Positions 1 to 64,000 of a stretch of 64,000 bases of DNA are shown one piece after another. Made by a program: the position numbers and the translations under genes. The notes below the pieces were generated by a model. The model saw only the letters and a list, made by a program, of their open reading frames with translations, had not been told where the DNA came from and made no database searches. How positions within the stretch are numbered: the stretch's first letter is position 1; the number at the start of each line of letters is the position of its first letter. Source of the stretch: an uncultured Actinomycetota bacterium (lineage in GTDB: Bacteria > Actinomycetota > Actinomycetes > Mycobacteriales > CAVVZQ01); contig CAVVZQ010000008.1 of assembly GCA_963752715.1 (NCBI GenBank), positions 49,524 to 113,523 of the forward strand, given 5' to 3'.

Positions 1-703
1 GCGACCAGCCCTGGCTCATGTTGCCGACCCGGACCACCTCGCCGTTGCGCACGTGCCAGACGACGCCGTCGACGGCGCGCAGCGACGTCACGCGCAGGGA
101 GACGTCCTCGACCGTGCCGCTCGCCTCGCCCATGTCGATGATGTCCCCGAGTCCGTACTGGTCCTCCATCAGCATGAACACTCCGGAGAGGAAGTCCTGT
201 ACGAGGGACTGAGCCCCGAAGCCGAGGGCCACACCGACGATCCCGGCCCCGGCGATCAACGGAGTGAGGTTGAAGCCGAACTGGCCGAGGACCATGAGGA
301 CGAGCATCGTCCAGATCACGACGCCGATGATGGTCTTGGCCAGGCTCCCGATGGTCTCGGCGCGCTGTGTCCGGCGCCGCAGGGCGATCGGGTCGTCACC
401 GATCACGACCCGGGCCGTGAGACTCATCGCCCTCTGCTTCTCCTCCCCTGTCTCCCTGGTCTCCTTCTCGACGCCCGCCTCGATGCGCTTGACGTACCTG
501 TCGACCGCGCGGTACAGGAGGAACCGGATGACCAGCAGGATGACGACGATGATCAGCGCCTGGATGGCGGGCTGCAGCAGCTCGTCGAACCACCAGTTCA
601 CGTCGACGACCTTGTCGATGAAGTTCTCGGCGGTGTCGGCGAGGTCGCCGGGATCCAGGCTGGGCGACGGCGTGGGGGTGGGAGTCGGTGTGGGTTCGGC
701 CAT
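1..703 (-). CDS. Mechanosensitive ion channel, MscS family (3' end runs off the window)
   Basis: Not in the ORF track because no stop lies in the window. Reverse translation from ATG at 701-703 gives MAEPTPTPTPTPS..., TM helices, then GFGAQSLVQDFLSGVFMLMEDQYGLGDIIDMGEASGTVEDVSLRVTSLRAVDGVVWHVRNGEV, a typical MscS pore-helix/beta-domain signature. Confidence 0.85.
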   Translation of the reverse strand, partial: MAEPTPTPTPTPSPSLDPGDLADTAENFIDKVVDVNWWFDELLQPAIQALIIVVILLVIRFLLYRAVDRYVKRIEAGVEKETRETGEEKQRAMSLTARVVIGDDPIALRRRTQRAETIGSLAKTIIGVVIWTMLVLMVLGQFGFNLTPLIAGAGIVGVALGFGAQSLVQDFLSGVFMLMEDQYGLGDIIDMGEASGTVEDVSLRVTSLRAVDGVVWHVRNGEVVRVGNMSQGWS

Positions 704-730
704 GTGTCCCCCTCGGTGCGGTCCTGTCCC

Positions 731-766
731 CAGGCTAGGCAGCCTAGGCAGGCTAGGCAGGCTAGG
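731..766. repeat. Four tandem 9-bp units CAGGCTAGG (second unit CAGCCTAGG) just upstream of the MscS start
   Basis: Read directly: caggctagg cagcctagg caggctagg caggctagg, 28 nt upstream of the minus-strand ATG at 703. Confidence 0.9.
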
Positions 767-870
767 CAGGGACGGCCCGTTCCTGCCCGGAATCCGGCCA
801 ACCGCAGGGTAGCCAGCGCGACGGCATTGCGAAACGACGCCGGTCGGTCGATGTCGGGGCGAGCGACGTG

Positions 871-1710
871 CTAGCCGAGCACCGGGCGGCGGCCCGTCGC
901 GAGCTCCCGAGCCGTACGGTTCATGACCCGCTCGACCCGGCGTGCGTACGCCGACGGGGCCTCACCCTCGAGCGCGGACATCGCCGGCAGCACCGCGCCC
1001 CGGATGCGCGTCGGCAGCGGCAGGTACGGCAGCAGCGGCCCGACCGCGCCCACCGTCAGTCCCCACGGGAGGGTCACCGAGACCGGCAGCGCCTTGGTCC
1101 GCAGCGGCGATCGGTCCAGGCGCAGCGCTCTCGCGAGCTCGGCGCCGTCATGCAGGACCAGGGCGGACTCGCCGGCGCCGACGAAGACCATGGGAACGAT
1201 CGGGATCCCCTCGTCCCGCGCGAGCCGGGCGAAACCGCTGCGGCCCGCGAAGGTGACCGCGTGGCGCCGGCTCCAGGGCTTGCCGGCGTCGATGTCTCCG
1301 CCCGGGAAGACGATCACGTGCTCGCCCCGCCCGATCGCCGTGCGCAGACCCTGCTCACCGGCAGGTACGCAGCCCAGCGGCTGCACCATCCAGCCGATCC
1401 CGAGCGCCCACGGCGCCTGGTGCGTGAGGAAGGTCAGGGGCTGCTCGGGCGTGACCGCCAACCGGCGCAGCGTGTCGGCCATGGCGAAGACGTTGAGGTC
1501 GAACAGGCCTCCGAACCCGTGGTTGACCACGATCAGGGCGGGCGGCTCCGGAAGTCCCGCGGAGGTGTCCACGTCCAGCCGGGTGTACGCGGCGACAAGC
1601 TGCGCGTACCGCGCGAAGAGGCGGCGCAGCAGCAGGGGGCATCCGGTCACGCTCGACACGGACGACCATAGCCCGGCTCCCGGCTCCCGGCAGCGGCCTG
1701 CGGGTGCCAT
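871..1710 (-). CDS. Lysophospholipid (1-acyl-sn-glycerol-3-phosphate) acyltransferase family protein
   Basis: C-terminal 279 aa of track ORF 871..2298, taken from the internal ATG at 1710. Motifs VVNHGFGGLFD (H-x4-D) and VIVFPGGDID. The longer N-terminal extension is antisense to the DUF4190 gene. Confidence 0.8.
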   Translation of the reverse strand: MAPAGRCREPGAGLWSSVSSVTGCPLLLRRLFARYAQLVAAYTRLDVDTSAGLPEPPALIVVNHGFGGLFDLNVFAMADTLRRLAVTPEQPLTFLTHQAPWALGIGWMVQPLGCVPAGEQGLRTAIGRGEHVIVFPGGDIDAGKPWSRRHAVTFAGRSGFARLARDEGIPIVPMVFVGAGESALVLHDGAELARALRLDRSPLRTKALPVSVTLPWGLTVGAVGPLLPYLPLPTRIRGAVLPAMSALEGEAPSAYARRVERVMNRTARELATGRRPVLG

Positions 1711-1771
1711 ATGGGTGGAATCTCGGCAGACTGGATCGAGGGCACCTGCAGTCGATCCTCGGAGGACCGTG

Positions 1772-2268
1772 ATGACGAGCACCCCCGATGGCGGGGACCG
1801 TGACCTGGAAGGAACCCAGCCGCAGCCTTCCGGCGACCAGCCGACGTACGGGAGTCCGCCGCCACCGCCGTACGGGACCCGCACGCCACCGCCGTACGGG
1901 ACCCCGCCACCGCCGTACGGGACAGAGCCGGCTCCGTACGGGACCCCGCCAGCTCGCCGTACGGGACCCCGCCGCCCTACGCAACCGGGCCCGGCCCGCA
2001 GTACCGCTACGCCCCCGCCCAGCGGACCAGCAACGGACTCGCCATCTCGGGACTCATCAGCGGCATCGCCGGGTTGATCCTGTTCGGGGTGATCCTGGGG
2101 CCGCTGGCGATCGCGCTGGGCTGGATGGGGCTGCGCAAGGCGAGGACCCTGCCGGACCGCAGAGGCGAGACGATGTCGAAGTGGGCGATGGGGCTCGGTA
2201 TCGCCGCGACGGTGTTTGCCGTCATGGTGTTCGGTCTGTTTCTGAGCGACCCGTCCGGGGTGCTGTAG
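1772..2268 (+). pseudogene. DUF4190-type membrane protein with Pro-rich PPYG repeats, interrupted by a 1-nt frameshift near 1949-1956
   Basis: Frame 2 from ATG 1772 reads MTSTPDGG...PPPPPYGTRTPPPYGTPPPPYGTEPAPYGTPPA. The sense then continues only in frame 1: SPYGTPPPYATGPGPQYRYAPAQRTSNGLAISGLISGIAGLILFGVILGPLAIALGWMGLRKA...(stop 2268). Frame 1 has no start codon between its stop at 1801 and the TM domain. Confidence 0.6.
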
Positions 2269-2377
2269 CAGTTCCGCGCGCCCACTCGGTCCAGGCACGG
2301 AGCCCGTCTACCGCCTGGTGTCGGAATGGGTCAGGAGGCGCTCGGGGAAGGGGCTGGGGAAGGGCTCGGCAGGTGTG

Positions 2378-2995
2378 ATGCGCAACAGCGCGGTGTTCCT
2401 GTGGCGCGACCGCGCGCTGTTCCTCGGCGACCGGTCCACCACCGCCGTCCACAGCCACTACGCCTGCGAGATCAGCGTCGCGCTCGACGACCTCGGCCTC
2501 ACCAGCGCGGTTGCGGACGGACCCACGCTGCACGGCGTTCCCGGGGCCGTCGTTGCCTCCGCCACCCCCCACTCCCTGGACATCCCGGGGGAGAAGGTCG
2601 CGGTGTTCTACCTGGACCCGGCCGGTCACGACGGCGTGAGCGTGCAGGCCTGGCTGGACCGGCGGCCCTGCGCCGCGCTCCCCGACGGTGCTGCCCGAGC
2701 CGTACGGCCGAGCCTGCTGGAGCTGTTCGAGCGCCGTACCGGGCTCGAGGACGCCTCGCGGGCCTGCGCCGCCCTGGTGGGATCGCTCACGACGGGTACC
2801 CGGCGCAGTCCTGCCCGAGGGCGGCTCGACCCACGGGTCGAGCAGGTTGTGGCCCTGATGGAGGCACGGCTGGACCAGCCACCGTCCTTGGCGGAAGCGG
2901 CTGCCGCGGTGAGCCTGTCGCCGACGCGGCTGCGGCAGCTGTTCTCCGAGCAGGTGGGAGTGCCGATGCTCGTACGAGCCGCCGCCGGGGCATGA
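2378..2995 (+). CDS. AraC-family transcriptional regulator, second helix-turn-helix missing (probable pseudogene)
   Basis: Cupin-like N-terminal part, then SLAEAAAAVSLSPTRLRQLFSEQVGVP (first AraC HTH), then a stop 9 codons later. An out-of-frame MRYRMTLGLRVR follows at 2997-3060 and resembles the expected RRYRLWLRL continuation. Confidence 0.6.
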   Translation: MRNSAVFLWRDRALFLGDRSTTAVHSHYACEISVALDDLGLTSAVADGPTLHGVPGAVVASATPHSLDIPGEKVAVFYLDPAGHDGVSVQAWLDRRPCAALPDGAARAVRPSLLELFERRTGLEDASRACAALVGSLTTGTRRSPARGRLDPRVEQVVALMEARLDQPPSLAEAAAAVSLSPTRLRQLFSEQVGVPMLVRAAAGA

Positions 2996-3177
2996 CGATG
3001 AGGTACCGGATGACGTTGGGGTTGCGGGTGAGGTGCAGGGTGACGGTGAGGGTGAGGTAGCGGCCCGTCAGGGGCGGTAGGTGTCCGCGACACACACCGG
3101 GCGCCGTGCTGGCCGTGCAGGCCGAGACTGCCACGTTCGGGGTGTCCGTCGCGGGGCAGTCAGGCCTGACGGCTGAC

Positions 3178-5112
3178 CTACCAGGCGCCGCCGCCACCAC
3201 CTCCGCCGCCACCGCCGCCACCACCTCCGAAGCCGCCTCCGCCGCCGGAGCTGGGCGGGGTGAAGGCACCGTGGAGCGAGGCGTTGATCCCGGCGAAGGC
3301 GTTCGCACTGTGCCCGCCCGAGTAGCCGTAGGACCCGTACCAGTACAGCGACGAGGTCCTCTCCAGCTCCGGCGGAGCCTTGAGCCTCGCCGTGCGCAGC
3401 ACCTCTTCCGCGACGCCGAGAGCAATCCCGTACACCAGGAAGCTCTCCCACAGCGCCAGCGAGATCGCCGGGGCGTCCTCGAGACGGCTGAAGTCCTGCA
3501 GGTACCTGCGGAAGGCCTCCCAACGGGCTGCCAGCAGGGCTCCCTCCTTGGTGCGCTTGGCCAGCGCGCGCCGTGAGCTGAACAGCGCGAAGAAGATCAG
3601 CACGTTGATGACCGCCCCGCCGATGAGCAGGGGGAGCAGGATCGCGAAGCGAGGGTTGCTGGACAGCGCCATGACTGCCAGGAGCGCAGCGCCGAACAGC
3701 AGCGCGATGATCCCCAGCCCGGCGGCGGCGGCCCAGCGGCCACGCCTGTCGAGAAGCCGCTCACGCTCCAGGGCTGCCAGGGTCTCCGCGCGGAACTGCT
3801 TGTAGGAACTGGCGTTCGCGGCGGCGTCGTCCCGGATCCGGTCGCGGAAGTCGTTGAGGGCGACGGGTCCGTCCCCGAGCACGCGCCTCATGACCGTCAT
3901 GACGTCGGCTTCGTACGGGGTCAGCGAGGGGGACGGGTTGGCCGTGAGCGAGAGCTCGAGGTCGGTGATCTGCTCCTGGCGCATACCCATCCAGGTGCTG
4001 TGCACCGCGGTCACGGGTCCGGCGCCGATCTCTCCGCGACGTACCAGGTCGAACAAGGTGGCGGTGAATCCGCGCTCGTCCACTCCGCCCTGGGAGAGCA
4101 GGCCTTCGATCATGGCCGGGGGGTGAGCCGACGGCGGCTCCTGCTCGTACTCACGGTCGTAGGAGACCCGAGGCTCACGTCCGTACCGCAGGTACACGAA
4201 ACCGACCGCCACGAGGGCCGGTACGAATGCGAGCAGGACCAGGATCGCGACCAGGACCCACAGCAGGTAGTACTCGCGACGTTCCGCGGCGGCGAACCGC
4301 TCCTCCTCCGCCCGGATGTCCTCCAGTCCGTCGCCGGCGACGACCGTGGCCGCCGCAGTGCTGTCCAGCAGGTCCCGTGGGAACACCACCCGCATCTCGA
4401 CCCACTGGCCGGCCGGGATGCCGGAGGCGGTGAGGACCGGGTCGATGCCGCTCTCGCCCAGGCTGGTGCTTCCGGTGACCACGTCCGGGTGGCCCCAGAC
4501 CAGGACCTCGCCCGGCGCTGCGCCCTCCGGCACCTCCATCCGCGCGGTGAGCCTGTCCAGCGCCACCTCCCACTCGTCGCCCCAGACCTTGAGGTTCACG
4601 TCGACGACGTCGTCGTAGGCCTGCGCCAGCCCGGTGAACGTGTAGCTGAGGGTGAAGGTTCGTGACTCGCTGAAGGCGTCGTAGTGCCACACGATGCGGA
4701 TGCGGTTCCCCAGGTCACGGACCCCGTAGGTGCCGACAGGGCTGGTGCAGCCCAGATCGGTGCATCCGCCGGGCACGTACGCGACGCTGCCCTCGGCGAC
4801 GGAGATGTCCGTCAGGCTCTCCCCGGCCCGCAACGGGATCTCGCGGTACGCGCCGGAGAACGGGCCGTCGAAGGAGTAGGTGATCTGCTCGGTGACGACA
4901 ACGGAGCCGTCCCGCTCCACTACCACGGTGGTGTCGGCCTGAGGCAGGGTGAAGGACTTCGCCTGCGCCGGAGCCGCGACCCATAGCAGCGCCGACACCA
5001 GTGCGACCAGAACGGGCAGCAGGACGGCCAGCACCCGGGCTCGTGGCAGGTGCGGAGAGTTCCGTAGCGGTCGGACCCGGGTCAGCGGCGGGGGGAGATG
5101 GGTCGCGCTCAT
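3178..5112 (-). CDS. DUF2207 domain membrane protein with a C-terminal poly-glycine tail
   Basis: 644-aa ORF with signal/TM, an extracellular domain, several TM helices and a tail SSGGGGGFGGGGGGGGGGGGGGAW. Sits immediately downstream of lemA, the usual LemA-DUF2207 pairing. Confidence 0.8.
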   Translation of the reverse strand: MSATHLPPPLTRVRPLRNSPHLPRARVLAVLLPVLVALVSALLWVAAPAQAKSFTLPQADTTVVVERDGSVVVTEQITYSFDGPFSGAYREIPLRAGESLTDISVAEGSVAYVPGGCTDLGCTSPVGTYGVRDLGNRIRIVWHYDAFSESRTFTLSYTFTGLAQAYDDVVDVNLKVWGDEWEVALDRLTARMEVPEGAAPGEVLVWGHPDVVTGSTSLGESGIDPVLTASGIPAGQWVEMRVVFPRDLLDSTAAATVVAGDGLEDIRAEEERFAAAERREYYLLWVLVAILVLLAFVPALVAVGFVYLRYGREPRVSYDREYEQEPPSAHPPAMIEGLLSQGGVDERGFTATLFDLVRRGEIGAGPVTAVHSTWMGMRQEQITDLELSLTANPSPSLTPYEADVMTVMRRVLGDGPVALNDFRDRIRDDAAANASSYKQFRAETLAALERERLLDRRGRWAAAAGLGIIALLFGAALLAVMALSSNPRFAILLPLLIGGAVINVLIFFALFSSRRALAKRTKEGALLAARWEAFRRYLQDFSRLEDAPAISLALWESFLVYGIALGVAEEVLRTARLKAPPELERTSSLYWYGSYGYSGGHSANAFAGINASLHGAFTPPSSGGGGGFGGGGGGGGGGGGGGAW

Positions 5113-5115
5113 GGC

Positions 5116-5670
5116 TCAGAACTGGACCCGAGGAGCGACGTCGGCCTCCGGCGGGGCCTCGAAGTACTCGCGCGTGGTGAAGCCCGTCAGACCGGCCACC
5201 ACATTGCTGGGCACCGTCTGGACCTTGGTGTTGTAGGTCAGCACGGTGTCGTTGTAGATCTGCCGCGAGATCGCGATCTTGTTCTCGGTCTCGGTGAGCT
5301 GGGACTGCAGTGAGGCGAAGTTCTCCGACGCTCGTAGCTGCGGGTATGCCTCCGAGAGCGCGAACAGCTGTCGCAAGGCCCCGGACAGCGCGTTCTCCGC
5401 TGCTGCCTGCTGCTGGGGCCCCTGGGCGGCGGCTGCCGCGTTGCGCGCGTTGATGACGGCCTCGAAGGTCTGCCGTTCGTGGCTGGCGTAGCCCTTCACC
5501 GTCTCCACCAGGTTGGGGACCAGGTCGTACCGACGCTTGAGCTGGACCTCGACCTGACCCCAGGCGTTGTCCACCCGGTTCCGGCGGGTGACCAGCCCGT
5601 TGTAGGCCACCACGAACCACGCTCCCACTGCCACAACGAGCACCAGCAGGACGATGACGAAGATCTCCAT
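5116..5670 (-). CDS. lemA: LemA family protein
   Basis: MEIFVIVLLVLVVAVGAWFVVAYNGLVTRRNRVDNAWGQVEVQLKRRYDLVPNLVETVKGYASHE matches LemA. The start could instead be the upstream codon at 5712. Confidence 0.85.
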   Translation of the reverse strand: MEIFVIVLLVLVVAVGAWFVVAYNGLVTRRNRVDNAWGQVEVQLKRRYDLVPNLVETVKGYASHERQTFEAVINARNAAAAAQGPQQQAAAENALSGALRQLFALSEAYPQLRASENFASLQSQLTETENKIAISRQIYNDTVLTYNTKVQTVPSNVVAGLTGFTTREYFEAPPEADVAPRVQF

Positions 5671-5793
5671 GACTCCACGGTAGGACTGCGGCGCCGTCGC
5701 TCGCTGGCCCATCTGCGAGGGGCGAGCCGATCAGGTCTGTGAAACGGCTCCCAATCTGTCTATTCGGCGGACCCGATCTGGAGGGTTCGTCCG

Positions 5794-6243
5794 TCAGGGA
5801 CGCGCGTAGACGCCGGTCAGCGTCGCGTCGGCGAGAGTGTGGTCGGCCAGCGCGGCCCGCAGAGTCGGCTTGTCGACTCCCAAGGGGAGCCCCAGCTCGG
5901 TATCCACCGCGTACACGGTGATCACGTACCGGTGCTGGCCCCGGGGCGGGCACGGGCCGCCGTAGTCGCTGCGCCCCCACGAGTTGACCCCGACTGTCCC
6001 GGCCCGCCCGGCCGGCCTGGGCGCGGCGCCTTCGGGGATTCCGTCCCCGACCGGGATGTCGTAGAGGAGCCAGTGGTCCCAAGTGCCTCGCGGGGCATCG
6101 GGATCCTCCATGATCAGTGCGAGGCTCCGGGTGTCGGCGGGCACGTCGTGGAACGACAGGGGCGGCGAGATGTCGTCGCCGTCGCAGGTGTACGTCCTCG
6201 GGATGCTCTCGCCCTCGGCGAACGTGCTGGACGTCACTCTCAT
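5794..6243 (-). CDS. YbhB/YbcL (PEBP, Raf-kinase-inhibitor-like) family protein
   Basis: 149 aa with MEDPDAPRGTWDHW and GPCPPRGQHRYVITVYA, the PEBP DPDxP and HRY motifs. Confidence 0.85.
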   Translation of the reverse strand: MRVTSSTFAEGESIPRTYTCDGDDISPPLSFHDVPADTRSLALIMEDPDAPRGTWDHWLLYDIPVGDGIPEGAAPRPAGRAGTVGVNSWGRSDYGGPCPPRGQHRYVITVYAVDTELGLPLGVDKPTLRAALADHTLADATLTGVYARP

Positions 6244-6297
6244 ACCCGCGGGACCTCCCTCGCTCGGCTGGCCGTCTGACGACTCCGTGGCCTGCCC

Positions 6298-7077
6298 CTA
6301 GCCGCCCCTCGGGAGCCACCGGAAGAACCTCAGCGCCAGCAGCCAGCAGGCGATTCCCCACAACGCCACGACACCGAGCTGCGCCCAGTCGAAGCCCTGG
6401 GTCTCGGTCAGGGGGTTGAGGGACTCCGAGAGCGCCTCGAAGGCGTGGTAGACGGGAAAAACCCGGGCGAAGTTCTGCAGCCCCTCCGGCAGGTCGTCGA
6501 AGACGAAGAAGACCCCGGAGATGAAGTACAGCGGCAGGATGACCAGGTTGGCCATCGGAGACGCCGCGCCCGAGGTCGGGACCAGTGCCGTGAACGCGAC
6601 GCCGATGGCGCAGAACGACCCGGCCACCACCAGGACCGTCAGCAGCACCGCGGGCAGCGAGGCCCACCGGACGTCCACGCCGAAGACGATCGCGCCGATC
6701 GCCACCATCAGAGCGGTCATCACGTACGAGATCAGGATGCCGATCACGATTCGCGAGCCGATGAACACGCCCTTCGGCATCGGTGTCCCGATCAGGCGCT
6801 TCAGCCGCCCCGCCTCACGGTCCTCCACCACCCCGATGGAGAGGTTCACGAAGGTGGCGGAGCCGATCGCGAGCGTCAGGATCGCGGGCAGGAAGTAGGT
6901 GGCGCCGGAGATCGTCGAGCCGTCCTCGAGAGTGATGTCGGCGTTGCCGAAGACTCCGACGAACACGAACAGGAAGACCAGCGGGAAGAGGATGGTGAAC
7001 CCGACGGCTTCCGGCTCGCGGCGGAACACCTTCAGGTCGTACTTCACCTGGTGGACAAGCAGCGAAGGGGAAGCCAT
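6298..7077 (-). CDS. ABC-2 type transporter permease
   Basis: 259 aa, six predicted TM helices, ABC-2 style sequence. The start overlaps the stop of the upstream ATPase (TGATG). Confidence 0.8.
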   Translation of the reverse strand: MASPSLLVHQVKYDLKVFRREPEAVGFTILFPLVFLFVFVGVFGNADITLEDGSTISGATYFLPAILTLAIGSATFVNLSIGVVEDREAGRLKRLIGTPMPKGVFIGSRIVIGILISYVMTALMVAIGAIVFGVDVRWASLPAVLLTVLVVAGSFCAIGVAFTALVPTSGAASPMANLVILPLYFISGVFFVFDDLPEGLQNFARVFPVYHAFEALSESLNPLTETQGFDWAQLGVVALWGIACWLLALRFFRWLPRGG

Positions 7078-8150
7078 CAGGTCTCACCTCCAGCGCCAGG
7101 TCCTGAATCGGGTCTGGGCCCAGTGCCGGGCGTAGTGCCGGATGCAGTGCCGGGTCTGGCCCCGCCGGAAGCGTCGGACAGCCGCGAGCCGTCCGGGGCT
7201 GCGCCCACCAGCTCCAGGTAGATGTCCTCCAGCGTGGGGCGCGTGACACTCAGCCCGACGAGCTCGTGTCCCTGGGCGAGCGCCCAGGCGGTGAGATTGG
7301 ACAGCACCGGAACCGGTGTGTCCGTCACCACCGTCGCCCAGTCGCCCTCCGCACGGGTGATCCCGTGTGGCTCACCGGGGCCGAGCACCGCCGGGAAGGC
7401 GACCGCTTCCCGTACGGCGTCGAGCGTGGCACCGGGCGGCAGCCGGAACCGGATGCGGACCGACGCCCGGTCCCGCCCCCCGATCTCATCGGGGCGCCCC
7501 CGAGCGACGATCACGCCGTCGGCGATCACCGCGATCTCGTCGGCGAGTGCCTGGGCCTCGTCCATGTAGTGGGTGGTCAGCAGGATGGTCATGCCGTCGC
7601 TGGTGAGGTTCTTGACGGTGTTCCAAGCCTCGCGCCGCGCCGCGGGGTCGAATCCGGTCGTGGGCTCGTCGAGGAAGAGCAGCTCGGGTCGCCCGACGAT
7701 GCCCAGCGCAAGGTCGAGCCGCCGCTGCAGCCCACCCGAGAGGTTCTTGACCAGGCTGTCGGCCTTGTCGGACAAGCCGGTCATCTCGAGGACCTCGGCC
7801 ACGCCGCGCGGGTCGCGGTAGTACCCGGCCTGACGAGCCACCGCTTCGGACGCGGTCAGGGAGGGCGGGACAGCCACTTCCTGCAGGACAACCCCGATCC
7901 GGGAGCGGTACTCGCGGGTGGCATGGGCAGGGTCGGTACCCAGCACGGACACCTCGCCGGCGTCCCGCTTGCGGTAGCCCTCGAGAATCTCCATCGTGGT
8001 CGTCTTGCCGGCACCGTTCGGGCCGAGCACGGCGAACACGCTGCCTTCCGGCACGTCGAGGTCGATGCCCCTGACCGCCTCAACGTCGGGTTTCTTGCCT
8101 GCCCCGTGGTACGTCTTGCGCAATCCGGCAATGGACACCGCCGCAGTCAT
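7077..8150 (-). CDS. ABC transporter ATP-binding protein (DrrA-like)
   Basis: Walker A GPNGAGKTT, signature LSGGLQRRL, Walker B LLFLDEPTTGFD. Confidence 0.9.
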   Translation of the reverse strand: MTAAVSIAGLRKTYHGAGKKPDVEAVRGIDLDVPEGSVFAVLGPNGAGKTTTMEILEGYRKRDAGEVSVLGTDPAHATREYRSRIGVVLQEVAVPPSLTASEAVARQAGYYRDPRGVAEVLEMTGLSDKADSLVKNLSGGLQRRLDLALGIVGRPELLFLDEPTTGFDPAARREAWNTVKNLTSDGMTILLTTHYMDEAQALADEIAVIADGVIVARGRPDEIGGRDRASVRIRFRLPPGATLDAVREAVAFPAVLGPGEPHGITRAEGDWATVVTDTPVPVLSNLTAWALAQGHELVGLSVTRPTLEDIYLELVGAAPDGSRLSDASGGARPGTASGTTPGTGPRPDSGPGAGGET

Positions 8151-8276
8151 ACCTCGACCCTAGCGCCGGCGACGGAACCGGAGCGTCACCACGCGATGCC
8201 AGTTCGTCAGGATCGCCGCCTCAGGCTCACCCCCGTTCGCCCGCGGACGACCGGCACGTGGGCGTGTCACGGACAC

Positions 8277-8777
8277 ATGAGAGGGTATGAGGCGGTGGTG
8301 ACCCGCGACGACGAGACCTGGCTCGAGCGAACAGTCGAGCGTGCGGTCGAGGGCGTGGCGGAGGGGAATGGGCCGTTCGCCGCAATGGTCGTGCAGGAGT
8401 CGGACGGTCGGGTGCTCGCCGTTGGGTGCAACCGGGTGACCCTCGACCTGGACCCCAGCGCCCACGCGGAGGTGGTCGCGATTCGTCGCGCCTGCCGGGA
8501 GATCCGCGACTTCAGGCTGATCGGGTGCGTTCTCTACGCCTCGTGCGAACCCTGCCCGATGTGCCTGGGAACCGCGCTGTGGGCACGGCTCAGCCGGGTG
8601 GTGTTCGCTGCGAACCGACATGAGGCGACGGCTGCCGGGTTCGACGACTGCGCCTTCCACGACCTGATGCGGCAGCCGTACGAGGCATGGCCGCTCTCGG
8701 TGACGCGACTCCCGGTGCCGACCCGGTGTCGGCCCTTCGAGGCGTGGCGACAGACGTCGGGAGTTGTTCCTTACTGA
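8277..8777 (+). CDS. Nucleoside/tRNA-adenosine deaminase (CMP/dCMP deaminase zinc-binding family)
   Basis: Internal ATG of track ORF 7266..8777. Zinc motifs HAEVVAI and PCPMC. Confidence 0.8.
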   Translation: MRGYEAVVTRDDETWLERTVERAVEGVAEGNGPFAAMVVQESDGRVLAVGCNRVTLDLDPSAHAEVVAIRRACREIRDFRLIGCVLYASCEPCPMCLGTALWARLSRVVFAANRHEATAAGFDDCAFHDLMRQPYEAWPLSVTRLPVPTRCRPFEAWRQTSGVVPY

Positions 8778-8837
8778 GGCCTGCGGTGTCTGGGGGGTCT
8801 GGGACGATGGGGTTGGCGACGGTAGAGAGGGCCTGGC

Positions 8838-9707
8838 ATGGGAGAACCTCCGGCGATCTCGGTACGAGACCTGACCTTCGACTACGGCGACAAGCGAGCG
8901 GTGGCCGGCGTCTCCTTCGACGTCGCGGCGGGGGAGACACTCGGCTTCCTCGGGCCGAACGGGGCCGGGAAGTCGACCACCATCAAGATGCTCACCGGAC
9001 AGCTCCCACCCACTAGCGGCTCCATCCAGGTCCTGGGTATGCCGATGCCGGCAAAGCGTACGGATATCCAGGGCCGTATCGGAGTGTGCTTCGAAGAGAA
9101 GAACCTCTACCTGAGCATGAGTGCCAGGCAGAACCTGGTGTTCTTCGCGAAGCTGTTCGGCATCAAGGGCTTCGACCCGGACCCGCTGCTGGAGAGGGTG
9201 GGTCTGGCGGACCGGGCGGGCGATCAGGTGTCCGACTACTCCAAGGGCATGAGGCAGCGGCTCATGATGGCCCGCACGCTCGTGAACACCCCCGACGTAC
9301 TGTTCCTCGACGAGCCGACCGACGGCCTCGACCCCGTGTCGGCGAAGATGATCCGCCAGCTGATCACCGACGAGGCGAACCGGGGTGCCGCGATCCTGCT
9401 GACCACGCACGACATGTTCGAGGCCGATCAGCTCTCCGACCGGGTGGCGTTCATCAACGAGGGCACGGTGCTCACCATCGAGGCGCCGGAGACGCTCAAG
9501 CTCCAGCATGGCGAGAGGAGCATGCTGGTCCGTACCCGCGACGCCGACGGCACAGTTGTCGAGCGGCACGTCCCGCTCGACGCACCCGACTCCGCGGAGC
9601 AGATGGCTGCCGCCGTCGGCGGTCGCGAGGTGCTCACCATCCACACCGAGGAAGCGACGCTCGAGACGATCTTCATCCACTACGCGGGCCGTGGCCTGGA
9701 GGGGTGA
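8838..9707 (+). CDS. ABC transporter ATP-binding protein
   Basis: GPNGAGKST, YSKGMRQRL, VLFLDEPTDGLD. Confidence 0.9.
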   Translation: MGEPPAISVRDLTFDYGDKRAVAGVSFDVAAGETLGFLGPNGAGKSTTIKMLTGQLPPTSGSIQVLGMPMPAKRTDIQGRIGVCFEEKNLYLSMSARQNLVFFAKLFGIKGFDPDPLLERVGLADRAGDQVSDYSKGMRQRLMMARTLVNTPDVLFLDEPTDGLDPVSAKMIRQLITDEANRGAAILLTTHDMFEADQLSDRVAFINEGTVLTIEAPETLKLQHGERSMLVRTRDADGTVVERHVPLDAPDSAEQMAAAVGGREVLTIHTEEATLETIFIHYAGRGLEG

Positions 9708-9711
9708 CGCG

Positions 9712-10854
9712 ATGAGCGGCGGCATCATCTCGGCGATCGTCCGCAAGGACCTGGCCGCCTTCCGCGCCGACCGGTTCTTCATGCTGATGACCCTGCTCGG
9801 GATCATCCTGTACCCGGTGTTCTTCTGGCTGCTGCCCAGCTCGGTGGACGAGACGATTCGGCTGGGGGTGACTCCTCCCGCGACCCAGCAGGCCCTGCAG
9901 GGGCTACAGGGGTCGGATGGCGCTCAGGGCGCGGAGGGAGCTGAGGGGGCAGAGGGGGCAGAGGGGCTGGAGAGCAGTACCCAGGGCCTCGAGTTCGTGG
10001 CCTACCCCGACGAGACCTCGCTGGCCACGGCGGTGGAGCAGGGGGAGGACGGCGTGGTCGCCGGCATGGCCTTCCCCGCCGACTTCGCCGAGGCTGCCGC
10101 CGCGGGGCGGGAGACGACGGTGACGCTGTACGTGACGGCGGACCTGCCCCCCGAGGTGGAGTCCATGCTCACGGGGCTGGTCTCCGAGATCGGGTACCTC
10201 GCAGCAGGGCAGCCGCCCCCGGTGGACCCGATGACCGCGACCACGGTGCTGGGGGAGGACCGGATCGGCGATCAGGTGACCCTGCGCGAGCAGCTGCGAC
10301 CGCTGATCGCCTTCTTCGTCCTGATCGTGGAGACGTTCGCGCTGGCGTCACTGGTCGCCAATGAGGTTCAGCAGCGTACGGTTCAGGCCGTCCTCGTCAC
10401 TCCGGCCAGCAGCCGGGACTTCATCGCCGCCAAGGGCGTGACCGGGACCTCGCTCGCGTTCGCCGAGGCGGTGCTCATCATGCTGCTCATCGGCGGCTTC
10501 GCGGTGGGCGCACCGATCCTGCTGGTTGCGCTGCTGCTGGGTGCGGTGCTGGTGACCGGTTTCGGGCTGCTCTCCGGGGCCTTCGGCAAGGACTTCATCA
10601 CGGTCCTGTTCATCTCGATGCTGTTCATGATCCCGCTCATGGTGCCGGCGTTCGCGGCCCTGTTCCCGGGGACGCCTGCGGGCTGGATCAGGGCCTTGCC
10701 GAGCTACGGCCTGGTGGACACGATTGTGGCAGTGACGACGCAGAGTGCCGGGTGGGCGGAGGTGGCTCCGTCGTTGCTGGCCCTCGCCGTGTGGTGCCTG
10801 GCGATCTTCGCGGCGGGTGCGGCCGTCCTGTCGTGGAGGGTGGCGAGGCTGTGA
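9712..10854 (+). CDS. ABC-2 transporter permease with a large extracytoplasmic loop
   Basis: ATG at 9712, 5 nt after the ATPase stop. N-terminal TM, loop containing GAQGAEGAEGAEGAEG, then five C-terminal TM helices. Confidence 0.8.
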   Translation: MSGGIISAIVRKDLAAFRADRFFMLMTLLGIILYPVFFWLLPSSVDETIRLGVTPPATQQALQGLQGSDGAQGAEGAEGAEGAEGLESSTQGLEFVAYPDETSLATAVEQGEDGVVAGMAFPADFAEAAAAGRETTVTLYVTADLPPEVESMLTGLVSEIGYLAAGQPPPVDPMTATTVLGEDRIGDQVTLREQLRPLIAFFVLIVETFALASLVANEVQQRTVQAVLVTPASSRDFIAAKGVTGTSLAFAEAVLIMLLIGGFAVGAPILLVALLLGAVLVTGFGLLSGAFGKDFITVLFISMLFMIPLMVPAFAALFPGTPAGWIRALPSYGLVDTIVAVTTQSAGWAEVAPSLLALAVWCLAIFAAGAAVLSWRVARL

Positions 10855-11918
10855 GCGTCCCGCGGGCACTGCGTGTCATGGAGAAGGACCTGAGGCTGGG
10901 ACCCCGGTCGCCGATATTCCTCTGGTCGCTGGCGCTGCCGATTCTGCTGACCCTGGTCGTCACGCTGGTCTTCGGCAGCCTGCTCGAGCCGCCCGCCCGG
11001 CTCGCGGTCGTCGACGAGGGCTCCTCGGTGCTCACTGCGGAGCTGCAGCAGACGGAGGGGATCCAGGTGACGGTCCTGGACTCCACCGAGGAGCTGATGG
11101 CCGGCGTGGAGGCGCACGACTACGACGCCGGGCTGGTGCTGCAGGAGGGCTTCGACGAGGCGGTACGGGCAGGTGAGCAGCCGCAGCTGCAGTTTGTGGT
11201 GTCCGGCCAGAGCCTGGCCTCGACCCGCGCGATCCTGGCTGTCACCACACTGGACCTGATCCGGGAGCTCTCCGGCGAGCCCGCCGCGGTCGACGTCGTG
11301 GTCACCCAGGTGGGGGATGCGGACTACGTGCCGGTCGAGGACCGGATGATCCCGCTGCTGGTCATATACGCGGTGGTCGTGGCCGGCATCTTCCTGCCCG
11401 CGGCGTCCCTGGTGGACGAGCGGGAGAAGCGTACGTTGGACGCGGTTCTCATCACCCCGACCAGGATGTCGGAGGTGCTCCTGGCCAAGCTGGCACTCGG
11501 TGTGCTGCTGGCGGTCCTGATGGGTACCGTGACGCTGCTGATCAACAGCGCGTTCGTCCAGCCGGTGGGCATGATCGTCTTCCTCGTGGTCGGCGCGGTC
11601 ATGCTGGCCGAGGCGGGGCTCATGCTCGGACTGTGGGCCAAGGACGGAAACACGCTGTTCAGCGCCATCAAGGCGGGCGGGATTATCGTCGTGATGCCGG
11701 TGATCTTCAACCTCTTCCCGACCTTGCCGCAGTGGATTGCCAAGCTGTTCCCGACCTACTACTTCCTCCAGCCGATCTATGAGATGTCCGTGGCGGGCAC
11801 CGCCCTGGGGGACCACCTCTGGCAGCTCGCCGTATCGGTGGGCATCTGCCTTGCCCTCCTGCCCGGGGTCGCCTCCTTGGGGCGTCGGGCGGAGCGACGG
11901 AGCGCGATGACGATCTGA
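10851..11918 (+). CDS. ABC-2 transporter permease (second subunit)
   Basis: GTG at 10851 overlaps the preceding stop (GTGA). Same architecture as the previous permease. An ATG at 10878 is an alternative start. Confidence 0.75.
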   Translation: MSVPRALRVMEKDLRLGPRSPIFLWSLALPILLTLVVTLVFGSLLEPPARLAVVDEGSSVLTAELQQTEGIQVTVLDSTEELMAGVEAHDYDAGLVLQEGFDEAVRAGEQPQLQFVVSGQSLASTRAILAVTTLDLIRELSGEPAAVDVVVTQVGDADYVPVEDRMIPLLVIYAVVVAGIFLPAASLVDEREKRTLDAVLITPTRMSEVLLAKLALGVLLAVLMGTVTLLINSAFVQPVGMIVFLVVGAVMLAEAGLMLGLWAKDGNTLFSAIKAGGIIVVMPVIFNLFPTLPQWIAKLFPTYYFLQPIYEMSVAGTALGDHLWQLAVSVGICLALLPGVASLGRRAERRSAMTI

Positions 11919-12016
11919 GGGGCTATCTGGTCTGGCCCGCTGTCCTCTGTGGAGCCGCTGAGCCGCGAGCCGCCCGCCCGTCCCGCGTTGAGGTGGGAAT
12001 GATGCGGCCTCAATGC

Positions 12017-12056
12017 GGTCCGCGAAACGGTCCAGAACTCGACCATTTCGCGGACC
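12017..12056. terminator. Perfect 11-bp inverted repeat GGTCCGCGAAA-N18-TTTCGCGGACC between convergent genes
   Basis: Read directly. Lies between the permease stop (11918) and the hemolysin III stop (12090). No T-tract, and the loop is long. Confidence 0.35.
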
Positions 12057-12089
12057 CAATTCGCCGCGCGGGGCGGGCCCGCGGCAGGC

Positions 12090-12812
12090 TCAGGCCACAG
12101 CGAGCGTGATCGCCACGTACTGCACCGTGAAGGCCGCGATCGTGAAGGCGTGGAAGATCTCGTGGTAGCCGAACCACTCGGGTACGGGGTCTGGGCGGCG
12201 CCGTGCGTACACCACCGCGCCCGCGGTGTAGAGGAGGCCTCCGATGATCAGCAGCAGCGCGACGGCCGGCCCACCCTCGCGCCAGATCGGAACGGCGTAG
12301 AAGATCGCCACCCACCCGAGGCCGATGTAGGTCACGACGGACAGCCAGCGCGGCGCGTGCAGCCAGAGCACCTGGAAGCCCACGCCGAGCAGGGCGAAGA
12401 ACCAGACCAGGACCAGCAGCTGCACCATCTGGTCATCGGACAGCAGCGCCACCGCGAGCGGCGTGTACGACCCAGCGATGAACAGGAAGATGTTCGCGTG
12501 GTCGATGCGGCGCAGCACCGCCCGGGTCTTGGGCTTCCAGGTGATCACGTGGTAGATCGCGCTCATCGTGAACAGCAGCACCGAGGTCACGATGTAGACC
12601 GCGAGCGCCCAGCGCACCGCCTCGTCGTCGGTGATCGCCATCAGGATCAGGCCGAGTACCAGAGCGACCGGGGCCGACCCGAGGTGCAGCCAGCCGCGCA
12701 GCTTGGGCCGGGCCGCGGGCGGTACGTGGGAGGCAACGGCCGCGATCTCCCGGTCCGCCTCATCCAGCACGCGGTCGAGCGCCGAATGGGATTCCGTCAC
12801 GTGTACCTCCAA
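12090..12812 (-). CDS. Hemolysin III / PAQR family channel protein
   Basis: RGWLHLGSAP, AIYHV, RIDHANIFLFIAGSYTP, GYHEIFHAF, seven TM helices. Confidence 0.85.
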   Translation of the reverse strand: MEVHVTESHSALDRVLDEADREIAAVASHVPPAARPKLRGWLHLGSAPVALVLGLILMAITDDEAVRWALAVYIVTSVLLFTMSAIYHVITWKPKTRAVLRRIDHANIFLFIAGSYTPLAVALLSDDQMVQLLVLVWFFALLGVGFQVLWLHAPRWLSVVTYIGLGWVAIFYAVPIWREGGPAVALLLIIGGLLYTAGAVVYARRRPDPVPEWFGYHEIFHAFTIAAFTVQYVAITLAVA

Positions 12813-12987
12813 ATCCCCCCCAGGCTACGCGCGGGCCTCGCCGGGTGACCTACGGTGAGTCAGGAGCATGAACCTTCGGCCTCGGGGGGCGAGCCTGTGA
12901 TCGAAGTCCGTGGATCGTGCCCGGGGACGTTCACCGGCCTCCTAGGCCTCCTAGGCCGCTGGGCCGGACCAGGAGGGAGCGGTCGCT

Positions 12988-13161
12988 ATGCGCTACCGGG
13001 TTCATCGGTTCAACCTGAGGATGACGGCGGATCAGGGGAAGCTCGAGGCGTTCCTCAACAGCCTGCGCGGAGAGGTCGTCGCGATCATCCCGAACGTGAC
13101 CATCTCCTTTCTCTGGATACACAGGGTCGACTTCGTGCTGGTGGTGGAACGCCTCAGGTGA
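12988..13161 (+). CDS. Small hypothetical protein, 57 aa (below the ORF-track cutoff)
   Basis: ATG 12988 is preceded by AGGAGGGA at 12971-12978. Translation MRYRVHRFNLRMTADQGKLEAFLNSLRGEVVAIIPNVTISFLWIHRVDFVLVVERLR. Third codon positions are almost all G/C. Confidence 0.6.
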   Translation: MRYRVHRFNLRMTADQGKLEAFLNSLRGEVVAIIPNVTISFLWIHRVDFVLVVERLR

Positions 13162-13409
13162 GGGCCTCGACCACCCGAGCGGCCGCCTGACGTCCCGAGG
13201 CGATGCCGCCGGGCACCCTCCCGCCCCGTGCGTCGTGCCGCCAGCGCCCATGTCGACCGCGCCCGCATCACTGCGTCCGGACTCTGCAGCAGGGTTGCCG
13301 AGCGGTCAGTGCATACCCCTCGTCGGTGCTCAGCTCGCCGGGGGAGCGTTCCAGGATGAACGGTAGCCCTGCAGTGCTGGCACGCCAGGCAATGTCGAGT
13401 TCGGGCGGC

Positions 13410-13917
13410 CTACAGGCCCAGGCCGGAGAGTGTGTTGGCGAGCTCCCCGCGCGCCCGCTCCCGGGAGGACGTCGCGTCGGCGGCGTCGGCAGCCCGCGTG
13501 GCCAGGCGACGGCACTCGGTGAGGCTGGTCCGGGCCAGCACGGCGGCGACCCCGCGGATCGCGCGGGGCGTCATGGACAAGCTGGTCCCCCTCAGGCCGA
13601 CCAATACGACGGCCAGGGCGGGGTCCGCGGCTGCCTCACCACACACCCCGATTGGTCGACCCCGTGCTGCCGCTCCCCGGCAGGCGATCCGGACCAGCCG
13701 CAGCACCGCGGGCTGCCAGGGATCCCAGGGCGGGGTTGGCCTCTGCGCCGAGCGGGAGGAACGGCAGCGGCTTGTCCGCTCCCGCGTCCAGGGTGCGGAT
13801 GACCACCGTGCGGTGCGGGAAGGCGGCCAGCGACGGGATCACCTCAGTTCCGTAGCCGGGCTCCAGGGCATGCAGCGGCGGTCGGCCCTGCTGCCTCGGA
13901 ACGAGCACCAACCGCAC
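13410..13917 (-). pseudogene. ptsI: Relic of PTS enzyme I (PEP-protein phosphotransferase, PtsI)
   Basis: Two frames carry PtsI-like pieces: VVIRTLDAGADKPLPFLPLGAEANPALG and IGVCGEAAADPALAVVLVGLRGTSLSMTPRAI. The N-terminal half and the central catalytic segment are absent. Confidence 0.7.
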
Positions 13918-14033
13918 GACCCAAGAGCCGTGCCGACACTCCCGAGCAGGGGCGCTCCGTGCTCATCGGAGCGCTGTCCTAAGGTTCTGCATGCGACAGG
14001 ACGGATGACGTGCCCACGCATGGAGGAGACGGG

Positions 14034-17000
14034 ATGCGCGCGACGCAGAGGCGGAACCCGAGTCGAGCGTCCTTGGCTGTCGGTACGGCCATTCTGTTGC
14101 TGGCCGCCCTTGTCACGGTCGCTGCCCAGGCGCCGTCGCGAGCTGCTGTGGCGCCCGCGCCGAACCCGCCGATCGAGGACTCCTGCGGGGTCGATGTCTC
14201 GCTGATCCTGGATGCCTCGGGCTCGATCCAGAATTCCAGCGCCGTCAACACGGTGCGGAACGCCGCGCAGGCCTTCCTGAACGCGCTCAAGGACACCAAC
14301 TCCGCGGCGCGGGTGCTGCAGTTCGGCACTGTGGCCGGAGAGAGCGCTCCCGGCACCCAGGTGACCGGAGACAGCCTGGCCCCGGGCGGGGTGCTCGACG
14401 ATGCGCTGCGGGACTACTACAGCCCCAGACCGTCTATCGTGCCGCCGGTCACTGCCTACAAGTACGACGGTAGCGGGGACCCGCTCTCGAGCGACAACTA
14501 CGCTCGCCGCACGTCGGACCAGTACACGAACTGGGACCAGGCGCTGCACCGAAGTGGCGAGCAGCGGGCCGAGCTGGCGGTGTTCATCACCGACGGCGAC
14601 CCCACCGCCTTCGACTTCGACCGACCCGGAGACCCGTTCTACGTGGCCGGTCAAGACCCGCCGAACGTCGCCTGGAACGCCACGAGTGGTCAGGCCCGGC
14701 AGCTCGCCCTGGACCGGGCGGTGGAAGAAGCGAACGGACTGAAGGCCGCTGGGACCCGGGTCCTGGCGGTCGGTGTCGGCGCAGCCGTCACCAGTGGCAG
14801 CAGCGTCGATCGGCTCAAGGCGGTCTCCGGTCCGAACGTCGCCCGCACCGCTGCCGATTTCGACATCAAGACCACGGACGTGTCTTTGGTGTCCAACTTC
14901 TCCGACCTCGCAGCCGCGCTGCGCAAGGTCGTGGTGGAGCTGTGCTCGCCATCGCTGACGGTCCGCAAGCTGGCCCAGACCTCCGACAGTGCGCAGTACT
15001 CGCCGGCGCAGGGCTGGAGCATCACGGCGGAGCCGAGCGTCGCCACCACGGCGAACCCCCCGTACCAGTGGAACCTGCCCAGCGGCGGTGGGCCGGCGCC
15101 CGGGCCACGGACCGTCGACACCGACGGCAACGGGTTCGCGCAGTTCCAGTGGGAGCCGGACCCGCCAACCTCGCAGACCACCGTAGCCGTGTCGGAGGCC
15201 GCGCAACCGGGCTTCACACCGGGTGAGTTCCGCTGCGAGCAGCGCGACGAGGACGGAACAGTGACGGTCATCGGGCCGTCCCCGATGCCCGGTGGCACGT
15301 TTGACATCGACGTGGGTCCCGAGCAGATCGTGACGTGCGAGCTGCGCAACTCCTTCGACTTCGACCCGCAGATCGCAGTTGCGAAGACCGACGCCCCATC
15401 GAGCGTGATCGCGCCTGCGACGGCGGGGTCCACGTTCAAGGTCACCAACCCCGGCAACACCCCGCTGCGTTCCGTCACGCTCGTCGACGACCTGTGCTCG
15501 CCGGCGCGCCCCACCGAGAACCCGCCGGGCTTCAACGTCGGGGACAGCAACCAGAACCAGGCCCTCGACACTACCGAGACCTGGGTCTTCACGTGCTCCC
15601 GCACGGTCCAGCAAGGCCTGACGACGGAAGACGTGAGCCAGACGAACACGGTGACCGCGACCGGCGTGCCGCCCACCGGACCGCCGGTCACCACCACCGG
15701 CACCGGCACGGTCCGGGTGTTCACGCCCGGCGTGGAGCTGACCAAGCTGGTGCGTACGGCGGACCAAGGACCCGCCCCTGAACTGGAGGTCGACACCGGG
15801 ACCGCAGTGACCTACGAGTACGGGATCCGCAACACCGGCAACGTCGACCTGGACCCGGTGACCCTCACCGACGACCAGCCGGCCTGCGCCACTCCGGTGC
15901 GGGAGCCGGATGCTCCCGGCAACGACGACGACATCCTCGAGGTGGGTGAGGCATGGCGCTTCTCGTGCACCACGACCCCCACCGAGGGTGTGGTGAACAC
16001 TGCGACGGCGACTGCCACGCCCAAGCCGCCCACCGGCCCCCCGGGCACCCCGTTGGTGCCGACCGCCACCGCTCGCGTGACCGTACACAACCCGGGCCTC
16101 GAGCTCACCAAGGCTGCGAGCGCCACGCGGGTCGTCCCCGGCACCGACGTCACCTACACCTACCGGGCGACCAACACCGGAGACGAGAACCTGACCGATG
16201 TCGTGCTCAGCGACGATCAGACGGCGTGCGCGGCCCCGACCCGAGGGCCGGACGATCCCGGCAACAACGACGACGTCCTCGATGTCGGCGAGAGCTGGGT
16301 CTACACCTGCACCACGCCGTTGACCGAGCCGACCACCAACACCGCGAACGTCACGACGAACCAGATCACGCCACCGCCGGTGAGCGTCTTCGTGGATGTG
16401 ATCGCGGTCGACATCAGCCTGACCAAGGAGGCCCTGCAGGCGGCGGTGCTCGACCCGTCCGCAGACCCGGAGTTCGGTCTTGACGTCCCGACCCCGCGAC
16501 CGGCCGGCTACCGCTACATCGTGGGCAACCCCGGCGGGGCTCCGCTGGCCACCGTCGATGTGACCGATGACAAGTGTGACTCGGTCTCCTTCGTCACGGG
16601 GGACACCAACGGCGACGACCGGCTGGACCCCACCGAGCTGTGGCTGTTCACCTGCGTGACGCCGTTGACGCGGTCCGACGGCTCGGCGCCGGACCCCCGG
16701 CTGCCGGCGGTGGTGGAGAACACTGCAGTTGCCACCGGAACGCCGGTGGTCGGCCAGACCCCGGGCGAACCGATCTCGGCGACCGACACGGCGGCCGTCC
16801 TGGTGATCACGCCGAACCTGACCCTCACGAAGACCGCTTCTGCCAGTGTCGTCCGACCGCGTGACCCGGTGACCTACACCTTCGAAGTGGCCAACACCGG
16901 TGATGTCGGCCTGTCCGGCGTCAGTCTCACCGACGACAGGTGCAGCCCGCTGAGCTTCGTCGGCGGGGACGACAACGGCAACGGCCTTCTCGATGGTGGG

Positions 17001-18020
17001 ACCGCTCCGGAGACCTGGACCTTCTCGTGCACTCGCCCGGTGGACTTCCCGAGTCCGGATGTCAACACGGCGCAGGTGATCGTGACCGACCCGCTCGGGA
17101 ACCTGTACCGGCGAGAGGCGACTGCCGAGGTACGGGTGCTGGACCCGGCGATCGGGCTGACCAAGACGGCGAGCAGCGACCTGGTGCTGGCCGGGACCGA
17201 GGTCACCTACACCTTCCGCGTGACCAACGCGGGCGAGCAGGCGCGGCCCGAGGACGACGTGCTCACCAACGTGACCCTGACCGATCAGACCGACCCACCG
17301 GTGGACGGGTGCGACGCGCCGGTTCGTGGTCCCGATGACCCGGGCAATGGTGATGACCTGCTGGATATCGGTGAGACCTGGGTCTACACGTGTTCGGCAG
17401 TCATCACGGAGCAGACCACGAACACTGGGGTGGCCACCGGCACGGACATCCTGACGAGCAAGGTCACCACGTCCGACCACCACACCGTGGCGCCGTTCAC
17501 GACCGGGATATCGGTCACGAAGGTGGCTGAGCCAGCTTCGCTGACCGCGCCCGGCGGGGAGGTCACCTACCGCTACGACGTAGTCAACACCGGGACGGTG
17601 CCGCTGGCCGACGTGCGGGACCGAATTGCCGACGACACCTGCGCCGACGTGCAGTACGTCTCCGGCGACGAGGACGGCAACGACCTGCTCACCAGCGAGG
17701 GCGACCAGTTCGAGACCGGTCCGGCCGAGGTGTGGCGCTTCACCTGCACCACGAACGTCAGTCGGGACACCACCAACACGGTCACGGTGACCGGGACCCC
17801 GGTGCGTCCCACGCCGAGTGGGCCGGAGCCGCTCAGCCCCGACGTCACCGGCAAGGACACCGCAACGGTACGAGTGGTGCCCCCGCCCACCACCCCGCCG
17901 GGTGGCACCCCCGGGCTGCCGGAGACCGGGACGGACGCGCTGCGTATGACGCAGCTCGCCGTCCTCCTTGTGGCGCTGGGTGCGCTGCTGGCGCTCCCGT
18001 GGCGACGTCGCCAGATGTGA
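14034..18020 (+). CDS. LPXTG-anchored surface protein: VWA domain, SpaA/Cna-B-like domain and seven DUF11-like Cys-pair repeats
   Basis: GGAGGAG lies 6 nt before ATG 14034. Signal peptide, MIDAS DVSLILDASGSI, seven L-T-K...VTYTY.v.NTG...DD..C...GD.N.D..LD..E.W.FTC modules, and a C-terminal LPETG plus TM plus RRRQM. Confidence 0.9.
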   Translation: MRATQRRNPSRASLAVGTAILLLAALVTVAAQAPSRAAVAPAPNPPIEDSCGVDVSLILDASGSIQNSSAVNTVRNAAQAFLNALKDTNSAARVLQFGTVAGESAPGTQVTGDSLAPGGVLDDALRDYYSPRPSIVPPVTAYKYDGSGDPLSSDNYARRTSDQYTNWDQALHRSGEQRAELAVFITDGDPTAFDFDRPGDPFYVAGQDPPNVAWNATSGQARQLALDRAVEEANGLKAAGTRVLAVGVGAAVTSGSSVDRLKAVSGPNVARTAADFDIKTTDVSLVSNFSDLAAALRKVVVELCSPSLTVRKLAQTSDSAQYSPAQGWSITAEPSVATTANPPYQWNLPSGGGPAPGPRTVDTDGNGFAQFQWEPDPPTSQTTVAVSEAAQPGFTPGEFRCEQRDEDGTVTVIGPSPMPGGTFDIDVGPEQIVTCELRNSFDFDPQIAVAKTDAPSSVIAPATAGSTFKVTNPGNTPLRSVTLVDDLCSPARPTENPPGFNVGDSNQNQALDTTETWVFTCSRTVQQGLTTEDVSQTNTVTATGVPPTGPPVTTTGTGTVRVFTPGVELTKLVRTADQGPAPELEVDTGTAVTYEYGIRNTGNVDLDPVTLTDDQPACATPVREPDAPGNDDDILEVGEAWRFSCTTTPTEGVVNTATATATPKPPTGPPGTPLVPTATARVTVHNPGLELTKAASATRVVPGTDVTYTYRATNTGDENLTDVVLSDDQTACAAPTRGPDDPGNNDDVLDVGESWVYTCTTPLTEPTTNTANVTTNQITPPPVSVFVDVIAVDISLTKEALQAAVLDPSADPEFGLDVPTPRPAGYRYIVGNPGGAPLATVDVTDDKCDSVSFVTGDTNGDDRLDPTELWLFTCVTPLTRSDGSAPDPRLPAVVENTAVATGTPVVGQTPGEPISATDTAAVLVITPNLTLTKTASASVVRPRDPVTYTFEVANTGDVGLSGVSLTDDRCSPLSFVGGDDNGNGLLDGGTAPETWTFSCTRPVDFPSPDVNTAQVIVTDPLGNLYRREATAEVRVLDPAIGLTKTASSDLVLAGTEVTYTFRVTNAGEQARPEDDVLTNVTLTDQTDPPVDGCDAPVRGPDDPGNGDDLLDIGETWVYTCSAVITEQTTNTGVATGTDILTSKVTTSDHHTVAPFTTGISVTKVAEPASLTAPGGEVTYRYDVVNTGTVPLADVRDRIADDTCADVQYVSGDEDGNDLLTSEGDQFETGPAEVWRFTCTTNVSRDTTNTVTVTGTPVRPTPSGPEPLSPDVTGKDTATVRVVPPPTTPPGGTPGLPETGTDALRMTQLAVLLVALGALLALPWRRRQM

Positions 18021-18141
18021 TCGCGTCGGTTTCCCTCCAGTGCGGGAGGGAGACGACTAGCGTCGGGTGCGACTCGTCGCTCCCAGGGTGACCCGGCATG
18101 CCCGGAAGTCCCGGAAGCCGCCCTACTGGAGGAGGCCCCCG

Positions 18142-19356
18142 ATGAATCATCGACCGACCGGATGGCGTGCCGGGATGCTCGCGGCGGCTGCAGTGATCGC
18201 CGTCGGGGTCTCGGGAGGCGCTGCCCACGCAGTCCCAGCCGGGCCTCCGCCGGGGGTGCCGAGCACGCCCTCGTCTGTCGTCGTGGACGTCCAGTCGTAC
18301 AACCTGTACCTAGGCGCCGATCTCAACCCGCTGTTCGACCCGAGCCGGGACCCGCTCGAGGCCGCCAGCGAGGTCTATGCGGAGATGCAGGCCAGTCGGA
18401 TCCCGGAGCGGATGCAGGCGGCCGCGGAGCTGATCGCCGCCGACCGCCCGGAGCTCGTGGGCCTGCAGGAGGTCGCGATCTGGCGCTCGGCCCCGGCGGC
18501 CTTCACCCCCTCGGGGGTCGTCCCCACCGGACCCTTCGAGACCGAGTACGAGACGCTCGACCTGCTGCTGGAGGACCTCGCAGCGCTGGGTACGCCCTAC
18601 CAGGCGGTCACCGCGAACACCAACTTCAGCAACGAGGCGTTGCCCCTACCCGTGCTGACGCCCACGGGACTGCGGCTCGCGACGCTCACCGATCGCGACG
18701 TCATCCTGGTGCGCTCGGACGCCCTCCATCGGGGCGGGATCAGCCTGGGCGCGACCCAGAACCACATCTTCCAGGCCATTCTCCAGGTGCCGGTGGGAGG
18801 GCAGCTCGTCTCGGTGCCGCGCGGCTGGTCGGCGGTGGACGTCGAGGTGCGCGGCCGTACCTTCCGGTTCGCCAACACGCACCTGGAGGCCTTCGGCGCG
18901 ACCCCGCTGAAGGACGAGATCCGCAACCCACAGGCGGAGGAGCTCGCGGCGGAGCTGGAGGCCTCGCCGTACCCGGTAATCCTCGTCGGCGACGTGAACG
19001 TGCGGCCCGCGCTGTGCAAGGACGAGCGGCTGGGGATGCCGGAGTGGTTCGCTGACCAGAACATCGTGGCCTACGAGACGCTGGAGGACGCCGGCCTGCG
19101 TGAGGTGTGGCCGCTGGTGTACCCGAAGGACCCCTGTGGCGCCGAGGGCTGGACCAGCGGGCAGGACGAGCTGGACAACGAGGCCAGCTCCCTGGACCAC
19201 CGCATCGACGACGTCTTCCTCAGCGACGGCTTCTCCGCGCTGCAGGCCGACGTGGTGGGCGACGAGGAGGCCGATCGCACCCCCAGTGGGTTGTGGCCTT
19301 CGGACCACGCCAGCACGGTCGCGAAGGTGCGCCTCGACAGCGCTAGCAGAGGCTGA
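18142..19356 (+). CDS. Secreted endonuclease/exonuclease/phosphatase (EEP) family protein
   Basis: GGAGGAGG precedes ATG 18142. Signal peptide, LVGLQEV, FANTHLEA, VILVGDVN and SDHASTVAKV motifs. Confidence 0.8.
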   Translation: MNHRPTGWRAGMLAAAAVIAVGVSGGAAHAVPAGPPPGVPSTPSSVVVDVQSYNLYLGADLNPLFDPSRDPLEAASEVYAEMQASRIPERMQAAAELIAADRPELVGLQEVAIWRSAPAAFTPSGVVPTGPFETEYETLDLLLEDLAALGTPYQAVTANTNFSNEALPLPVLTPTGLRLATLTDRDVILVRSDALHRGGISLGATQNHIFQAILQVPVGGQLVSVPRGWSAVDVEVRGRTFRFANTHLEAFGATPLKDEIRNPQAEELAAELEASPYPVILVGDVNVRPALCKDERLGMPEWFADQNIVAYETLEDAGLREVWPLVYPKDPCGAEGWTSGQDELDNEASSLDHRIDDVFLSDGFSALQADVVGDEEADRTPSGLWPSDHASTVAKVRLDSASRG

Positions 19357-19524
19357 CGTCGGCAGCCTCTGCAGCCTCGGCAGCCGTTGCCCGAGGGGGA
19401 CTGGCACAGCGGCGAGCCGTTGCCTCCGCTGGAGGGCGTGCCCCGACAACGGGCGCGAGCTCGGCGTAACCCCATCGCCTGGGATGTCGGCCCGGGAGGT
19501 GGGCTCCGCGTCCCCGGGGTGCGG

Positions 19525-20384
19525 TCACAGCTTGGCTGCCTCGCGGAGCCGCTGCCGGCTCTGGTCCAGCAGGGCGGCGTCGGCGTTGAAGCCCTGTGCC
19601 GCCTGGGCGAGGCGTTGCTGGTCGCCGGTCGCCATTGCGGTGGCCAGCGTGTCCAGGGACGTACGGTAGCCGTCGGTAGCGTTCCGTAGCAGCCCTGCCG
19701 CTTCACGCAGCGACGTCTCCGCCGCTCCCGACTCCAGGGTCAGCAGCTCGTCGGTGGCCGAGGTGATCCGCTGGTCGATCAGCGCCCAGCGACGGGCCAG
19801 CTCGGAGTCGGTGTCGCGCTGGGCAGCGGGCAGGCCCAGCTGCTGGCTGCGCCATCGTAGGAGAGGGTCGTCGACCTGGCTGCGTACCCACGTGAGCTGC
19901 CCCTCGGCCCGTGAGGCGAGCTGCGCGGTCGGGGCTGGAGCCCCGGCCACGCAGCGCCCCGATGAGACCCGCGACCAGGGCGACACCGACGGCTCCGAGG
20001 AAGATCCATAGCCAGTACCGCGGGGTTCCCTCCTCGTCGTCGGCGGCGGCGGCGGCCGGGTCCGTGGGATCCGGCGTGGCCTCCGGCGTGGCCTCCGGTG
20101 TCGGTTCGGGGCTCGGCTGCGGAGTCGGCTCCGGCTGCTCCGGTTCGGTCGTCGTGTCAGGCGTGGACGGGTGTGGACGCAGGTGTGGACGTGGGTGTGG
20201 ATGTGGGGGTGGAGGCAGGAGTGGATGGTGCTGCCTGAGGGCGGTCGCTTCCGCTCGCTTCCGGGGCCAGGGACTCGATCGCGGAGGAGAGGGCATCTCC
20301 GACTGTGCTGTCCTCGCCACAGGCCGTCATCAGCAGCCCTGCTGCGGCGAGGCCAGCCAGGGGAAGGGCAAGGGAGCGACGCAT
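19525..20384 (-). pseudogene. Lipoprotein / single-pass membrane protein reading through three frames (two frameshifts)
   Basis: Frame A: MRRSLALPLAGLAAAGLLMTAC (lipobox) ...STPTSTPAS. Frame B: PDTTTEPEQPEPTPQ...RYWLWIFLGAVGVALVAGLIGAL (TM). Frame C: APAPTAQLASRAEGQLTWVRSQVDD...RLREAAKL. Each segment has high GC3 only in its own frame. Junctions lie near 20160-20175 and 19937-19950. Confidence 0.55.
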
Positions 20385-20516
20385 ACCGGGAGACTAGCGG
20401 GGCCGGCGGCCCCGATCGGGTACCGAGGCCAGGGCAATGATGGCAGCCCCGAGATGTCCGGCCGCCTGGCTCGCCCGCAAGGGCTGAACCCGGACATGTC
20501 ACACCGCGGTGCCAAG

Positions 20517-20918
20517 ATGGCCTGCATGAGCGCACTCGAGCCGTCCGCCCCCAGCACGGTCGAGGAGTACCTCGCGACGTTGACCGACGCCGAGCGCATA
20601 GCCCTGGAGCGGGTACGGGGGATCATCCTCCGGACAGCGCCCGAGGCAACCGAGCGGATCTCGTACAAGATCCCGGTGTTCGCCCTGCACGGGGACCTGG
20701 TGGGACTCGCCGCGCAACGCAAGCACCTGTCGCTGTACGTGATGAGCTCCAGCCTGCTGCCCACGATGGCAGGGGACCTGGGCCCGTACCAGGTCTCGGG
20801 GAAGGGCACGATCCACTTCACCCCTGAGGAGCCACTTCCGGAGGCCCTCATAGAGACGATCGTGAGGGCCCGGGTACGGGAGAACGAGGCCAATCGCGGG
20901 GCAGGGAGGGCGACATGA
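20517..20918 (+). CDS. DUF1801 (YdhG-like) domain protein
   Basis: VEEYLATLTDAERIALERVRGIILRTAPEATERISYKIPVF is typical of the family. Confidence 0.75.
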   Translation: MACMSALEPSAPSTVEEYLATLTDAERIALERVRGIILRTAPEATERISYKIPVFALHGDLVGLAAQRKHLSLYVMSSSLLPTMAGDLGPYQVSGKGTIHFTPEEPLPEALIETIVRARVRENEANRGAGRAT

Positions 20919-20997
20919 CTGCAACGGGGGAGCGCGGCCGGCTCGTCGCGGCAGTGCAGGCCCGGCTCGTTGCTGCAGCGCAATCGAGGCGCTGTCG

Positions 20998-21858
20998 GTG
21001 ATCGATCGGGGGCGGACCGCCTCGATCGGGCGGGTACGCGGTCGTAACCGTGGGCTGGCACGGGTGCATGGCCGTGGTCTGGGGCTCGCATCGGGTCTCG
21101 CGCCGGGTCTCGCGCCGGGCCTGGCAGTGGGTCTCGCACTGGGTCTGTTCCTGACCGGCTGCCAGCAGGAGTCCGGGCCGGACCCCGTGCCCACACCGAC
21201 GCCAACACCCCCCACGAGCTCCGCACCCGAGCCGTCCGAGGACAGCGCCAGCTCCACTCTGGCGCTCAACGGGCTCGCAGCCAGCGGCACCGTCGCAGCG
21301 GCGCTCAGCACCTTGGAGCTCCTGCCGCAGTCGGGCCGTGTCGTGACGCGGTACGACCGTGACGACTACGGGGAACGCTGGGAGGACGTCGACGGCAACG
21401 GCTGCAACCAGCGCGACGACGTTCTGCTCCGGGACGCGATCCCGGGTACGGCGACGGTTGCACCGCAGGGCGAGTGCGACCACGACGTCCTCGCAGGCAG
21501 CTGGGACGACCCGTACACCGGACTGGTTCTGACCTTCGACGATCTCAAGGACACCGACCAGGCGCAGGCTCTTCAGATCGACCACCTCGTTCCGCTGTCC
21601 GAGGCGCATCAGTCGGGCGCGGACCGCTGGGACGCGCAGCGCCGCCTGGAGTTCGCCAACGACCAGGACAACCTGCTCGCCGTCGACGGGCCCGCGAACA
21701 ACCGGAAGGGCGACTCCGACCCGGCCGAGTGGATGCCCCCGTACGAGCCGTCCCACTGCGCGTACGCGGTGATCTGGGTCGAGGTCAAGGACACCTGGAG
21801 CCTCGGGGTCGACGCAGCGGAGCGGGCAGCGCTCAAGTCGTTGCTCCGCTCCTGCTGA
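20998..21858 (+). CDS. Lipoprotein with a C-terminal DUF1524 / HNH-type nuclease domain
   Basis: Lipobox LFLTGC, Pro/Thr linker, then IDHLVPLSEAHQSGADRW...NLLAVDGPANNRKGDSDPAEWMP. The exact start is uncertain. Confidence 0.75.
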   Translation: MIDRGRTASIGRVRGRNRGLARVHGRGLGLASGLAPGLAPGLAVGLALGLFLTGCQQESGPDPVPTPTPTPPTSSAPEPSEDSASSTLALNGLAASGTVAAALSTLELLPQSGRVVTRYDRDDYGERWEDVDGNGCNQRDDVLLRDAIPGTATVAPQGECDHDVLAGSWDDPYTGLVLTFDDLKDTDQAQALQIDHLVPLSEAHQSGADRWDAQRRLEFANDQDNLLAVDGPANNRKGDSDPAEWMPPYEPSHCAYAVIWVEVKDTWSLGVDAAERAALKSLLRSC

Positions 21859-21965
21859 TCCCGTGCGCCCGGCATGCATCTGTCGCGGGTGGGTCGGTGT
21901 TGAGCGATGGGCAGGTGCTGTGCGATAGGACGGTGCTCAACGAGGGGACGGTGCTCAGAGGCTGC

Positions 21966-22628
21966 TCAGCGGGCGGGACGCTCCGCCCGCTCCGGAGGAC
22001 CGGCGGGCTTCGCGCCGCGCAGCAGTCGCATCTCCTCGCCTCCCATCGCGTGATAGCTGACCGTCACGTCGACGAAGCCGGCCGTCTCGAAGGCGTGACG
22101 GGCCTGGTCCTCGTGCCAGCCGTGCATCCCCCAGGAGTTGGGCGCTGGCGTGTCCGCCCGCTTCTCGTCGGAGCGCATGCCCATCGTCACCACTGCCCGT
22201 CCCCCCGGCCGGAGTACCCGGTACATCTCACGCAGTGCCGCCTCCGGGTCGGGGAACCACTCCATGCTCCCCATGCAGGTAACGGCGCTGAACCGCGCGG
22301 TGGGCCACGGCAGCTGCGCCGCGTCGCCCCGTACCACCTCGGCGGTTCCGGCTTCGATCCGCTCCTTCAGGTGGCGGCGCGTGGTGTCCACCATGACACC
22401 AGAGAGGTCAACGCCGCTGATGTGCCCTGCGGCGCCACCGAACTCCTTGAGGAACGCGCCGGTGCCGCACCCGACCTCGAGCAGGTCGTCGTCGGGTTGC
22501 AGGTCCAGCGCAGCCGCGCACGGTGCGTAGAAGGGCTTGTGCATCATCGGCAGCGTCCAGCCGAACAGCCACCCCACCGGGCGCGCCGGTACGACCAGGG
22601 GGGAGATCAACGTCTGCTTGATACTCAT
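21966..22628 (-). CDS. Class I SAM-dependent methyltransferase
   Basis: LEVGCGTGAF motif I, LRPGGRAVV. Confidence 0.85.
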   Translation of the reverse strand: MSIKQTLISPLVVPARPVGWLFGWTLPMMHKPFYAPCAAALDLQPDDDLLEVGCGTGAFLKEFGGAAGHISGVDLSGVMVDTTRRHLKERIEAGTAEVVRGDAAQLPWPTARFSAVTCMGSMEWFPDPEAALREMYRVLRPGGRAVVTMGMRSDEKRADTPAPNSWGMHGWHEDQARHAFETAGFVDVTVSYHAMGGEEMRLLRGAKPAGPPERAERPAR

Positions 22629-22810
22629 GGCAACCCCCTCTCAGTTGTCCTTGCAGCCCATACGTACCGCTCGCGCAGTTCGGTAGGCAGGGACCTTGGA
22701 CCCGGATCGGTCTGCGGGAGCGCCGGCGTGGTTAGGTCGGTGGGACAGCGTGGTTAGGTCGGTTGGACATCAGGATGCTAGGGCGGGGACCGCCAGGAAC
22801 GGAGCGCACG

Positions 22811-24118
22811 ATGGGATCGCTCGACCACATCCCCGGGACGCTGGGACTCCCGCTGATCGGCCAGACGGTCCCGTTCCTGCGGGACGCGCGCACGATGGTG
22901 GCCGAGCGGCACCGTGAGTACGGCGACGTCGCGAAGGGACGGGCGCTGGGCCAGACCGCGGTGACCTTCGTGTCGCCCGAGGCCACCAAGCAGATCTACC
23001 TGGACCCCGACCGGATCTTCTCCTCCGAGATCGGCTGGTCGTTCACCATCGGTCCACTGTTCCAGCGGGGCCTGATGCTGCGCGACTTCGAGGACCACCG
23101 GGTGCACCGGCTCGCCATGGCCCATGCCTTCCGACGCGCCGCCCTGCAGGGCTACGTCCCGCGCATCCACGAGATCACACAGCAGCACGTGGCTCGGATG
23201 GGTACCGGAGCGGTGGACGTCTACGCCCTCGCCAAGGAGCTCACCCTCGACATCGCGGCCCAGGTTTTCGTCGGAACGACCATGCACGAGCAGGTCGCGA
23301 CCCTGAACCGGTGCTTCGTGCAGATGATGCGCGCCTCGATCAGCCCGCTCCGGCTCGACCTGCCCGGGCTGCCCTTCCGCAAGGGAATGGCGGCACGCCG
23401 GGAGCTCGTGGGCCTGTTCACCGAGCTGGTGAGGCAGCGGCGTGCCGAGCCGGAGGGCGAGGACCTGCTCTCCCGGCTGGCCCACGCACGCGTGGAGGAC
23501 GGCCGGCCGCTCGCGGTCGACGAGGTCGTCGATCACATGATCTTCCTTCTGCTGGCGGCGCATGACACCACGACGGCAACGCTGGCGGTCATGATGTGGA
23601 TGCTCGCTCGCCACCAGACCTGGCAGGACGCCGTCGTCGCGGAGATCGAAGCACTGGGCGGCGACCCGGTCACCCTGGACAACCAGGGCGAGCTGGTGGT
23701 GACCGAGCGGGTCTTCAAGGAGGCGCTGCGGATGAGCCCACCGGTCCCGTTCTCCCCGCGCGGGGTACTGGCGGACACCGAGATCGACGGGTGGGCGATC
23801 CCGGCCGGCACCATGGTCACCACCTGCAGCCTGGAGCTGCACCGGCACCCCGCCTACTGGTCGCACCCGAACTCCTTCGACCCGGACCGCTTCGCGCCCC
23901 ACCGCGCCGAGGACAAGCAGCACTCGCACCTGTTCATCCCCTTCGGCGGGGGAGCGCACCTGTGCCTGGGCAACCACTTCGCGGAGCTGGTCGCCAAGGC
24001 CGCGATGGCGGGAGTGCTCACCAGCCACCGGCTGGAGGACGTGCCGGGACGTCAGGTGTTCATCCAGTCCGTGCCGATCCCCAAGCCGCGGGGCGGACTG
24101 GTCCTGACGGTCCGGTGA
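22811..24118 (+). CDS. Cytochrome P450
   Basis: Heme loop FIPFGGGAHLCLGNHFA and I-helix LLLAAHDTT. GGAG lies 6 nt before ATG 22811. Confidence 0.9.
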   Translation: MGSLDHIPGTLGLPLIGQTVPFLRDARTMVAERHREYGDVAKGRALGQTAVTFVSPEATKQIYLDPDRIFSSEIGWSFTIGPLFQRGLMLRDFEDHRVHRLAMAHAFRRAALQGYVPRIHEITQQHVARMGTGAVDVYALAKELTLDIAAQVFVGTTMHEQVATLNRCFVQMMRASISPLRLDLPGLPFRKGMAARRELVGLFTELVRQRRAEPEGEDLLSRLAHARVEDGRPLAVDEVVDHMIFLLLAAHDTTTATLAVMMWMLARHQTWQDAVVAEIEALGGDPVTLDNQGELVVTERVFKEALRMSPPVPFSPRGVLADTEIDGWAIPAGTMVTTCSLELHRHPAYWSHPNSFDPDRFAPHRAEDKQHSHLFIPFGGGAHLCLGNHFAELVAKAAMAGVLTSHRLEDVPGRQVFIQSVPIPKPRGGLVLTVR

Positions 24119-26649
24119 GCCCCCAGCCGCCGGCTCCGGAGGACCTGCTGGAGGAGTACGCCGCCCAGCAGGCCGAGCAGGGCCGCTCGCTCTACCCGGC
24201 TCAGGAGGACGCGCTCCTCGAGCTCGCCACCGGGGCGCACGTGATCCTGGCGACTCCGACGGGCTCCGGGAAGAGCCTGGTCGCGACCGGAGCGATGCAC
24301 TTCGCACTCGCCCAGGGACGCCGTACCTTCTACACCGCGCCCATCAAGGCGCTGGTGTCCGAGAAGTTCTTCGAGCTGTGCGGGGTGTTCGGGGCGGACC
24401 AGGTCGGGATGGTCACCGGGGACGCCGCCGTGAACGACCAGGCACCGATCATCTGCGCGACCGCCGAGATCCTGGCGATGAAGGCGCTGCGGGAGGGCTC
24501 CGCCGCGGATGTCGACGTGGTGTGCATGGACGAGTTCCACTACTACGCCGACCGGGACCGCGGGTGGGCCTGGCAGGTGCCGCTGATCGAGCTGACGGAT
24601 GCGCAGTTCCTGCTGATGTCGGCCACCCTGGGCGACGTCCGGCGGTTCGCCGAGGACCTCGAGCGCCGCACCGGGCGGCCCGCCGCCGTCGTGGCGTCCG
24701 GGGAGCGGCCGGTGCCGCTGCACTTCGAGTACGCCCTCACGCCGATCCACGAGACGCTCGCCGACCTCCTGACAGCCGGCTCGGCGCCGGTCTACGTGGT
24801 CCATGCGACCCAGGCCGCCGCGCTGGAGCGGGCCCAAGCGCTCACCAGCGTCGCCGTCTGCACCCGCGCGGAGAAGGACGCTATCGCCGAGGCCATCGGG
24901 GACTTCCGGTTCACCGCCGGCTTCGGCAGGACGCTCAGCCGGCTGGTGCGGCACGGGATCGGAGTCCATCACGCCGGGATGCTGCCGCGCTACCGGCGTC
25001 TGGTCGAGCAGCTCACCCAGGCGGGCCGGCTGAAGGTGGTGTGCGGGACCGACACCCTGGGGGTAGGGATCAATGTCCCCATCCGCACGGTCGTGATCAC
25101 GTCGCTGACCAAGTACGACGGACGGCGGGTACGGCTGCTGCGCGCCAGAGAGTTCCATCAGATCGCGGGCAGAGCCGGCCGGCCCGGCTACGACACCGAG
25201 GGCACGGTCGTCGTACAGGCTCCGGAGCACGAGATCGAGAACCAGCGGCTGCTGGCCCGTGCCGGGGACGACCCGAAGAAGCGGCGCCGCGTCGTCCGCA
25301 GGAAGCCGCCCGAGGGGGTGCCGAGCTGGAGCCAGGCGACGTACGAGCGGCTGGTCCACGCCGAGCCCGAGACGCTCACGTCCCGCTTCGACGTCAGCCA
25401 CGCGATGCTGCTCAGCGTCGCGCAGCGGCCCGGGGACGCCTTCAGCGCGATGTGGCACCTGCTCACCGACAACGACGAGGACCCGGCGGGTCAGGAACGG
25501 CTCATCCACCGGGCGTACGCGATCTACGGGGCGCTGGTGGCCGCCGACGTGCTCGAGCTGGTGGACCCGCCCGACGCCGACGGCCGCACCGTACGGGTGG
25601 TCGGCGACCTCCCGGAGGACTTCGCGCTGAACCAGCCGCTGTCCCCGTTCGCACTGGCTGCCTTGGAGCTGCTCGACGCCGAGTCCGACAGCTACGCCCT
25701 CGACGTGCTCTCCGTGCTGGAGGCCACGCTCGACGACCCCCGGTCGGTGCTGCTGGCTCAGCAGCACCGCGCCCGCGGCGAGGCGGTGGCGGCGATGAAG
25801 GCCGAGGGCATCGAGTACGAGGAGCGCATGGAGCTGCTGGAGGAGGTCACCTGGCCGCAGCCGCTGGCCGAGATGCTGGAGGCGGCGTACGAGATCTACT
25901 CCGACGGCCATCCCTGGGTGGGTGAGCACCCGCTCCGCCCCAAGTCGGTGGCCCGGGAGCTCTCCGAGCTGGCGATGACGTTCGTCGAGTACGTCGGCTA
26001 CCACCGGCTGTCCTCCTCCGAGGGCCAGGTGCTGCGCTACCTCGCGGATGCCTACCAGGCGCTGCGGCGGACGGTGCCGGACAGCCTGCGGACCGAGGCG
26101 CTCGACGACCTGACGGAGTGGCTGGGGGAGCTGGTCCGTCAGGTGGACTCCAGCCTGCTCGAGGAGTGGGAGCAGCTGCTGCACCCCGAGGCTTTCGCCG
26201 AGGCTGCGGCCGCCGGCCACCCGCCCGGTCACCGGGCCGAGCCGCCCCCGGTGACCGCGAACGCGCGGGCCTTCCGGGTGCTGGTCCGCAACGCGATGTT
26301 CCGCCGTGTGGAGCTGGCGGCGCTGCGGCGCTGGGACCAGCTGGGGGAGATGGACTCTGACGCGGGATGGGACGCGCAGCGCTGGCGGGCCGCCGGGGAT
26401 GCCTACTTCGCCGAGCACGCCGACCTCGGCACGGGTCCGGACGCCCGCGGCCCGCACCTGCTGCACATCGCCGAGCAGCCGGGACGCTGGGTGGTGCGGC
26501 AGGTATTCGACGACCCCGACGGCGACCACGACTGGGGGATCAGCGCGGTGGTGGACCTCGCTGCCAGTGACCGGCGCGGCGAGGCGGCCGTGGAGGTGAC
26601 TGCGGTGGACCGGCACGATGCCACCCCCGCCACACGCGTCACCTTCTAG
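24115..26649 (+). CDS. DEAD/DEAH-box helicase with a DUF3516-type C-terminal region
   Basis: GTG 24115 overlaps the P450 stop (GTGA). ATPTGSGKS, MDEFHY, LMSATLG, HHAGMLP. Confidence 0.85.
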   Translation: MSPQPPAPEDLLEEYAAQQAEQGRSLYPAQEDALLELATGAHVILATPTGSGKSLVATGAMHFALAQGRRTFYTAPIKALVSEKFFELCGVFGADQVGMVTGDAAVNDQAPIICATAEILAMKALREGSAADVDVVCMDEFHYYADRDRGWAWQVPLIELTDAQFLLMSATLGDVRRFAEDLERRTGRPAAVVASGERPVPLHFEYALTPIHETLADLLTAGSAPVYVVHATQAAALERAQALTSVAVCTRAEKDAIAEAIGDFRFTAGFGRTLSRLVRHGIGVHHAGMLPRYRRLVEQLTQAGRLKVVCGTDTLGVGINVPIRTVVITSLTKYDGRRVRLLRAREFHQIAGRAGRPGYDTEGTVVVQAPEHEIENQRLLARAGDDPKKRRRVVRRKPPEGVPSWSQATYERLVHAEPETLTSRFDVSHAMLLSVAQRPGDAFSAMWHLLTDNDEDPAGQERLIHRAYAIYGALVAADVLELVDPPDADGRTVRVVGDLPEDFALNQPLSPFALAALELLDAESDSYALDVLSVLEATLDDPRSVLLAQQHRARGEAVAAMKAEGIEYEERMELLEEVTWPQPLAEMLEAAYEIYSDGHPWVGEHPLRPKSVARELSELAMTFVEYVGYHRLSSSEGQVLRYLADAYQALRRTVPDSLRTEALDDLTEWLGELVRQVDSSLLEEWEQLLHPEAFAEAAAAGHPPGHRAEPPPVTANARAFRVLVRNAMFRRVELAALRRWDQLGEMDSDAGWDAQRWRAAGDAYFAEHADLGTGPDARGPHLLHIAEQPGRWVVRQVFDDPDGDHDWGISAVVDLAASDRRGEAAVEVTAVDRHDATPATRVTF

Positions 26650-26658
26650 GCTCGGGGT

Positions 26659-27279
26659 GTGGCCCGGTACTTCGACGTCCATCCGCGTGACCCGCAGCCG
26701 CGATCTGTCGCCCAGGTCGCGGCGATGCTGCGTGAGGGTGCGGTGATCGCCTACCCGACGGACTCCTGCTACGCGCTGGGCTGCCTGCTGGACAACCGCG
26801 AGGGCGCGGCACGCATCCGACGCATCCGCGGACTGGACGAGCGGCACCACTTCACGCTGGTCTGCGACTCCTTCGCGCAGCTCGGGCAGTTCGTCCAGCT
26901 CGACAACACCGAGTTCCGGGCGGTCAAGGCTGCCACCCCTGGCGCGTACACGTTCATCCTGCCTGCCACCCGCGAGGTGCCGCGTCGGCTGGCACATCCG
27001 AAGAAGCGCACGGTCGGAGTGCGGATTCCCGACCACCCCTTCGTACGGGCACTGGTGCGTGAGCTGGGGGAGCCGCTGCTGTCCACCACCCTGCTGCTGC
27101 CCGGTGAGCAGGAGCCGATGACCGAGGGCTGGGAGATCAAGGAGCGCCTGGACAAGGTTGTCGACGCGGTGGTGGACGCGGGCTCCTGCGGCATCGAGCC
27201 GACCACCGTCGTGGACTGGTCGGAGGGCGTCCCCGAGATCACCCGGGTGGGCGCGGGCGACCCGGCACGCTTCGAGTGA
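26659..27279 (+). CDS. yciO: Sua5/YciO/YrdC family protein, YciO-like
   Basis: Appears alignable by eye along its length with my recollection of E. coli YciO: AYPTDSCYALGC, HHFTLVC, TPGAYTFILPATREVPRRL, RTVGVRIPDHP, LGEPLLSTTLLLPGE. Confidence 0.8.
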   Translation: MARYFDVHPRDPQPRSVAQVAAMLREGAVIAYPTDSCYALGCLLDNREGAARIRRIRGLDERHHFTLVCDSFAQLGQFVQLDNTEFRAVKAATPGAYTFILPATREVPRRLAHPKKRTVGVRIPDHPFVRALVRELGEPLLSTTLLLPGEQEPMTEGWEIKERLDKVVDAVVDAGSCGIEPTTVVDWSEGVPEITRVGAGDPARFE

Positions 27280-27312
27280 GGCCTGGTCGCGGTACAGGTC
27301 AAGGGCGGGTCG

Positions 27313-27760
27313 GTGTGGCACGACGGCGCCCGGTGGCTGCAGGCGTGGTCGGAGCAGGGCCAGCGTCGGATCGACCCGGTCGGTCAGGAGTTCGACCTGC
27401 CGGACTGCCCGCGCCACATGGTGGTCGATCGCAGTCAGCTGACGTCCGTCGCCTCCGGCCTGCGGGAGACGGCCGAGCTGCAGGGGCAGGGCTACCGACC
27501 GCCCGACAGCCAGGACGTGGACCTGCTGGCCGAGATCATGCGGGGCCGCGGCCTACCCCAGCGTGACGTGGTTGCGCTGGCGCTGGACCGTGAGACGCGG
27601 GGGGATCTCCTGACCGCGGAGCAGGCCAACGTGCTCGGGGCGACCAGACTGCTGCGTCGGGTAGAGGTGCGGGGCGGTGCCGGCAGCGGCAAGACGTGGC
27701 TCGCGGTGGAACAGGCACGTCGCCTCGCCCGCGACGGCGAGCGGGTGGCCCTGACCGGGC
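27313..27760 (+). pseudogene. N-terminal relic of a UvrD-like P-loop helicase/ATPase
   Basis: LTAEQANVLGATRLLRRVEVRGGAGSGKTWLAVEQARRLARDGERVAL (Walker A). Meaningful sequence stops about 27757. The rest of track ORF 27313..27894 is Arg-rich read-through into the antitoxin region. Confidence 0.65.
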
Positions 27761-27791
27761 TTCTGAGGCGCGAGGATCGAGCTCGTTCTCA

Positions 27792-27820
27792 TGTACAAGA
27801 AGGGCGATGGGTTGTACGCT
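27792..27820 (+). promoter_or_regulatory. Putative TA operator/promoter: TGTACA core, inverted repeat GTACAA-N13-TTGTAC, and a -10-like TACGCT
   Basis: Read directly. TACGCT (27815-27820) lies 6 nt before ATG 27827, consistent with a leaderless antitoxin transcript. Confidence 0.5.
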
Positions 27821-27826
27821 TTCAGC

Positions 27827-28075
27827 ATGGTCGTGATGAGCGTGAGCGCGGCGCGGGAGCAGCTGGCCGAAGCCGTCGAGCAGGCCGGCCGTGAGGCCGT
27901 CGTGATCGAACGGTACGGCCGGGCAGCCGCCGTGATGATCAGCCCTGCCCGCTACGAAGAACTGATGGACGCGCTGGAAGAGGTCGAGGACATCGCCGCT
28001 TTCGATGAGGCGATGGCCGAGGAGGGGCCCAACATCCCCTGGGAGCAGGTCAAGGCCGACCTCGGGTGGCAGTAG
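27827..28075 (+). CDS. Phd/YefM family type II antitoxin
   Basis: MSVSAAREQLAEAVEQAGREAVVIERYGRAAAVMISPARYEELMDALEEVEDIAAFDEA. Alternative starts at 27791 and 27836. Confidence 0.85.
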   Translation: MVVMSVSAAREQLAEAVEQAGREAVVIERYGRAAAVMISPARYEELMDALEEVEDIAAFDEAMAEEGPNIPWEQVKADLGWQ

Positions 28076-28332
28076 CCCGTTACCGGGTCGAGCTGCGCCC
28101 GGCAGCCGTCCGGGCGCTGCGGAAGATCGACCCGCAGATGCGCGAGCGGATCCAGGGCGCGATCGCGCTGCTGGCCTCCGATCCTCGACCGCCGGCGTCG
28201 CGCCAGCTCAAGGGACGTCCAGGCCGGCGAGTGCGAGTCGGGGACTACCGGCTCATCTACACCATCGCCGACGACGTGCTACTGATCGTGGTCGTCACCA
28301 TCGGACACCGCCGCGAGGTCTACGACCGCTAG
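28066..28332 (+). CDS. relE: RelE/ParE family type II toxin
   Basis: GTG 28066 overlaps the antitoxin end by 10 nt. LKGRPGRRVRVGDYRLIYTIADDVLLIVVVTIGHRREVY. Confidence 0.85.
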   Translation: MAVARYRVELRPAAVRALRKIDPQMRERIQGAIALLASDPRPPASRQLKGRPGRRVRVGDYRLIYTIADDVLLIVVVTIGHRREVYDR

Positions 28333-28446
28333 CCCCCGACAGATCCATCCATGCCCGCCCCTGCCGAGTTGAGGGCGGATCTCCAGGCCACGAGCCGGCT
28401 TGCTGAACAGCTGCCGACCGATCGAAGGGTGCTGAACACTGGTTGC

Positions 28447-28815
28447 ATGTCTCGGCGGCCGCGAGGGGTCTGGGTGGTGAGCGTGGGTCTTGCGCTGGTC
28501 GCTGTCGGGGCGCTGGCTGTCGGGGTGCTGATGACGTTCGTCTCGGGACTCACGCCGCCGACTGATCCGCTGTTCGCGATCGTCGGGCTGGCCGTGGCGG
28601 CGAGCTGTCTGGTGGCGGCGGTGGGGGTGTGGACGCGGCGGCTGCGCCGGGCGGTAGTCCTGGCCCTGGCTGGGACGGCTCCGCTGGCGTGCCTGCTGGG
28701 GCTCTGGGAATCGACGGACTTCGAGGCCCTCACGATCATGGCAGTCCTGGGCTGGGCGGCACTGGTGCTGGTCCTGCGCCGACCGGCACCGGCGGCGTGG
28801 GTGGCCGGCGACTAG
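28447..28815 (+). CDS. Hypothetical membrane protein (4 TM)
   Basis: ATG 28447 within track ORF 28351..28815. Hydrophobic helices and coding-like GC3. Confidence 0.55.
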   Translation: MSRRPRGVWVVSVGLALVAVGALAVGVLMTFVSGLTPPTDPLFAIVGLAVAASCLVAAVGVWTRRLRRAVVLALAGTAPLACLLGLWESTDFEALTIMAVLGWAALVLVLRRPAPAAWVAGD

Positions 28816-28907
28816 CCAGCGCGGACGGTCCGGTGAGACCCTCGCCCCTGCCCCACGACGCGCGACCGCGAGGCGACACGAGACAAGGCCAGCAGGCTAC
28901 GGGTGGT

Positions 28908-29132
28908 CTAGCGGGTGAACAGGCGGAAGGACAGGTAGCCCAGGCCGACCGCGCCGAGGCCCGCGAAGATCCCGAGGAACACGATTGCCAGGCCCCAGAA
29001 CTGCAGGGACTGGTCGGGCTGCCCGCGCCGACCGATCAACGCCTCGACCACGTACCAGCCCAGCGCCCAGATCGCGAACACCGCAAGGACCGCGGCCCCG
29101 GCCGCAGCCAGCACCGCTGCGATGCGCCCCAC
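28908..29132 (-). CDS. Small hypothetical membrane protein (2 TM, 74 aa)
   Basis: Two hydrophobic helices, and GC3 near saturation in this frame. Confidence 0.55.
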   Translation of the reverse strand: MGRIAAVLAAAGAAVLAVFAIWALGWYVVEALIGRRGQPDQSLQFWGLAIVFLGIFAGLGAVGLGYLSFRLFTR

Positions 29133-29498
29133 GCGGCCAGGCTAGGCGGCGGCGCGGGCTGAACATCCTCACCTGCGATGAGGACGTTCTTCGACTTCCC
29201 GGATCGGGAGGGCCCGGCCGCTTCCACCACTCCGGTGTCGACGTCACCGGACAGGGACTCCCGACGCCTGCGCGGCGGACTCGCCGCTGAGCGGAGTGTG
29301 GCCTATGCGGGCACGGATGTGCACGCCACCGTCATGACCACCGAGTAGCAGACGCCCACTCCAGGTCGCCCCGGCCCTCCGGTTCGAGGTGCCAGTAGCC
29401 GTACTGGGCCGTGCGATTCGGCGCCGCGCCGCGGCTGGTGAACAGTACGGTGAGGGGAACCGCGGTGCTGGTGTGCGGCTCGCCCGAGGAGGTCAGTG

Positions 29499-31373
29499 AT
29501 GACTGCTTCTGCTCACACGTCGTCGGCGAACCAGGCGCTGCTGGGGGTGCTGCCGTTCGAGGACGAGTCTGACTTCGCCGATGCGCGGCGGGGGTTCATC
29601 GCCGACACCCCGCACCGGGTGATCACGAACCCGGACGGCAGCCCGTCGTTCGACCTGGACGCGTACGAGTTCGTGCGGGACGCCCCGGCTCCGGACACGG
29701 TGAACCCGAGCCTGTGGCGGCAGTGCCAGCTGCTGGGCATCACGGGGCTGTTCGAGGTGGTGGACGGGATCTACCAGGTGCGCAACGTCGACCTGGCGGT
29801 GATGTCGTTCATCCGCGGGCAGACCGGGTGGATCGTGGTGGACCCGCTCGTGACCGCGGCGCCGGCGGCGGAGGCGTTGCGGCTGCTGCGCGAGCACGTA
29901 GCGGACCTGCCGGTGAGCGCGGTGCTGTCCACGCACTCGCACGCGGACCATTTCGGTGGGATCGAGGGGGTGGCCGACCGGGCCGACGTGGAGGCGGCAC
30001 GGGTGCGGTACGTGGTGCCGGCCGGTTTCGTGGAGGAGTCGGTGTCGGAGAACGTGCTGGCCGGCAACGTGATGGCTCGCCGTGCGTCGTACATGTACGG
30101 CAACGCCGTCCCCCCGGGGCCGGAGGGGGCGGTGGGGGCCGGGCTGGGTCCGTCGACGAGCACCGGGTCGATGGCGCTATACCCGCCGACCGACATCGTC
30201 GACCACACCGGGCAGGAGCTCGACATCGACGGGGTGCGGTTCATCTTCCAGCACACCCCGGGTGCGGAGGCCCCGGCGGAGTACTGCTTCTACCTGCCCG
30301 ACCAGGCCGCGTTGTGCATGGCCGAGATCGCCTCCCACACCCTGCACAACGTCTACACCCTGCGTGGGGCGAAGATGCGGGACGCGCTGACGTGGTCCAA
30401 GCACATCCACGAGGCGTTGCGGCTGTTCGGCGACCGAGCGCAGGTGCTGTTCGCCTCGCACCACTGGCCCACCTGGGGCAACGAGGCACTGCGCGCCCAG
30501 CTGGTCGGGCAACGCGACCTGTACCGGTACCTGCACGACCAGACGCTGCGGCTGGCCAACCACGGTCACGGCCCGAGCGAGATCGCCGAGATGATCGAGC
30601 TGCCCGCCGGCATCGCGGGTCGGTTCGCCAACCGCGGCTACTACGGCAGCGTCAACCACAACGTCAAGGCCGTCTACAACTACTACCTGGGCTGGTTCGA
30701 CGCCAACCCGGCGAACCTGCACCCGCTGCCGCCCGAACCGGCCGGGCGCAAGTTCGTCGAGTACGCCGGCGGCGCCGAGGCGCTGCTGGCGCGGGCCCGC
30801 GCCGACTTCGAGGCCGGGGACTACCGGTGGGTGGCCGAGGCGGTCAACCACCTCGTGTTCGCCGACCCGGACAACGCCGACGCGAAGACCCTGCTGGCCG
30901 ACACGTACGAGCAGCTGGCGTACCAGGCCGAGTCGGGGCCGTGGCGCAACTTCTACCTCGCCGGCGCCACCGAGCTGCGGCACGGCATCCGCCCCGTGGC
31001 GACACCGAACGCCGCCCAACCAGGCATGGTGTCCTCGATGCCGGTCGCCACCGTCCTCGACGCCCTCGCCGTGCGCCTGGACGGGTCCGCCGTCGCCGAC
31101 GTGCACGCCACCATCGGATTCGCCGTCGACGACGACACCCACACCCTGGAGCTGTCCAACGGCACCCTGCACCACCACCCCGGCACCGACCCGAACACGG
31201 CAGCGACCATCCGGATGACCCGCGCGGCGCTGGACGCCATGGTCATGGGACACGACCTCCAGCAACTCGTCGCCGACGGCTCGATCACCCTCGACGGCGA
31301 CCTGTCCGCCGTCCAGGCGCTGCTGGCCAACCTCGACACCTTCGAGTTCTGGTTCCCCATCGTCACCCCGTGA
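29499..31373 (+). CDS. Alkyl/aryl-sulfatase, MBL fold (SdsA1/BDS1-like) with an SCP2-like C-terminus
   Basis: AGGAGG lies 5 nt before ATG 29499. THSHADHFGG, a dimerisation region, and a C-terminal DTFEFWFPIVTP. Confidence 0.85.
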   Translation: MTASAHTSSANQALLGVLPFEDESDFADARRGFIADTPHRVITNPDGSPSFDLDAYEFVRDAPAPDTVNPSLWRQCQLLGITGLFEVVDGIYQVRNVDLAVMSFIRGQTGWIVVDPLVTAAPAAEALRLLREHVADLPVSAVLSTHSHADHFGGIEGVADRADVEAARVRYVVPAGFVEESVSENVLAGNVMARRASYMYGNAVPPGPEGAVGAGLGPSTSTGSMALYPPTDIVDHTGQELDIDGVRFIFQHTPGAEAPAEYCFYLPDQAALCMAEIASHTLHNVYTLRGAKMRDALTWSKHIHEALRLFGDRAQVLFASHHWPTWGNEALRAQLVGQRDLYRYLHDQTLRLANHGHGPSEIAEMIELPAGIAGRFANRGYYGSVNHNVKAVYNYYLGWFDANPANLHPLPPEPAGRKFVEYAGGAEALLARARADFEAGDYRWVAEAVNHLVFADPDNADAKTLLADTYEQLAYQAESGPWRNFYLAGATELRHGIRPVATPNAAQPGMVSSMPVATVLDALAVRLDGSAVADVHATIGFAVDDDTHTLELSNGTLHHHPGTDPNTAATIRMTRAALDAMVMGHDLQQLVADGSITLDGDLSAVQALLANLDTFEFWFPIVTP

Positions 31374-32077
31374 CCGCGAACTCGGGCCAGGGCCGCGGCG
31401 CGCCTGAGTCGGGGTGGCGGCGACACGCGACCTCGATCGAGGTGGCCGCGGTGGCCGGCCTGGTGAGCGGAGTCGGGTGGATCGTCTCGCTGCGCGGCCT
31501 GCTGGCCGGTCCCGGCCTGGACGCCACCCGCGCAGAGATCGCGACCTTCTACACCGCCCCCGGAGCGGCCGGGCCCACCGGCGTCTACCTCGTCGTGCTG
31601 GTGGTCTCGACGCTGGCGTTCCTGTGGTTCGTCGGCGTGGTGCGCAGCCGACTGGGCCCGGCGGAGAGCCCGATGGTGGGCACCGTGTTCCTCGGCGGCT
31701 CGGTGGTGATGGCCGGGCTGCTGCTCGTCGGCGCCGCCGCCGTGGCCGCGCCGGCATTCCTGCTCGACGCCGGCGGCCAGGTCCCTGACCCGGGGGCCGC
31801 CCAGCTGGCCCGGGCCTTCGGCCTGATCATCCTGGTGGTGTTCACCCCCCGGGTGGCCACGCTCATCATGTTCACCTCGGCGACGCTGAGCCGGCAGGCC
31901 CGCGCGCTGCCGGGGTGGATGATCGTGCTCACCTACCTGGTCGGAGTGGTGGAGTTCGTCACCGTCACCGTCGCCGAACCCGTCCTCTACGTCTTCCCCG
32001 CCTGGGTCACGCTGGCGTCCACCGTGCTGCTCCCGCGCCACGACCGGATACCCACGCGGGGCTCAGCGCACACCTGA
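31370..32077 (+). CDS. Hypothetical membrane protein (about 6 TM)
   Basis: GTG 31370 overlaps the sulfatase stop (GTGA). Hydrophobic throughout. Confidence 0.55.
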   Translation: MTANSGQGRGAPESGWRRHATSIEVAAVAGLVSGVGWIVSLRGLLAGPGLDATRAEIATFYTAPGAAGPTGVYLVVLVVSTLAFLWFVGVVRSRLGPAESPMVGTVFLGGSVVMAGLLLVGAAAVAAPAFLLDAGGQVPDPGAAQLARAFGLIILVVFTPRVATLIMFTSATLSRQARALPGWMIVLTYLVGVVEFVTVTVAEPVLYVFPAWVTLASTVLLPRHDRIPTRGSAHT

Positions 32078-32130
32078 CACCGTGACAGCGCAGACGCACA
32101 CTGCGCGCGCCGCGCCACCGGGGAGACGGG

Positions 32131-33402
32131 TCAGCCTGAGGCGTCGTCGGGTGGGTGGTCGGCGACCCAGCGCTGCGCGTCCCGATAGGCCCGCAGCAGC
32201 GTCGCACCGACCCGCTCGTCCCCGGGGTAGACACTCGACGAGCCGATCACCTCGGTCACCCCGGTCGCGGCCAGCTGCTCGCGGATGCGTTCGCCGGCCG
32301 AGACGATCACCAGCCTCGAACCGACCTGGTCCAGCGCCTGGGCGTAGCGCAGCAGGACGTCCATGAACGTCGTCCCCAGGTCCGTCCGGCCCCGCAGGCG
32401 CAGGATCACCACCGACCGAGCCGAGCGGTCGGTGACCACCGGGAGGGCCTTCTCGAACACCGGTGCGGCGGCGAAGAACAGGCTGCCGTAAGGCTGCAGC
32501 ACCACCACCTGCGACCCGGGGAGCTCGGCGGGCGGGTCGACCTCGACCGGGTGGGCATCGTCATCGTAGACCCGGCGCCTGATGCGGATCTGGTTGGACT
32601 GACGGACCACGTACAGCACCACCGACAGGGCCACCCCGGCCAGGACCGCGTACTGAAGCGGGATGAGCATCGTCAGCACGAACGTGACGACCAGCACCGC
32701 CTTCTGCACGTTCCCGGTCCGCCACACCGACTGCAGGTTCGCCAGGAATCAGGATCAGCAGCCGGCGCGCCGCAGCCGGGCCGCTACGGCGGCCGAGGAC
32801 GTCGCCCGGCTGACCACCGGCACCCGGGTGCGCTGGAACGCCACGATGAGCCCGACCGTCACGACCCCGACCGCGACACTCGCCCAGCTCAGCGAACCCG
32901 GCGACAGCACCGTGTCGACCGCGCGCGTCACCCGGTTCGCGCCCGCCGCGTCGTACCCGGTCAGATTTCCCAGCTGCCCGAGCACGATGTTCACCCCCAC
33001 CGCGTTGATGAAGCCCACCATCACCGCGTTGGACACGAACCGCAGCACCGACCCGGCGCGCAGCAGCCCCGCCAGACCCATCACCACACCCGTGAGCACC
33101 GCCAGGGTGAACAACGCACGCCCGGAGTCCGACGCTCCGTGCACCGCCGGAACGTCGGAGATGATCATGGCCATCGCACCCGTGGCCGTGACGACCATGA
33201 ACGTCGACGAGGTCACCGCCGCCCCGGCCACGGCGCCGACCATGTACGCGTACAGACCGGCCAACGGGTTCACACCGGCCAGCAGGCCCGCCGCCAGCCC
33301 GTCCGGCACGCTCTGCACACCCAGCACCACACCCGCCACACCGTCACGGCGTGCCGTCCGCCACGGCGGCAGCACCCACCGCCCCCGCGACGTACCGCTC
33401 AC
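32131..33402 (-). pseudogene. SulP family anion transporter relic, central TM core deleted
   Basis: The N-terminal piece (track ORF 32755..33534) reads PPWRTARRDGVAGVVLGVQSVPDGLAAGLLAGVNP...IVAFQRTR. The C-terminal piece (32131..32727) reads WRTGNVQKAVLVVTFVLTML followed by a STAS domain. Only about 30 nt separate them, and they are in different frames. Confidence 0.7.
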
Positions 33403-33564
33403 AGCCGGCCCCGCCGTCGGATCACACCCGGAAGTATCACAGCCACACAGCACACACGGGCTCGGGAGCAGACAGCGGGACGACTCCGACACCAAGCGCC
33501 GCCACCCGCGCCAGCCTCGTCGGAATGTCCGCAAAGATCACCCGCATATCAAGCAGGTTCGTGA

Positions 33565-33879
33565 AACGGCGGTCGGCTCGCCCGGCGGGCTCGGGGTCAT
33601 CCCGAGCAGGCCGCCCGGCAGGAGTCCGGCCAGGATCTCTACTGGCAGTCCTTCTGGGACACCGAGCAGGTCTTCTACGGCCATGTGCTGGGCTTCAAGG
33701 GCATGGAGCGCCGCGCGGTGGTCCTCGCGCTGAACGAGAAGCGTCCGCGGGAGCGGGCTCGGGAGCGCCTGTATGTGGGAATGTCCCGGGCCCGTGACCA
33801 GCTCGTCGTGGTGGGCGACGAGGCGTACGTAGAACAGGTCGCCGGGCCGAGCGTGCTGCGCCGGCTCCGGGAGGGATAG
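33565..33879 (+). pseudogene. C-terminal relic of the UvrD-like helicase/ATPase
   Basis: The frame is open from 33565: YWQSFWDTEQVFYGHVLGFKGMERRAVVLALNEKRPRERARERLYVGMSRARDQLVVVGDEAYV (UvrD_C-type end). No plausible start or N-terminal domains. Confidence 0.65.
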
Positions 33880-33901
33880 CGTCGACGACAGGAGGTTCGT
33901 G

Positions 33902-34117
33902 ATGTCGGAGTCAGGCGGTGGCATCCAGTATCCCGGCCCGGACGAGGAGGAGCAGCTTCGCGCGGCGGCGGCGAGCGTCGGCAGCTACCCGTGGCCGGCG
34001 TGGATCACGTTGTGCTGGGGACTCGGCGTGGCCTTCCACTGGTGGGACGCCACCCGGCGGCCGATCACGCCGCAGGCAATCCAGCAGGAGATGGACCGGA
34101 TGAGGGGCAGGAAGTGA
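33902..34117 (+). CDS. Small 2TM-domain membrane protein
   Basis: AGGAGG at 33890-33895. WPAWITLCWGLGVAFHWW. Confidence 0.55.
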   Translation: MSESGGGIQYPGPDEEEQLRAAAASVGSYPWPAWITLCWGLGVAFHWWDATRRPITPQAIQQEMDRMRGRK

Positions 34118-35079
34118 AGGCGGTCGCCTACCACGCCTACGGCTCGCCGGATGTCCTCCACGTCGAGGAGGTGCCCGAGCCGGTGCCGGGTGAGCGCGAG
34201 GTGCTGGTGAGGGTGCGGGCCTCGGCGGTGAACTCCTGGGACTGGGAGTACGTCCAGGGCACGCCCTTCGTCAACCGCATCGGGGGGCTGCGCCATCCGA
34301 GGCACCCGATCCTCGGTGCCGACGTCGCGGGCACGGTCGAGGCGGTCGGGAAGAGTGTGGTCCGACTGCGGCCCGGGGATGCCGTCTTCGGGGACCTGTC
34401 CGGCTGTGGATGGGGTGGGTTCGCGGAGTACGTCTGCGCGGACGAGGATGCGCTGGCCCGCAAGCCGGACGGGGTCTCCTACGAGGCGGCGGCCGCGGTC
34501 CCGCAGGCGGGAGTGCTGGCGCTGCAGGCGCTGCGCGACGTCGCTCGGTTGCGCCCGGGGGAGCATGTGCTGGTCAACGGTGCCGGCGGTGGGGCCGGAA
34601 CTTTCGCCGTGGCGCTGGCGAACCTGCTGGGTGCCTCGGTGACGGGGGTGGACAGCGGCGAGAAGCAGGACCTGATGCGTTCGCTCGGGGTCGAGCGGGC
34701 CATGGACTACGCGCAGGAGGACTACACCCGTACCGGGGAGCGCTACGACGTGATTGTCGACATGCAGGCGTTTCGCAGGCCCTGGGACTACGCACGCGCG
34801 CTCCGTCCCGCCGGGCGGTTCGTGGCGGTGGGTGGCTCGGGGGCGACCCTGCTCGCCGTGGTCGCAGCCGCCCCGGTGGTCAGGCTGACCCAGGGCAAGC
34901 GACTGGCGCTGCTGCTGCACCGGCCCAAGCGCGCCGATCTCGAGTACCTCGGGGCGCTGCTGGAGGCCGGGGTCCTGTCCCCGGCCATCGACAGGCGCTT
35001 CGCGCTGGCGGACACGCCTCGGGCGGTCAGGTACTTCAGCGAAGGACACGCCAAGGGGAAGGTCGTCATCACCGTCTGA
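34114..35079 (+). CDS. Zinc-type NAD(P)-dependent alcohol dehydrogenase / quinone oxidoreductase (MDR family)
   Basis: GTG 34114 overlaps the preceding stop. VKAVAYHAYGSPDVLHVEEVPEP and VNGAGGGAGTFAV. Confidence 0.85.
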   Translation: MKAVAYHAYGSPDVLHVEEVPEPVPGEREVLVRVRASAVNSWDWEYVQGTPFVNRIGGLRHPRHPILGADVAGTVEAVGKSVVRLRPGDAVFGDLSGCGWGGFAEYVCADEDALARKPDGVSYEAAAAVPQAGVLALQALRDVARLRPGEHVLVNGAGGGAGTFAVALANLLGASVTGVDSGEKQDLMRSLGVERAMDYAQEDYTRTGERYDVIVDMQAFRRPWDYARALRPAGRFVAVGGSGATLLAVVAAAPVVRLTQGKRLALLLHRPKRADLEYLGALLEAGVLSPAIDRRFALADTPRAVRYFSEGHAKGKVVITV

Positions 35080-35096
35080 GTCGTGGCCCAGTCGTC

Positions 35097-35153
35097 CAGT
35101 GCCTGAGCAGTTCCGGGCAGTGCTGACAGTGCCTGAGCAGTGCCGCACAGTGC
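35097..35153. repeat. Five CAGTGC hexamers, including a duplicated CAGTGCCTGAGCAGT
   Basis: Hexamers start at 35097, 35118, 35127, 35138 and 35148. The last four are spaced 9-11 bp apart. Confidence 0.8.
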
Positions 35154-35194
35154 GGGGCGTGAGGGGTGACGACCGGTCCCGACCCCTTGAGTGG

Positions 35195-35210
35195 ATACCC
35201 CGGGGGGTAT
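35195..35210. promoter_or_regulatory. Palindrome ATACCCC-GG-GGGGTAT, a CsoR/CstR (DUF156)-type operator candidate
   Basis: Perfect 7-2-7 palindrome, 77 nt upstream of the rhodanese ATG. Confidence 0.55.
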
Positions 35211-35286
35211 ACGCTACAGTCATCCCTGAGGCGCTCACTGCAGCGCCCGCATCAGGTGGAGACGGCGGTCTGGAGGCCCCAGCACA

Positions 35287-35634
35287 ATGGATATGCAGTC
35301 GGTTCCCGAGGTCGATGCCCACGAGCTGGCGCGTGCGATCGAGGACGGTGCGTACGTGCTCGACGTGCGGGAGACCTACGAGTTCGCTCAGGGGTACGTC
35401 CCGAGCGCGGTCAACATCCCCATGGCGCTCGTGCCCGTGCGCAGCCACGAGATCCCCAGCGACGGCCGCGTGTACGTGATCTGTGCCAGCGGAAACCGGT
35501 CCTGGCACGCCTCGGCCTACCTGCGGCAGTTCGGCGTCGACGCGGTGTCGGTGGCGGGCGGCACGTACGGCTGGCTGGCCACCGGACGCGAGACGGTCGG
35601 AGGGCACGAGGCGGCGCGGACGGTGGCGCGATGA
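35287..35634 (+). CDS. Rhodanese-like sulfurtransferase
   Basis: Active-site loop CASGNRS. Confidence 0.85.
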   Translation: MDMQSVPEVDAHELARAIEDGAYVLDVRETYEFAQGYVPSAVNIPMALVPVRSHEIPSDGRVYVICASGNRSWHASAYLRQFGVDAVSVAGGTYGWLATGRETVGGHEAARTVAR

Positions 35635-37064
35635 GCGAGCTGACGATTGTCCCGTTGGACACCGAGGCGCTCGGTGACCGCTCCTACGTGATCAGCGACG
35701 GCAGGGTCGCCGTGGTCGTGGACCCGCAGCGAGACATCGACCGCGTGATCGGGATCGTGACCGACCTCGGTGTCGTCGTCGCAGCGGTGCTGGAGACCCA
35801 CATCCACAACGACTACGTCACCGGGGGACTGGAGCTGTCCCGCGTCACCGGTGCCGTGTATGTCGTCAGCGCCGCGGAGAGCGTGGCGTACGAGCGGCAC
35901 CCGGTCACCGACGGCGAGGTCATGACCTTCGGCGACATCCAGGTCACCGCCGTACACACGCCCGGACACACGCCGCACCACATGTCGTACGTCGTCAGTC
36001 ACGAGGGTCGGGTCCGCGCGGTGTTCAGCGGCGGGTCGATGCTGTACGGCGCGACCGGTCGCCCGGACCTGCTCGGTCCCGCACTGACCGTGGGCCTCGC
36101 CCACGACCAGTGGCACTCGGTGCGACGGCTGGCAGCGGTGCTGCCGGACGAGGCCGAGGTGATGCCGACGCACGGGTTCGGCTCGTTCTGCTCGACCAAC
36201 CAGCAGGAGTGCAGCACAGCCGGAATGGCGGCGACCGTGGGAGAGCAGCGACTGGTCAACCCGGCGCTGACCCGCGACGAGGAAACCTTCGTCTCGGAGA
36301 TGCTGGCGGGTCTCGACGCCTTCCCCGCCTACTACGCCCACATGGGTCCGACCAACGCTGCCGGACCGACGCGGGTGGACCTCAGCCCTGCCGAACGGGC
36401 GGACGCCGCCGAGATCCGCCGGCGCATCGACGCCGGGGAGTGGGTCATCGACCTGCGCTCCCGCTCCGCCTTCGCGCGCGGCCACGTCGCGGGCAGCCTC
36501 GGGTTCGACCTCAGCGGCCCGATGGTGACCTACCTGGGCTGGCTGCTGCCGCACGGCACGCCCGTGACTCTGCTGGGGGAGAGCCCCGAGCAGGTGGCGC
36601 AGGCCCAGCGGGAGCTGGTACGAATCGGCATCGACCGCCCCGCGGCCGCGGCCACAGGATCTGTCGAGCAGTGGTCGGGTGGTGACCCACTGGCCTCCCT
36701 GCAGGTGGCTCGCTGGTCTGACGTGGCGCGACTGGGTCTGCTGGACGCCGACGGGCCGGTCAGCGACGGCCGGGTCGTCCTGCTCGACGTACGCCAGCAC
36801 CGGGAGCGGGCCCGCTCCGCGGTGGTCGGCTCGATGCACATCCCGGTCCACGAGCTGCCGAGCCGGCTCGACGAGGTGCCCGAGGGGGACGTCTGGGTGC
36901 ACTGTGCCAGTGGCTACCGGGCGTCGGTGGTGGCGGGGCTTCTCAGCCGCAGCGGGCGGCGTGTCACGGTGGTCGACGACAGCTTCGACCGTGCCGCCGG
37001 ATGCGGTCTGCCCGTGCAGCCCTGCGAGGAGTGCCTACCGGACCTGGTCCTGTCAGGGGCCTGA
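35631..37064 (+). CDS. MBL-fold hydrolase fused to rhodanese domains (CstB-like persulfide dioxygenase-sulfurtransferase)
   Basis: ATG 35631 overlaps the rhodanese stop (ATGA). ETHIHNDYVTGG, HTPGHTPHH, and a C-terminal rhodanese loop with HCASGYRAS. Confidence 0.8.
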   Translation: MSELTIVPLDTEALGDRSYVISDGRVAVVVDPQRDIDRVIGIVTDLGVVVAAVLETHIHNDYVTGGLELSRVTGAVYVVSAAESVAYERHPVTDGEVMTFGDIQVTAVHTPGHTPHHMSYVVSHEGRVRAVFSGGSMLYGATGRPDLLGPALTVGLAHDQWHSVRRLAAVLPDEAEVMPTHGFGSFCSTNQQECSTAGMAATVGEQRLVNPALTRDEETFVSEMLAGLDAFPAYYAHMGPTNAAGPTRVDLSPAERADAAEIRRRIDAGEWVIDLRSRSAFARGHVAGSLGFDLSGPMVTYLGWLLPHGTPVTLLGESPEQVAQAQRELVRIGIDRPAAAATGSVEQWSGGDPLASLQVARWSDVARLGLLDADGPVSDGRVVLLDVRQHRERARSAVVGSMHIPVHELPSRLDEVPEGDVWVHCASGYRASVVAGLLSRSGRRVTVVDDSFDRAAGCGLPVQPCEECLPDLVLSGA

Positions 37065-37067
37065 CCG

Positions 37068-37956
37068 GTGCTGGTGCCGCTGGCGGTGGGCGGAGCGCTG
37101 CTGGGCGGCGCCGCCGTGGGGCTTCTGCTCGGGCTGCTGGGCGGCGGCGGATCGGTCCTGACGGTTCCGATCCTGGTGTACGGGTTCGACGTTCCGGCGT
37201 ACGCGGCGACGAGCGTGTCGCTGGTGGTCGTGGGCGTGGCCGCGCTTGTCGGAGCGGTCGCCCACGACCGGGCCGGACGCATCCGCAGGTGGGACGCGGC
37301 CCTGTTCGTGGTTCTCGGTGCCCCCGGTGCCTGGCTGGGCGTCCAGCTTGCGGGAAGCGTGCCCGAGCGGGTGCTGCTCGGCGCCTTCGCGGTCCTCATG
37401 GCCGTCTCCGCGGCCGGGATGTGGGCGCGGGCGCGCCGGTCCAGCCCCCCGCCCGGTGACCCCGACCGGGCCGACCGGGCCGAGCGACCGGGCCGACATG
37501 GCCGACCTAGCCGGCCCCGCCGCCGCGGTGGCCACCGCGCTGTCGTGCCCGCTGTGGTCCCGATGCTGGCAGCTGAAGCTGGCGCGCACGGTCGCGGCGG
37601 CTCTCGCGGTGGGGCTGCTCACCGGGTTCCTCGGAGTCGGCGGCGGCTTTCTCGTCGTGCCCGCCCTGGTGACCGCGGTCGGCGTTCCCATGAGGTCGGC
37701 GGTCGGCACGAGCCTGGCAGTGATCAGCGGGAATGCCGCGCTCGCGCTGGGACTGCGGGCGATGGGCCCCGGGCTGCTGCTCGACGCCGAGGACGTGGGT
37801 GCCCTCGTCGCGGTGGTCGTGCCGTTCGTGCTGGCCGCTGTGGTGGGGACCCTGATCGGGTCGCGCCTGTCCGCCCGGGTACCGGCGCAGCGACTGACAC
37901 AGGCGTTCTCGGTTCTCTTCCTCGGGACCGCCGCCTACGTCCTCCTGTCCGCCTAG
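37068..37956 (+). pseudogene. TauE/SafE sulfite-exporter family permease, +1 frameshift near 37484
   Basis: The first half is in frame 0 (track ORF 37068..37982 up to ...GDPDRADRAE). The second half is only in frame 1 (track ORF 37246..37956: DRADMADLAGP...LLTGFLGVGGGFLVVPALV...). GC3 switches frame inside the repeat GACCGGGCC GACCGGGCC GAGC GACCGGGCC. Confidence 0.65.
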
Positions 37957-37982
37957 CCTCGCCACGCACGCACGTCACGTGA

Positions 37983-38645
37983 GACTCGGATCCAACGGGA
38001 CCGAGCGGGGCGGGTACGTCCCTGTACACCACCAAGTCCAAGTTCCAGTTCTTCGTCCGCACCTGGAATCGCGACGGCCGTTCGGACGCCGTCGGCGCTG
38101 ACAACGGCTCAGCGAAGATCGACTCCTACCTGCTGGCCAGTGACGCGTCGCTGGTCCGGCGCGTCAAGGAGCGGCTGCTGTCTGCGCCGGACACCTTCAC
38201 GTTCCTGCACCTGGGTGGGCCTGATGCTGCCGGACACAAGTACGGCTTCGGCTCGGCACGGTACCGACAGGCGGTCCAGGCGACCGACAGGCAGGTTGGG
38301 ATCCTGCTCCGGACGATTGCCGGGAGCTCTCGGCTGCGCACGACCACCACCGTCATACTCACCTCCGATCATGGCGGCGTCGGACGCGGCCACGGCACGG
38401 CTGCTCGTCGGGTCAACTTCACGGTCCCCGTCATGGTGTGGGGTGCTGGCGTGGCCAAGGGACGCAACCTCTACGCCCTCAACTCCGACGACCGTCAACG
38501 TCCCGGTTCGCGTCGCATGGCCTCGTACGCGGGCCGCCAGCCGATCCGCAACGCCGAGGTCGCCAACCTGGCGACCGACCTTCTCGGTTGGCCGAGAGTG
38601 CCGGGCAGCCAGCTCAACGCCAATCAGTCTCTCGACGTCTCGTGA
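37983..38645 (+). pseudogene. 5'-truncated alkaline-phosphatase-superfamily nucleotide pyrophosphatase/phosphodiesterase
   Basis: The frame is open from the stop at 37980-37982: ...TFTFLHLGGPDAAGHKYGFGS...VILTSDHGG...VPVMVWGAGV...IRNAEVANLATDLLG. The N-terminal part of about 150 aa with the nucleophile motif is missing, and there is no start codon. Confidence 0.65.
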
Positions 38646-38745
38646 CACAGCACGACCCTGCAGCTGCTCTGCCGGCCTGTCGCCTACGTACTACTCAGGC
38701 CTCGAAACCCTTGGCGCAGCCGAACCGCCGGAATGGCCTGAGCGC

Positions 38746-40080
38746 GTGAACAGGCTGACAGCCCCACGGGGCTCGGCCCTCCCCCGCAGACTGCTCATCT
38801 CCCTCATCGCCGTGGGCGTCCTTCTCGCCGCGCTGTCCACCGTCGTGGCTGACCGGCCGTCGACTGCTGCTTCCGAGGTGCGACTCGCGTTCGCGGGGGA
38901 CTTCGACGACACGTCCCAGACGACGTCGGTTCTCGACGCCATCAAGGGCGCCCAGCCGGATGCCGCATTCGCGCTCGGCGACCTCAGCTATAGCGACACC
39001 CAGAGCGAGTACGCCTGGTGCAGCTACGTCAAGGGCCGCCTGGGCTCGGCCTTCCCGTTCCAGCTCGTCGCGGGGAACCACGAGGACGAGAGCACCTCGA
39101 ACGGCACGGGTGGCTATATCAACAACTTCTCCGCGTGCCTGCCCAACCAGATCCCCGGGGCCGTCGGCGTCTACGGCCGCGAGTACTACGTGGACATGCC
39201 CTCCAGCGCTCCGCTGGTGCGCGTGGTGAACATCTCGCCGTCGATCGTGTTCGAGGACGGCACCTGGAACTACGCCTCGGGTGACGCGCACTACACCTGG
39301 ACGGCAGCGGCGATCGACGGGGCGCGGTCCGCCGGCATTCCGTGGGTGGTCGTGAACCTGCACTACAACTGCCTGTCCCCAGGGGGCTACTCCTGCGGGG
39401 TGAACAGCGATCTCGTCGCGCTGCTGCACCAGCGCAAGGTGGATCTGGTCTTCAACGGCCACGACCACTTCTACGCCCGCACCCACCAGCTCGCGCTGGG
39501 CTCCGGATGCCCGGCGATCGCGACAGGCGGGTTCGACGCCGACTGCGTGGCAGACAACGACGGTGACTTCGTGGCCGGGAACGGCACGGTGACCAGCGTC
39601 GTCGGCACCGCAGGGGTCGCCCTGCGCGACGTCAACGCCGGCGACCCCGAGGTTGGGTACTTCGCGTCCTTCTCGGGGGCGAACCGCAGTCCCAGCCACG
39701 GCTTCACCGACGTGCGCATCACCGATACGGAGATCTCGGCCCAGTTCACCGCGGCCACCGGCTCGCACTCCGACTCCTTCCGCATCACCAAGGGCTCCGG
39801 AGTTCCTCCCGCGCCGGTCGCGAACGACGACACGGCAAGCACCACCGTGGGTACGGCGGTAACGGTCAGCGCGCCCGGCGTTCTCGCCAACGACTCCGGC
39901 ACCGGCATCTCCGTCACCGGCAACACGACGCCGTCACACGGCACTGCGACCGTCAGCTCCAACGGCTCCTACACCTACGCACCGGCTGGTGGCTTCGAGG
40001 GAACCGACGCCTTCGACTACACGATCACCGACAGTCTCAGCAGGACCAGCACCGCAACTGTCGCGGTCACGGTGAGCTAG
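38746..40080 (+). CDS. Secreted metallophosphoesterase with a C-terminal cadherin/Ig-like domain
   Basis: GTG 38746, signal-anchor RRLLISLIAVGVLLAAL, GDLSY, AGNHE, FNGHDHFY, and a tail ANDDTASTTVGTAVTVSAPGVLANDSG...FDYTITD. Confidence 0.8.
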   Translation: MNRLTAPRGSALPRRLLISLIAVGVLLAALSTVVADRPSTAASEVRLAFAGDFDDTSQTTSVLDAIKGAQPDAAFALGDLSYSDTQSEYAWCSYVKGRLGSAFPFQLVAGNHEDESTSNGTGGYINNFSACLPNQIPGAVGVYGREYYVDMPSSAPLVRVVNISPSIVFEDGTWNYASGDAHYTWTAAAIDGARSAGIPWVVVNLHYNCLSPGGYSCGVNSDLVALLHQRKVDLVFNGHDHFYARTHQLALGSGCPAIATGGFDADCVADNDGDFVAGNGTVTSVVGTAGVALRDVNAGDPEVGYFASFSGANRSPSHGFTDVRITDTEISAQFTAATGSHSDSFRITKGSGVPPAPVANDDTASTTVGTAVTVSAPGVLANDSGTGISVTGNTTPSHGTATVSSNGSYTYAPAGGFEGTDAFDYTITDSLSRTSTATVAVTVS

Positions 40081-40088
40081 TCAGCCCC

Positions 40089-40388
40089 GTGGCGCAGGAC
40101 ACCGGCACATGTGCCCCGTCGGTGGTTTCCGGTCACTCCTACCGCGCCTCGGTCTGGTACCGATCGACGGCCCCGTCGCGGATCATCGCCTACTACCGTG
40201 ACTCCGGCGGGACGTGGCGGGTGTGGTTCGGTGGTCCCTGGCTGCCGGCGAGTGCCGGATGGGTACAGACGTCGCTCGACTCACCTGCGGTACCGGCCGG
40301 TGCCACGCACCTGTCGTACGGGCTGGCACTGTCCTCGGTCGGGACGCTGGTCACCGACGACTACGCGCTGACCGACCTTGGCCCATAG
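40089..40388 (+). pseudogene. Orphan C-terminal half of a jelly-roll/CBM-like domain
   Basis: 99-aa ORF with coding GC3 (GHSYRASVWYRS...YYRDSGGTWRVWFGG...VPAGATHLSYGLALSSVGTLVTDDYAL), starting 8 nt after the phosphoesterase stop in another frame. No N-terminal half and no signal peptide. Confidence 0.4.
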
Positions 40389-40439
40389 CCTTCCTGTAGC
40401 GGCCACCCCCGCGCCCTGCCCCGGGCGGGGCGCGGCGGC

Positions 40440-40628
40440 CTACCCGGCCAGGACGTCGAAGACGTCGTAGACCATGAACGCGGGCCAGACGAGACCCTGG
40501 AGCACGGCCAGGACGTACTCCCAGAAGCTGTCGGCCTGCTGCCAGAAGAACACCCAGGCGCCGAAGATGCCCAGCGCGTAGATCGCGCCCCCGCCAGCGG
40601 CGGCTCCGGAGCTGCTTTCGCTCATCAT
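40440..40628 (-). CDS. Small membrane protein (62 aa)
   Basis: GAIYALGIFGAWVFFWQQADSFWEYVLAVLQGLVWPAFMVY, with GC3 near saturation. Confidence 0.6.
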   Translation of the reverse strand: MMSESSSGAAAGGGAIYALGIFGAWVFFWQQADSFWEYVLAVLQGLVWPAFMVYDVFDVLAG

Positions 40629-40655
40629 GACCTGCCTTCTCGTCGTCTCCGCACC

Positions 40656-42564
40656 CTACGACGTCGCCGCGCGCTCCTCCGCGACGGGCTCCGAGGTGAG
40701 CTCGGAGAGGAACTGGCTGGCATACAGCTCGGCGTACACCCCGCCTCGTTCCAGCAGCTCCGCGTGACTGCCCTGCTCCACGATCGAGCCGTTGTCCATG
40801 ACCAGGATCGTGTCGGCGTCACGGATCGTGGACAGCCGGTGGGCGATGACGAAGCTGGTCCGGCCCCGCCGCAGCTCGGCCATGGCCCGCTGGATCAGCA
40901 CCTCGGTGCGGGTGTCCACCGAGCTCGTCGCCTCGTCGAGGATGAGGACAGGCCGGTCGGCGAGGAACGCCCGCGCGATCGTCATGAGCTGCTTCTCGCC
41001 TGCGGAGAGGTTGGAGGCGTCCTCGTCGAGCACGGTGTCGTACCCGTCGGGCAGCGTGCGCACGAAGTGGTCCACGTACGCCGCCCGGGCAGCCGCACAG
41101 ATCGCCTGCTCGTCGGGGCCAGCTGCGTCCTTGCCCAGCGTCCCCAGCGTCTGCGCCGTAGGCGATGTTGTCCCGGATCGTCCCCCCGAACAGCCAGGTG
41201 TCCTGGAGCACCATCGCGAAGGACCGTCGTACGTCGTCGCGGGTCATCGTGGCGGTGTCCACGCCGTCGAGCGTGATGCGCCCGGCATCGATGTCGTAGA
41301 ACCGCATCAGCAGGTTCACCAGCGTCGTCTTTCCCGCGCCGGTCGGGCCCACGATGGCGATCGTCTCGCCCGGCTCCACCACCAGGTCGAGGTCGTCGAT
41401 CAGCGGGCGGTCGGGCCGGTAGCGGAAGGAGACTCCCTCCAAGGTCACGCGACCGCGGACGGGGCCGACCCGGGCGGGCGCGATGGGGTCGGGCTTCTCG
41501 GGGGTGGCGTCCAGGACCGCGAAGACCCGCTCCGTGCTGGCCACGCCGGACTGCATGAGGTTGACCACGCTCGCGATCTGCGTGATCGGCATCGTGAACT
41601 GGCGCGAGTACTGGATGAAGGCCTGCACGTCGCCGATCGGCATCGTGCCGTTGGCCACCCGAACTCCCCCGACGACGCAGATGAGGACGTAGTTGAGGTT
41701 CCCCACGAAGTGCATCGCGGGCTGGATGATGCCCGAGATGAACTGGGCGCGGAAGCTGGACTGGAAGACCTGCTCGTTGACCTCGTCGAAGTCGGCGACG
41801 ACGCGGTCCTGCATGCCGAAGACCTTCACGAGGTCGTGGCCGGTGTAGGTCTCTTCGACGTGGCTGTTGAGCAGGCCGGTGGTACGCCACTGCGTGACGA
41901 AGTGTGGCTGCGACCGCCGCGCGATGGCCATGGTGACCACGAACGACAGCGGCACGGTGAGCAGCGAGATCACCGCCAGCAGGGGCGAGATCCAGAACAT
42001 CATGACCAGGACGCCGACGACGGTCAGCACGGAGTTGACCAGCTGGGCGGCGATCTGCTGCATGGTCGTGGAGATGTTGTCCAGGTCGTTGGTCACCCGG
42101 CTGAGCAGATCCCCCCGCTCGCTGGAGTCGAAGTAGCGCAGCGGCAGACGGCCCAGCGTGGTCTCCACATCCTCCCGCAGCGCGTACATGGCCCGCTGCA
42201 CGATGCCCGCCACCAGGTAGGCCTGCGCCCACGCGAACAGCGAGCTGAACAGGTAGACCATGGCGACCAGCGCCGCCTGCTGGGCCAGCGCGGCAACATC
42301 CACCCCGCTGCCCCCGACGACGCCGTCGTAGATGAGTGTCGTCGCGTCACCGAGCAGCTTGGGGCCGAGCACCGCGAGGGCGACGCTGACCGAGGCCAGC
42401 GCGAGCACGCTGAGCAGCCAGGGCCGCTCCGGCTCGAGCCGCCGGCCGAGCCGGCGGACCGTGGGCCCGAAGCTCTGCGGCTTCTCCACGGGCATTGCCA
42501 GTCCCGACATCGGCCCACCGCCCAGGGGACCGCGGACCGGGGGCCGCGGGCGGGAGTCGCTCAC
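40656..42564 (-). pseudogene. ABC exporter permease/ATPase fusion (second subunit), frameshifted near 41119-41154
   Basis: GTG 42564 overlaps the upstream stop. The TMD and Walker A GPTGAGKTT are in one frame. The signature and Walker B ([32 protein letters not shown]) appear only in track ORF 40656..41075. The junction lies in a CCAGC(T)GCGTC near-repeat. Confidence 0.7.
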
Positions 42565-44298
42565 GTCGCCTCCTCCGCGGTCAGCTGGGACAGGACGATC
42601 TCCCGATAGGTCTCGCAGGTGTCCATCAGCTCGTGGTGCCTGCCGGAACCGACCAGCCGTCCGCCGTCGAGCACCACGATGCGGTCGGCATGCATGATCG
42701 TGGCCACCCGCTGGGCGACCACGATGACGGTCGCCCGTGAGGTTCGCTGTCGCAGGGCGGCGCGCAGCCGAGCATCGGTGGCGTAGTCGAGCGCGGAGAA
42801 GCTGTCGTCGAAGACGTACACGTCCGGGTTGCGCACGATCGCGCGGGCGATCGCCAGCCGCTGCCGCTGACCGCCGGAGAAGTTGACTCCGCCCTGGTCG
42901 ACGGGCTCGTTGAGGCCCTCCGGGCAGGGCCCGTACGAAGTCCGCTGCCTGGGCGACCTCCAGAGCCGCCCACAGATCCTCGTCGGAGGCGTCCGACCGC
43001 CCCACCCGCAGGTTGCTCGCGACCGTACCGCCGAACAGAAAGGCCCGCTGCGGGACCAGACCGATGCGCGACCACAGGTCGAGCCGGGACATCTCCCGTA
43101 CGTCGACGCCGTCCACCAGCACGGATCCGCCGGTCACGTCGTACAGCCGGGGGATGAGGTTCACCAGTGTCGACTTGCCTGAGCCGGTGGACCCCACGAC
43201 GGCGGTCGTCTGGCCGGGCTCGGCGGTGAGTGTCACGTCCACCAGCACGGACGCCTCCGCGCCCGGGTAGCGGAACTCCGCACCGCGCAGCTCCACCCGA
43301 CCGGCGGGCAGGTGCCTACCGGGGGAGCGGGGCACCGCCGGGTCGGAGAGCTCCGGGGTGACGTCCAGCACGGCCCGTACCCGCTCGGCGGAGGCGGCCG
43401 CCCGCGGGACCATCACGAACATCATCGTCGCCATCATCACGGCGAACAGGATCTGGGTCATGTACGTCAGGAACGCGGTCAGGTTGCCGATGGGCATCTC
43501 ACCGCTGTCCACCCGGAGCCCGCCGAACCAGATGATGGCCACGCTGGAAAGGTTCATGATCAGCATCAGCGCGGGCATCATCAGGGCGAACAGCCGGTTG
43601 ACGGTCAGCGCGGTCGCGGTGAGGTCGGCGTTGGCGGCGGCGAACCTCCGCTGCTCGGAGGAGGTGCGGACGAAGGCCCGGATCACCCGGATGCCGGTCA
43701 GCTGCTCCCGCATCACCCGGTTCACGGTGTCGATCTTGGACTGCATGGAGCGGAACTGCGGGATCGCACGGGAGACGATGGCACCGATCACGATCGCCAT
43801 CACCGGGATCACGATGACGAGCAGCCAGGCCAGCGTCGCATCCATCCGAACGGCCATGACGATGCCGCCGATAGCCATGATGGGCGCGGCGACCATCACG
43901 GTCAGCGCCATCATCAGGAACATCTGGATCTGCTGGACGTCGTTGGTGTTGCGAGTGATCAGGGAGTGGGTGCCGAAGGCGTTGACCTCGCGGTGGGAGA
44001 AGCCCTGCACGGTACGGAACAGCGAGCCGCGCACGTCGCGGCCGAACGCCATCGCGGTGCGGGCGCTGAAGTAGACGGCAACGATCGAGGCGACGCCGAC
44101 AGCGAGGGTGACGCCGAGCATCACGGAGCCGCGCTGCAGGATGTAGCCGGTGTCGCCGGTGACCACTCCGTTGTTGATGATCTGGGCGAAGAGGTCAGGC
44201 AGGTAGAGGTTGCCGAAGGCCTGCACGACCAGCAGTGCGATGACTGCCGCCAACGGCCCCTTGTACGGGGCCAGGAACGAGCGCAGGAGGACGGTCAT
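42561..44298 (-). pseudogene. ABC exporter permease/ATPase fusion (first subunit), frameshifted near 42916-42924
   Basis: The TMD and GSTGSGKST are in the 44298 frame up to ...FVRALPGG. The continuation GLNEPVDQGGVNFSGGQRQRLAIARAIVRNPDVYVFDDSFSALD is in the frame of track ORF 42561..42836. One extra G sits in CCCGGAGGG. Confidence 0.7.
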
Positions 44299-44352
44299 CG
44301 GCTGTGAACGTACGCGCTGTCGGGGCAGTCCGCTCAGCGGCGCTCGCGGGGC

Positions 44353-45550
44353 TCAGTCGTCGCGGTCGGCTCGGCCATGAGCCTCGTCATCGTCCTCCCG
44401 CTCCTCGTCGGACCACCGGGATGCCCGCCACGGCCACTTCTTGCCCTTGGTCTCCTTGGTCAGCAGGAAGCGCTTCGTGTCGTCCTTCGTGGGCGAGCTC
44501 GTCCTGTTGGTCGGCGTGGCAGTCGTCGAGGCCGACTTCTCGGTGGGGGAGGCAGCTCCACTCGACGTCGGTCCGGGAGTCCGAGCCGGAGTCGGAGCCG
44601 AGGTATGTGCGGTGGGCTTCGGCGTCGGTGCGGGGGTACGCGTGGTGGGAACGACCGGTGTCGGGTTCGCGGACGCCGGGGTACGGCTCGGAGCGGGTGC
44701 CGGATCGTCCTGCGGGATGGACCGGATCGCGGACGGCTCAGGAATCGGGGCGGGCCGAGTCGCGGCCGTCGGGAACGGCTCGGGGATGGGGGCACCACCC
44801 GGGAAGGGGTTGGCCGCGGGTGCGGACCGGTCGACCCGCTCTCGTACCCCTACGGCTGCGGGGGCGCCGGCGTCCGCGGTAGGGGACGACCCGCTGGCGC
44901 CGCTGTCCGTCGTTGCCCTGGCAGTGATCGACTGGCTGGGTTCCCGCGTCGCTGCCTGAGACGTGCTCGCCGCACTTTGCCTGTGCCGTGCCCTGCTGCC
45001 CTGGTTGTCCGGCTTGTCCGGCCGTGACCGTGGCGCAACCGTCGGCGGGCATGCTGCTCTCGTCGAGGCGCCGGTAGAGCGCCTCCTTCTCGTGGGCACC
45101 GAAGCCGTCCCGGCTGTCGTAGCGGGCCACGGCGTATCCGTCGTTGATCATTGCCGCGCCCACGTCAGCCGCGCCGTCGCCGTCGTCGCCGTCGAGCACA
45201 AAGCGCAGGAAGCGACCCGAGTGGTCCGGGCTGTCGACCTTGCCGACGCTCGCGCTGAGCTGGACCACCTCGCCGGGCGCCAGAATCGCTGCCAGGTGCT
45301 CCGACGCGGCGCCGTAGCCACAGGTGCCACGGTCTGCGGCGTCGATGCCGATCAGGCGGACCCGGAACTGCTCCCCGTCCTCGTTCTGAACGTACAAGGA
45401 CTCGCCGTCGATGACGCGGACGACCCGGTAGTCCCCGTTGGCGTCGACGGACTGCTGACCAGGCACCACTCCCAGTCCCACCAGCGCCGCGGCTGACACG
45501 GCGACCGTGCCGATCACCACGGACGACGCGACCATGCTCGGATGCTGCAT
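44353..45550 (-). pseudogene. Membrane-anchored thermonuclease (SNase-like) with a Pro/Thr-rich acidic tail, probably frameshifted near 44880-44915
   Basis: The nuclease domain is in track ORF 44738..45550 (VVRVIDGESLYV...VRLIGIDAADRGTCGYG...GRFLRFV). The distal PTPVVPTTRTPAPTPKP...KRFLLTKETKGKKWPW...DEEREDDDE has coding GC3 only in the frame of ORF 44353..45099. Confidence 0.5.
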
Positions 45551-45695
45551 CAGGGCCCCCCTACCTCCTACACACCGACGGGCGGCATGCCGACCCAGAC
45601 AAGAACCGCCCCACGGTGACTAGGTGCGGGTACTCGCCAGGGACTGTGTAACCCCCACGCTCACCCTAGGAACCGGGGGGGCCGGACGCCACTAT

Positions 45696-45713
45696 CCGGA
45701 GGGTCGCCTCCGG
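45696..45713 (+). other. Stem-loop CCGGAGG-gtcg-CCTCCGG in the plsB leader
   Basis: Perfect 7-bp stem, 74 nt upstream of the GTG at 45787. Confidence 0.4.
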
Positions 45714-45786
45714 TGCTGTCGCAGAACTCGCTCGCCGCTACGGTGACTGCATCCTTTCTAGCCCTCCGACCCCTGGGATCGCGACC

Positions 45787-47685
45787 GTGGACCAGATTCT
45801 CCGGACACCGGACTTCGAGCGGACGCTCGCGGCCATCGCGCAGGACTCCGGCACGCCCGTCAAGCAGCTGCAGTCGGAGGCACAGGCCGACCTCGAAGAG
45901 ATGGCGGTACGGCCGGGCAAGTACACCGTGGCGGTGTGGGACCGGTTCTGCCGCTGGCTGTCCCGCGCCTACCAGGTGGACTACAACCCGGAGGACGTCG
46001 AGGGGCTCAAGCGTCTGAACCAGAGCTCGGCCCTGGTCTTCCTCCCCAACCATCGCTCCTACCTCGACCCGCTCGTGCTCCGCGCCGCGCTGGAGTCATT
46101 CGGCTTTCCCCCGAACAATGTGCTGGGGGGCGCGAACCTGAAGGTCTGGCCGATGTCGGAGCTCGGCAAGCGAAACGGCATCGTCTTCATCCGGCGGGAG
46201 TTCCGCGACGACAAGGTGTATCGCGCCGTTCTGAAGGCCTACCTCGCCTACCTCATCGCCAAGCGGGAGAACCTCGAGTGGTACATCGAGGGCGGGCGCA
46301 CCCGGACGGGCAAGCTGCGCCAGCCCCGCTACGGCGTCCTCAGCTATGTCATCGACGCCTATGCGGCCCACCCCGAGAACGATGTGACGATCATTCCCAC
46401 CTCGATCATCTACGACCAGCAACACGAGGTGGAGGCCATCTCCGCTGAGGAGATGGGCGGCACCAAGGCGCCGGAGAGCCTGAGCTGGCTCTACCGCTTC
46501 GCGATGTCACAGTCGCGACGACTCGGCCAGGCCCACATCCGGTTCGGGGAGCCACTGACGCTCAGCGATGCGGTGTCGCTGACGGTGGACGAGGAGGGCA
46601 ACCCGCGGCCGCGGCTGGCAGTGCCGAAGGTCGCCTTCGAGGTGTGCAACCGCATCAACGCGGCCACCCCCGTGACCGCGGCTTCGCTGGTCACCTATGC
46701 CCTGCTGGACAACGGCGACCGCGCGGTCACCGGCCCGGAGGGGCTGACGGTGCTCGAGCCGCTGTATGACTACATCCGCCAGCGCGGGCTGCCCACGACG
46801 GGTGAGCTGACGGTCGGACAGGGCGGGCTGCGCGCGACACTCGAGCAGCTCGTCGCCGAGAACGTCGTGACCCGCTACGACGGCGGTACGGAGACTGTGT
46901 ACTACGTCGAGCTGGCGCATCAGCACGAGGCAGCGTTCTACCGCAACACGATCATCCACTTCTTCGTCGCGCGGGCCATCACCGAGCTGGCACTTCTCCA
47001 GGCGGCCGAGGACGGTGCCGCCGATATCCCGGCGGCCACCTGGAAGAACGCGCGGCGCCTGAAGGACATCCTCAAGAACGAGTTCTCCTTCCCCACCACC
47101 CGCAAGTTCGCCGAGGACGTCGCTGCGGAGTCGACCATGGTCCACCCCGGCTGGGAGGAAGGGTCCTACACGCCCGAGTCGGTGCTCGGCGTTCTGGCCA
47201 CTCTCCCGCTTCTGCTCGCGCACCGAGTGATCGGACCGTTCCTGGAGGCCTACAGCATCCTGGCGGAAGAGCTCGCATCGCTGGATCCGGCGGAGCCGGT
47301 CGACGAGGATGCCCTGGTCGCGCGGTGCCTGGGCATCGCCCAGCAGCGCTGGCTGCAGAAGCAGCTGCGTACCGCGGAGTCCATCTCACGGGACTACTTC
47401 CGCAACGCGCTGGAGCTCGCACGCAGCGAGGGACTGCTGGAACCGGACTCGCCCGACGCAGCCGACTCAGCGGAGGCAGTCGACGCAGCGGAAACTGCCC
47501 CCACCGCCCCGCTGGCGGCGCGGCGCCAGGCGTTCGCCACCGAGCTGCGCGAGGACGTCCGGCGGGTGGACAACCTGCGCCGGATCGCGCAGTCCGCGGG
47601 CCAGCCCGGGCTCGCCGAGCGTGCCCCCGCGTCATCCCCCTTCACGGCGGCCCCCACGGGCGGAGAGGCAGCGACACATGGCTGA
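45787..47685 (+). CDS. plsB: Glycerol-3-phosphate acyltransferase, PlsB type
   Basis: FLPNHRSYLDP (H-x4-D), GIVFIRR, YIEGGRTRTGKL. Confidence 0.8.
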   Translation: MDQILRTPDFERTLAAIAQDSGTPVKQLQSEAQADLEEMAVRPGKYTVAVWDRFCRWLSRAYQVDYNPEDVEGLKRLNQSSALVFLPNHRSYLDPLVLRAALESFGFPPNNVLGGANLKVWPMSELGKRNGIVFIRREFRDDKVYRAVLKAYLAYLIAKRENLEWYIEGGRTRTGKLRQPRYGVLSYVIDAYAAHPENDVTIIPTSIIYDQQHEVEAISAEEMGGTKAPESLSWLYRFAMSQSRRLGQAHIRFGEPLTLSDAVSLTVDEEGNPRPRLAVPKVAFEVCNRINAATPVTAASLVTYALLDNGDRAVTGPEGLTVLEPLYDYIRQRGLPTTGELTVGQGGLRATLEQLVAENVVTRYDGGTETVYYVELAHQHEAAFYRNTIIHFFVARAITELALLQAAEDGAADIPAATWKNARRLKDILKNEFSFPTTRKFAEDVAAESTMVHPGWEEGSYTPESVLGVLATLPLLLAHRVIGPFLEAYSILAEELASLDPAEPVDEDALVARCLGIAQQRWLQKQLRTAESISRDYFRNALELARSEGLLEPDSPDAADSAEAVDAAETAPTAPLAARRQAFATELREDVRRVDNLRRIAQSAGQPGLAERAPASSPFTAAPTGGEAATHG

Positions 47686-49117
47686 CATCGAATGGCTTCT
47701 GGAGGAGATCGACCGCTCGCCCGAAGGCCCGCAGATCGGGGCGTTCTTCGACTTCGACGGAACGCTGATCGCCGGGTACTCAGCCGCTGCTTTCTTCACC
47801 TACCGGCTGCGCCGCGGTGACATCTCGGTGGGCGAGGTGGTCCGGACCGTGGCCGAGGGGCTGTCCGTCGAGCACCGCGGCGGGGACGTCGCGGATCTGA
47901 TGAACCTCGGCGTCAAGGGTCAGGCCGGCAAGGTTGCCGAGGAGCTGGACACCTGGGCCCGCAACGTGTTCTCCACGAAGATCGCGGGGATGATCTTTCC
48001 CGAGTCACGGACTCTGATCGACGCCCACGTCCGCAAGGGCCACTCCGTGGTGATCGCCTCGTCGGCGACTCGGCCCCAGATTCAGGCGACCGCTGATGAT
48101 CTTGGTGTCAGCGACATCATCTGCACCGAGATGGAGGTCAGCGACGACGGCCTCGTAACCGGCCGGCTAGCCAGCGACATCCGCTGGGGGGAGGGGAAGG
48201 CGGCGGGGGTACGGGAGTATGCCCAGGAGCACGACATCGACCTCGCCGCGTCCTTCGGCTACTCCAACGGCGAGGAGGACGTGCCCTTCCTCGAGGTCGT
48301 GGGGCGCCCCTGCGCGCTGAACCCCGATGACGAGCTGGAGGCGATCGCCCGCAAGCGCGACTGGCCGATCGGCAGGCTGAAGAAGCCGTCAGCCACAACT
48401 CCTGTGGACGTCGTCCGCAGCGCAGCAGCCATGGGAGTCTTCGCGGGGAGCGTGGCGACCGCGGTGAGCCTGGCGCTGGTCAACCGCAGCCGGTCGGTGG
48501 GCGCCAACGTCGCGGCCAGCGTGGGCTCCGACCTGGGTCTGGCCGCGGCCGGCGTACGGCTCAAGGTCGTGGGGGAGGACAACGTCTGGGAGCAGCGGCC
48601 TGCGGTGTTCCTCTTCAACCACCAGAGTCAGCTGGATGTCTTCGTGCTCGGCGCCCTGCTGCGCAAGGACTTCACCGGTGTGGCGAAGAAGTCCCTGGAG
48701 TACGACCCGTTCTTCGGGCCGATCGGGTACCTCGCCGATGTGGCCTACATCGACCGCAGCAACAGCGCCAAGGCCCGCCAGGGGCTCGAGCCCGCGGTCG
48801 AGGCGCTCCGGAGCGGGCGGTCGATCGCCATCTCGCCCGAGGGGACGCGCTCTCCGACCTCGCGCATCCTGCCGTTCAAGAAGGGGCCGTTCCACATCGC
48901 CATGCAGGCCGGCGTGCCGATCGTCCCGATCGTGATGCGCAACTGCGGGGAGATCATGGCACCCCACTCGTTCGTCATCCACCCCGGAACCGTGGACGTC
49001 GCGGTGCTGCCGCCGGTGTCCACCAGCGGGTGGGACAAGGAGAACCTGGACGCGAGGGTCGTCGAGGTGCGGCAGATGTACCTGGACACCATGGCTGACT
49101 GGCCGACGACCGGCTGA
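47678..49117 (+). CDS. HAD-IB hydrolase fused to a lysophospholipid acyltransferase (PlsC) domain
   Basis: ATG 47678 overlaps the plsB end. FFDFDGTL, then NHQSQLD and ISPEGTRS. Confidence 0.85.
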   Translation: MADIEWLLEEIDRSPEGPQIGAFFDFDGTLIAGYSAAAFFTYRLRRGDISVGEVVRTVAEGLSVEHRGGDVADLMNLGVKGQAGKVAEELDTWARNVFSTKIAGMIFPESRTLIDAHVRKGHSVVIASSATRPQIQATADDLGVSDIICTEMEVSDDGLVTGRLASDIRWGEGKAAGVREYAQEHDIDLAASFGYSNGEEDVPFLEVVGRPCALNPDDELEAIARKRDWPIGRLKKPSATTPVDVVRSAAAMGVFAGSVATAVSLALVNRSRSVGANVAASVGSDLGLAAAGVRLKVVGEDNVWEQRPAVFLFNHQSQLDVFVLGALLRKDFTGVAKKSLEYDPFFGPIGYLADVAYIDRSNSAKARQGLEPAVEALRSGRSIAISPEGTRSPTSRILPFKKGPFHIAMQAGVPIVPIVMRNCGEIMAPHSFVIHPGTVDVAVLPPVSTSGWDKENLDARVVEVRQMYLDTMADWPTTG

Positions 49118-49122
49118 CCCGG

Positions 49123-49151
49123 CGGACAACCGGCCAACTCCCGGTTGTCCG
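49123..49151 (+). terminator. Hairpin CGGACAACCGG-ccaactc-CCGGTTGTCCG
   Basis: Perfect 11-bp stem, 6 nt after the stop at 49117. No T-tract. Confidence 0.55.
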
Positions 49152-49248
49152 GGCCTGGGCCGTACGGGGTTCCGGTCAACGGGGCAGCGGTGCCGGCACC
49201 TGTCTCCGACCCGGCTCTTTGCCGGCGCTAGGCTTCTCAGTCTGAGAC

Positions 49249-49264
49249 GGGCTCACGTGAGCCC
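49249..49264. promoter_or_regulatory. Perfect 16-bp palindrome GGGCTCACGTGAGCCC upstream of ppk2
   Basis: Read directly, 45 nt upstream of ATG 49310. Confidence 0.4.
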
Positions 49265-49309
49265 GAATGACGGCGGGGATTCCCGCGCCGGATTCTGAAG
49301 GGTGTTGAC

Positions 49310-50155
49310 ATGGCAAAGGGCAAGAAGAAGGGCGCGAAGAAGAGCAAGAAGGAGGCGGCTGCCCAGGAGCCTGACGCGACGCCGCGGATGAAGGAGGCGG
49401 AGTACCAGAAGCACCTCAAGAAGCTGCACGGTGAGCTCGTGGCGCTGCAGGATTGGACAGTCCATACCGGTGCCAAGGTCTGCATCGTCTTCGAGGGACG
49501 TGACACGGCCGGCAAGGGCGGCGTGATCAAGGCGATCACCGAGCGGGTCAGCCCGAGGGTCTTCCGCGTGGTCGCACTGCCGGCGCCCACCGAGCGCGAG
49601 AAGTCCCAGATGTACGTGCAGCGCTACCTGCCCCACCTGCCGTCCGCCGGCGAGGTCGTCATCTGGGACCGCAGCTGGTACAACCGCGCCGGTGTGGAAC
49701 GGGTCATGGGCTTCGCCAGCCAGGACGAGGTCGATCAGTTCCTCGGGCTCGTGCCGCTCTTCGAGCAGCTCATGGTGAACTCCGGAATCCACCTGCTCAA
49801 GTACTGGCTCGAGGTGAGCGAGGAGGAGCAGACTCGGCGCCTGAAGGGACGCATCGACGACCCGCGCAAGATCTGGAAGCTCACGTCGATGGACCTGAAG
49901 TCCTACAGTCGCTGGTACGAGTACTCGCGGGCGCGCGACGCCATGTTCGAGGCCAGCGACAGCGAGTGGGCGCCGTGGCACGTGGCAGTCACCAACGACA
50001 AGAAGCGTGGCCGACTCAACATCATCAACCACATCCTGAGCGAGATTCCGTACGAGGCGCCAAAGCGGGAGAAGATCGTACTGCCGGAGCGGCAGCCGAA
50101 GGGCGACTACGAGGACCCCGGCTACCCGTACCGCTACATTCCTACGCCATTCTGA
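49310..50155 (+). CDS. ppk2: Polyphosphate kinase 2
   Basis: FEGRDTAGKGG (Walker A), WDRSWYNR, Lys-rich N-terminus. Confidence 0.9.
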   Translation: MAKGKKKGAKKSKKEAAAQEPDATPRMKEAEYQKHLKKLHGELVALQDWTVHTGAKVCIVFEGRDTAGKGGVIKAITERVSPRVFRVVALPAPTEREKSQMYVQRYLPHLPSAGEVVIWDRSWYNRAGVERVMGFASQDEVDQFLGLVPLFEQLMVNSGIHLLKYWLEVSEEEQTRRLKGRIDDPRKIWKLTSMDLKSYSRWYEYSRARDAMFEASDSEWAPWHVAVTNDKKRGRLNIINHILSEIPYEAPKREKIVLPERQPKGDYEDPGYPYRYIPTPF

Positions 50156-50182
50156 GGCGCAATACTGCGGCGCCATTCTTCC

Positions 50183-50214
50183 GGACCCCCGGACCCCCGG
50201 ACCCCCGGACCCCC
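50183..50214. repeat. (GGACCCCC)x4 perfect tandem repeat, equal to (GGGGGTCC)x4 on the minus strand
   Basis: Read directly. Intergenic, and the unit length is not a multiple of 3. Confidence 0.95.
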
Positions 50215-50385
50215 GTACCGCGAGATGGGGGTTCGGGTGCGTATTGGGGCTCATAACTCACCCGAACCCTCATCTCGCCGGCCAGCGGGCCGGAATCCCG
50301 CAATCCGCGGGCGGCCCGTGCGCGCAGGCCGCGGAGCTCCGTGGCAGGCCGGAGCATGCAGAGCCGCAGCGTGGAGACTTGGGCC

Positions 50386-51201
50386 ATGCCCATCCTCAGC
50401 AAGGACACGACGCTGTGCATCTCGCTGTCCGGACGCCCGTCGAACATCGGCACCCGGTTCCACAACTACCTGTACGAGGAGCTCGGGCTGGACTTCGTGT
50501 ACAAGGCGTTCACCACGGGCGACATCGAGGGGGCGATCCGGGGGGTACGGGCACTGGGCATCCGTGGCTGCTCGGTGTCGATGCCGTTCAAGGAGGCGGT
50601 GATCCCGCTCGTCGACGTGCTCGAGGACTCAGCGGCCGCGATCGGCGCGGTGAACACCATCGTGAACGATGACGGCCGGCTGACCGCCTCGAACACCGAC
50701 TACCAGGCAGTTGCGACCCTCATTGCGAGCTGCGACCTCGACACGGCTCGACCGGTACTCGTGCGCGGGTCCGGCGGCATGGCGAAGGCTGTCGTTGCAG
50801 CGTTTCGCAACGCCGGCTTCGCCGATCTCACGGTCCTCGCGCGTAACGAGGCGGCAGGACGGGAGCTGGCCGGCACGTACGGATACACGTGGACGACCGA
50901 GGAACCGCCCCCCGGGGCCGCGGTTCTCGTGAACGCAACTCCGCTGGGCATGAGCGGACCCGATGCCGACGCACTGTCCTTCACTGGCGCACAGGTCCGC
51001 GCGGCGGATGTCGTGTTCGACGTGGTCGCGTTCCCAGCAGACACGCCTCTGATCCGCGCTGGCCGGTCCGCGGGGAAGCGGGTCATCTCCGGTGCGCAGG
51101 TGATCGCGCTGCAGGCTGCCGGGCAGTTCGAGAGGTACACGGGGGTCAGCCCGACGGCGGACCAGGTCACCCGGGCGTCCGCGTTCGCTCGGGCCGAATA
51201 G
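50386..51201 (+). CDS. Shikimate dehydrogenase family protein
   Basis: CISLSGRPSNIGTRFHN, GCSVSMPFK, NTDYQA, VRGSGGMAKA. The internal ATG at 50386 was chosen. Confidence 0.8.
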   Translation: MPILSKDTTLCISLSGRPSNIGTRFHNYLYEELGLDFVYKAFTTGDIEGAIRGVRALGIRGCSVSMPFKEAVIPLVDVLEDSAAAIGAVNTIVNDDGRLTASNTDYQAVATLIASCDLDTARPVLVRGSGGMAKAVVAAFRNAGFADLTVLARNEAAGRELAGTYGYTWTTEEPPPGAAVLVNATPLGMSGPDADALSFTGAQVRAADVVFDVVAFPADTPLIRAGRSAGKRVISGAQVIALQAAGQFERYTGVSPTADQVTRASAFARAE

Positions 51202-51326
51202 GTACGCAGCGCGAGTAGGTGCGCCAGCGTCGGGGCTTCCGAGTGGCGCGCTGGATGGTCCGGCCCAGTCGGCCGGCTGGCCCGGCTGGCCAGGATGCTG
51301 CGGCTGGCCCGGCTGGCCCGGCGGCT

Positions 51327-51363
51327 GGGGTGGAGACGCCGCTGCCAGCGCCGCCTCCACCCC
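51327..51363. terminator. Long GC hairpin GGGGTGGAG...CTCCACCCC between convergent genes
   Basis: 9-bp outer stem plus inner pairs (CCGCTG/CAGCGG-like), flanked by CGGCTGGCC 9-mer repeats at 51274-51318. Confidence 0.5.
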
Positions 51364-51379
51364 GGCCGGACGTTCGATC

Positions 51380-51898
51380 TCAGGCGGTCGATGACTCCTG
51401 CGATGCCGTGTCGTCCGACGTCGCACCCGGACCGTGCCGCGGACCGGGGTCGCCCTTACCCATGCCGTCCTGCACCTCGATCACGCCGAGGTTCTCATCG
51501 AACTTGACTGTGACCTCGGTACCGTCGGAGGTGGTCATGTGGGCCTCGTAGACGGCGTCACCCGCATCCGTCTCGACCCGGTGCACGGTGCCGCCTGGGA
51601 CCTCCGCAAGGGCTGCTGCCTCAAGCTGCGAGGCCAGGTCGCTGCTCACCGACGTCTCGTCGCTGCGCACCGGGTCGGGTCCGTGCATCTCCGGGGGTGC
51701 GCTGACCAAGGTGTCTGTCTCGGCGGCCGAGGGCGACTCGGTCGTGGTGGCGGCGGTAGCAGACAGCGTCCCGGCGAGCAGCGCCCCACCCAGGGCGCCC
51801 GCGCCGAGGAGGCCTGCGACGGCGGTGAACCGGCCGACGCGGCTGCTGCCCCTGCCGCTGCCCCTGCCGCTGCCGCTGCCGCTGCTAGTGGTGTCCAT
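51380..51898 (-). CDS. Secreted PepSY domain protein
   Basis: AGGAG lies 9 nt before ATG 51898. Gly/Ser/Arg N-terminus plus a hydrophobic signal. EVPGGTVHRVETDAGDAVYEAHMTTSDGTEVTVKFDENLGV. Confidence 0.75.
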   Translation of the reverse strand: MDTTSSGSGSGRGSGRGSSRVGRFTAVAGLLGAGALGGALLAGTLSATAATTTESPSAAETDTLVSAPPEMHGPDPVRSDETSVSSDLASQLEAAALAEVPGGTVHRVETDAGDAVYEAHMTTSDGTEVTVKFDENLGVIEVQDGMGKGDPGPRHGPGATSDDTASQESSTA

Positions 51899-52116
51899 CG
51901 GGGGAGCTCCTTCCGATCTGTGGTCGCCCGCTGCGACCGACACCCCTACGGTCGCGGCGTCGGGTAAGGGAACGGTTAGGCCCACCTGTGACGCACCTGG
52001 GAAAATGCTGGGGACTCGAGGTCATGAGCGGTGCCGCGTGGAGCGTAGGTGTCCTGTCCGGCGCCGCCTGCTGGGACTACCGTGGTCAGGGCAGGGCGAT
52101 GCCCGAGAGGTGACGC

Positions 52117-53466
52117 ATGGCGAGTGTCGAGGACGGCCCCCACACCGACCCAGATCCGCAGGAAGCTGGCCCGGCGAACCCAGATCCGCAGGAAGCTGGC
52201 CAGGCGGAGGTCCATCCGCCCACAGCCCGCGATGATGCTGTCGCGGCCGGAGACCTTGCCGCTGACGCCCTTTCCGACACCACGAACGTGATCCACCGCA
52301 TGCACAAGAGCATCTCCTCGCGCGTGTTCGACGCCATCGGCTCAGATGCCGAGCCCACGCGTGCCATCCACGACGCGATTGCCGACGGGGTGTACGAGGC
52401 GGTGAGCCGGACTCAGTCGATCGTGCCCCGGGTGGCGGCGGCGATGGCTGCGGAGGCGATCAACGAGGAGACTCCGTCGGTGACAACGACGCCCCAGGGG
52501 CAGGCTGTCGTGGCTGTTGCGAACGGTCTCGCGGGCGACTCCCTCGTGGGCCGTCATCCAGCGCTGACGCCGGAGATGACCGTACGGGCCGGAGGCCGGG
52601 TGGTCCCGCTCACGGACGCGGCCGTCGCGGAGGCATACGCGGGGGCATCGAGTCGGGTCGCAGTCTTCGTACACGGCTGGTCGGTGACCGAGAGCTGCTG
52701 GTCGTGGCGCCCGCGGGCCCAGGCGAACGAGCTGCCGGATCCGGACACGCTGCTCGACTACGGAGCGCGACTGCGCCGCGACCTCGGGTACACGCCGGTG
52801 TACGTGCGATACAACACCGGGCTCCACATCTCGGAGAACGGGCGACTGCTCACCGACCTGCTCGAGACCCTCGTGGGGCTGTGGCCGAGCGAGGTGGAGA
52901 CCGTGGCGCTGGTGGGCTACTCCATGGGCGGGCTGGTGGCGCGAAGCGCCTGCCACTACGCGGCGGAGTCCGACCACAGCTGGCTGCAGAGGGTCGGTTC
53001 GGTCGTCTGTCTCGGCACGCCGCACCTGGGTGCGCCGCTGGAGAAGGGTGCCCACGTACTTGGGTGGGTGCTGGGGCAGTTCCCGGAGACCGAAGCCCTG
53101 GGGGGAGTGGTCAACAGCCGCAGCTCGGGTATCAAGGACCTCCGGTTCGGCGCGGTTACCAGCGATCACTGGTCGGTGCACGACGCGGAGGAGCTCCTGG
53201 TGGACCGCGTCGCCGGGTCGGGAGCCACCGGCACCCAGGAGGTCTACCTGCTCAGCGCGCGACTTGCCGCGGAGGACAGCCCGGCCGCCGCGGCGCTCGG
53301 AGACCTGCTGGTCCCGGTGTCGAGTGCGAGTGGGCAGGGGTCGCAGCGGAGCGTCCCGGTGGTGCCCGACGGCCTGGTCCGCATCTCGGGCGTCTCGCAT
53401 CTGGGACTGCTGAACAACCCTGAGGTCTACGCCGCGCTGCGGACCTGGCTGACGCCGCCGCAGTGA
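52117..53466 (+). CDS. Alpha/beta hydrolase (PGAP1/lipase-like) with a long N-terminal extension
   Basis: Nucleophile elbow GYSMGG and VFVHGW. The N-terminus contains a 30-nt tandem duplication. Confidence 0.8.
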   Translation: MASVEDGPHTDPDPQEAGPANPDPQEAGQAEVHPPTARDDAVAAGDLAADALSDTTNVIHRMHKSISSRVFDAIGSDAEPTRAIHDAIADGVYEAVSRTQSIVPRVAAAMAAEAINEETPSVTTTPQGQAVVAVANGLAGDSLVGRHPALTPEMTVRAGGRVVPLTDAAVAEAYAGASSRVAVFVHGWSVTESCWSWRPRAQANELPDPDTLLDYGARLRRDLGYTPVYVRYNTGLHISENGRLLTDLLETLVGLWPSEVETVALVGYSMGGLVARSACHYAAESDHSWLQRVGSVVCLGTPHLGAPLEKGAHVLGWVLGQFPETEALGGVVNSRSSGIKDLRFGAVTSDHWSVHDAEELLVDRVAGSGATGTQEVYLLSARLAAEDSPAAAALGDLLVPVSSASGQGSQRSVPVVPDGLVRISGVSHLGLLNNPEVYAALRTWLTPPQ

Positions 53467-53473
53467 GGGCGGA

Positions 53474-53665
53474 CTACCACTGCCAGCCGAGCAGGTTCCA
53501 GTACCAGGCCCACCAGGCCCACCAGGCCCACAGGCCCACAGGCCCCCAGGCGAGCAGCGGCGCCGCCAGCGCCAACAGCGAGTAGAAGAGTCGGCCACCG
53601 ACGCTGAGCCAGCCCTGGGCCCACGCCACCGCGGCGGTGGGGACCATCGCCAGTCCGCCCAGCAC
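53474..53665 (-). CDS. Trp-rich small hydrophobic protein (63 aa)
   Basis: GC3 is near saturation by hand count of the codons. The C-terminus LWAWWAWWAWYWNLLGWQW is encoded by CCAGGCCCA-type repeats. Confidence 0.45.
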   Translation of the reverse strand: MLGGLAMVPTAAVAWAQGWLSVGGRLFYSLLALAAPLLAWGPVGLWAWWAWWAWYWNLLGWQW

Positions 53666-53798
53666 CCCTGCTCCGACGCGGTATGGGGCTGGCCTCCCAA
53701 CCAGGACTCTGGCTGCCTGCAGTGCCGACCTGTGACGGTGCCCGCTTGCTCACCGGCGCGCACTGGGCGACCGAGGGCGGAACGGTCGAGGCCGTCTC

Positions 53799-53846
53799 GG
53801 GACCTTCGGCCCTGTTCGCCTGTGTCCGGGGGCGGGACTCTCAGGG
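53799..53846 (+). promoter_or_regulatory. Conserved leader element, copy 1 (GGGACCTTCGGCCCTGTTC ... GGGGCGGGACTCTCAGGG)
   Basis: The 19-mer is identical to 58291-58309, and the second block is similar to 58321-58338. Confidence 0.5.
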
Positions 53847-53966
53847 TGAGTAAGGGGAAGGGGTCGCCTATGGGTAGGCGAAATGGAGTGGAAGGGCTGT
53901 CGCGGGGTAGGTACGGGCGTGCGGAGTTCTCTCCAAGTCAGTGCGTCAAGCAGGAAGGTGAGTGTG

Positions 53967-54422
53967 ATGGCAAAGTTGATACGCAGCATTGAGATCGACG
54001 CCCCTGTGGAGCAGGTGTTCGACTTCGCGTTGGATGTCGGGAAGCTATGGGGTTCGTGGCCCGAAGAGGCCGTGGTGGCAGAAGTCAAGCAGACGCCAGA
54101 CGGTGTCGGTTCGACTGCCACTCTGTGGACCCACTTCCTGGCCATCCACATGGAAGGGACCGTCGAGTACACCGAGGTCGTCCCGAACGAGCGCATCGTG
54201 GCCCACGTGCACTTCGTCGCTGAGAAGCCGACGTGGGTGTTCACGTTCGAGCCGGTGGACGGCGGCACGAAGCTGACGGCTGAGGGCGAGTGGCACGTGA
54301 GCGTGCCAGCGGTTGGCAAGTCCCTCGAGGGGATGCTCGCCAAGGAGCACGAGACTCCTATCGAGCAGTTGCTCGCGAGGGTCAAGGCCCGCGTCGAAGG
54401 TGAGGCAGCTGCGGCCGCGTGA
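53967..54422 (+). CDS. SRPBCC (START/Bet v1-like) family protein, paralogue 1
   Basis: MAKLIRSIEIDAPVEQVFDF...VPNERIV. Internal ATG 53967 after GGAAGGTGAG. Confidence 0.8.
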   Translation: MAKLIRSIEIDAPVEQVFDFALDVGKLWGSWPEEAVVAEVKQTPDGVGSTATLWTHFLAIHMEGTVEYTEVVPNERIVAHVHFVAEKPTWVFTFEPVDGGTKLTAEGEWHVSVPAVGKSLEGMLAKEHETPIEQLLARVKARVEGEAAAAA

Positions 54423-54575
54423 GCAGACCGAAGGAGGTGCTGATTCGCCTCGTGACATCCCCGTCGCCCGTCGACGGGGATGCTCCGGTCCAGGGGGATA
54501 CCGACAAGGAAGACCTGTGGGAGCCGATGGCCTGCCCCGCGCATCGTCCCCTAGTGCTGCCGGGGTATCGACCCC

Positions 54576-55958
54576 TCATGAGAGTGGGCCGGCCACGAAG
54601 CCCTTGCGCTCGTACCCGAGGCGCGTCGCCGACCAGGCCACGCCCGACCGAGCCCGCTCGGGGGTCGCCCACAGCGGGCAGTTCCCGAGTGCTTCGCCGC
54701 CGAGCGGCAGTGCCGACACTCGCTCACGCTCGTGCTCCTGCAGCATCTCCCCCCAGAGCGGCTCGATGAGTTGGTAGGTGACCAGCCGCTCAAGGTCGTG
54801 GTAGGCGTCGAATCCGCGCGGTGTCAGCCGGTACGCGTCGTGCTCGCGGCGCACGAGGCCGCCTGCAACCAGCGGGGCAAGCACCGCTTCGGCCACGGCT
54901 GCGGGCCCGCGCCCGTACGACCGCTCCAGGCCCGGCACGTCAACGGCCCCTGCGTAGGCCTGCCAGAACCCGTCGTACGCCGCGCCGCCCCACCTGCCCA
55001 GGTGCATCCACCGGGCGACCGGTACTCGGCCCGCCTCGACCGAACGGCAGTAGGTCGCGACCCCGAAGTGGTTGACGAAGAAGTCGCGCCCCAGGTACGA
55101 GGAACTGCCCGCGCCCATGCCGAGGAAACGGCGCCGGGTGATCGAGGTGTACGACGGAGATCCGGACCGGTTGAACGTCCACACGGAGCGGCGCTCATAC
55201 CCCATCCGCAGTGCCATATCGGTCACCGCGTCGAGCACCTCATGCTCGCGGCGGCGGGCGTGGGACGCCTTCCCGAACGGCGTGTACCCGAACCTCATGA
55301 GCGGGTACGTGGAGACCTGGTCCACGCCACTGGCGAAGCAGGTGCGGACATCCGCCAGAAATGCCTCGCGCCACCCGCCGCGAGACCCGCGTATGTCGTC
55401 GAGCGCGACGTCGATGATCAGATCCACGTCCACGCAGCCGAAGCGCTCCCGCGCGTTCCGGACCGCCGCGAGACTGGTGGCCGCGTCGTGCGGGCGCCCG
55501 AGCCGTCGCAGCACGGCGTCGTGGAACGACTGTGCGCCGACGCTGACGGCCGTGAATCCGATCTCAGCGAGGCGGTCCAGCCGGTTCGGGGTGCCGTGGG
55601 TGGGAAGGACCTCGATGGCACGTTCCCCAGCCACCGGTATCCGCCCGACGATGTCGGCAAGCGCGTCGGGGTACAGCGTGGGCGTTCCGCCGCCGACGTA
55701 CAGGGAGGTGAATGGGCGTCGGGCCGGGCTGTGCAGCTTCCGGTTCCCGGCCGCGTACGCCTCGGCGTAGGCGTCGACCTCGGTGCGCAGCGATGCGAAG
55801 TAGCGACGGGCCAGGTCAGCCTCAGCCCGCACCTTGTTGTACGGGCAGAACGGGCAGATCCACTCGCAGAAGGGCACGTGCAGGTAGGCGCCCACGGGTT
55901 CGTCCGACGCCGCTACTACCCTTGCGGGGGTCAGGACCTCGTGCCCGTCGACCCTCAT
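54576..55958 (-). CDS. Radical SAM protein, HemN/HemW (coproporphyrinogen III oxidase-like) family
   Basis: HVPFCEWICPFCPY (CxxxCxxC), YVGGGTPT, GAQSF. Confidence 0.85.
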   Translation of the reverse strand: MRVDGHEVLTPARVVAASDEPVGAYLHVPFCEWICPFCPYNKVRAEADLARRYFASLRTEVDAYAEAYAAGNRKLHSPARRPFTSLYVGGGTPTLYPDALADIVGRIPVAGERAIEVLPTHGTPNRLDRLAEIGFTAVSVGAQSFHDAVLRRLGRPHDAATSLAAVRNARERFGCVDVDLIIDVALDDIRGSRGGWREAFLADVRTCFASGVDQVSTYPLMRFGYTPFGKASHARRREHEVLDAVTDMALRMGYERRSVWTFNRSGSPSYTSITRRRFLGMGAGSSSYLGRDFFVNHFGVATYCRSVEAGRVPVARWMHLGRWGGAAYDGFWQAYAGAVDVPGLERSYGRGPAAVAEAVLAPLVAGGLVRREHDAYRLTPRGFDAYHDLERLVTYQLIEPLWGEMLQEHERERVSALPLGGEALGNCPLWATPERARSGVAWSATRLGYERKGFVAGPLS

Positions 55959-56044
55959 GTCTCCAGTGTTCTCCTTGTGACGCGTCAGAGGGGTGTGTTG
56001 GGGTGAGGTGGTGCGAGGCTCGGAGCCGAGGCAGAATCCGGCAG

Positions 56045-56851
56045 GTGGCCCTCACCGTTCAGGTCGACGTTTCACTGTCCGTAGAGGTTCTCAAGCCTGG
56101 CCAGCTGGCCCTGTGCGTGGGGGCGGCCGCGGCCTCACCAACCGAGGGGGAGGCGCTGCAGGTCCTGGGCCCCGACGGGGCTGAGGTTGAGGTTCGGGAG
56201 GTACGAGCCGACAGCGGCCGAGCACACCTCGTCGATGTGCCCAGCCCGCAGGTGCACGTGGCCTACCGGGCCAGGGTTGATCTCGGCACACGGGACGCCG
56301 AGCCCGTCAGCGAGATCGAGGCTCTGGTGTACCGGCGGCCGAGCCGGTACTGCCCGTCGGACCGGCTCGCCGGGCTCGCCGCCGCAGAGTTCGGCTCGCT
56401 GGACCCGCGGGAGGCAGCGCTGGCTGTCGAGCGTTGGCTGCACGAGAAGCTGTCGTACGTCCCTGGCTCCACCGATGCCGCCGACGACGCCCTGCATCCG
56501 CTGCTGACCCGTACCGGCGTCTGTCGGGACTACGCCCACCTCGGCGTTACGCTGTGCCGCGCGCTCGGCCTCCCGGCCCGGTACACGGCGGTCTATGCCC
56601 CCGGCCTGAGTCCGATGGACTTCCACGCGGTGTTCGAGGCTGCGATCGACGGGCGGTGGTTCGTGTTCGACGGCACCCGACTGGCTCCTCGCCGCAGCTT
56701 GGCACGGATCGCGAGCGGAAGGGACGCGGTGGACACGGCATTTCTCACCCCGCTCAGCGCGGTCGTGGGGTCTGTGCAGCACGACGTGACCGCCACTACC
56801 TACCCTGACCTCCCGGTGGACGACCGAAGCACGCTCGTGGCGCTGGCCTAG
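56045..56851 (+). CDS. Transglutaminase-like cysteine protease family protein
   Basis: TRTGVCRDYAHL and MDFHAVFE (Cys-His core). The GTG start at 56045 is uncertain. Confidence 0.7.
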   Translation: MALTVQVDVSLSVEVLKPGQLALCVGAAAASPTEGEALQVLGPDGAEVEVREVRADSGRAHLVDVPSPQVHVAYRARVDLGTRDAEPVSEIEALVYRRPSRYCPSDRLAGLAAAEFGSLDPREAALAVERWLHEKLSYVPGSTDAADDALHPLLTRTGVCRDYAHLGVTLCRALGLPARYTAVYAPGLSPMDFHAVFEAAIDGRWFVFDGTRLAPRRSLARIASGRDAVDTAFLTPLSAVVGSVQHDVTATTYPDLPVDDRSTLVALA

Positions 56852-57354
56852 CCGGCAGCGATCGTAGCGCCGCTGGTATTGACTCTCACCGTGCCGTCCG
56901 AGCAGACACGATCGTGTCATGAGGGTGTCACCGCATCGGAGGATCCTGGTGACGACGAAGGTCGAGGACTTCGACCGCTGCGCCACATTGACCACCCGCG
57001 CACGATTCCGGTCGGGCTCCTCCCCGCGATCTTCTCGGTCCACACGGTGCCCGTCGCGATCGCCATGCTCGAGCCGCCCGGGTGGCGGCGCTCGTCGTCC
57101 TGAACCAGAACGGCCTGCCCTCGCTGTGGTGCTTCTGGGCAGCCTGCACCAGCATTTTCGTCGCGTGGTAGCGGCGCCGGCTGGGTGGCGACTACCGGGC
57201 CGGCATGCCTTGGCCCTGGCAAGCCTCCGTACCGATTTCGCCATCCCCTGCCCCGACATAGGGCAGGGGGGCGGAGGTCCGGCACGGGAGGGTGCGGCGT
57301 AGCCTCCCCCTCGGACACCCAGCCCGAGGGCCTGAAGACTAGGGGACGACGACG

Positions 57355-58245
57355 ATGCACGACGAGAACATCAACCATGCTTTCCTGGACGGGATCCTTG
57401 CCGGAGAGGTGGATGTCTACTACCACTTCGGTGTCGCCAGCGACGACCCCGTTCTCGAGCAGTTCCGAGACGTCCGGGCTGTGATCCTGGCCGGCTCCGG
57501 CGAACGCATCAGCGAGTTCGCCCAGCGCTGGAGCGCGCTGCACGACAACGCCCCGATCGTTGGGCTGCCCAAGGAGGAGCGCTTCGTCACCCGGTACTGC
57601 GCCGGGGTGCTCTTCGCCTCTCATGGCATGGGGATGCCAAGTGCCTCCATCGCGGTCCAGGAACTGATGCGGATGGTCTACTTCCTGAAGCGAGGCGACC
57701 ACGACGCGATGGCCGAGGTCTTCTGGGCCCGGGTCGGGACCAGCGGTGGTGTAGGTCTGCCCGGTGGGACTGTCGTCGTCACCACTGAGGGCCTTATGGC
57801 TGACCTGCGACCCTTCCGCCTGCTCAAGGGGGGGGAAGGGGAGTACTGGTTCGACGGCACGTTCCCAGCAGACGTGGCCCGGGCGATCGTCGACGCGAGC
57901 GCCGACAGCGGTATCCCGATCGAGCTGGGCCGCACCATCGCCGGAAACGAGTTCTTCCTCGAGCAGTTCCGCCTGGACGGGGCCATCTGCATGGAGACCC
58001 CCGAGTCCAAGATGGCGTGGCTCGAGTGGATCAACGCGGAGGGTGTGCGCAACATCGAGATGGAGGGGGCCATGCTCGCCGGCTACCTCAACCACTGGGG
58101 ATTCCCGAAGTTCGCGATGATCTGCACGACCTTGTTGAACCGGCTGGACGGTGACCAGGTGACCGCCACCAAGGAGGAGCTGCACACCTTCAGCGAACGC
58201 TCCGGCGATGTGCTGTTCGCGTACCTCACGGCGACCCTCGGGTAG
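57355..58245 (+). CDS. udp: Uridine phosphorylase (PNP/UDP family, eukaryote-like type)
   Basis: FASHGMGMPSASI, RVGTSGG, IEMEGAML. Confidence 0.8.
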   Translation: MHDENINHAFLDGILAGEVDVYYHFGVASDDPVLEQFRDVRAVILAGSGERISEFAQRWSALHDNAPIVGLPKEERFVTRYCAGVLFASHGMGMPSASIAVQELMRMVYFLKRGDHDAMAEVFWARVGTSGGVGLPGGTVVVTTEGLMADLRPFRLLKGGEGEYWFDGTFPADVARAIVDASADSGIPIELGRTIAGNEFFLEQFRLDGAICMETPESKMAWLEWINAEGVRNIEMEGAMLAGYLNHWGFPKFAMICTTLLNRLDGDQVTATKEELHTFSERSGDVLFAYLTATLG

Positions 58246-58290
58246 TACTGGGACGACTGGCGCCGGGCGGCCGATCCTCGCCACGCTCAT

Positions 58291-58338
58291 GGGACCTTCG
58301 GCCCTGTTCACTCCTTCATGCGGGGCGGAGTGTCAGGG
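58291..58338 (+). promoter_or_regulatory. Conserved leader element, copy 2
   Basis: GGGACCTTCGGCCCTGTTC (19/19 identical to copy 1), then CGGGGCGGAGTGTCAGGG. Confidence 0.5.
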
Positions 58339-58374
58339 AGACGATGAACTGTGAGTGGAGAGGGGAACGGCAGC

Positions 58375-58842
58375 ATGTCCACGACGACGCACACGCGCAG
58401 TGTTCACATCGACGCTCCGGTGGAGAAGGTCTTCGACTACGTCAAGGACCCGCACCACTTCTTCGCGGTCATGAGTGAGGCTCCCGGATCCCGCCTCACC
58501 GGGCACGTGAAGGGCGAGCTCACCGGTGTCGAGATGGCGCCCGACGGCGGAGTCGGGTCGACCTGGTCGTTCAAGGGAGCCTTGTTCATCTACCACTTCG
58601 ATGCGGTCCTGACCCGAACGGAGTTCACCCCCAACGAGCGCATCGTGGATGACAACTCCGACGCCGGCGCGACCTGGACGTCGACCTTCGAGCCGGACGG
58701 GACGGGCACGAGCTTCACCCTGGCCTTCACCACCTCCTCCAAGCTGCCGCTGGTCGACAAGGCTGTCGACGCCCTCTCCTGGAAGGGCGACCACGACCTC
58801 GACGCCATGCTCGGCAGCTTCAAGAAGGCGATCGAAGCCTGA
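58375..58842 (+). CDS. SRPBCC family protein, paralogue 2
   Basis: MSTTTHTRSVHIDAPVEKVFDYVKDP...PNERIV...FKKAIEA. A GTG at 58351 is an alternative start. Confidence 0.8.
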   Translation: MSTTTHTRSVHIDAPVEKVFDYVKDPHHFFAVMSEAPGSRLTGHVKGELTGVEMAPDGGVGSTWSFKGALFIYHFDAVLTRTEFTPNERIVDDNSDAGATWTSTFEPDGTGTSFTLAFTTSSKLPLVDKAVDALSWKGDHDLDAMLGSFKKAIEA

Positions 58843-58888
58843 TCGCGCCCTGTGCATATGGGGCGCATCGAGCCAGCAACAGTGGTCC

Positions 58889-58947
58889 GCCAGTCAGATA
58901 GGGGGGCCAGTCGGAACGGGGCCAGTCAGAGAACGGGGCCAGTCAAG
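58889..58947 (+). repeat. Four direct repeats GCCAGTC(A/G)(G/A)(A/G) spaced 15-17 bp
   Basis: Copies start at 58889, 58906, 58921 and 58938, in the spacer between SRPBCC paralogues 2 and 3. Confidence 0.85.
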
Positions 58948-58962
58948 AAGGGGATGGTCGCA

Positions 58963-59403
58963 ATGACCAGTACGTCGCACGAACGCAGCATCCACATCGA
59001 CGCGCCGGTGGAGAAGGTCTTCGACTACGTGAAGGACCCGAAAAACCAGTGGGATGCGTACGAGCAGCAGGGCAAGGTAACGCTCGCCGAGAAGGAGATC
59101 ACCGCCGATGCGGGCGAGGGATCCACCTGGAGTTGGCACAGTCACATGCTGTTCATCCCCATTCACGGGACGATGACCCGCCAGGTCTACGTCCCCAACG
59201 AGCGGATCGCCGACCACTCGACCACGGGAGTGACATGGACCTACACCTTTGAGCCGGATGAATCCGGCACCACCTTGACCATGAAGGTCGAGGTATCCAG
59301 CCCGGTGCCGTTCCTGGACAAGATCGAAGACCAGCTTGCCTGGAACCGCGACCGTGACCTCGACACCTGGCTCGGCAATTTCAAGAAGGCGATCGAAGCC
59401 TGA
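58963..59403 (+). CDS. SRPBCC family protein, paralogue 3
   Basis: MTSTSHERSIHIDAPVEKVFDYVKDP...PNERIA...FKKAIEA aligns with paralogue 2 from residue 1. The upstream part of track ORF 58852..59403 has lower GC3. Confidence 0.8.
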   Translation: MTSTSHERSIHIDAPVEKVFDYVKDPKNQWDAYEQQGKVTLAEKEITADAGEGSTWSWHSHMLFIPIHGTMTRQVYVPNERIADHSTTGVTWTYTFEPDESGTTLTMKVEVSSPVPFLDKIEDQLAWNRDRDLDTWLGNFKKAIEA

Positions 59404-59444
59404 GGACGGGAGGTCCCCGCGGGTCGAACCGCGGCCTCCCCCGC

Positions 59445-59840
59445 CTAGGCAGCGTTGGGGTCGGGCTGGTGGATGCCGAAGGTGTTGCCCTCGGTGTCGA
59501 GGAAGTAGCCTTGCCAGGCGATCCCGGTCAGCGCCATCTTCGGGAGTGCGACCTGGCCACCCGCTGCCAGGATGCGTGCCTGGGTGGCATCGAAGTCGTC
59601 CACCTGGGCTGTGCACACGTAGGCGTTCGTCCCTTGCCCGGGCCCCGGGGTGGACGCCGGACGCTGCAGGAGACCCCCGTTGATTCCCGGCGCGTCCTCA
59701 GGGCCCGTGACGATGCCCCAGTAGGTAGCGCCAGAGACCCCGCTCCAGTCCTGGAACGACCAGTCCAGCGTCGCCTCGTAGAAGGCCTTGGCACGTTCCA
59801 CGTCGTCAGCCTGGATCTCGAAGTGCACCACGCGCGCCAC
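59445..59840 (-). CDS. VOC (glyoxalase/bleomycin-resistance) family protein
   Basis: VARVVHFEIQADDVERAKAFYE. GTG 59840 is preceded by GGGGAGG. The ATG at 59861 is an alternative start. Confidence 0.8.
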   Translation of the reverse strand: MARVVHFEIQADDVERAKAFYEATLDWSFQDWSGVSGATYWGIVTGPEDAPGINGGLLQRPASTPGPGQGTNAYVCTAQVDDFDATQARILAAGGQVALPKMALTGIAWQGYFLDTEGNTFGIHQPDPNAA

Positions 59841-59883
59841 GGCGCCTCCCCATACGTCCAAACCCGCCGTGTGACGGCTGGGA

Positions 59884-59923
59884 CTACTACCTGCTACTAC
59901 CTGCTACTACCTGCTACTACCTG
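59884..59923. repeat. (CTACTACCTG)x4 perfect 10-bp tandem repeat
   Basis: Read directly. Lies between the VOC start and the end of the mnh operon. Confidence 0.95.
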
Positions 59924-60019
59924 CCTGGTACGACAGTACGAGCCTGACACTGGGGAGTCCCGCCCGACCGGCCGGACCGTCTTTGCGCGGTCTCAGCGAA
60001 GAACCGTTGCCTCTCGTCG

Positions 60020-60367
60020 CTAGCGGCCAGGCTGATCCGTGGAGGTGCCGCGCGCCTCGGCTGGCTCGTCCACCTGAGTCAGCGGTGGCCGCGCCGTCCC
60101 CGAGCGATAGGCGGCCTTGCCCAGCGCGAGTCCGCCCAGCGGAACCGTGAACAGGTGCAGCACGAGGGCGGCGAGCAGTACAGCGGCGACTCTTGGGCTC
60201 GGGGCATCCAGCAGAGCTCCCAGCAGAATGAGTGCCACCCCCAGCACGGCTGCCTTGGAGACAGCACTCGCGCGTGTCAGCGGATCAGGCAGCCGGATCA
60301 GCCCGAGGCCTGCGAGCGCTATCAGGGCGGCACCCAGAAGCTGACAGGCGGTCGCGAGGACGTCCAT
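60020..60367 (-). CDS. mnhG: Na+/H+ antiporter Mrp/Mnh subunit G
   Basis: Position and size in the operon, three TM helices, LIRLPDPLTRASAVSKA. Confidence 0.8.
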   Translation of the reverse strand: MDVLATACQLLGAALIALAGLGLIRLPDPLTRASAVSKAAVLGVALILLGALLDAPSPRVAAVLLAALVLHLFTVPLGGLALGKAAYRSGTARPPLTQVDEPAEARGTSTDQPGR

Positions 60368-60630
60368 CAGTGCCTCTCGTCGTCTCGGTGCACGAGTCGT
60401 GCGAGCGAGATAGTCGCGACGAAGCCGCCGAGGACGGCGACCAGTGCGACATCCAGGAGCACCGGTTGGTTCAGCCGGTCGGAGACAATCACGATCGCTC
60501 CGACGGTGGCGATGAACACCAGCTCAGCAGCGACCGCCCGGTCAGCCGCGCTCGGCCCGCGCCAGATTCGCAGCAGCGCGAACAGGACGCCGACGGCCAC
60601 GAGCACCAGCGCAATGTCAGTCCCTGTCAT
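60367..60630 (-). CDS. mnhF: Mrp/Mnh subunit F
   Basis: 87 aa, three TM helices, LLRIWRGPSAADR. Confidence 0.8.
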   Translation of the reverse strand: MTGTDIALVLVAVGVLFALLRIWRGPSAADRAVAAELVFIATVGAIVIVSDRLNQPVLLDVALVAVLGGFVATISLARLVHRDDERH

Positions 60631-60992
60631 ACGGCATCCTCCGGGGAGTGCCGGCGAAGAGCCCGCAGCACTCGGGTCTCGAGGTCCATGACGTCGCGAC
60701 GGAGCCGCTCTGGATCAGAGCCGTACATCCCGTGGACCCAGACAGCAGGCTCGTCGGTGACACCCACCGTCAGGGTTCCGGGGACGAGGGTGATCAAGGA
60801 CGACACTGTCGCCATCTCGGCACGGGTGCGACAGCGCAGCGGCACCACGAGGATCGCCGGGGAGATGCGAGCCGATGGTGCCACCACGTCCCTTGCGACC
60901 TGGGCTGACGCCCGCGCGACCTGCCACGCCGCCCAGAGCACCAGACCGACCACGGCAGCTACGCGGCGAGCGAAACGGACGACGAAACTCAC
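60627..60992 (-). CDS. mnhE: Mrp/Mnh subunit E
   Basis: 121 aa, SLITLVPGTLTV motif. Overlapping start and stop codons with both neighbours. Confidence 0.75.
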   Translation of the reverse strand: MSFVVRFARRVAAVVGLVLWAAWQVARASAQVARDVVAPSARISPAILVVPLRCRTRAEMATVSSLITLVPGTLTVGVTDEPAVWVHGMYGSDPERLRRDVMDLETRVLRALRRHSPEDAV

Positions 60993-62473
60993 AGCTGCAG
61001 CACCGCCTCTACGTAGGCTTCACCCGACTCGAGTCCCTGACCGGCCACGTCGGCGAGCTGCAGCAGCCATTCGGGCGCCAGGCCGACAGCCAGGCTCGCG
61101 ATCGCCAGGACCAGCCCGGGTCCAACGAGGGCCGCTGCCCAGTGGGCGGGACGCGGGTCGCGACCGACCTCCTCAGGGGCCGGCTCGGGGCGCTTCCCCC
61201 AGAACACACCGTTCGCGATCTTGAGCATCGACATCAATGTCCCAAGGCTGACCACGAGCGCCACGATGATGACGACGACCCGTTCGTCCAGTGCCGCGGC
61301 CCGCAGCACGCCGTACTTGGCCCAGAAACCGGACATCGGAGGCAGCCCCACCAATGACGCCGCCCCCAGGAGGAAGGCGAGGGCCACCCAGCGGTGCAGC
61401 CGGGCCTCAGCGCCGAGATCGTCGATGCGACCGGTCCTGCGCCGTACCTCCACCACACCCAGCGTCAGGAACAGCGAGGTCTTCACGACGGTGTGGTGCA
61501 CCAGGTAGAACACGACGGCCGACAGCCCTACTGCCCCGGCCAGCACGAGACCGACGAGGATGTATCCGACCTGGCTGACCATGTGGAAGCTGAGGACGCC
61601 CCGCATCGTGGTCCCGCCCAGCGCACCGAGCACCCCCACGATCATGCTCGCCAGCGTGACCGTCAGGATGACGACGGTCAGCATCGTCGTCGGTTCCAGC
61701 ACCAGCGTGGTCACCCTGATCAGTCCGTAGACGCCGATCTTGGTCAGCAGGCCGGAGAAGATCGCAGTCACCGCGGGGCTCGCAGCCGGGTAGGTAACCG
61801 GGAGCCACGAGTGCACAGGGACGACCGCTGCCTTCACCCCCAGGGCGACCAGTACCACTCCGGTCGCCACAGCTACTCCCGTCGCTCCGGCGCCGAGACC
61901 GTTGAGCTCGGCCAGGTTGACCGTCCCTGCCGAGGCGTAGACCAGCCCGACCCCCGCCAGCAGGATGGTCGACGCAGTGAGGTTCACGGCCAGGTAGAGA
62001 CGTCCCGCCCGGATCGCGCCGGGCGTGCCCCGACGGGCGAGGAGGACGTACGAGGGCAGCAGCGCCACCTCGATCATCACGAACAGGTTGAACAGGTCCG
62101 CTGTGACGTATGCCCCGTACACGCCGGCGGTCATGGCCAGCAGCATCGGCACGAACCAACGGTCGTCGTCATCACCGGCGGCGATGGCGAAGACGGTCCC
62201 CGCCAGGACGAGCAGCGCGGACACCGTGAGCATCAGGGCGCTGAGGGTGTCGGCCGCGAAGGCGATGGCGACACCCGGGACCCAGCCGCCCACCTGGGTC
62301 GCCACCACACTTCCATCGCTGGTCTCGATGACCAGCCCGACCCCGATCGTGCCCACCCCGACGGGGACTGCCAGCGCGAGCGATCGACGCAGCCACGTTC
62401 CCGGGACGAGCGCGGCAAGAGCGGCCGCCACGAACGGGACGGCCACGACGAGCGGTAGCAGCGCTGGGTTCAC
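60989..62473 (-). CDS. mnhD: Mrp/Mnh subunit D (NuoM/NuoN-like proton-translocating subunit)
   Basis: 494 aa, about 14 TM helices, complex I antiporter-like sequence. Confidence 0.85.
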   Translation of the reverse strand: MNPALLPLVVAVPFVAAALAALVPGTWLRRSLALAVPVGVGTIGVGLVIETSDGSVVATQVGGWVPGVAIAFAADTLSALMLTVSALLVLAGTVFAIAAGDDDDRWFVPMLLAMTAGVYGAYVTADLFNLFVMIEVALLPSYVLLARRGTPGAIRAGRLYLAVNLTASTILLAGVGLVYASAGTVNLAELNGLGAGATGVAVATGVVLVALGVKAAVVPVHSWLPVTYPAASPAVTAIFSGLLTKIGVYGLIRVTTLVLEPTTMLTVVILTVTLASMIVGVLGALGGTTMRGVLSFHMVSQVGYILVGLVLAGAVGLSAVVFYLVHHTVVKTSLFLTLGVVEVRRRTGRIDDLGAEARLHRWVALAFLLGAASLVGLPPMSGFWAKYGVLRAAALDERVVVIIVALVVSLGTLMSMLKIANGVFWGKRPEPAPEEVGRDPRPAHWAAALVGPGLVLAIASLAVGLAPEWLLQLADVAGQGLESGEAYVEAVLQL

Positions 62474-62859
62474 GCTGGCTTCTCCTCGTCCTCGTACGCG
62501 TCCTCGTACGCGTCCTGATACGCGTCCTCGTCCTCGGCCTGGGTGGTTCGCGTCCGGTTGCGCTCACCCGTGACTCGGGACTTGGCCGTGAGCGCCAGGA
62601 GGAACACTGTGACGCCGAAGGTGATGACGATGGCCGTCAACACGAACGCCTGGGGCAGCGGGTCGGCCACCGACGCATTGTCGAGATCGTCGGAGATGAA
62701 GGCGGGCTCGCGACGGTTTGCTCCCCCGGCCGCGAGGATCAGCAGGTTGACGGCATGACCGAGCAGGATGAACCCCAGGACCAGCCGCACCGTGCCACGG
62801 CGCGCCACCAGGAAGGCGCCGGCTGCAGCCAGGGCAGCGATGGCGATGACCAGGCTCAT
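62470..62859 (-). CDS. mnhC: Mrp/Mnh subunit C (NuoK-like) with an acidic repeat tail
   Basis: LGFILLGHAVNLLILAAG, PLPQAFVLTAIVI. The tail reads EDEDAYQDAYEDAYEDEEKPA. Confidence 0.85.
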   Translation of the reverse strand: MSLVIAIAALAAAGAFLVARRGTVRLVLGFILLGHAVNLLILAAGGANRREPAFISDDLDNASVADPLPQAFVLTAIVITFGVTVFLLALTAKSRVTGERNRTRTTQAEDEDAYQDAYEDAYEDEEKPA

Positions 62860-64000
62860 GAGTCCACCCCCGCCTGACGGCTCGCGCCATCCCGCGCGTC
62901 CTCGGCGGAGTGATCCGGCGTGTTGTCGCCGGCTGTCGCGGCCTCTGCGGCGGCGGCCTCGAGGCGGTCGATCGCCGTCTGCACGAGGCCGAGAACCACC
63001 AGCACGACGCCGGCGTCGAAGAGCAGCGACGAGGTCAGCGGCTCGGCCAGCAGCGGGACGCTGACCTTGACCGGTTCCAGGAAGGATCCCGCGACACCCA
63101 GCCCCACCAGCCCCGTCGTGGTGGCGATCCCGACGCCGAGGGCGAGTACGGTGGCCGAGCGGGGAAGCCGCAGATTCCAGCGGGCGAGCCGCGCGACGAC
63201 GAGTGCCAGGCCGAACGTGAGCCCTGCGATGAAGCCACCACCCGGAAGGTCATGGCCCCGCCAGAGGAGGACCGCCCCCACGACGACCAGGGCGGGGACG
63301 ATGACTGTGGCTCCGGCCGCGAGAATCTGGGCCTCGGCGGGGGAGAACCAGCGGGCCACCCGCGCGGGGATTCTGCCCAGCAGCACGGCCAAGCCCGCCG
63401 CGGCCGCGAAGAGGACGACGATCTCGCCCAGTGTGTCCAGGCCCCGGTAGTCGACCAGCACCGTGTTCACGACGTTGGCCCCGCCGGTGTCGGTCTCGGC
63501 TCGGGTCACGAGGTAGTCGCCGGCGGCAGAGCGCTCGCGTCGACCGGTGAGCAACCACGCCGCAGCACCCGCCGCCAGACCGACCGATGCCGCCATGGCG
63601 CCGGCGGCGAGTGTGGACCGTCGTGGCGACTGCGGCAGGGCGTCGGTACGTCCTCGCAGCACCGGGACGGCGACCACCACAGTGAGAATCTCGACCAGGA
63701 GCAGGGTGAGAGCGACATCCGGAGCCCCGAGCAGCAGGAGCCACACCGACAGGGCGAACCCGATGACGCCCACCAGCACGAGAGCTGTGACCGTACGGCC
63801 CACCACCGCCGCGCTTGCCACGGCGGGTAGCAGGATGGCGAGCACGACCCAGTCGGCGGAGCGCGACGTGCCCGCCAGCATCGGACCGACCGGAGCGACC
63901 ATCAGCACGCCGACCGCGACCACGACGACGACGGTGACCGCCGCCCCGATCAGGTGAGGCGGTGGCCTCGTCCCACGTGGCCGCCCCAGCGAGTGACCGA
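62856..64000 (-). CDS. mnhA: Mrp/Mnh subunit A (MnhB-domain part visible; 5' end beyond the window)
   Basis: The frame stays open to the window edge. NVVNTVLVDYRGLDTLGEIVV and GGGFIAGL are MnhB-domain motifs. Confidence 0.8.
   Translation of the reverse strand, partial: GHSLGRPRGTRPPPHLIGAAVTVVVVVAVGVLMVAPVGPMLAGTSRSADWVVLAILLPAVASAAVVGRTVTALVLVGVIGFALSVWLLLLGAPDVALTLLLVEILTVVVAVPVLRGRTDALPQSPRRSTLAAGAMAASVGLAAGAAAWLLTGRRERSAAGDYLVTRAETDTGGANVVNTVLVDYRGLDTLGEIVVLFAAAAGLAVLLGRIPARVARWFSPAEAQILAAGATVIVPALVVVGAVLLWRGHDLPGGGFIAGLTFGLALVVARLARWNLRLPRSATVLALGVGIATTTGLVGLGVAGSFLEPVKVSVPLLAEPLTSSLLFDAGVVLVVLGLVQTAIDRLEAAAAEAATAGDNTPDHSAEDARDGASRQAGVDS

Follow-up and report, generated by a model that had tools for sequence, protein, structure and literature searches.

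The disruptions within the window, i.e., the whole analyzed stretch of 64,000 nucleotides, comprise two classes that are unrelated to each other, namely single-site frame changes and structural relics. The frame changes probably represent consensus indel errors of a long-read draft or metagenome-assembled genome (MAG), and about five loci are genuine gene remnants. Leftover insertion/deletion errors in a Nanopore-type consensus would be the most likely cause of the single-site changes, and the organism's true genes would then be whole at these sites. The AraC, PEP-utilising enzyme, NERD/SF1 helicase, SulP and phosphodiesterase loci represent old remnants originating from deletions and rearrangements. 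Lesions, genome-wide statistics and controls were observed directly; a technical origin of the frame changes is their most likely explanation, and we infer the long-read build of the assembly solely from its contiguity and from the 16S rRNA gene residing within a 606-kb contig.

About seven single-site frame changes were found in the window, affecting the following five genes (two in the lipoprotein gene) and possibly the tail of a nuclease gene addressed below:

1772..2268, + strand: DUF4190 membrane protein gene, frame shifted by a net -1 at about 1950 within PPYG repeats
19525..20384, - strand: lipoprotein gene spread over three frames, so that two frame changes must be assumed
37068..37956, + strand: TauE/SafE exporter gene, frame change at about 37485 within a 9-nt (GACCGGGCC) repeat array
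42561..44298, - strand: ABC exporter subunit 1, one extra base at 42921 (CTGCCCGGAGGGCC)
40656..42564, - strand: ABC exporter subunit 2, frame change at about 41133, within a Gly/Asp-rich insert that is specific to the lineage and follows ...NIAYG

The DUF4190 domain (E = 4.5e-9) is encoded in frame +1 without a start codon and the Pro/Tyr/Gly repeat N-terminus in frame +2, the junction sequence being CCGCCAGCTCGCCG. Three separate frames encode the signal peptide of the lipoprotein with its lipobox LMTAC, a Pro/Thr linker with a transmembrane helix, and a helical Leu/Ala/Gln-rich C-terminal domain. Positions 2-114 and 124-236 of the TauE Pfam profile are split between two frames, as is the ABC_tran domain of exporter subunit 2. 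A comparison with close relatives yielded whole orthologues of TauE and both exporter subunits in short-read assemblies at 95-97% DNA identity. TauE is a single 282-aa ORF in the 97%-identical relative L221, and the subunit 2 homologue P0126 (638 aa, 95% identical) is intact with the Gly/Asp-rich insert in frame. At the site of the extra base in subunit 1, three short-read metagenome contigs (97% identical DNA), in each of which the protein is intact, have CTGCCT-GAGGGC or CTGCCT-GGAGGC. At the TauE site the window exceeds L221 by 40 nt, and in the subunit 2 insert it falls short of the P0126 relative by 8 nt; since both deviations exceed one base and lie within repeats, real slippage mutation could be their source, which counts against the error reading.

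A frame-aware ab initio caller (sensitivity 38%, median localisation error 3 nt) was run over the whole 2.93-Mb genome. It returned 130 frame-change candidates (4.4 per 100 kb), as compared to 9 candidates within 1.2 Mb and none within 0.4 Mb (0-0.75 per 100 kb) for finished genomes of the same order. Relatives confirmed 8 of the 13 testable calls, and about 40% of the testable calls represent gene boundaries instead of frame changes. The genome total was estimated at 200-290 frame changes. This load corresponds to about 4.6-6.2 breaks per 64 kb, and the window is therefore not special. Furthermore, coding density is normal at about 90-92%, and the non-coding fraction of the window (9.6%) equals that of the rest of the genome. 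For the frame changes, the exceptional density claimed previously was thus not recovered, and they are genome-wide instead of regional. Indel sequencing error, which the earlier note had named as an alternative for the single-base changes, agrees with a load that is genome-wide and indel-only.

Conserved genes were not spared. Frame-change density, determined with the same caller, was equal whether or not a segment had homologues in relatives (rate ratio 0.91, p = 0.75), and the class of at least 70% identity showed 7.3 per 100 kb. The essential dnaE1 gene is split between its HHH_6 and OB-fold domains, which sit in one protein in all homologues; its sole paralogue is 30% identical. Further split genes are argC (twice), purL, metH, priA, an FtsI-like PBP gene, serA, nadC, mfd, recG and hflX, and over every junction the protein sequence runs on seamlessly. 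When homology was tested reciprocally with the finished genome G019, 4-5 colinear frame splits were counted here versus 3 in G019, in about 180 kb each; with these tiny counts the test on its own showed no excess, and it may hint at breaks in conserved genes being up to two-fold fewer than predicted ab initio.

Regarding the type of lesion, the spectrum is indel-only and premature stops are not in excess: 35 nonsense candidates were detected versus 46 expected at the finished-genome rate (detector sensitivity 49%), and a single internal stop was observed in 352 conserved loci. In bacterial pseudogenes, roughly one nonsense mutation per two to four frameshifts is expected, and bacterial mutation is usually biased towards deletion. 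Among the frame changes, 52 net insertions were counted versus 31 net deletions. A run of at least five within 30 nt accompanied 21.5% of the frame-change sites versus 11.9% of background positions, which contradicts the former impression that breaks fall mainly in G/C runs; the homopolymer association is mild, and no motif was enriched at frame-change sites genome-wide. As a positive control, two MAGs of related lineages from the Microflora Danica catalogue, whose pipeline was Nanopore-only with Flye and one round of Medaka (PMC12313526), were analyzed. Their frame-change candidates amounted to 4.0 and 17.5 per 100 kb, and their nonsense candidates were near background.

The second class consists of five structural relics, which are genuine and cannot be base-calling artefacts, as the earlier note had already concluded for the large truncations and deletions. 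The relics and the block associated with two of them are:

2318..2995, + strand: 3'-truncated AraC-type regulator, ligand domain and first HTH half only
13410..13962, - strand: PEP-utilising enzyme relic (PtsI/PpdK-type C-terminal domain; Pfam PEP-utilizers_C)
27283..27774, + strand: NERD/SF1 helicase, N-terminal fragment with Walker A GAGSGKT
27791..33534: 5.8-kb block between the helicase fragments, with Pfam matches
27791-28075, within the block: Phd antitoxin
28066-28332, within the block: ParE toxin
also within the block: two ORFs of unknown function
29496-31373, within the block: alkylsulfatase
31366-32077, within the block: unknown ORF
32131..33534, - strand, within the block: SulP anion permease relic, about 160 internal aa deleted, in-frame stop present
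33565..33879, + strand: C-terminal fragment (UvrD_C_2) of the same helicase type
37983..38645, + strand: alkaline-phosphatase-superfamily phosphodiesterase fragment, 5' part and start codon absent

Translation of the AraC-type gene terminates in ...SLSPTRLRQLFSEQVGVPMLVRAAAGA and a stop codon, followed by the Gly-rich 3' end of a convergent DUF2207 gene; no continuation of the second HTH half was found in any frame past 2995. The PEP-utilising relic is devoid of N-terminal domains, retains only positions 72-114 and 215-291 of the 293 in PEP-utilizers_C, in two frames, and has weak coding scores. Both helicase fragments match one 546-aa NERD/SF1 type (homologue G049), the N-terminal one over residues 59-254 (E = 6e-48, internal 47-aa gap) and the C-terminal one with 66% identity to residues 455-544 (E = 4e-38), 5.8 kb lying between them; in relatives the open frame of this helicase comprises 530-680 aa. 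Within the SulP relic, positions 4-181 of the 380 in the Sulfate_transp profile are found in a first ORF and STAS in a second; as compared to a 557-aa homologue from G019, residues 199-359 are gone and the matched parts are just 55 nt apart. The phosphodiesterase fragment covers only positions 147-220 of the 342 in the Phosphodiest profile, and its homologues occupy frames of 500-600 aa. Similarity to L221 stops at about 38017, a synteny breakpoint where the coding signal of this fragment starts. The stretch of approximately 27-40 kb is variable in general, as it harbors a toxin-antitoxin pair and differs from the 97%-identical relative.

For three further loci that had been reported as disrupted, evidence was weaker:

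38791..40080, + strand: metallophosphoesterase with Metallophos and Big_9 matches, preceding the CBM-like ORF
40089-40388, + strand: CBM-like ORF of 99 aa in a frame different from that of the metallophosphoesterase
44353..45550, - strand: secreted SNase-like nuclease, catalytic domain intact, Pro/Thr-rich tail that may switch frame from about 44900
56848..57354: non-coding 507-nt stretch (Viterbi segmentation) containing the small ORF 56919-57103

The Pfam match of the nuclease to SNase is weak (residues 63-157), and judged from its sequence at most the low-complexity Pro/Thr tail may change frame. A Pfam search gave no match for the CBM-like ORF, whose final 45 aa are 91% identical in a relative (L220), and the ORF 56919-57103 showed neither a coding signal in the Viterbi segmentation nor a Pfam match. 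Accordingly, of the at least 12 disrupted loci listed in the earlier note, five frame-changed genes and five structural relics stood, and the thermonuclease, the CBM-like ORF and the ORF 56919-57103 were weak or unverifiable. The region 22763-26649 was also considered as a split gene and rejected, because a P450 gene and then a DEAD/DUF3516 helicase gene lie there, both of them intact.

Apart from consensus error, the frame changes might be real mutations of a lineage in early genome-wide gene inactivation under relaxed selection or reductive evolution, the window being one sample of it. The true relics speak for this explanation, as do broken repair and biosynthesis genes typical of shrinking genomes (mfd, tag, recG, nadC, serA, argC, purL), the hits in the two subunits of a single ABC exporter and likewise in both sulfur-related transporters, sites in repeats where slippage is natural, and a homology-based rate in conserved genes that may fall below the genome-wide estimate. 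Nevertheless, it is unlikely given that dnaE1 is split without a close paralogue, that frame changes are undepleted in conserved genes under one caller, that nonsense mutations do not reach the expected share, that coding density is normal and every junction seamless, and that insertions outnumber deletions, opposite to the usual bias; moreover, Nanopore-only MAGs show the identical signature. The proposal of the earlier note that the lineage, or at least this region, is under relaxed selection or in reductive evolution is therefore not supported, because the frame changes are spread evenly over the genome, dnaE1 is hit, and the relics are few and ordinary. The genuine relics in the window indicate that some real decay does happen here.

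Less probable still is a local island under relaxed selection with a density of disrupted genes far above that of the remaining chromosome. Such an island would fit the presence of five structural relics in 64 kb, of which three or four lie at 27-39 kb beside the toxin-antitoxin pair, and it would fit the synteny breakpoint. Against it, the approximately seven frame changes agree with the 4.6-6.2 expected (P(7 or more) = 0.43 at 6.2), the density per 50-kb bin is nearly Poisson (variance-to-mean ratio 1.3), and the non-coding fraction is average. The calls do cluster over short distances, which counts against the error reading: 23 of the 116 gaps between them were below 1.5 kb versus 7.5 expected, partly due to detours of the caller. 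It is also very improbable that the changes in the TauE 9-nt array, the DUF4190 PPYG repeats and the subunit 2 Gly/Asp insert act as on/off contingency switches via slipped-strand mispairing, even though all three sites lie within short tandem repeats and two of them have repeat lengths other than those of close relatives. With units of 9 nt or other multiples of three, gain or loss of a unit is frame-neutral, so that an extra one-base change would still be required; moreover, frame-change sites across the genome show no concentration in repeats or homopolymers.

With consensus error as the preferred explanation, the closest known counterparts are Nanopore-only genome and MAG assemblies with residual indel errors (Sereika et al. 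2022, PMC9262707; PMC12313526), which share one-base frame changes genome-wide, genes including essential ones cut into two ORFs across which the protein sequence runs on seamlessly, no nonsense mutations alongside, and high contiguity with rRNA genes within large contigs. Unlike the classical, homopolymer-linked Nanopore error, the sites described here are only mildly associated with homopolymers, and at two sites of the window, both in repeats, the difference from relatives amounts to 8 and 40 nt instead of one base.

Genomes that are rich in pseudogenes and undergo reductive evolution are known, e.g., from Mycobacterium leprae and Leifsonia xyli. The present genome resembles them in its many disrupted genes, including those for repair and biosynthesis, and in some large-deletion relics, but differs in its normal coding density, the lack of a nonsense excess, the hit in dnaE1, and breaks that are undepleted in conserved genes and leave the broken genes otherwise undegraded. 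The five relics, finally, fit ordinary bacterial pseudogenes of variable regions, where truncated or partly deleted genes lie beside toxin-antitoxin modules and rearrangement breakpoints. Large parts of them are gone, their coding signal is weak, and synteny with a close relative breaks off. They show no notable difference from that kind, and the helicase split by the 5.8-kb block represents a tidy example.

In the window, the earlier note had listed twelve disrupted loci. Five of these were confirmed as frame changes and five as structural relics, while the nuclease, the CBM-like ORF and the ORF at 56919-57103 turned out to be weak cases.

Disrupted loci of the window
About 1950: DUF4190 gene, frame change; the domain is in a frame without a start codon and the PPYG-repeat N-terminus lies in a different frame
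19525-20384: lipoprotein gene, two frame changes; three frames are needed to read the gene, with junctions approximately near 19935 and 20170
About 37485: TauE gene, frame change; the two halves of the profile (2-114 and 124-236) are read in different frames
About 41133: gene of ABC exporter subunit 2 (40656-42564, minus strand), frame change confirmed
42921: gene of ABC exporter subunit 1 (42561-44298, minus strand), frame change confirmed
27283-33879: helicase of the NERD/SF1 type, relic; the ends correspond to residues 59-254 and 455-544 of a 546-aa homologue and lie 5.8 kb apart
From about 38017: phosphodiesterase (Phosphodiest) fragment, relic; no start codon
AraC-type gene, relic; ends past the first HTH half and is continued in no frame
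PEP-utilizers_C remnant, relic; profile positions 72-114 and 215-291 are all that remains
SulP gene, relic; about 160 internal residues absent
Nuclease gene, weak case; catalytic domain intact, possible frame shift in the low-complexity tail only
CBM-like ORF, weak case; no family match, end conserved in one relative
56919-57103: ORF, weak case; within a 507-nt non-coding stretch

Neighbouring genes previously described as intact (a plsB-like GPAT gene, PPK2 and others) were indeed found intact. The stretch 22763-26649 is not a split helicase, as an intact P450 gene is followed there by an intact DEAD/DUF3516 helicase gene with overlapping stop and start, and a frame change called at 27278-28063 is the gene boundary between the helicase fragment and a Phd antitoxin gene. 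Two further features were recorded in the window. A sulfur-handling cluster at 35287-37956 consists of a rhodanese, an MBL-fold protein fused to a rhodanese (persulfide-dioxygenase-like) and TauE, and in its arrangement resembles cst-type sulfide detoxification operons. Moreover, a 286-aa protein (20998-21858) carries a C-terminal GmrSD/HNH (DUF1524) nuclease domain alone, whereas GmrSD restriction enzymes also possess an N-terminal DUF262 part.

All five relics have lost much of their conserved domain architecture, and no frame restores it. The ends of the NERD/SF1 helicase gene enclose a 5.8-kb block in which an intact alkylsulfatase gene, a Phd/ParE toxin-antitoxin pair, ORFs of unknown function and the decayed SulP gene are located; the split has the appearance of a scar left by an insertion or a rearrangement. 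For the phosphodiesterase, the one relic among the five for which a comparison with a close relative was available, similarity to a 97%-identical relative (L221) stops downstream of TauE at about 38017, exactly where the fragment starts. The L221 DNA downstream of TauE was sought elsewhere in the studied genome and was not found; the two thus most likely differ in structure at this point. As a group, the five genuine relics are unremarkable leftovers of genes within a variable part of the window.

The studied genome comprises 2.93 Mb in 17 contigs at 70% G+C and 95% completeness, and the window occupies C8:49524-113523. It is the sole member of its own family among the species genomes compared, and none of the 30 relatives is closer than the level of the order. 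In a comparison based on one helicase, uncultured actinobacterial metagenome-assembled genomes (MAGs) of the Microflora Danica (MFD) project were the nearest among named genomes, at 78% amino-acid identity. The largest contigs measure 606-648 kb and the 16S gene is internal to the 606-kb contig; from this contiguity and the position of the 16S gene, we infer a probable long-read origin of the assembly. Since 70% G+C makes raw ORF lists useless, a codon model was trained on the genome and used for segmentation by a Viterbi path through six frames and a non-coding state. A frame change was called where the coding signal changes frame on one strand while the former frame remains open over 60 nt or more (38% sensitivity for simulated one-base indels, median placement error 3 nt). 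Nonsense candidates were in-frame stops with coding signal on both flanks, detected with 49% sensitivity.

In total, 130 frame-change candidates were called genome-wide (4.4 per 100 kb) as compared to about 22 that the rate in finished genomes would predict, a fair share of such ab initio calls being gene boundaries or low-complexity detours. Calls in infB exemplify the latter, as the caller detoured through low-complexity sequence of an ORF that is open end to end. After filtering of detours, 83 calls remained in the studied genome vs 5 in the control. Finished genomes of the same order and similar G+C yielded nine candidates in 1.2 Mb (G019, 0.75 per 100 kb) and none in 0.4 Mb (G004). Among 13 calls testable against relatives, 8 were single-frame in the relative and 5 were gene boundaries. 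True breaks were estimated at about 200-290 genome-wide, corresponding to 4.6-6.2 per 64 kb, and the window shows about seven. Calls in 50-kb bins were nearly Poisson-distributed (variance-to-mean ratio 1.3), and the non-coding share of the window (9.6%) equals that of the genome. With respect to frame changes, the density of disrupted genes in the window, formerly described as exceptional, is accordingly ordinary for this assembly.

Concerning the spectrum of lesions, 35 nonsense candidates were detected vs 46 expected at the finished-genome rate, and a single internal stop was found among 352 conserved loci. This stop is located outside the window beside mfd (contig C7, 317841-320561) at alignment position 497 of a 962-aa conserved protein (...AESAQRTW*LAGTVG...) and may reflect either a substitution error or a nonsense mutation that is real. 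Natural sets of pseudogenes contain about one nonsense mutation per two to four frameshifts; real breaks should therefore be accompanied by dozens more candidates. At 52 sites the net change was an insertion, at 31 a deletion. Runs of five or more were located near 21.5% of break sites vs 11.9% of background positions. Natural slippage strongly favours runs, whereas the enrichment at these break sites is mild. No k-mer was enriched at break sites after correction for multiple testing, and no error motif of the methylation type was found.

If selection acted on the breaks, conserved genes should be spared. With the same caller, break density was 4.76 per 100 kb in segments with homologues in the sampled relatives vs 5.26 elsewhere (ratio 0.91, p = 0.75), and it amounted to 7.3 per 100 kb in the class with at least 70% identity. 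The gene of the replicative polymerase, dnaE1, is frame-shifted between the HHH_6 and OB-fold domains (contig C4, position 261285), and its sole paralogue is 30% identical. Both domains reside on one chain in every homologue; a near-identical relative spanning the junction was sought and none was found, the best being 67% identical. Also split are argC (twice, at C2:232230 and C2:232533), purL, metH, priA, the gene of an FtsI-like penicillin-binding protein, serA, nadC, mfd, recG and hflX. In each of the split conserved genes the protein sequence carries on seamlessly in the new frame. The lists of broken genes also contain tag and lpqB. Short ORFs for DnaE C-termini (P0336, P0346 and P0350; 346-648 aa) were observed on contigs of 360 kb to 8.3 Mb in other public assemblies, which suggests that long-read assemblies other than the studied one are repeatedly affected by the same artefact of a frame-split dnaE.

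Reciprocal tblastn comparison with the finished genome G019, covering about 180 kb of either genome, revealed 4-5 colinear frame splits in the studied genome vs 3 in G019, counts that are too small to establish an excess; for splits at gene boundaries, it is ambiguous which genome bears the change. According to this comparison, breaks might be up to two-fold rarer in conserved genes. The three splits in the one-contig 'complete' G019 (part coordinates 537150-538339, 858037-859639 and 902343-903529; contig C1 coordinates equal part coordinates plus 200000) were observed against proteins of the studied genome and may represent real pseudogenes, assembly errors or fused genes in the query genome.

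Short-read metagenome contigs with 95-97% DNA identity carry the ABC exporter and TauE genes of the window in intact form. For subunit 1, three contigs read CTGCCT-GAGGGC or CTGCCT-GGAGGC, and the window carries one extra base. For subunit 2, the reading frame of a 638-aa homologue runs through a Gly/Asp insert, where the window lacks 8 nt by comparison. A 25-nt insertion in this gene, beyond the reach of any base-caller, is ruled out, as the 95%-identical relative has the insert in frame. The Gly/Asp-rich insert (about 9-12 residues; window 41100-41160, L220:2790-2840 in the relative) is common to both, lineage-specific and absent from typical family members; it sits directly behind ...NIAYG, which is conserved in the nucleotide-binding domain. 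Some 20-25 residues separate the two exporter sites, which also differ in nature, so that breakage at the same place by a programmed event or gene conversion was rejected. In L221, TauE is a single 282-aa ORF; the corresponding array of 9-nt repeats is 40 nt longer in the window and is therefore length-variable within the species group. The units in the TauE central loop (window 37440-37530) are GACCGGGCC and variants encoding Asp-Arg-Ala. These comparisons show that the breaks are either very recent or unreal, two cases which they do not separate.

As positive control, two MFD MAGs from a Nanopore-only pipeline (PMC12313526) were analyzed. Frame-change candidates numbered 4.0 (G031) and 17.5 (G033) per 100 kb, whereas nonsense candidates stayed close to background; homology-confirmed frame splits amounted to 5 and 28 per 100 kb, respectively. 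As in long-read artefacts, the lesions of the studied genome are nearly exclusively indels without a parallel excess of nonsense, they disregard gene importance (with the low counts of the reciprocal homology test as a caveat), and their signature occurs in long-read-only assemblies and is absent from finished genomes.

Based on these results, the disrupted genes of the window probably represent, for the most part, assembly-level indel noise, together with a few ordinary remnants in a variable stretch. Of the exceptional density from which relaxed selection or reductive evolution was proposed in the earlier note, a handful of true remnants stands; the selection, spectrum and positive-control tests point to such noise as the probable source of most of the remaining load. 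Genuine genome-wide pseudogenisation, which the same tests speak against, is unlikely, and readings based on the local region or on a repeat switch take the remaining probability. Were the frame changes real, the organism would be in very early indel-driven decay or possess an indel-specific mutator defect, and would have to live with several auxotrophies and a replicative polymerase in two pieces, which is considered very improbable; the broken genes include mfd, tag and recG, in line with a mutator defect of this kind. Real frame changes would show the rarely captured beginning of genome reduction in an actinobacterium of free-living size, but the evidence points the other way.

Assembly-level noise of this kind calls for caution, as windows from long-read-only MAGs will continue to yield spurious findings of 'broken genes', 'split proteins', 'both subunits frameshifted' and 'phase-variable repeats'. 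Noise and decay can be triaged without reads by comparing frame-change and nonsense rates, by inspecting single-copy essential genes such as dnaE1 for intactness and by applying the same caller to a finished relative. In the public MAG G033 (MFD02840.bin.2.105, L191-L210), about every third or fourth gene would be affected at its split rate, and windows derived from it are expected to produce a flood of false broken-gene findings.

Genomes undergoing reductive evolution feature lowered coding density and many degraded genes, whereas the studied genome has a coding density of 0.89-0.92 on all its large contigs, the value for the window being about 0.90. Furthermore, frameshifts, nonsense mutations, deletions and IS insertions are mixed in such genomes and essential genes are spared, whereas the studied genome lacks an excess of nonsense and dnaE1 is hit. 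Its signature resembles that of the Nanopore MFD MAGs and is unlike that of finished genomes.

Follow-up and report, generated by a model that had tools for sequence, protein, structure and literature searches.

Gene content of the locus and the ancestral helicase gene

The window (the whole 64,000-nt stretch of DNA analysed, from an uncultured actinobacterium) was found to contain the remnants of a helicase gene between a left anchor, yciO, and a right anchor, an alcohol dehydrogenase (ADH) gene preceded by a 2TM gene (Table 1). Between the relics, a PhdYeFM antitoxin gene and a ParE/RelE toxin gene (together the toxin-antitoxin, or TA, cassette) were followed by two small membrane ORFs, an alkylsulfatase gene, a third membrane ORF and a two-piece SulP relic, exactly the genes listed in the earlier note.

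Table 1. Coordinates of the features of the interrupted helicase locus in the window
Feature	Coordinates	Strand	Details
yciO/TsaC-like L-threonylcarbamoyladenylate synthase gene; left synteny anchor	26659..27279	+	Pfam Sua5_yciO_yrdC E 1e-45, TIGR00057 E 5e-52
Scar of deletion 1 (205 nt)	27277..27281		L081 blastn segments 1-1496 and 1697-1808 abut, 5-nt overlap
Helicase 5′ relic	27283..27756	+	Orthologue codons 57-94 and about 131/135-257; 93.8-94.6% nt identity to L081/L084; ORF 27283/27313-27756
Scar of deletion 2 (123 nt, in frame, 41 codons, NERD domain and linker)	27378..27388		L084 198-309 and 422-800 align to window ranges that overlap
Toxin-antitoxin cassette	27757..28377	+	Pfam PhdYeFM_antitox E 1.7e-10, ParE_toxin E 1.2e-13
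TA upstream region	27757-27826		Conserved, two GTAC motifs
Phd/YefM antitoxin	27827-28075	+
ParE/RelE toxin	28066-28332	+	10-nt overlap with antitoxin
mem1/mem2 module, two small membrane-protein genes	28362..29172		mem1 28447-28815 (+); mem2 28908-29132 (-)
308-nt spacer, mem module to alkylsulfatase gene	29173..29480		Without assignment
Alkylsulfatase gene	29481..31373	+	Pfam Lactamase_B, Alkyl_sulf_dimr (E 1.6e-60), Alkyl_sulf_C; apparently intact, 624 aa, ATG 29499
mem3, multi-pass membrane ORF, 235 aa	31370..32077	+	GTG start overlaps alkylsulfatase stop codon
SulP relic, 3′ piece	32131..32742	-	Last transmembrane segments and STAS domain; L098 SulP residues 450-642
45-nt filler between SulP 3′ piece and third helicase relic	32743..32787		In-frame stops split the SulP reading frame
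Third helicase relic, 40 nt	32788..32826	+	Codons 442-455 (WRPEDVALLTTGAR), helicase orientation, between SulP pieces
SulP relic, 5′ piece	32827..33595	-	L098 SulP residues to ~284 and ~61 nt upstream of TTG/first start
Helicase 3′ relic, startless SF1 C-terminus	33596..33879	+	Codons 455-548 and stop; motif VI (YVGMSRARDQLVVVG)
2TM-domain gene	33899..34117	+	93-nt in-frame deletion, scar 33975/33976
Zinc-type alcohol dehydrogenase/quinone reductase gene; right synteny anchor	34117..35079	+	94% aa identity to P0160 on L084

The two large relics were found to come from one gene, encoding a NERD nuclease and an SF1 (UvrD-like) helicase. In 79 of the 80 other genome loci both relics matched, by tblastn, a single gene on the same strand at ~612 nt from each other, and an intact orthologue of 548 aa covering both relics collinearly was found in a close relative, which bears out the split gene of 500-700 aa proposed in the earlier note. 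The metagenome contigs L081 and L084 (93.5-94.7% identity to the window, 99.6% to each other in their overlap) were found to contain, in combined order, yciO, the intact helicase gene, the 2TM gene and ADH, free of cargo. The intact helicase start in L081 lies 35 nt 3′ of yciO, which is ~94.7% identical at the nucleotide level to the window copy, and the order helicase-2TM-ADH-rhodanese-MBL/rhodanese of L084 agrees with that of the window. The relics came neither from different families nor from non-adjacent genes, and the relatives did not carry them as split independent genes. The family was found to be a single conserved gene (53-67% identity) across Mycobacteriales, Propionibacteriales and Jiangellales, with Pfam NERD and UvrD_C_2 domains in the intact orthologues; no solved structure for it was detectable by sequence. 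Comparison with these relatives shows that the 548-aa NERD-nuclease and SF1 helicase was encoded on the chromosome inherited by the window lineage, between yciO and the 2TM/ADH operon.

Lost in deletion 1, which has 2-4 nt of microhomology at its junction, were the spacer between yciO and the helicase gene, the start codon of the latter and NERD-domain codons 1-56. The 5′ relic contained a NERD remnant (VAVQVKGGSVWHDG), the linker and the Walker A motif (GAGSGKT; Walker A region ...RVEVRGGAGSGKTWLAVEQARRLARDGERVALT), after which the reading frame runs into unrelated sequence; helicase homology ends exactly at 27756 in the alignment with L081/L084. Deletion 2, spanning about codons 94 to 134, was found to have an imperfect 11-nt direct repeat, GGTC(G/C)G(T/C)CAGG, at its ends. 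The middle of the gene (553 nt, codons 258-442, including the Walker B motif DEAQD) had been exchanged for 5,031 nt of other DNA, so the earlier claim of a lost middle with non-helicase DNA between the pieces holds. The third relic matched L084 1354-1393 by blastn with 90% identity (E 1e-8), the next-best chance matches reaching at most 30 bits, and its right end at L084 1393 is the exact point (L084 1393/1394) at which the 3′ relic resumes. The 3′ relic matched Pfam UvrD_C_2 above the gathering score (E 1.4e-7), with 93.7% nucleotide identity to L084 1393-1773 and 58-78% amino-acid identity to 79 C-termini of the family. The two same-strand relics of the earlier note were thus real, but homology of the C-terminal one was found to begin at 33596 and not at 33565, the N-terminal one is itself damaged (codons 1-56 and ~41 more are gone), and the 40-nt third fragment has to be added. 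As judged from these alignments, the helicase gene of the window is shown to be dead, with three fragments remaining.

The deletion in the 2TM gene had cost it one of two transmembrane helices (72 aa vs 102 aa in the relative), the Pfam 2TM score being 60 bits in L084 vs 25.5 bits in the window, and the gene is probably no longer functional. Microhomology of 2-11 nt accompanied the three deletions (205, 123 and 93 nt), all of which fall within ~2.3 kb of ancestral sequence.

Inserted modules and their junctions

TA-cassette homology was found to start at 27757, the first base past the helicase homology, with 0-1 nt of microhomology, which places the cassette exactly at the left junction as had been noted before. 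Elsewhere the cassette occurred with 88-93% identity, the blastn matches beginning at 27757, 27768 or 27752, and 11 further contigs, representing at least three other contexts, contained the identical 82-aa antitoxin. The mem1/mem2 module showed 94% nucleotide identity to L176-L179, where it lies in a TA-rich island in a different arrangement, and in the window it contained 70 additional nt at 28823-28892. The TA/mem1 junction falls within a short motif common to both donor contexts, with a 16-nt overlap, and this hints at homology-assisted joining at least there. The 308-nt spacer had no significant match in the collected loci or the window and no Rfam match.

The alkylsulfatase gene was found to share 96.5-96.8% nucleotide identity with L175/L181 at 29481-31371 only, in a DUF429...Fer4 context there, and 87.6% identity with L182, where it adjoins a different SulP. 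Its homology to other contexts ends at most 18 nt from the start codon and at the stop codon; these boundaries are tighter than random break capture predicts and run counter to it. No Pfam match was found for mem3, whose homologues (32-33% identity) adjoin alkylsulfatase genes in L098 and L101, and its 90% cluster has one member.

The SulP 3′ piece matched Pfam STAS (E 3.8e-10) and TIGR00815 positions 383-559, with 67% identity in frame -2 by tblastn, and the 5′ piece matched Pfam Sulfate_transp (E 1e-24, profile positions 4-181/380) with 71% identity in the same frame. Compared with the SulP of L098, the pieces were collinear and in one frame with 165 residues absent between them; the presence of the TA module did not stop this internal loss of 165 codons. 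The 45-nt filler had no significant match in the collected loci or the window. Both the alkylsulfatase gene and the TA cassette seem to be intact and possibly still functional, whereas the helicase and SulP appear to be no longer functional.

The SulP 3′ part lies beyond the 40-nt helicase fragment, so the layout alternates as helicase, cargo ending in SulP 3′, helicase, SulP 5′ and helicase, with the order and orientation of the parts of both genes kept. The 769-nt SulP 5′ piece was found to sit cleanly between helicase reference nucleotides 1393 and 1394, with zero helicase bases lost or duplicated. Because a helicase fragment lies between the SulP pieces, the break cannot be a simple two-junction insertion. 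All cargo ORFs were accounted for and none was a recombinase; no integrase, transposase, tRNA or target-site duplication was found at the insert, in agreement with the earlier note, nor were terminal or flanking repeats or a close plasmid or phage match. The earlier picture of one 5.8-kb cargo block gives way to a patchwork: the TA cassette, mem1/mem2 and the alkylsulfatase gene are each shown, by sequence matching, to occur alone (88-97% identity) in other contexts in related metagenomic genomes. The label of foreign cargo did not stand either, its GC, GC3 and tetranucleotides being within the window's own range. The structural part alone, with one ancestral gene, three relics and a mosaic insert, is close to certain.

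Origin of the broken gene

Measured against the intact orthologue, the relics had a dN/dS of 0.17, matching that of the neighbouring genes (0.21 for ADH and 0.14 for yciO), and no small indels or stops were found in 768 nt of relic; by this measure the gene breakage is recent. The whole account including the mechanism, that the gene was broken by illegitimate break repair capturing DNA fragments, is given a probability of about 0.6. One burst, or a quick series, of DNA-break repair by illegitimate recombination would have left these scars, either through Ku/LigD-type end joining that picked up loose DNA fragments or through microhomology-mediated template switching in repair synthesis. No mobile element's own recombinase would have taken part, and the captured DNA may have come from the flexible gene pool of the same clade or from other places in the same genome. 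It could also be that the left part of 5 kb was put together elsewhere and arrived as one fragment, only the SulP/helicase interleaving being local.

A pre-assembled foreign block (TA cassette, alkylsulfatase gene and an intact SulP), perhaps from a plasmid or an island and held by the TA module, could have been inserted once, as in the model of the earlier note, and ordinary pseudogene decay through small deletions and one local reshuffle could then have led to the present state, but this is rather unlikely. The cargo is contiguous with its left end at the end of the TA cassette, and alkylsulfatase, mem3-like and SulP genes recur as neighbours elsewhere (L098, L182), so some of the cargo may form a functional cluster in nature; the mosaic could also stem from donor history rather than local events. 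However, helicase codons 442-455 between the SulP halves need at least three extra breakpoints beyond an insertion and simple deletions, and the low dN/dS and frameshift-free relics speak against long decay. An integrase, att site, inverted repeats, target duplication and close plasmid or phage relative are all absent, the whole block was found on no other contig in the collections, and the single-member cluster of mem3 points the same way.

Integron-like or other site-specific shuffling of cassettes within the actinobacterial clade, joined via short conserved flanking repeats, appears improbable. The motif TGCCGATGAG..GGGC.. flanks the TA cassette in L091 as 25-nt direct repeats (200-224 and 807-831) and is also where the TA/mem1 junction of the window falls, a 62-nt direct repeat flanks a cassette group in L176, and L085 was found to contain a tyrosine recombinase gene divergently upstream of co-oriented GNAT, TA and Fic genes. 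That recombinase, however, scored 47 bits on the integron-integrase model vs a cut-off of 265, the motif is absent at the helicase junctions and not enriched in the window, and the cargo has genes on both strands. The repeats, located 55-80 nt upstream of operon starts, may be nothing more than promoter or operator elements in common.

Both the window and its relatives come from metagenome assemblies, the proteins of the window were found on a single 199-kb contig of its own, and each module has 88-97% identical relatives on other contigs, all of which would suit a chimeric contig assembled from reads of several related genomes. Such an artefact is nevertheless very improbable. The junctions were found to share no repeats as long as a k-mer, which might have misled an assembler, and the 572-nt contig L180 (ENA ERZ3792523), from an independent assembly, is 100% identical across the TA/mem1 junction, the only one for which an independent contig gives confirmation. 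Two Logan run assemblies contained an identical YciO followed by the next ORF 34 nt downstream, which is the window spacing (35 nt in the intact allele), and a chimera would yield neither in-frame deletions flanked by microhomology nor a 40-nt fragment ending where the next begins.

A programmed intervening element that excises to restore the helicase, suggested by same-strand gene pieces around a TA-carrying insert, is refuted by the missing helicase sequence (the 553-nt middle, the start with the first 56 codons, and 41 more codons), which excision cannot rebuild, and a recombinase and flanking repeats are absent, leaving this reading with almost no weight.

Comparison with known systems

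The insert resembles the skin/sigK and comK prophage elements in that kilobases of unrelated DNA separate the same-strand pieces of one gene, but the helicase gene here is, through its large deletions, beyond reconstitution and is accompanied by no recombinase. Type II TA modules (Phd/YefM with ParE/RelE) are known as small promiscuous movers in genomic islands and cassette arrays; likewise, an overlapping gene pair of the matching Pfam families was found here, with the identical antitoxin in at least four genomic contexts, whereas the attC sites and integron integrase of cassette arrays are absent. The conserved region upstream of the pair contained paired GTAC motifs, which resemble the E. 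coli yefM-yoeB operators with their TGTACA core.

The intact orthologues share the architecture of RTasNERD-Hel (PADLOC PDLC03813), which belongs with the UG34 reverse transcriptases (Mestre et al. 2022, PMC9226505). They matched its model almost end to end (E 1.5e-37 and 4.9e-36; positions 18-510/519 in L039), and the PADLOC candidate C3a187 'NERD+UvrD' is another close known system. No reverse transcriptase gene lies beside the helicase gene here, its neighbours being yciO and the 2TM/ADH operon. A defence role of the family is putative.

The death of the gene is ordinary and of a known kind, yet the locus preserves, with unusual clarity, what messy break repair has probably left behind in nature. 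[quoted passage not shown] The window resembles these I-SceI and NHEJ capture products in the deletions around the break, the unrelated fragments of tens of bp to many kb, the short fillers of nearby origin, the little or no microhomology, and the absence of a recombinase and target duplication. It differs from the experiments in that the event was natural and is read from its scars, and in that several fragments were found in an alternating order of resident and captured DNA.

Helicase relics and the intact locus

The window was found to have an actinobacterial base composition (about 70% GC) and to contain remnants of a helicase gene on both sides of the cargo (see the table of features). 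The homologues of the N relic were found to have a NERD domain at the N-terminus and an SF1 helicase after it, and the C relic matched Pfam UvrD_C_2 above the gathering score (E 1.4e-7). The earlier note had derived both relics from one helicase gene that had lost its middle, and both points were borne out. A scan of species-representative genomes gave 80 helicase-family loci, and in 79 of these a single gene carried both matches in one orientation with about 612 nt between them, the remaining locus being on a contig that ends early; the intact orthologue of contig L084, a metagenome contig close to the window, aligned collinearly onto both relics, and the middle was absent relative to this reference.

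The full-length members of the family were found to contain 545-550 aa and to share 53-67% identity with the L084 reference; they belong to the Mycobacteriales, Propionibacteriales, Jiangellales and others. The L084 orthologue contained GAGSGKT at residue 231, followed by the presence of DEAQD (Walker B) at residue 333 and GMSRARD (motif VI) at residue 516, of which the window has kept Walker A and motif VI. The family reads CYSRGLA... after ...RVALT, and the break in the window therefore lies directly 3′ of Walker A. The intact orthologues matched Pfam NERD with E values of 7.6e-12, 3.6e-10 and 5.2e-10; the NERD domain of the window was found to be a remnant of codons 57-94. No solved structure for the helicase was detectable by sequence.

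A search for homologues of the N relic returned only proteins of up to 256 aa, many of them frameshifted, and showed no intact orthologue. The short N-terminal homologues among the database proteins (P0003, P0007, P0008, P0009, P0011 and P0016) were found to lose the reading frame a short way past Walker A; a search bias that favours short proteins, errors of assembly or frequent decay of the family may account for this.

Intact members matched the PADLOC model RTasNERD-Hel (E 1.5e-37 and 4.9e-36), the member of locus L039 across nearly its whole length, as well as the candidate model 'NERD+UvrD'. The former model describes the NERD-helicase found alongside some UG34 reverse transcriptases (PMC9226505). 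No UG/Abi reverse transcriptase was found beside the helicase, the neighbours in the close relative being yciO upstream and 2TM/ADH downstream, and the gene was therefore not classed as a member of a DRT (UG34) system.

The contigs L081 and L084 share an overlap of 849 nt, in which they are 99.6% identical, and the flanks of the window were 93.5-94.7% identical to both; YciO was 96% identical on L081 and ADH 94% identical on L084. Together they contained the DUF3516 helicase, yciO, 35 nt, the intact 548-aa NERD-helicase, 2TM, ADH, rhodanese and MBL-rhodanese genes in this order, and the cargo was absent. The comparison of the yciO-to-ADH interval that the earlier note had proposed thus showed that the helicase is the ancestral occupant of precisely this locus and that the window has the derived, broken state. 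None of the 80 genome loci contained yciO or a DUF3516 (Lhr-like) helicase near the family gene, and ADH-like genes of low identity were near it in a few; the synteny was therefore taken from the close metagenomic relatives.

The gene upstream of yciO (24100-26649) was found to encode a DUF3516-containing DEAD-box helicase (DUF3516 at E 1e-203), and a blastn alignment of L081 to 25804-27281, covering the end of this gene and yciO, contained a single gap of about 18 nt. An exact look-up of the 206-aa YciO, the called start of which differs, gave no match. The 2TM gene, which is translationally coupled to the ADH gene, was rejected as a helicase partner, being adjacent in 0 of the 80 loci.

Lesions and composition of the cargo

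Features of the broken locus, with coordinates in the window
Feature	Position	Strand	Description
205-nt deletion	scar 27277-27281		spacer between yciO and the helicase, start codon and codons 1-56 gone
Helicase N relic	27283/27313-27756	+	ORF encoding ...RVEVRGGAGSGKTWLAVEQARRLARDGERVALT, then reads on into unrelated sequence
123-nt in-frame deletion	scar 27378-27388		imperfect 11-nt repeats at its ends
End of helicase homology	27756		codon 257
Missing helicase middle			553 nt, codons 258-442, including Walker B
Phd/YefM antitoxin	27827-28075		PF02604, 41 bits (cut-off 29.8)
ParE/RelE toxin	28066-28332		PF05016, 51.9 bits (cut-off 23)
mem1/mem2 module	28362-29172		94% identity to a stretch of a TA-rich island (L176-L179), differently arranged there
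Alkylsulfatase, 624 aa	29481-31371 (matched part)		matched at 96.5-96.8%; in other contigs between DUF429 and a ferredoxin-like gene
mem3			235-aa membrane ORF among the cargo genes
40-nt helicase fragment	32788-32826	helicase orientation	codons 442-455
SulP 5′ piece	32827-33595	-	769 nt, flanked by the 40-nt fragment and the helicase 3′ relic
Helicase C relic	33596-33879	+	startless frame ...FYGHVLGFKGMERRAVVLALNE...LYVGMSRARDQLVVVGDEAYV
2TM gene	33899-34117		93-nt in-frame deletion (scar 33975/33976); one of two transmembrane helices gone

The 40-nt helicase fragment was identified at 90% identity (E 1e-8), the next-best chance matches reaching at most 30 bits. It stops at nucleotide 1393 of the reference and the 3′ relic restarts at 1393/1394, so that the SulP 5′ piece sits at this point with no helicase base lost or duplicated. 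The SulP 3′ part was found immediately to the left of the fragment, separated from it by a 45-nt filler. The locus therefore reads as helicase, 5,031 nt with SulP 3′ as their last part, the 40 nt of helicase, SulP 5′ and helicase again, the pieces of both genes retaining their original order and orientation, and one insertion followed by simple deletions is insufficient to produce this alternation. Microhomology was 0-1 nt at the helicase/TA junction and 2-11 nt at the deletions. The 2TM protein contained 72 aa in the window and 102 aa in L084.

The SulP pieces were found on the minus strand in a common frame, with 165 residues missing relative to the 67-71% identical intact SulP of contig L098. 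Positions 4-181 of the 380 of the Sulfate_transp profile remain along with STAS, in-frame stops are present in the filler between the pieces, and the window SulP is thus an incomplete relic. No closer intact donor was found than this L098 homologue, the L182 paralogue being 32% identical.

The genes between the relics were those that the earlier note had listed: antitoxin, toxin, two membrane ORFs, alkylsulfatase, a further membrane ORF and SulP pieces. The TA genes were found to be small, adjacent and overlapping with the antitoxin first, and their homology begins at 27757, the first base past the helicase end, in agreement with the placement of the module exactly at the left junction. The 82-aa antitoxin had an identical copy on 11 other contigs, and the TA DNA was found in three further contexts (recombinase-GNAT-TA-Fic; aldo-keto reductase-TA-CBAH; TA followed by MNT/HepT), with 88-93% identity confined to 27757-28377 or a little less of it. 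Two invariant GTAC motifs were found in the 70 nt upstream, a region that travels with the cassette. Compared with the L176-L179 module, 70 extra nt (28823-28892) were present between mem1 and mem2. In L176, a 62-nt direct repeat (2253-2314 and 3984-4045; 81% identical) with a CGGCAT...ATGCCG hairpin brackets HepT, mem2 and mem1 in the TA-rich island, its second copy lying just upstream of another Phd/ParE pair.

The alkylsulfatase was also 87.6% identical to that of contig L182, where a different SulP adjoins it. Its homology to the L175, L181 and L182 contexts runs from 16-18 nt before the start codon to at most a few bases from the stop codon, boundaries that are unusually tight and gene-exact. 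Alkylsulfatase genes were found repeatedly to adjoin SulP-family transporters (L098 1074-5572; L182 993-4809; window 29499-33534), and a mem3-like membrane protein was beside the alkylsulfatase in L098 and L101 too, with order and orientation varying each time; the neighbourhood of alkylsulfatase and SulP suggests a functional cluster for sulfate-ester utilisation.

The foreign origin by composition that the earlier note had assumed was not upheld, since GC, GC3 and tetranucleotides of the cargo were within the window's own range and indistinguishable from the flanks. No close plasmid or phage relative was found, the matches being distant alkylsulfatases (65-70%) and one weak phage RelE-like match, and no match was found for the 45-nt filler, a 308-nt spacer or the 70-nt extra segment. 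Given the module matches elsewhere and this host-like composition, the cargo would come from the flexible gene pool of the same clade or from the same genome, a donor that to judge by sequence is not compositionally foreign. What had been observed in the earlier note stands, as does the split gene interrupted by non-helicase DNA; the single foreign block does not, because three modules match separate sources and SulP and helicase are interleaved.

Mode of assembly

No integrase, transposase or target duplication had been seen in the earlier note, and every cargo ORF was here otherwise assigned, none as a recombinase. Direct or inverted repeats and target duplications around the cargo were limited to chance-level matches, no tRNA was found in the 64 kb, and searches for structured RNAs (RNA families), promoters and terminators found none. 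The features of an integrase-mediated island, a prophage or an IS/transposon insertion are thus not present. The features of end-joining scars were found, namely microhomology of zero to a few nt, deletions at the sides of the breaks, and filler or captured fragments.

The dN/dS of the relics relative to the intact orthologue was 0.17, compared with 0.21 for ADH and 0.14 for yciO, and 768 nt of relic contained no small indels or stops. A rough estimate puts the neutral period at less than about 15% of the entire divergence path, and the disruption of the helicase appears recent. The many structural lesions with almost no neutral point changes point to a single burst or to lesions in quick succession.

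Break repair by illegitimate recombination has probably captured a mosaic of flexible-genome modules and, recently, pseudogenised the helicase. By NHEJ, the breaks would have healed with deletions and captured genomic fragments; by template switching, repair synthesis would have used the resident helicase and a donor in turn. The retained order and orientation fit template switching just as well, and the two versions are not separable. The 5-kb left part possibly arrived pre-assembled. It is rather unlikely that a single catastrophic repair produced all nine junctions and deletions, as a 'chromothripsis-like' shattering or multiple template switch in which pieces of the resident helicase were stitched alternately with pieces of a SulP-bearing donor, the TA cassette and other flexible-genome modules being swept in.

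An integron-like cassette system was also considered as the means of joining the modules, as short repeats (TGCCGATGAG...) flank the cassettes in donor contexts and the TA/mem1 junction is inside such a repeat. However, the motif was absent at the helicase junctions and unenriched in the window, no recombinase was present in the region, and the recombinase of contig L085 scored 47 bits on TIGR02249 (cut-off 265), as a generic tyrosine recombinase; the repeat may be a shared promoter sequence. That these repeats mark a cassette-shuffling system in Actinobacteria so far undescribed is less likely than the one-event reading.

In the donor contexts, TGCCGATGAG..GGGC..TTC was found to flank the TA cassette as 25-nt direct repeats in L091 (200-224, 807-831), and the motif was found at cassette boundaries in L085 (about 9920-9935 and 10530-10545) and in the window (28362-28385, 29173-29190); it could be a shared promoter/operator or a recombination hotspot. 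L085 (7582-11911; also L086 and L088) contained a 419-aa tyrosine recombinase divergently upstream of co-oriented GNAT, Phd/ParE TA and Fic genes, a layout that looks integron-like, yet the recombinase fell short of the integron-integrase model.

An assembly chimera is unlikely, as the junctions contained no repeats of k-mer length, an independent contig was 100% identical over the TA/mem1 junction, and the spacing from yciO to the ORF recurs in two other run assemblies; exact look-ups of the relic ORFs for other assemblies spanning the helicase/TA junction gave no match. An excisable intervening element was excluded because the helicase gene cannot be rebuilt.

Comparison with known repair events

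Gene loss through insertion is routine, and recombinase-free capture is often invoked for horizontal gene gain in bacteria with end-joining repair; to our knowledge, such capture has rarely been documented in wild genomes. The near-identical relative with an intact locus allows each breakpoint to be read to the base, and a conserved NERD-helicase, relatives of which accompany defence reverse transcriptases, is dispensable in the window lineage. The pasted DNA includes what looks like a working TA pair, and a metabolic gene. If the one-event reading were true, the locus would be a natural, datable case of gene acquisition by break repair without mobile-element machinery.

The locus adds another case to a known kind of event, and its value is mainly that of a clean natural record of recombinase-free acquisition. 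Its scars parallel in nature what laboratory work has found, namely that actinobacterial repair can paste in arbitrary DNA of 40 nt to kilobases without integrases or transposases. In Sinorhizobium, heterologous DNA was captured in an NHEJ-dependent manner (PMC6379672). At induced breaks in Streptomyces, NHEJ was found to insert 30 bp-18.8 kb of genomic DNA, including nearby pieces of 42 and 83 bp (PMC5869714), and the window contains this same pattern of deletions and inserted genomic fragments.
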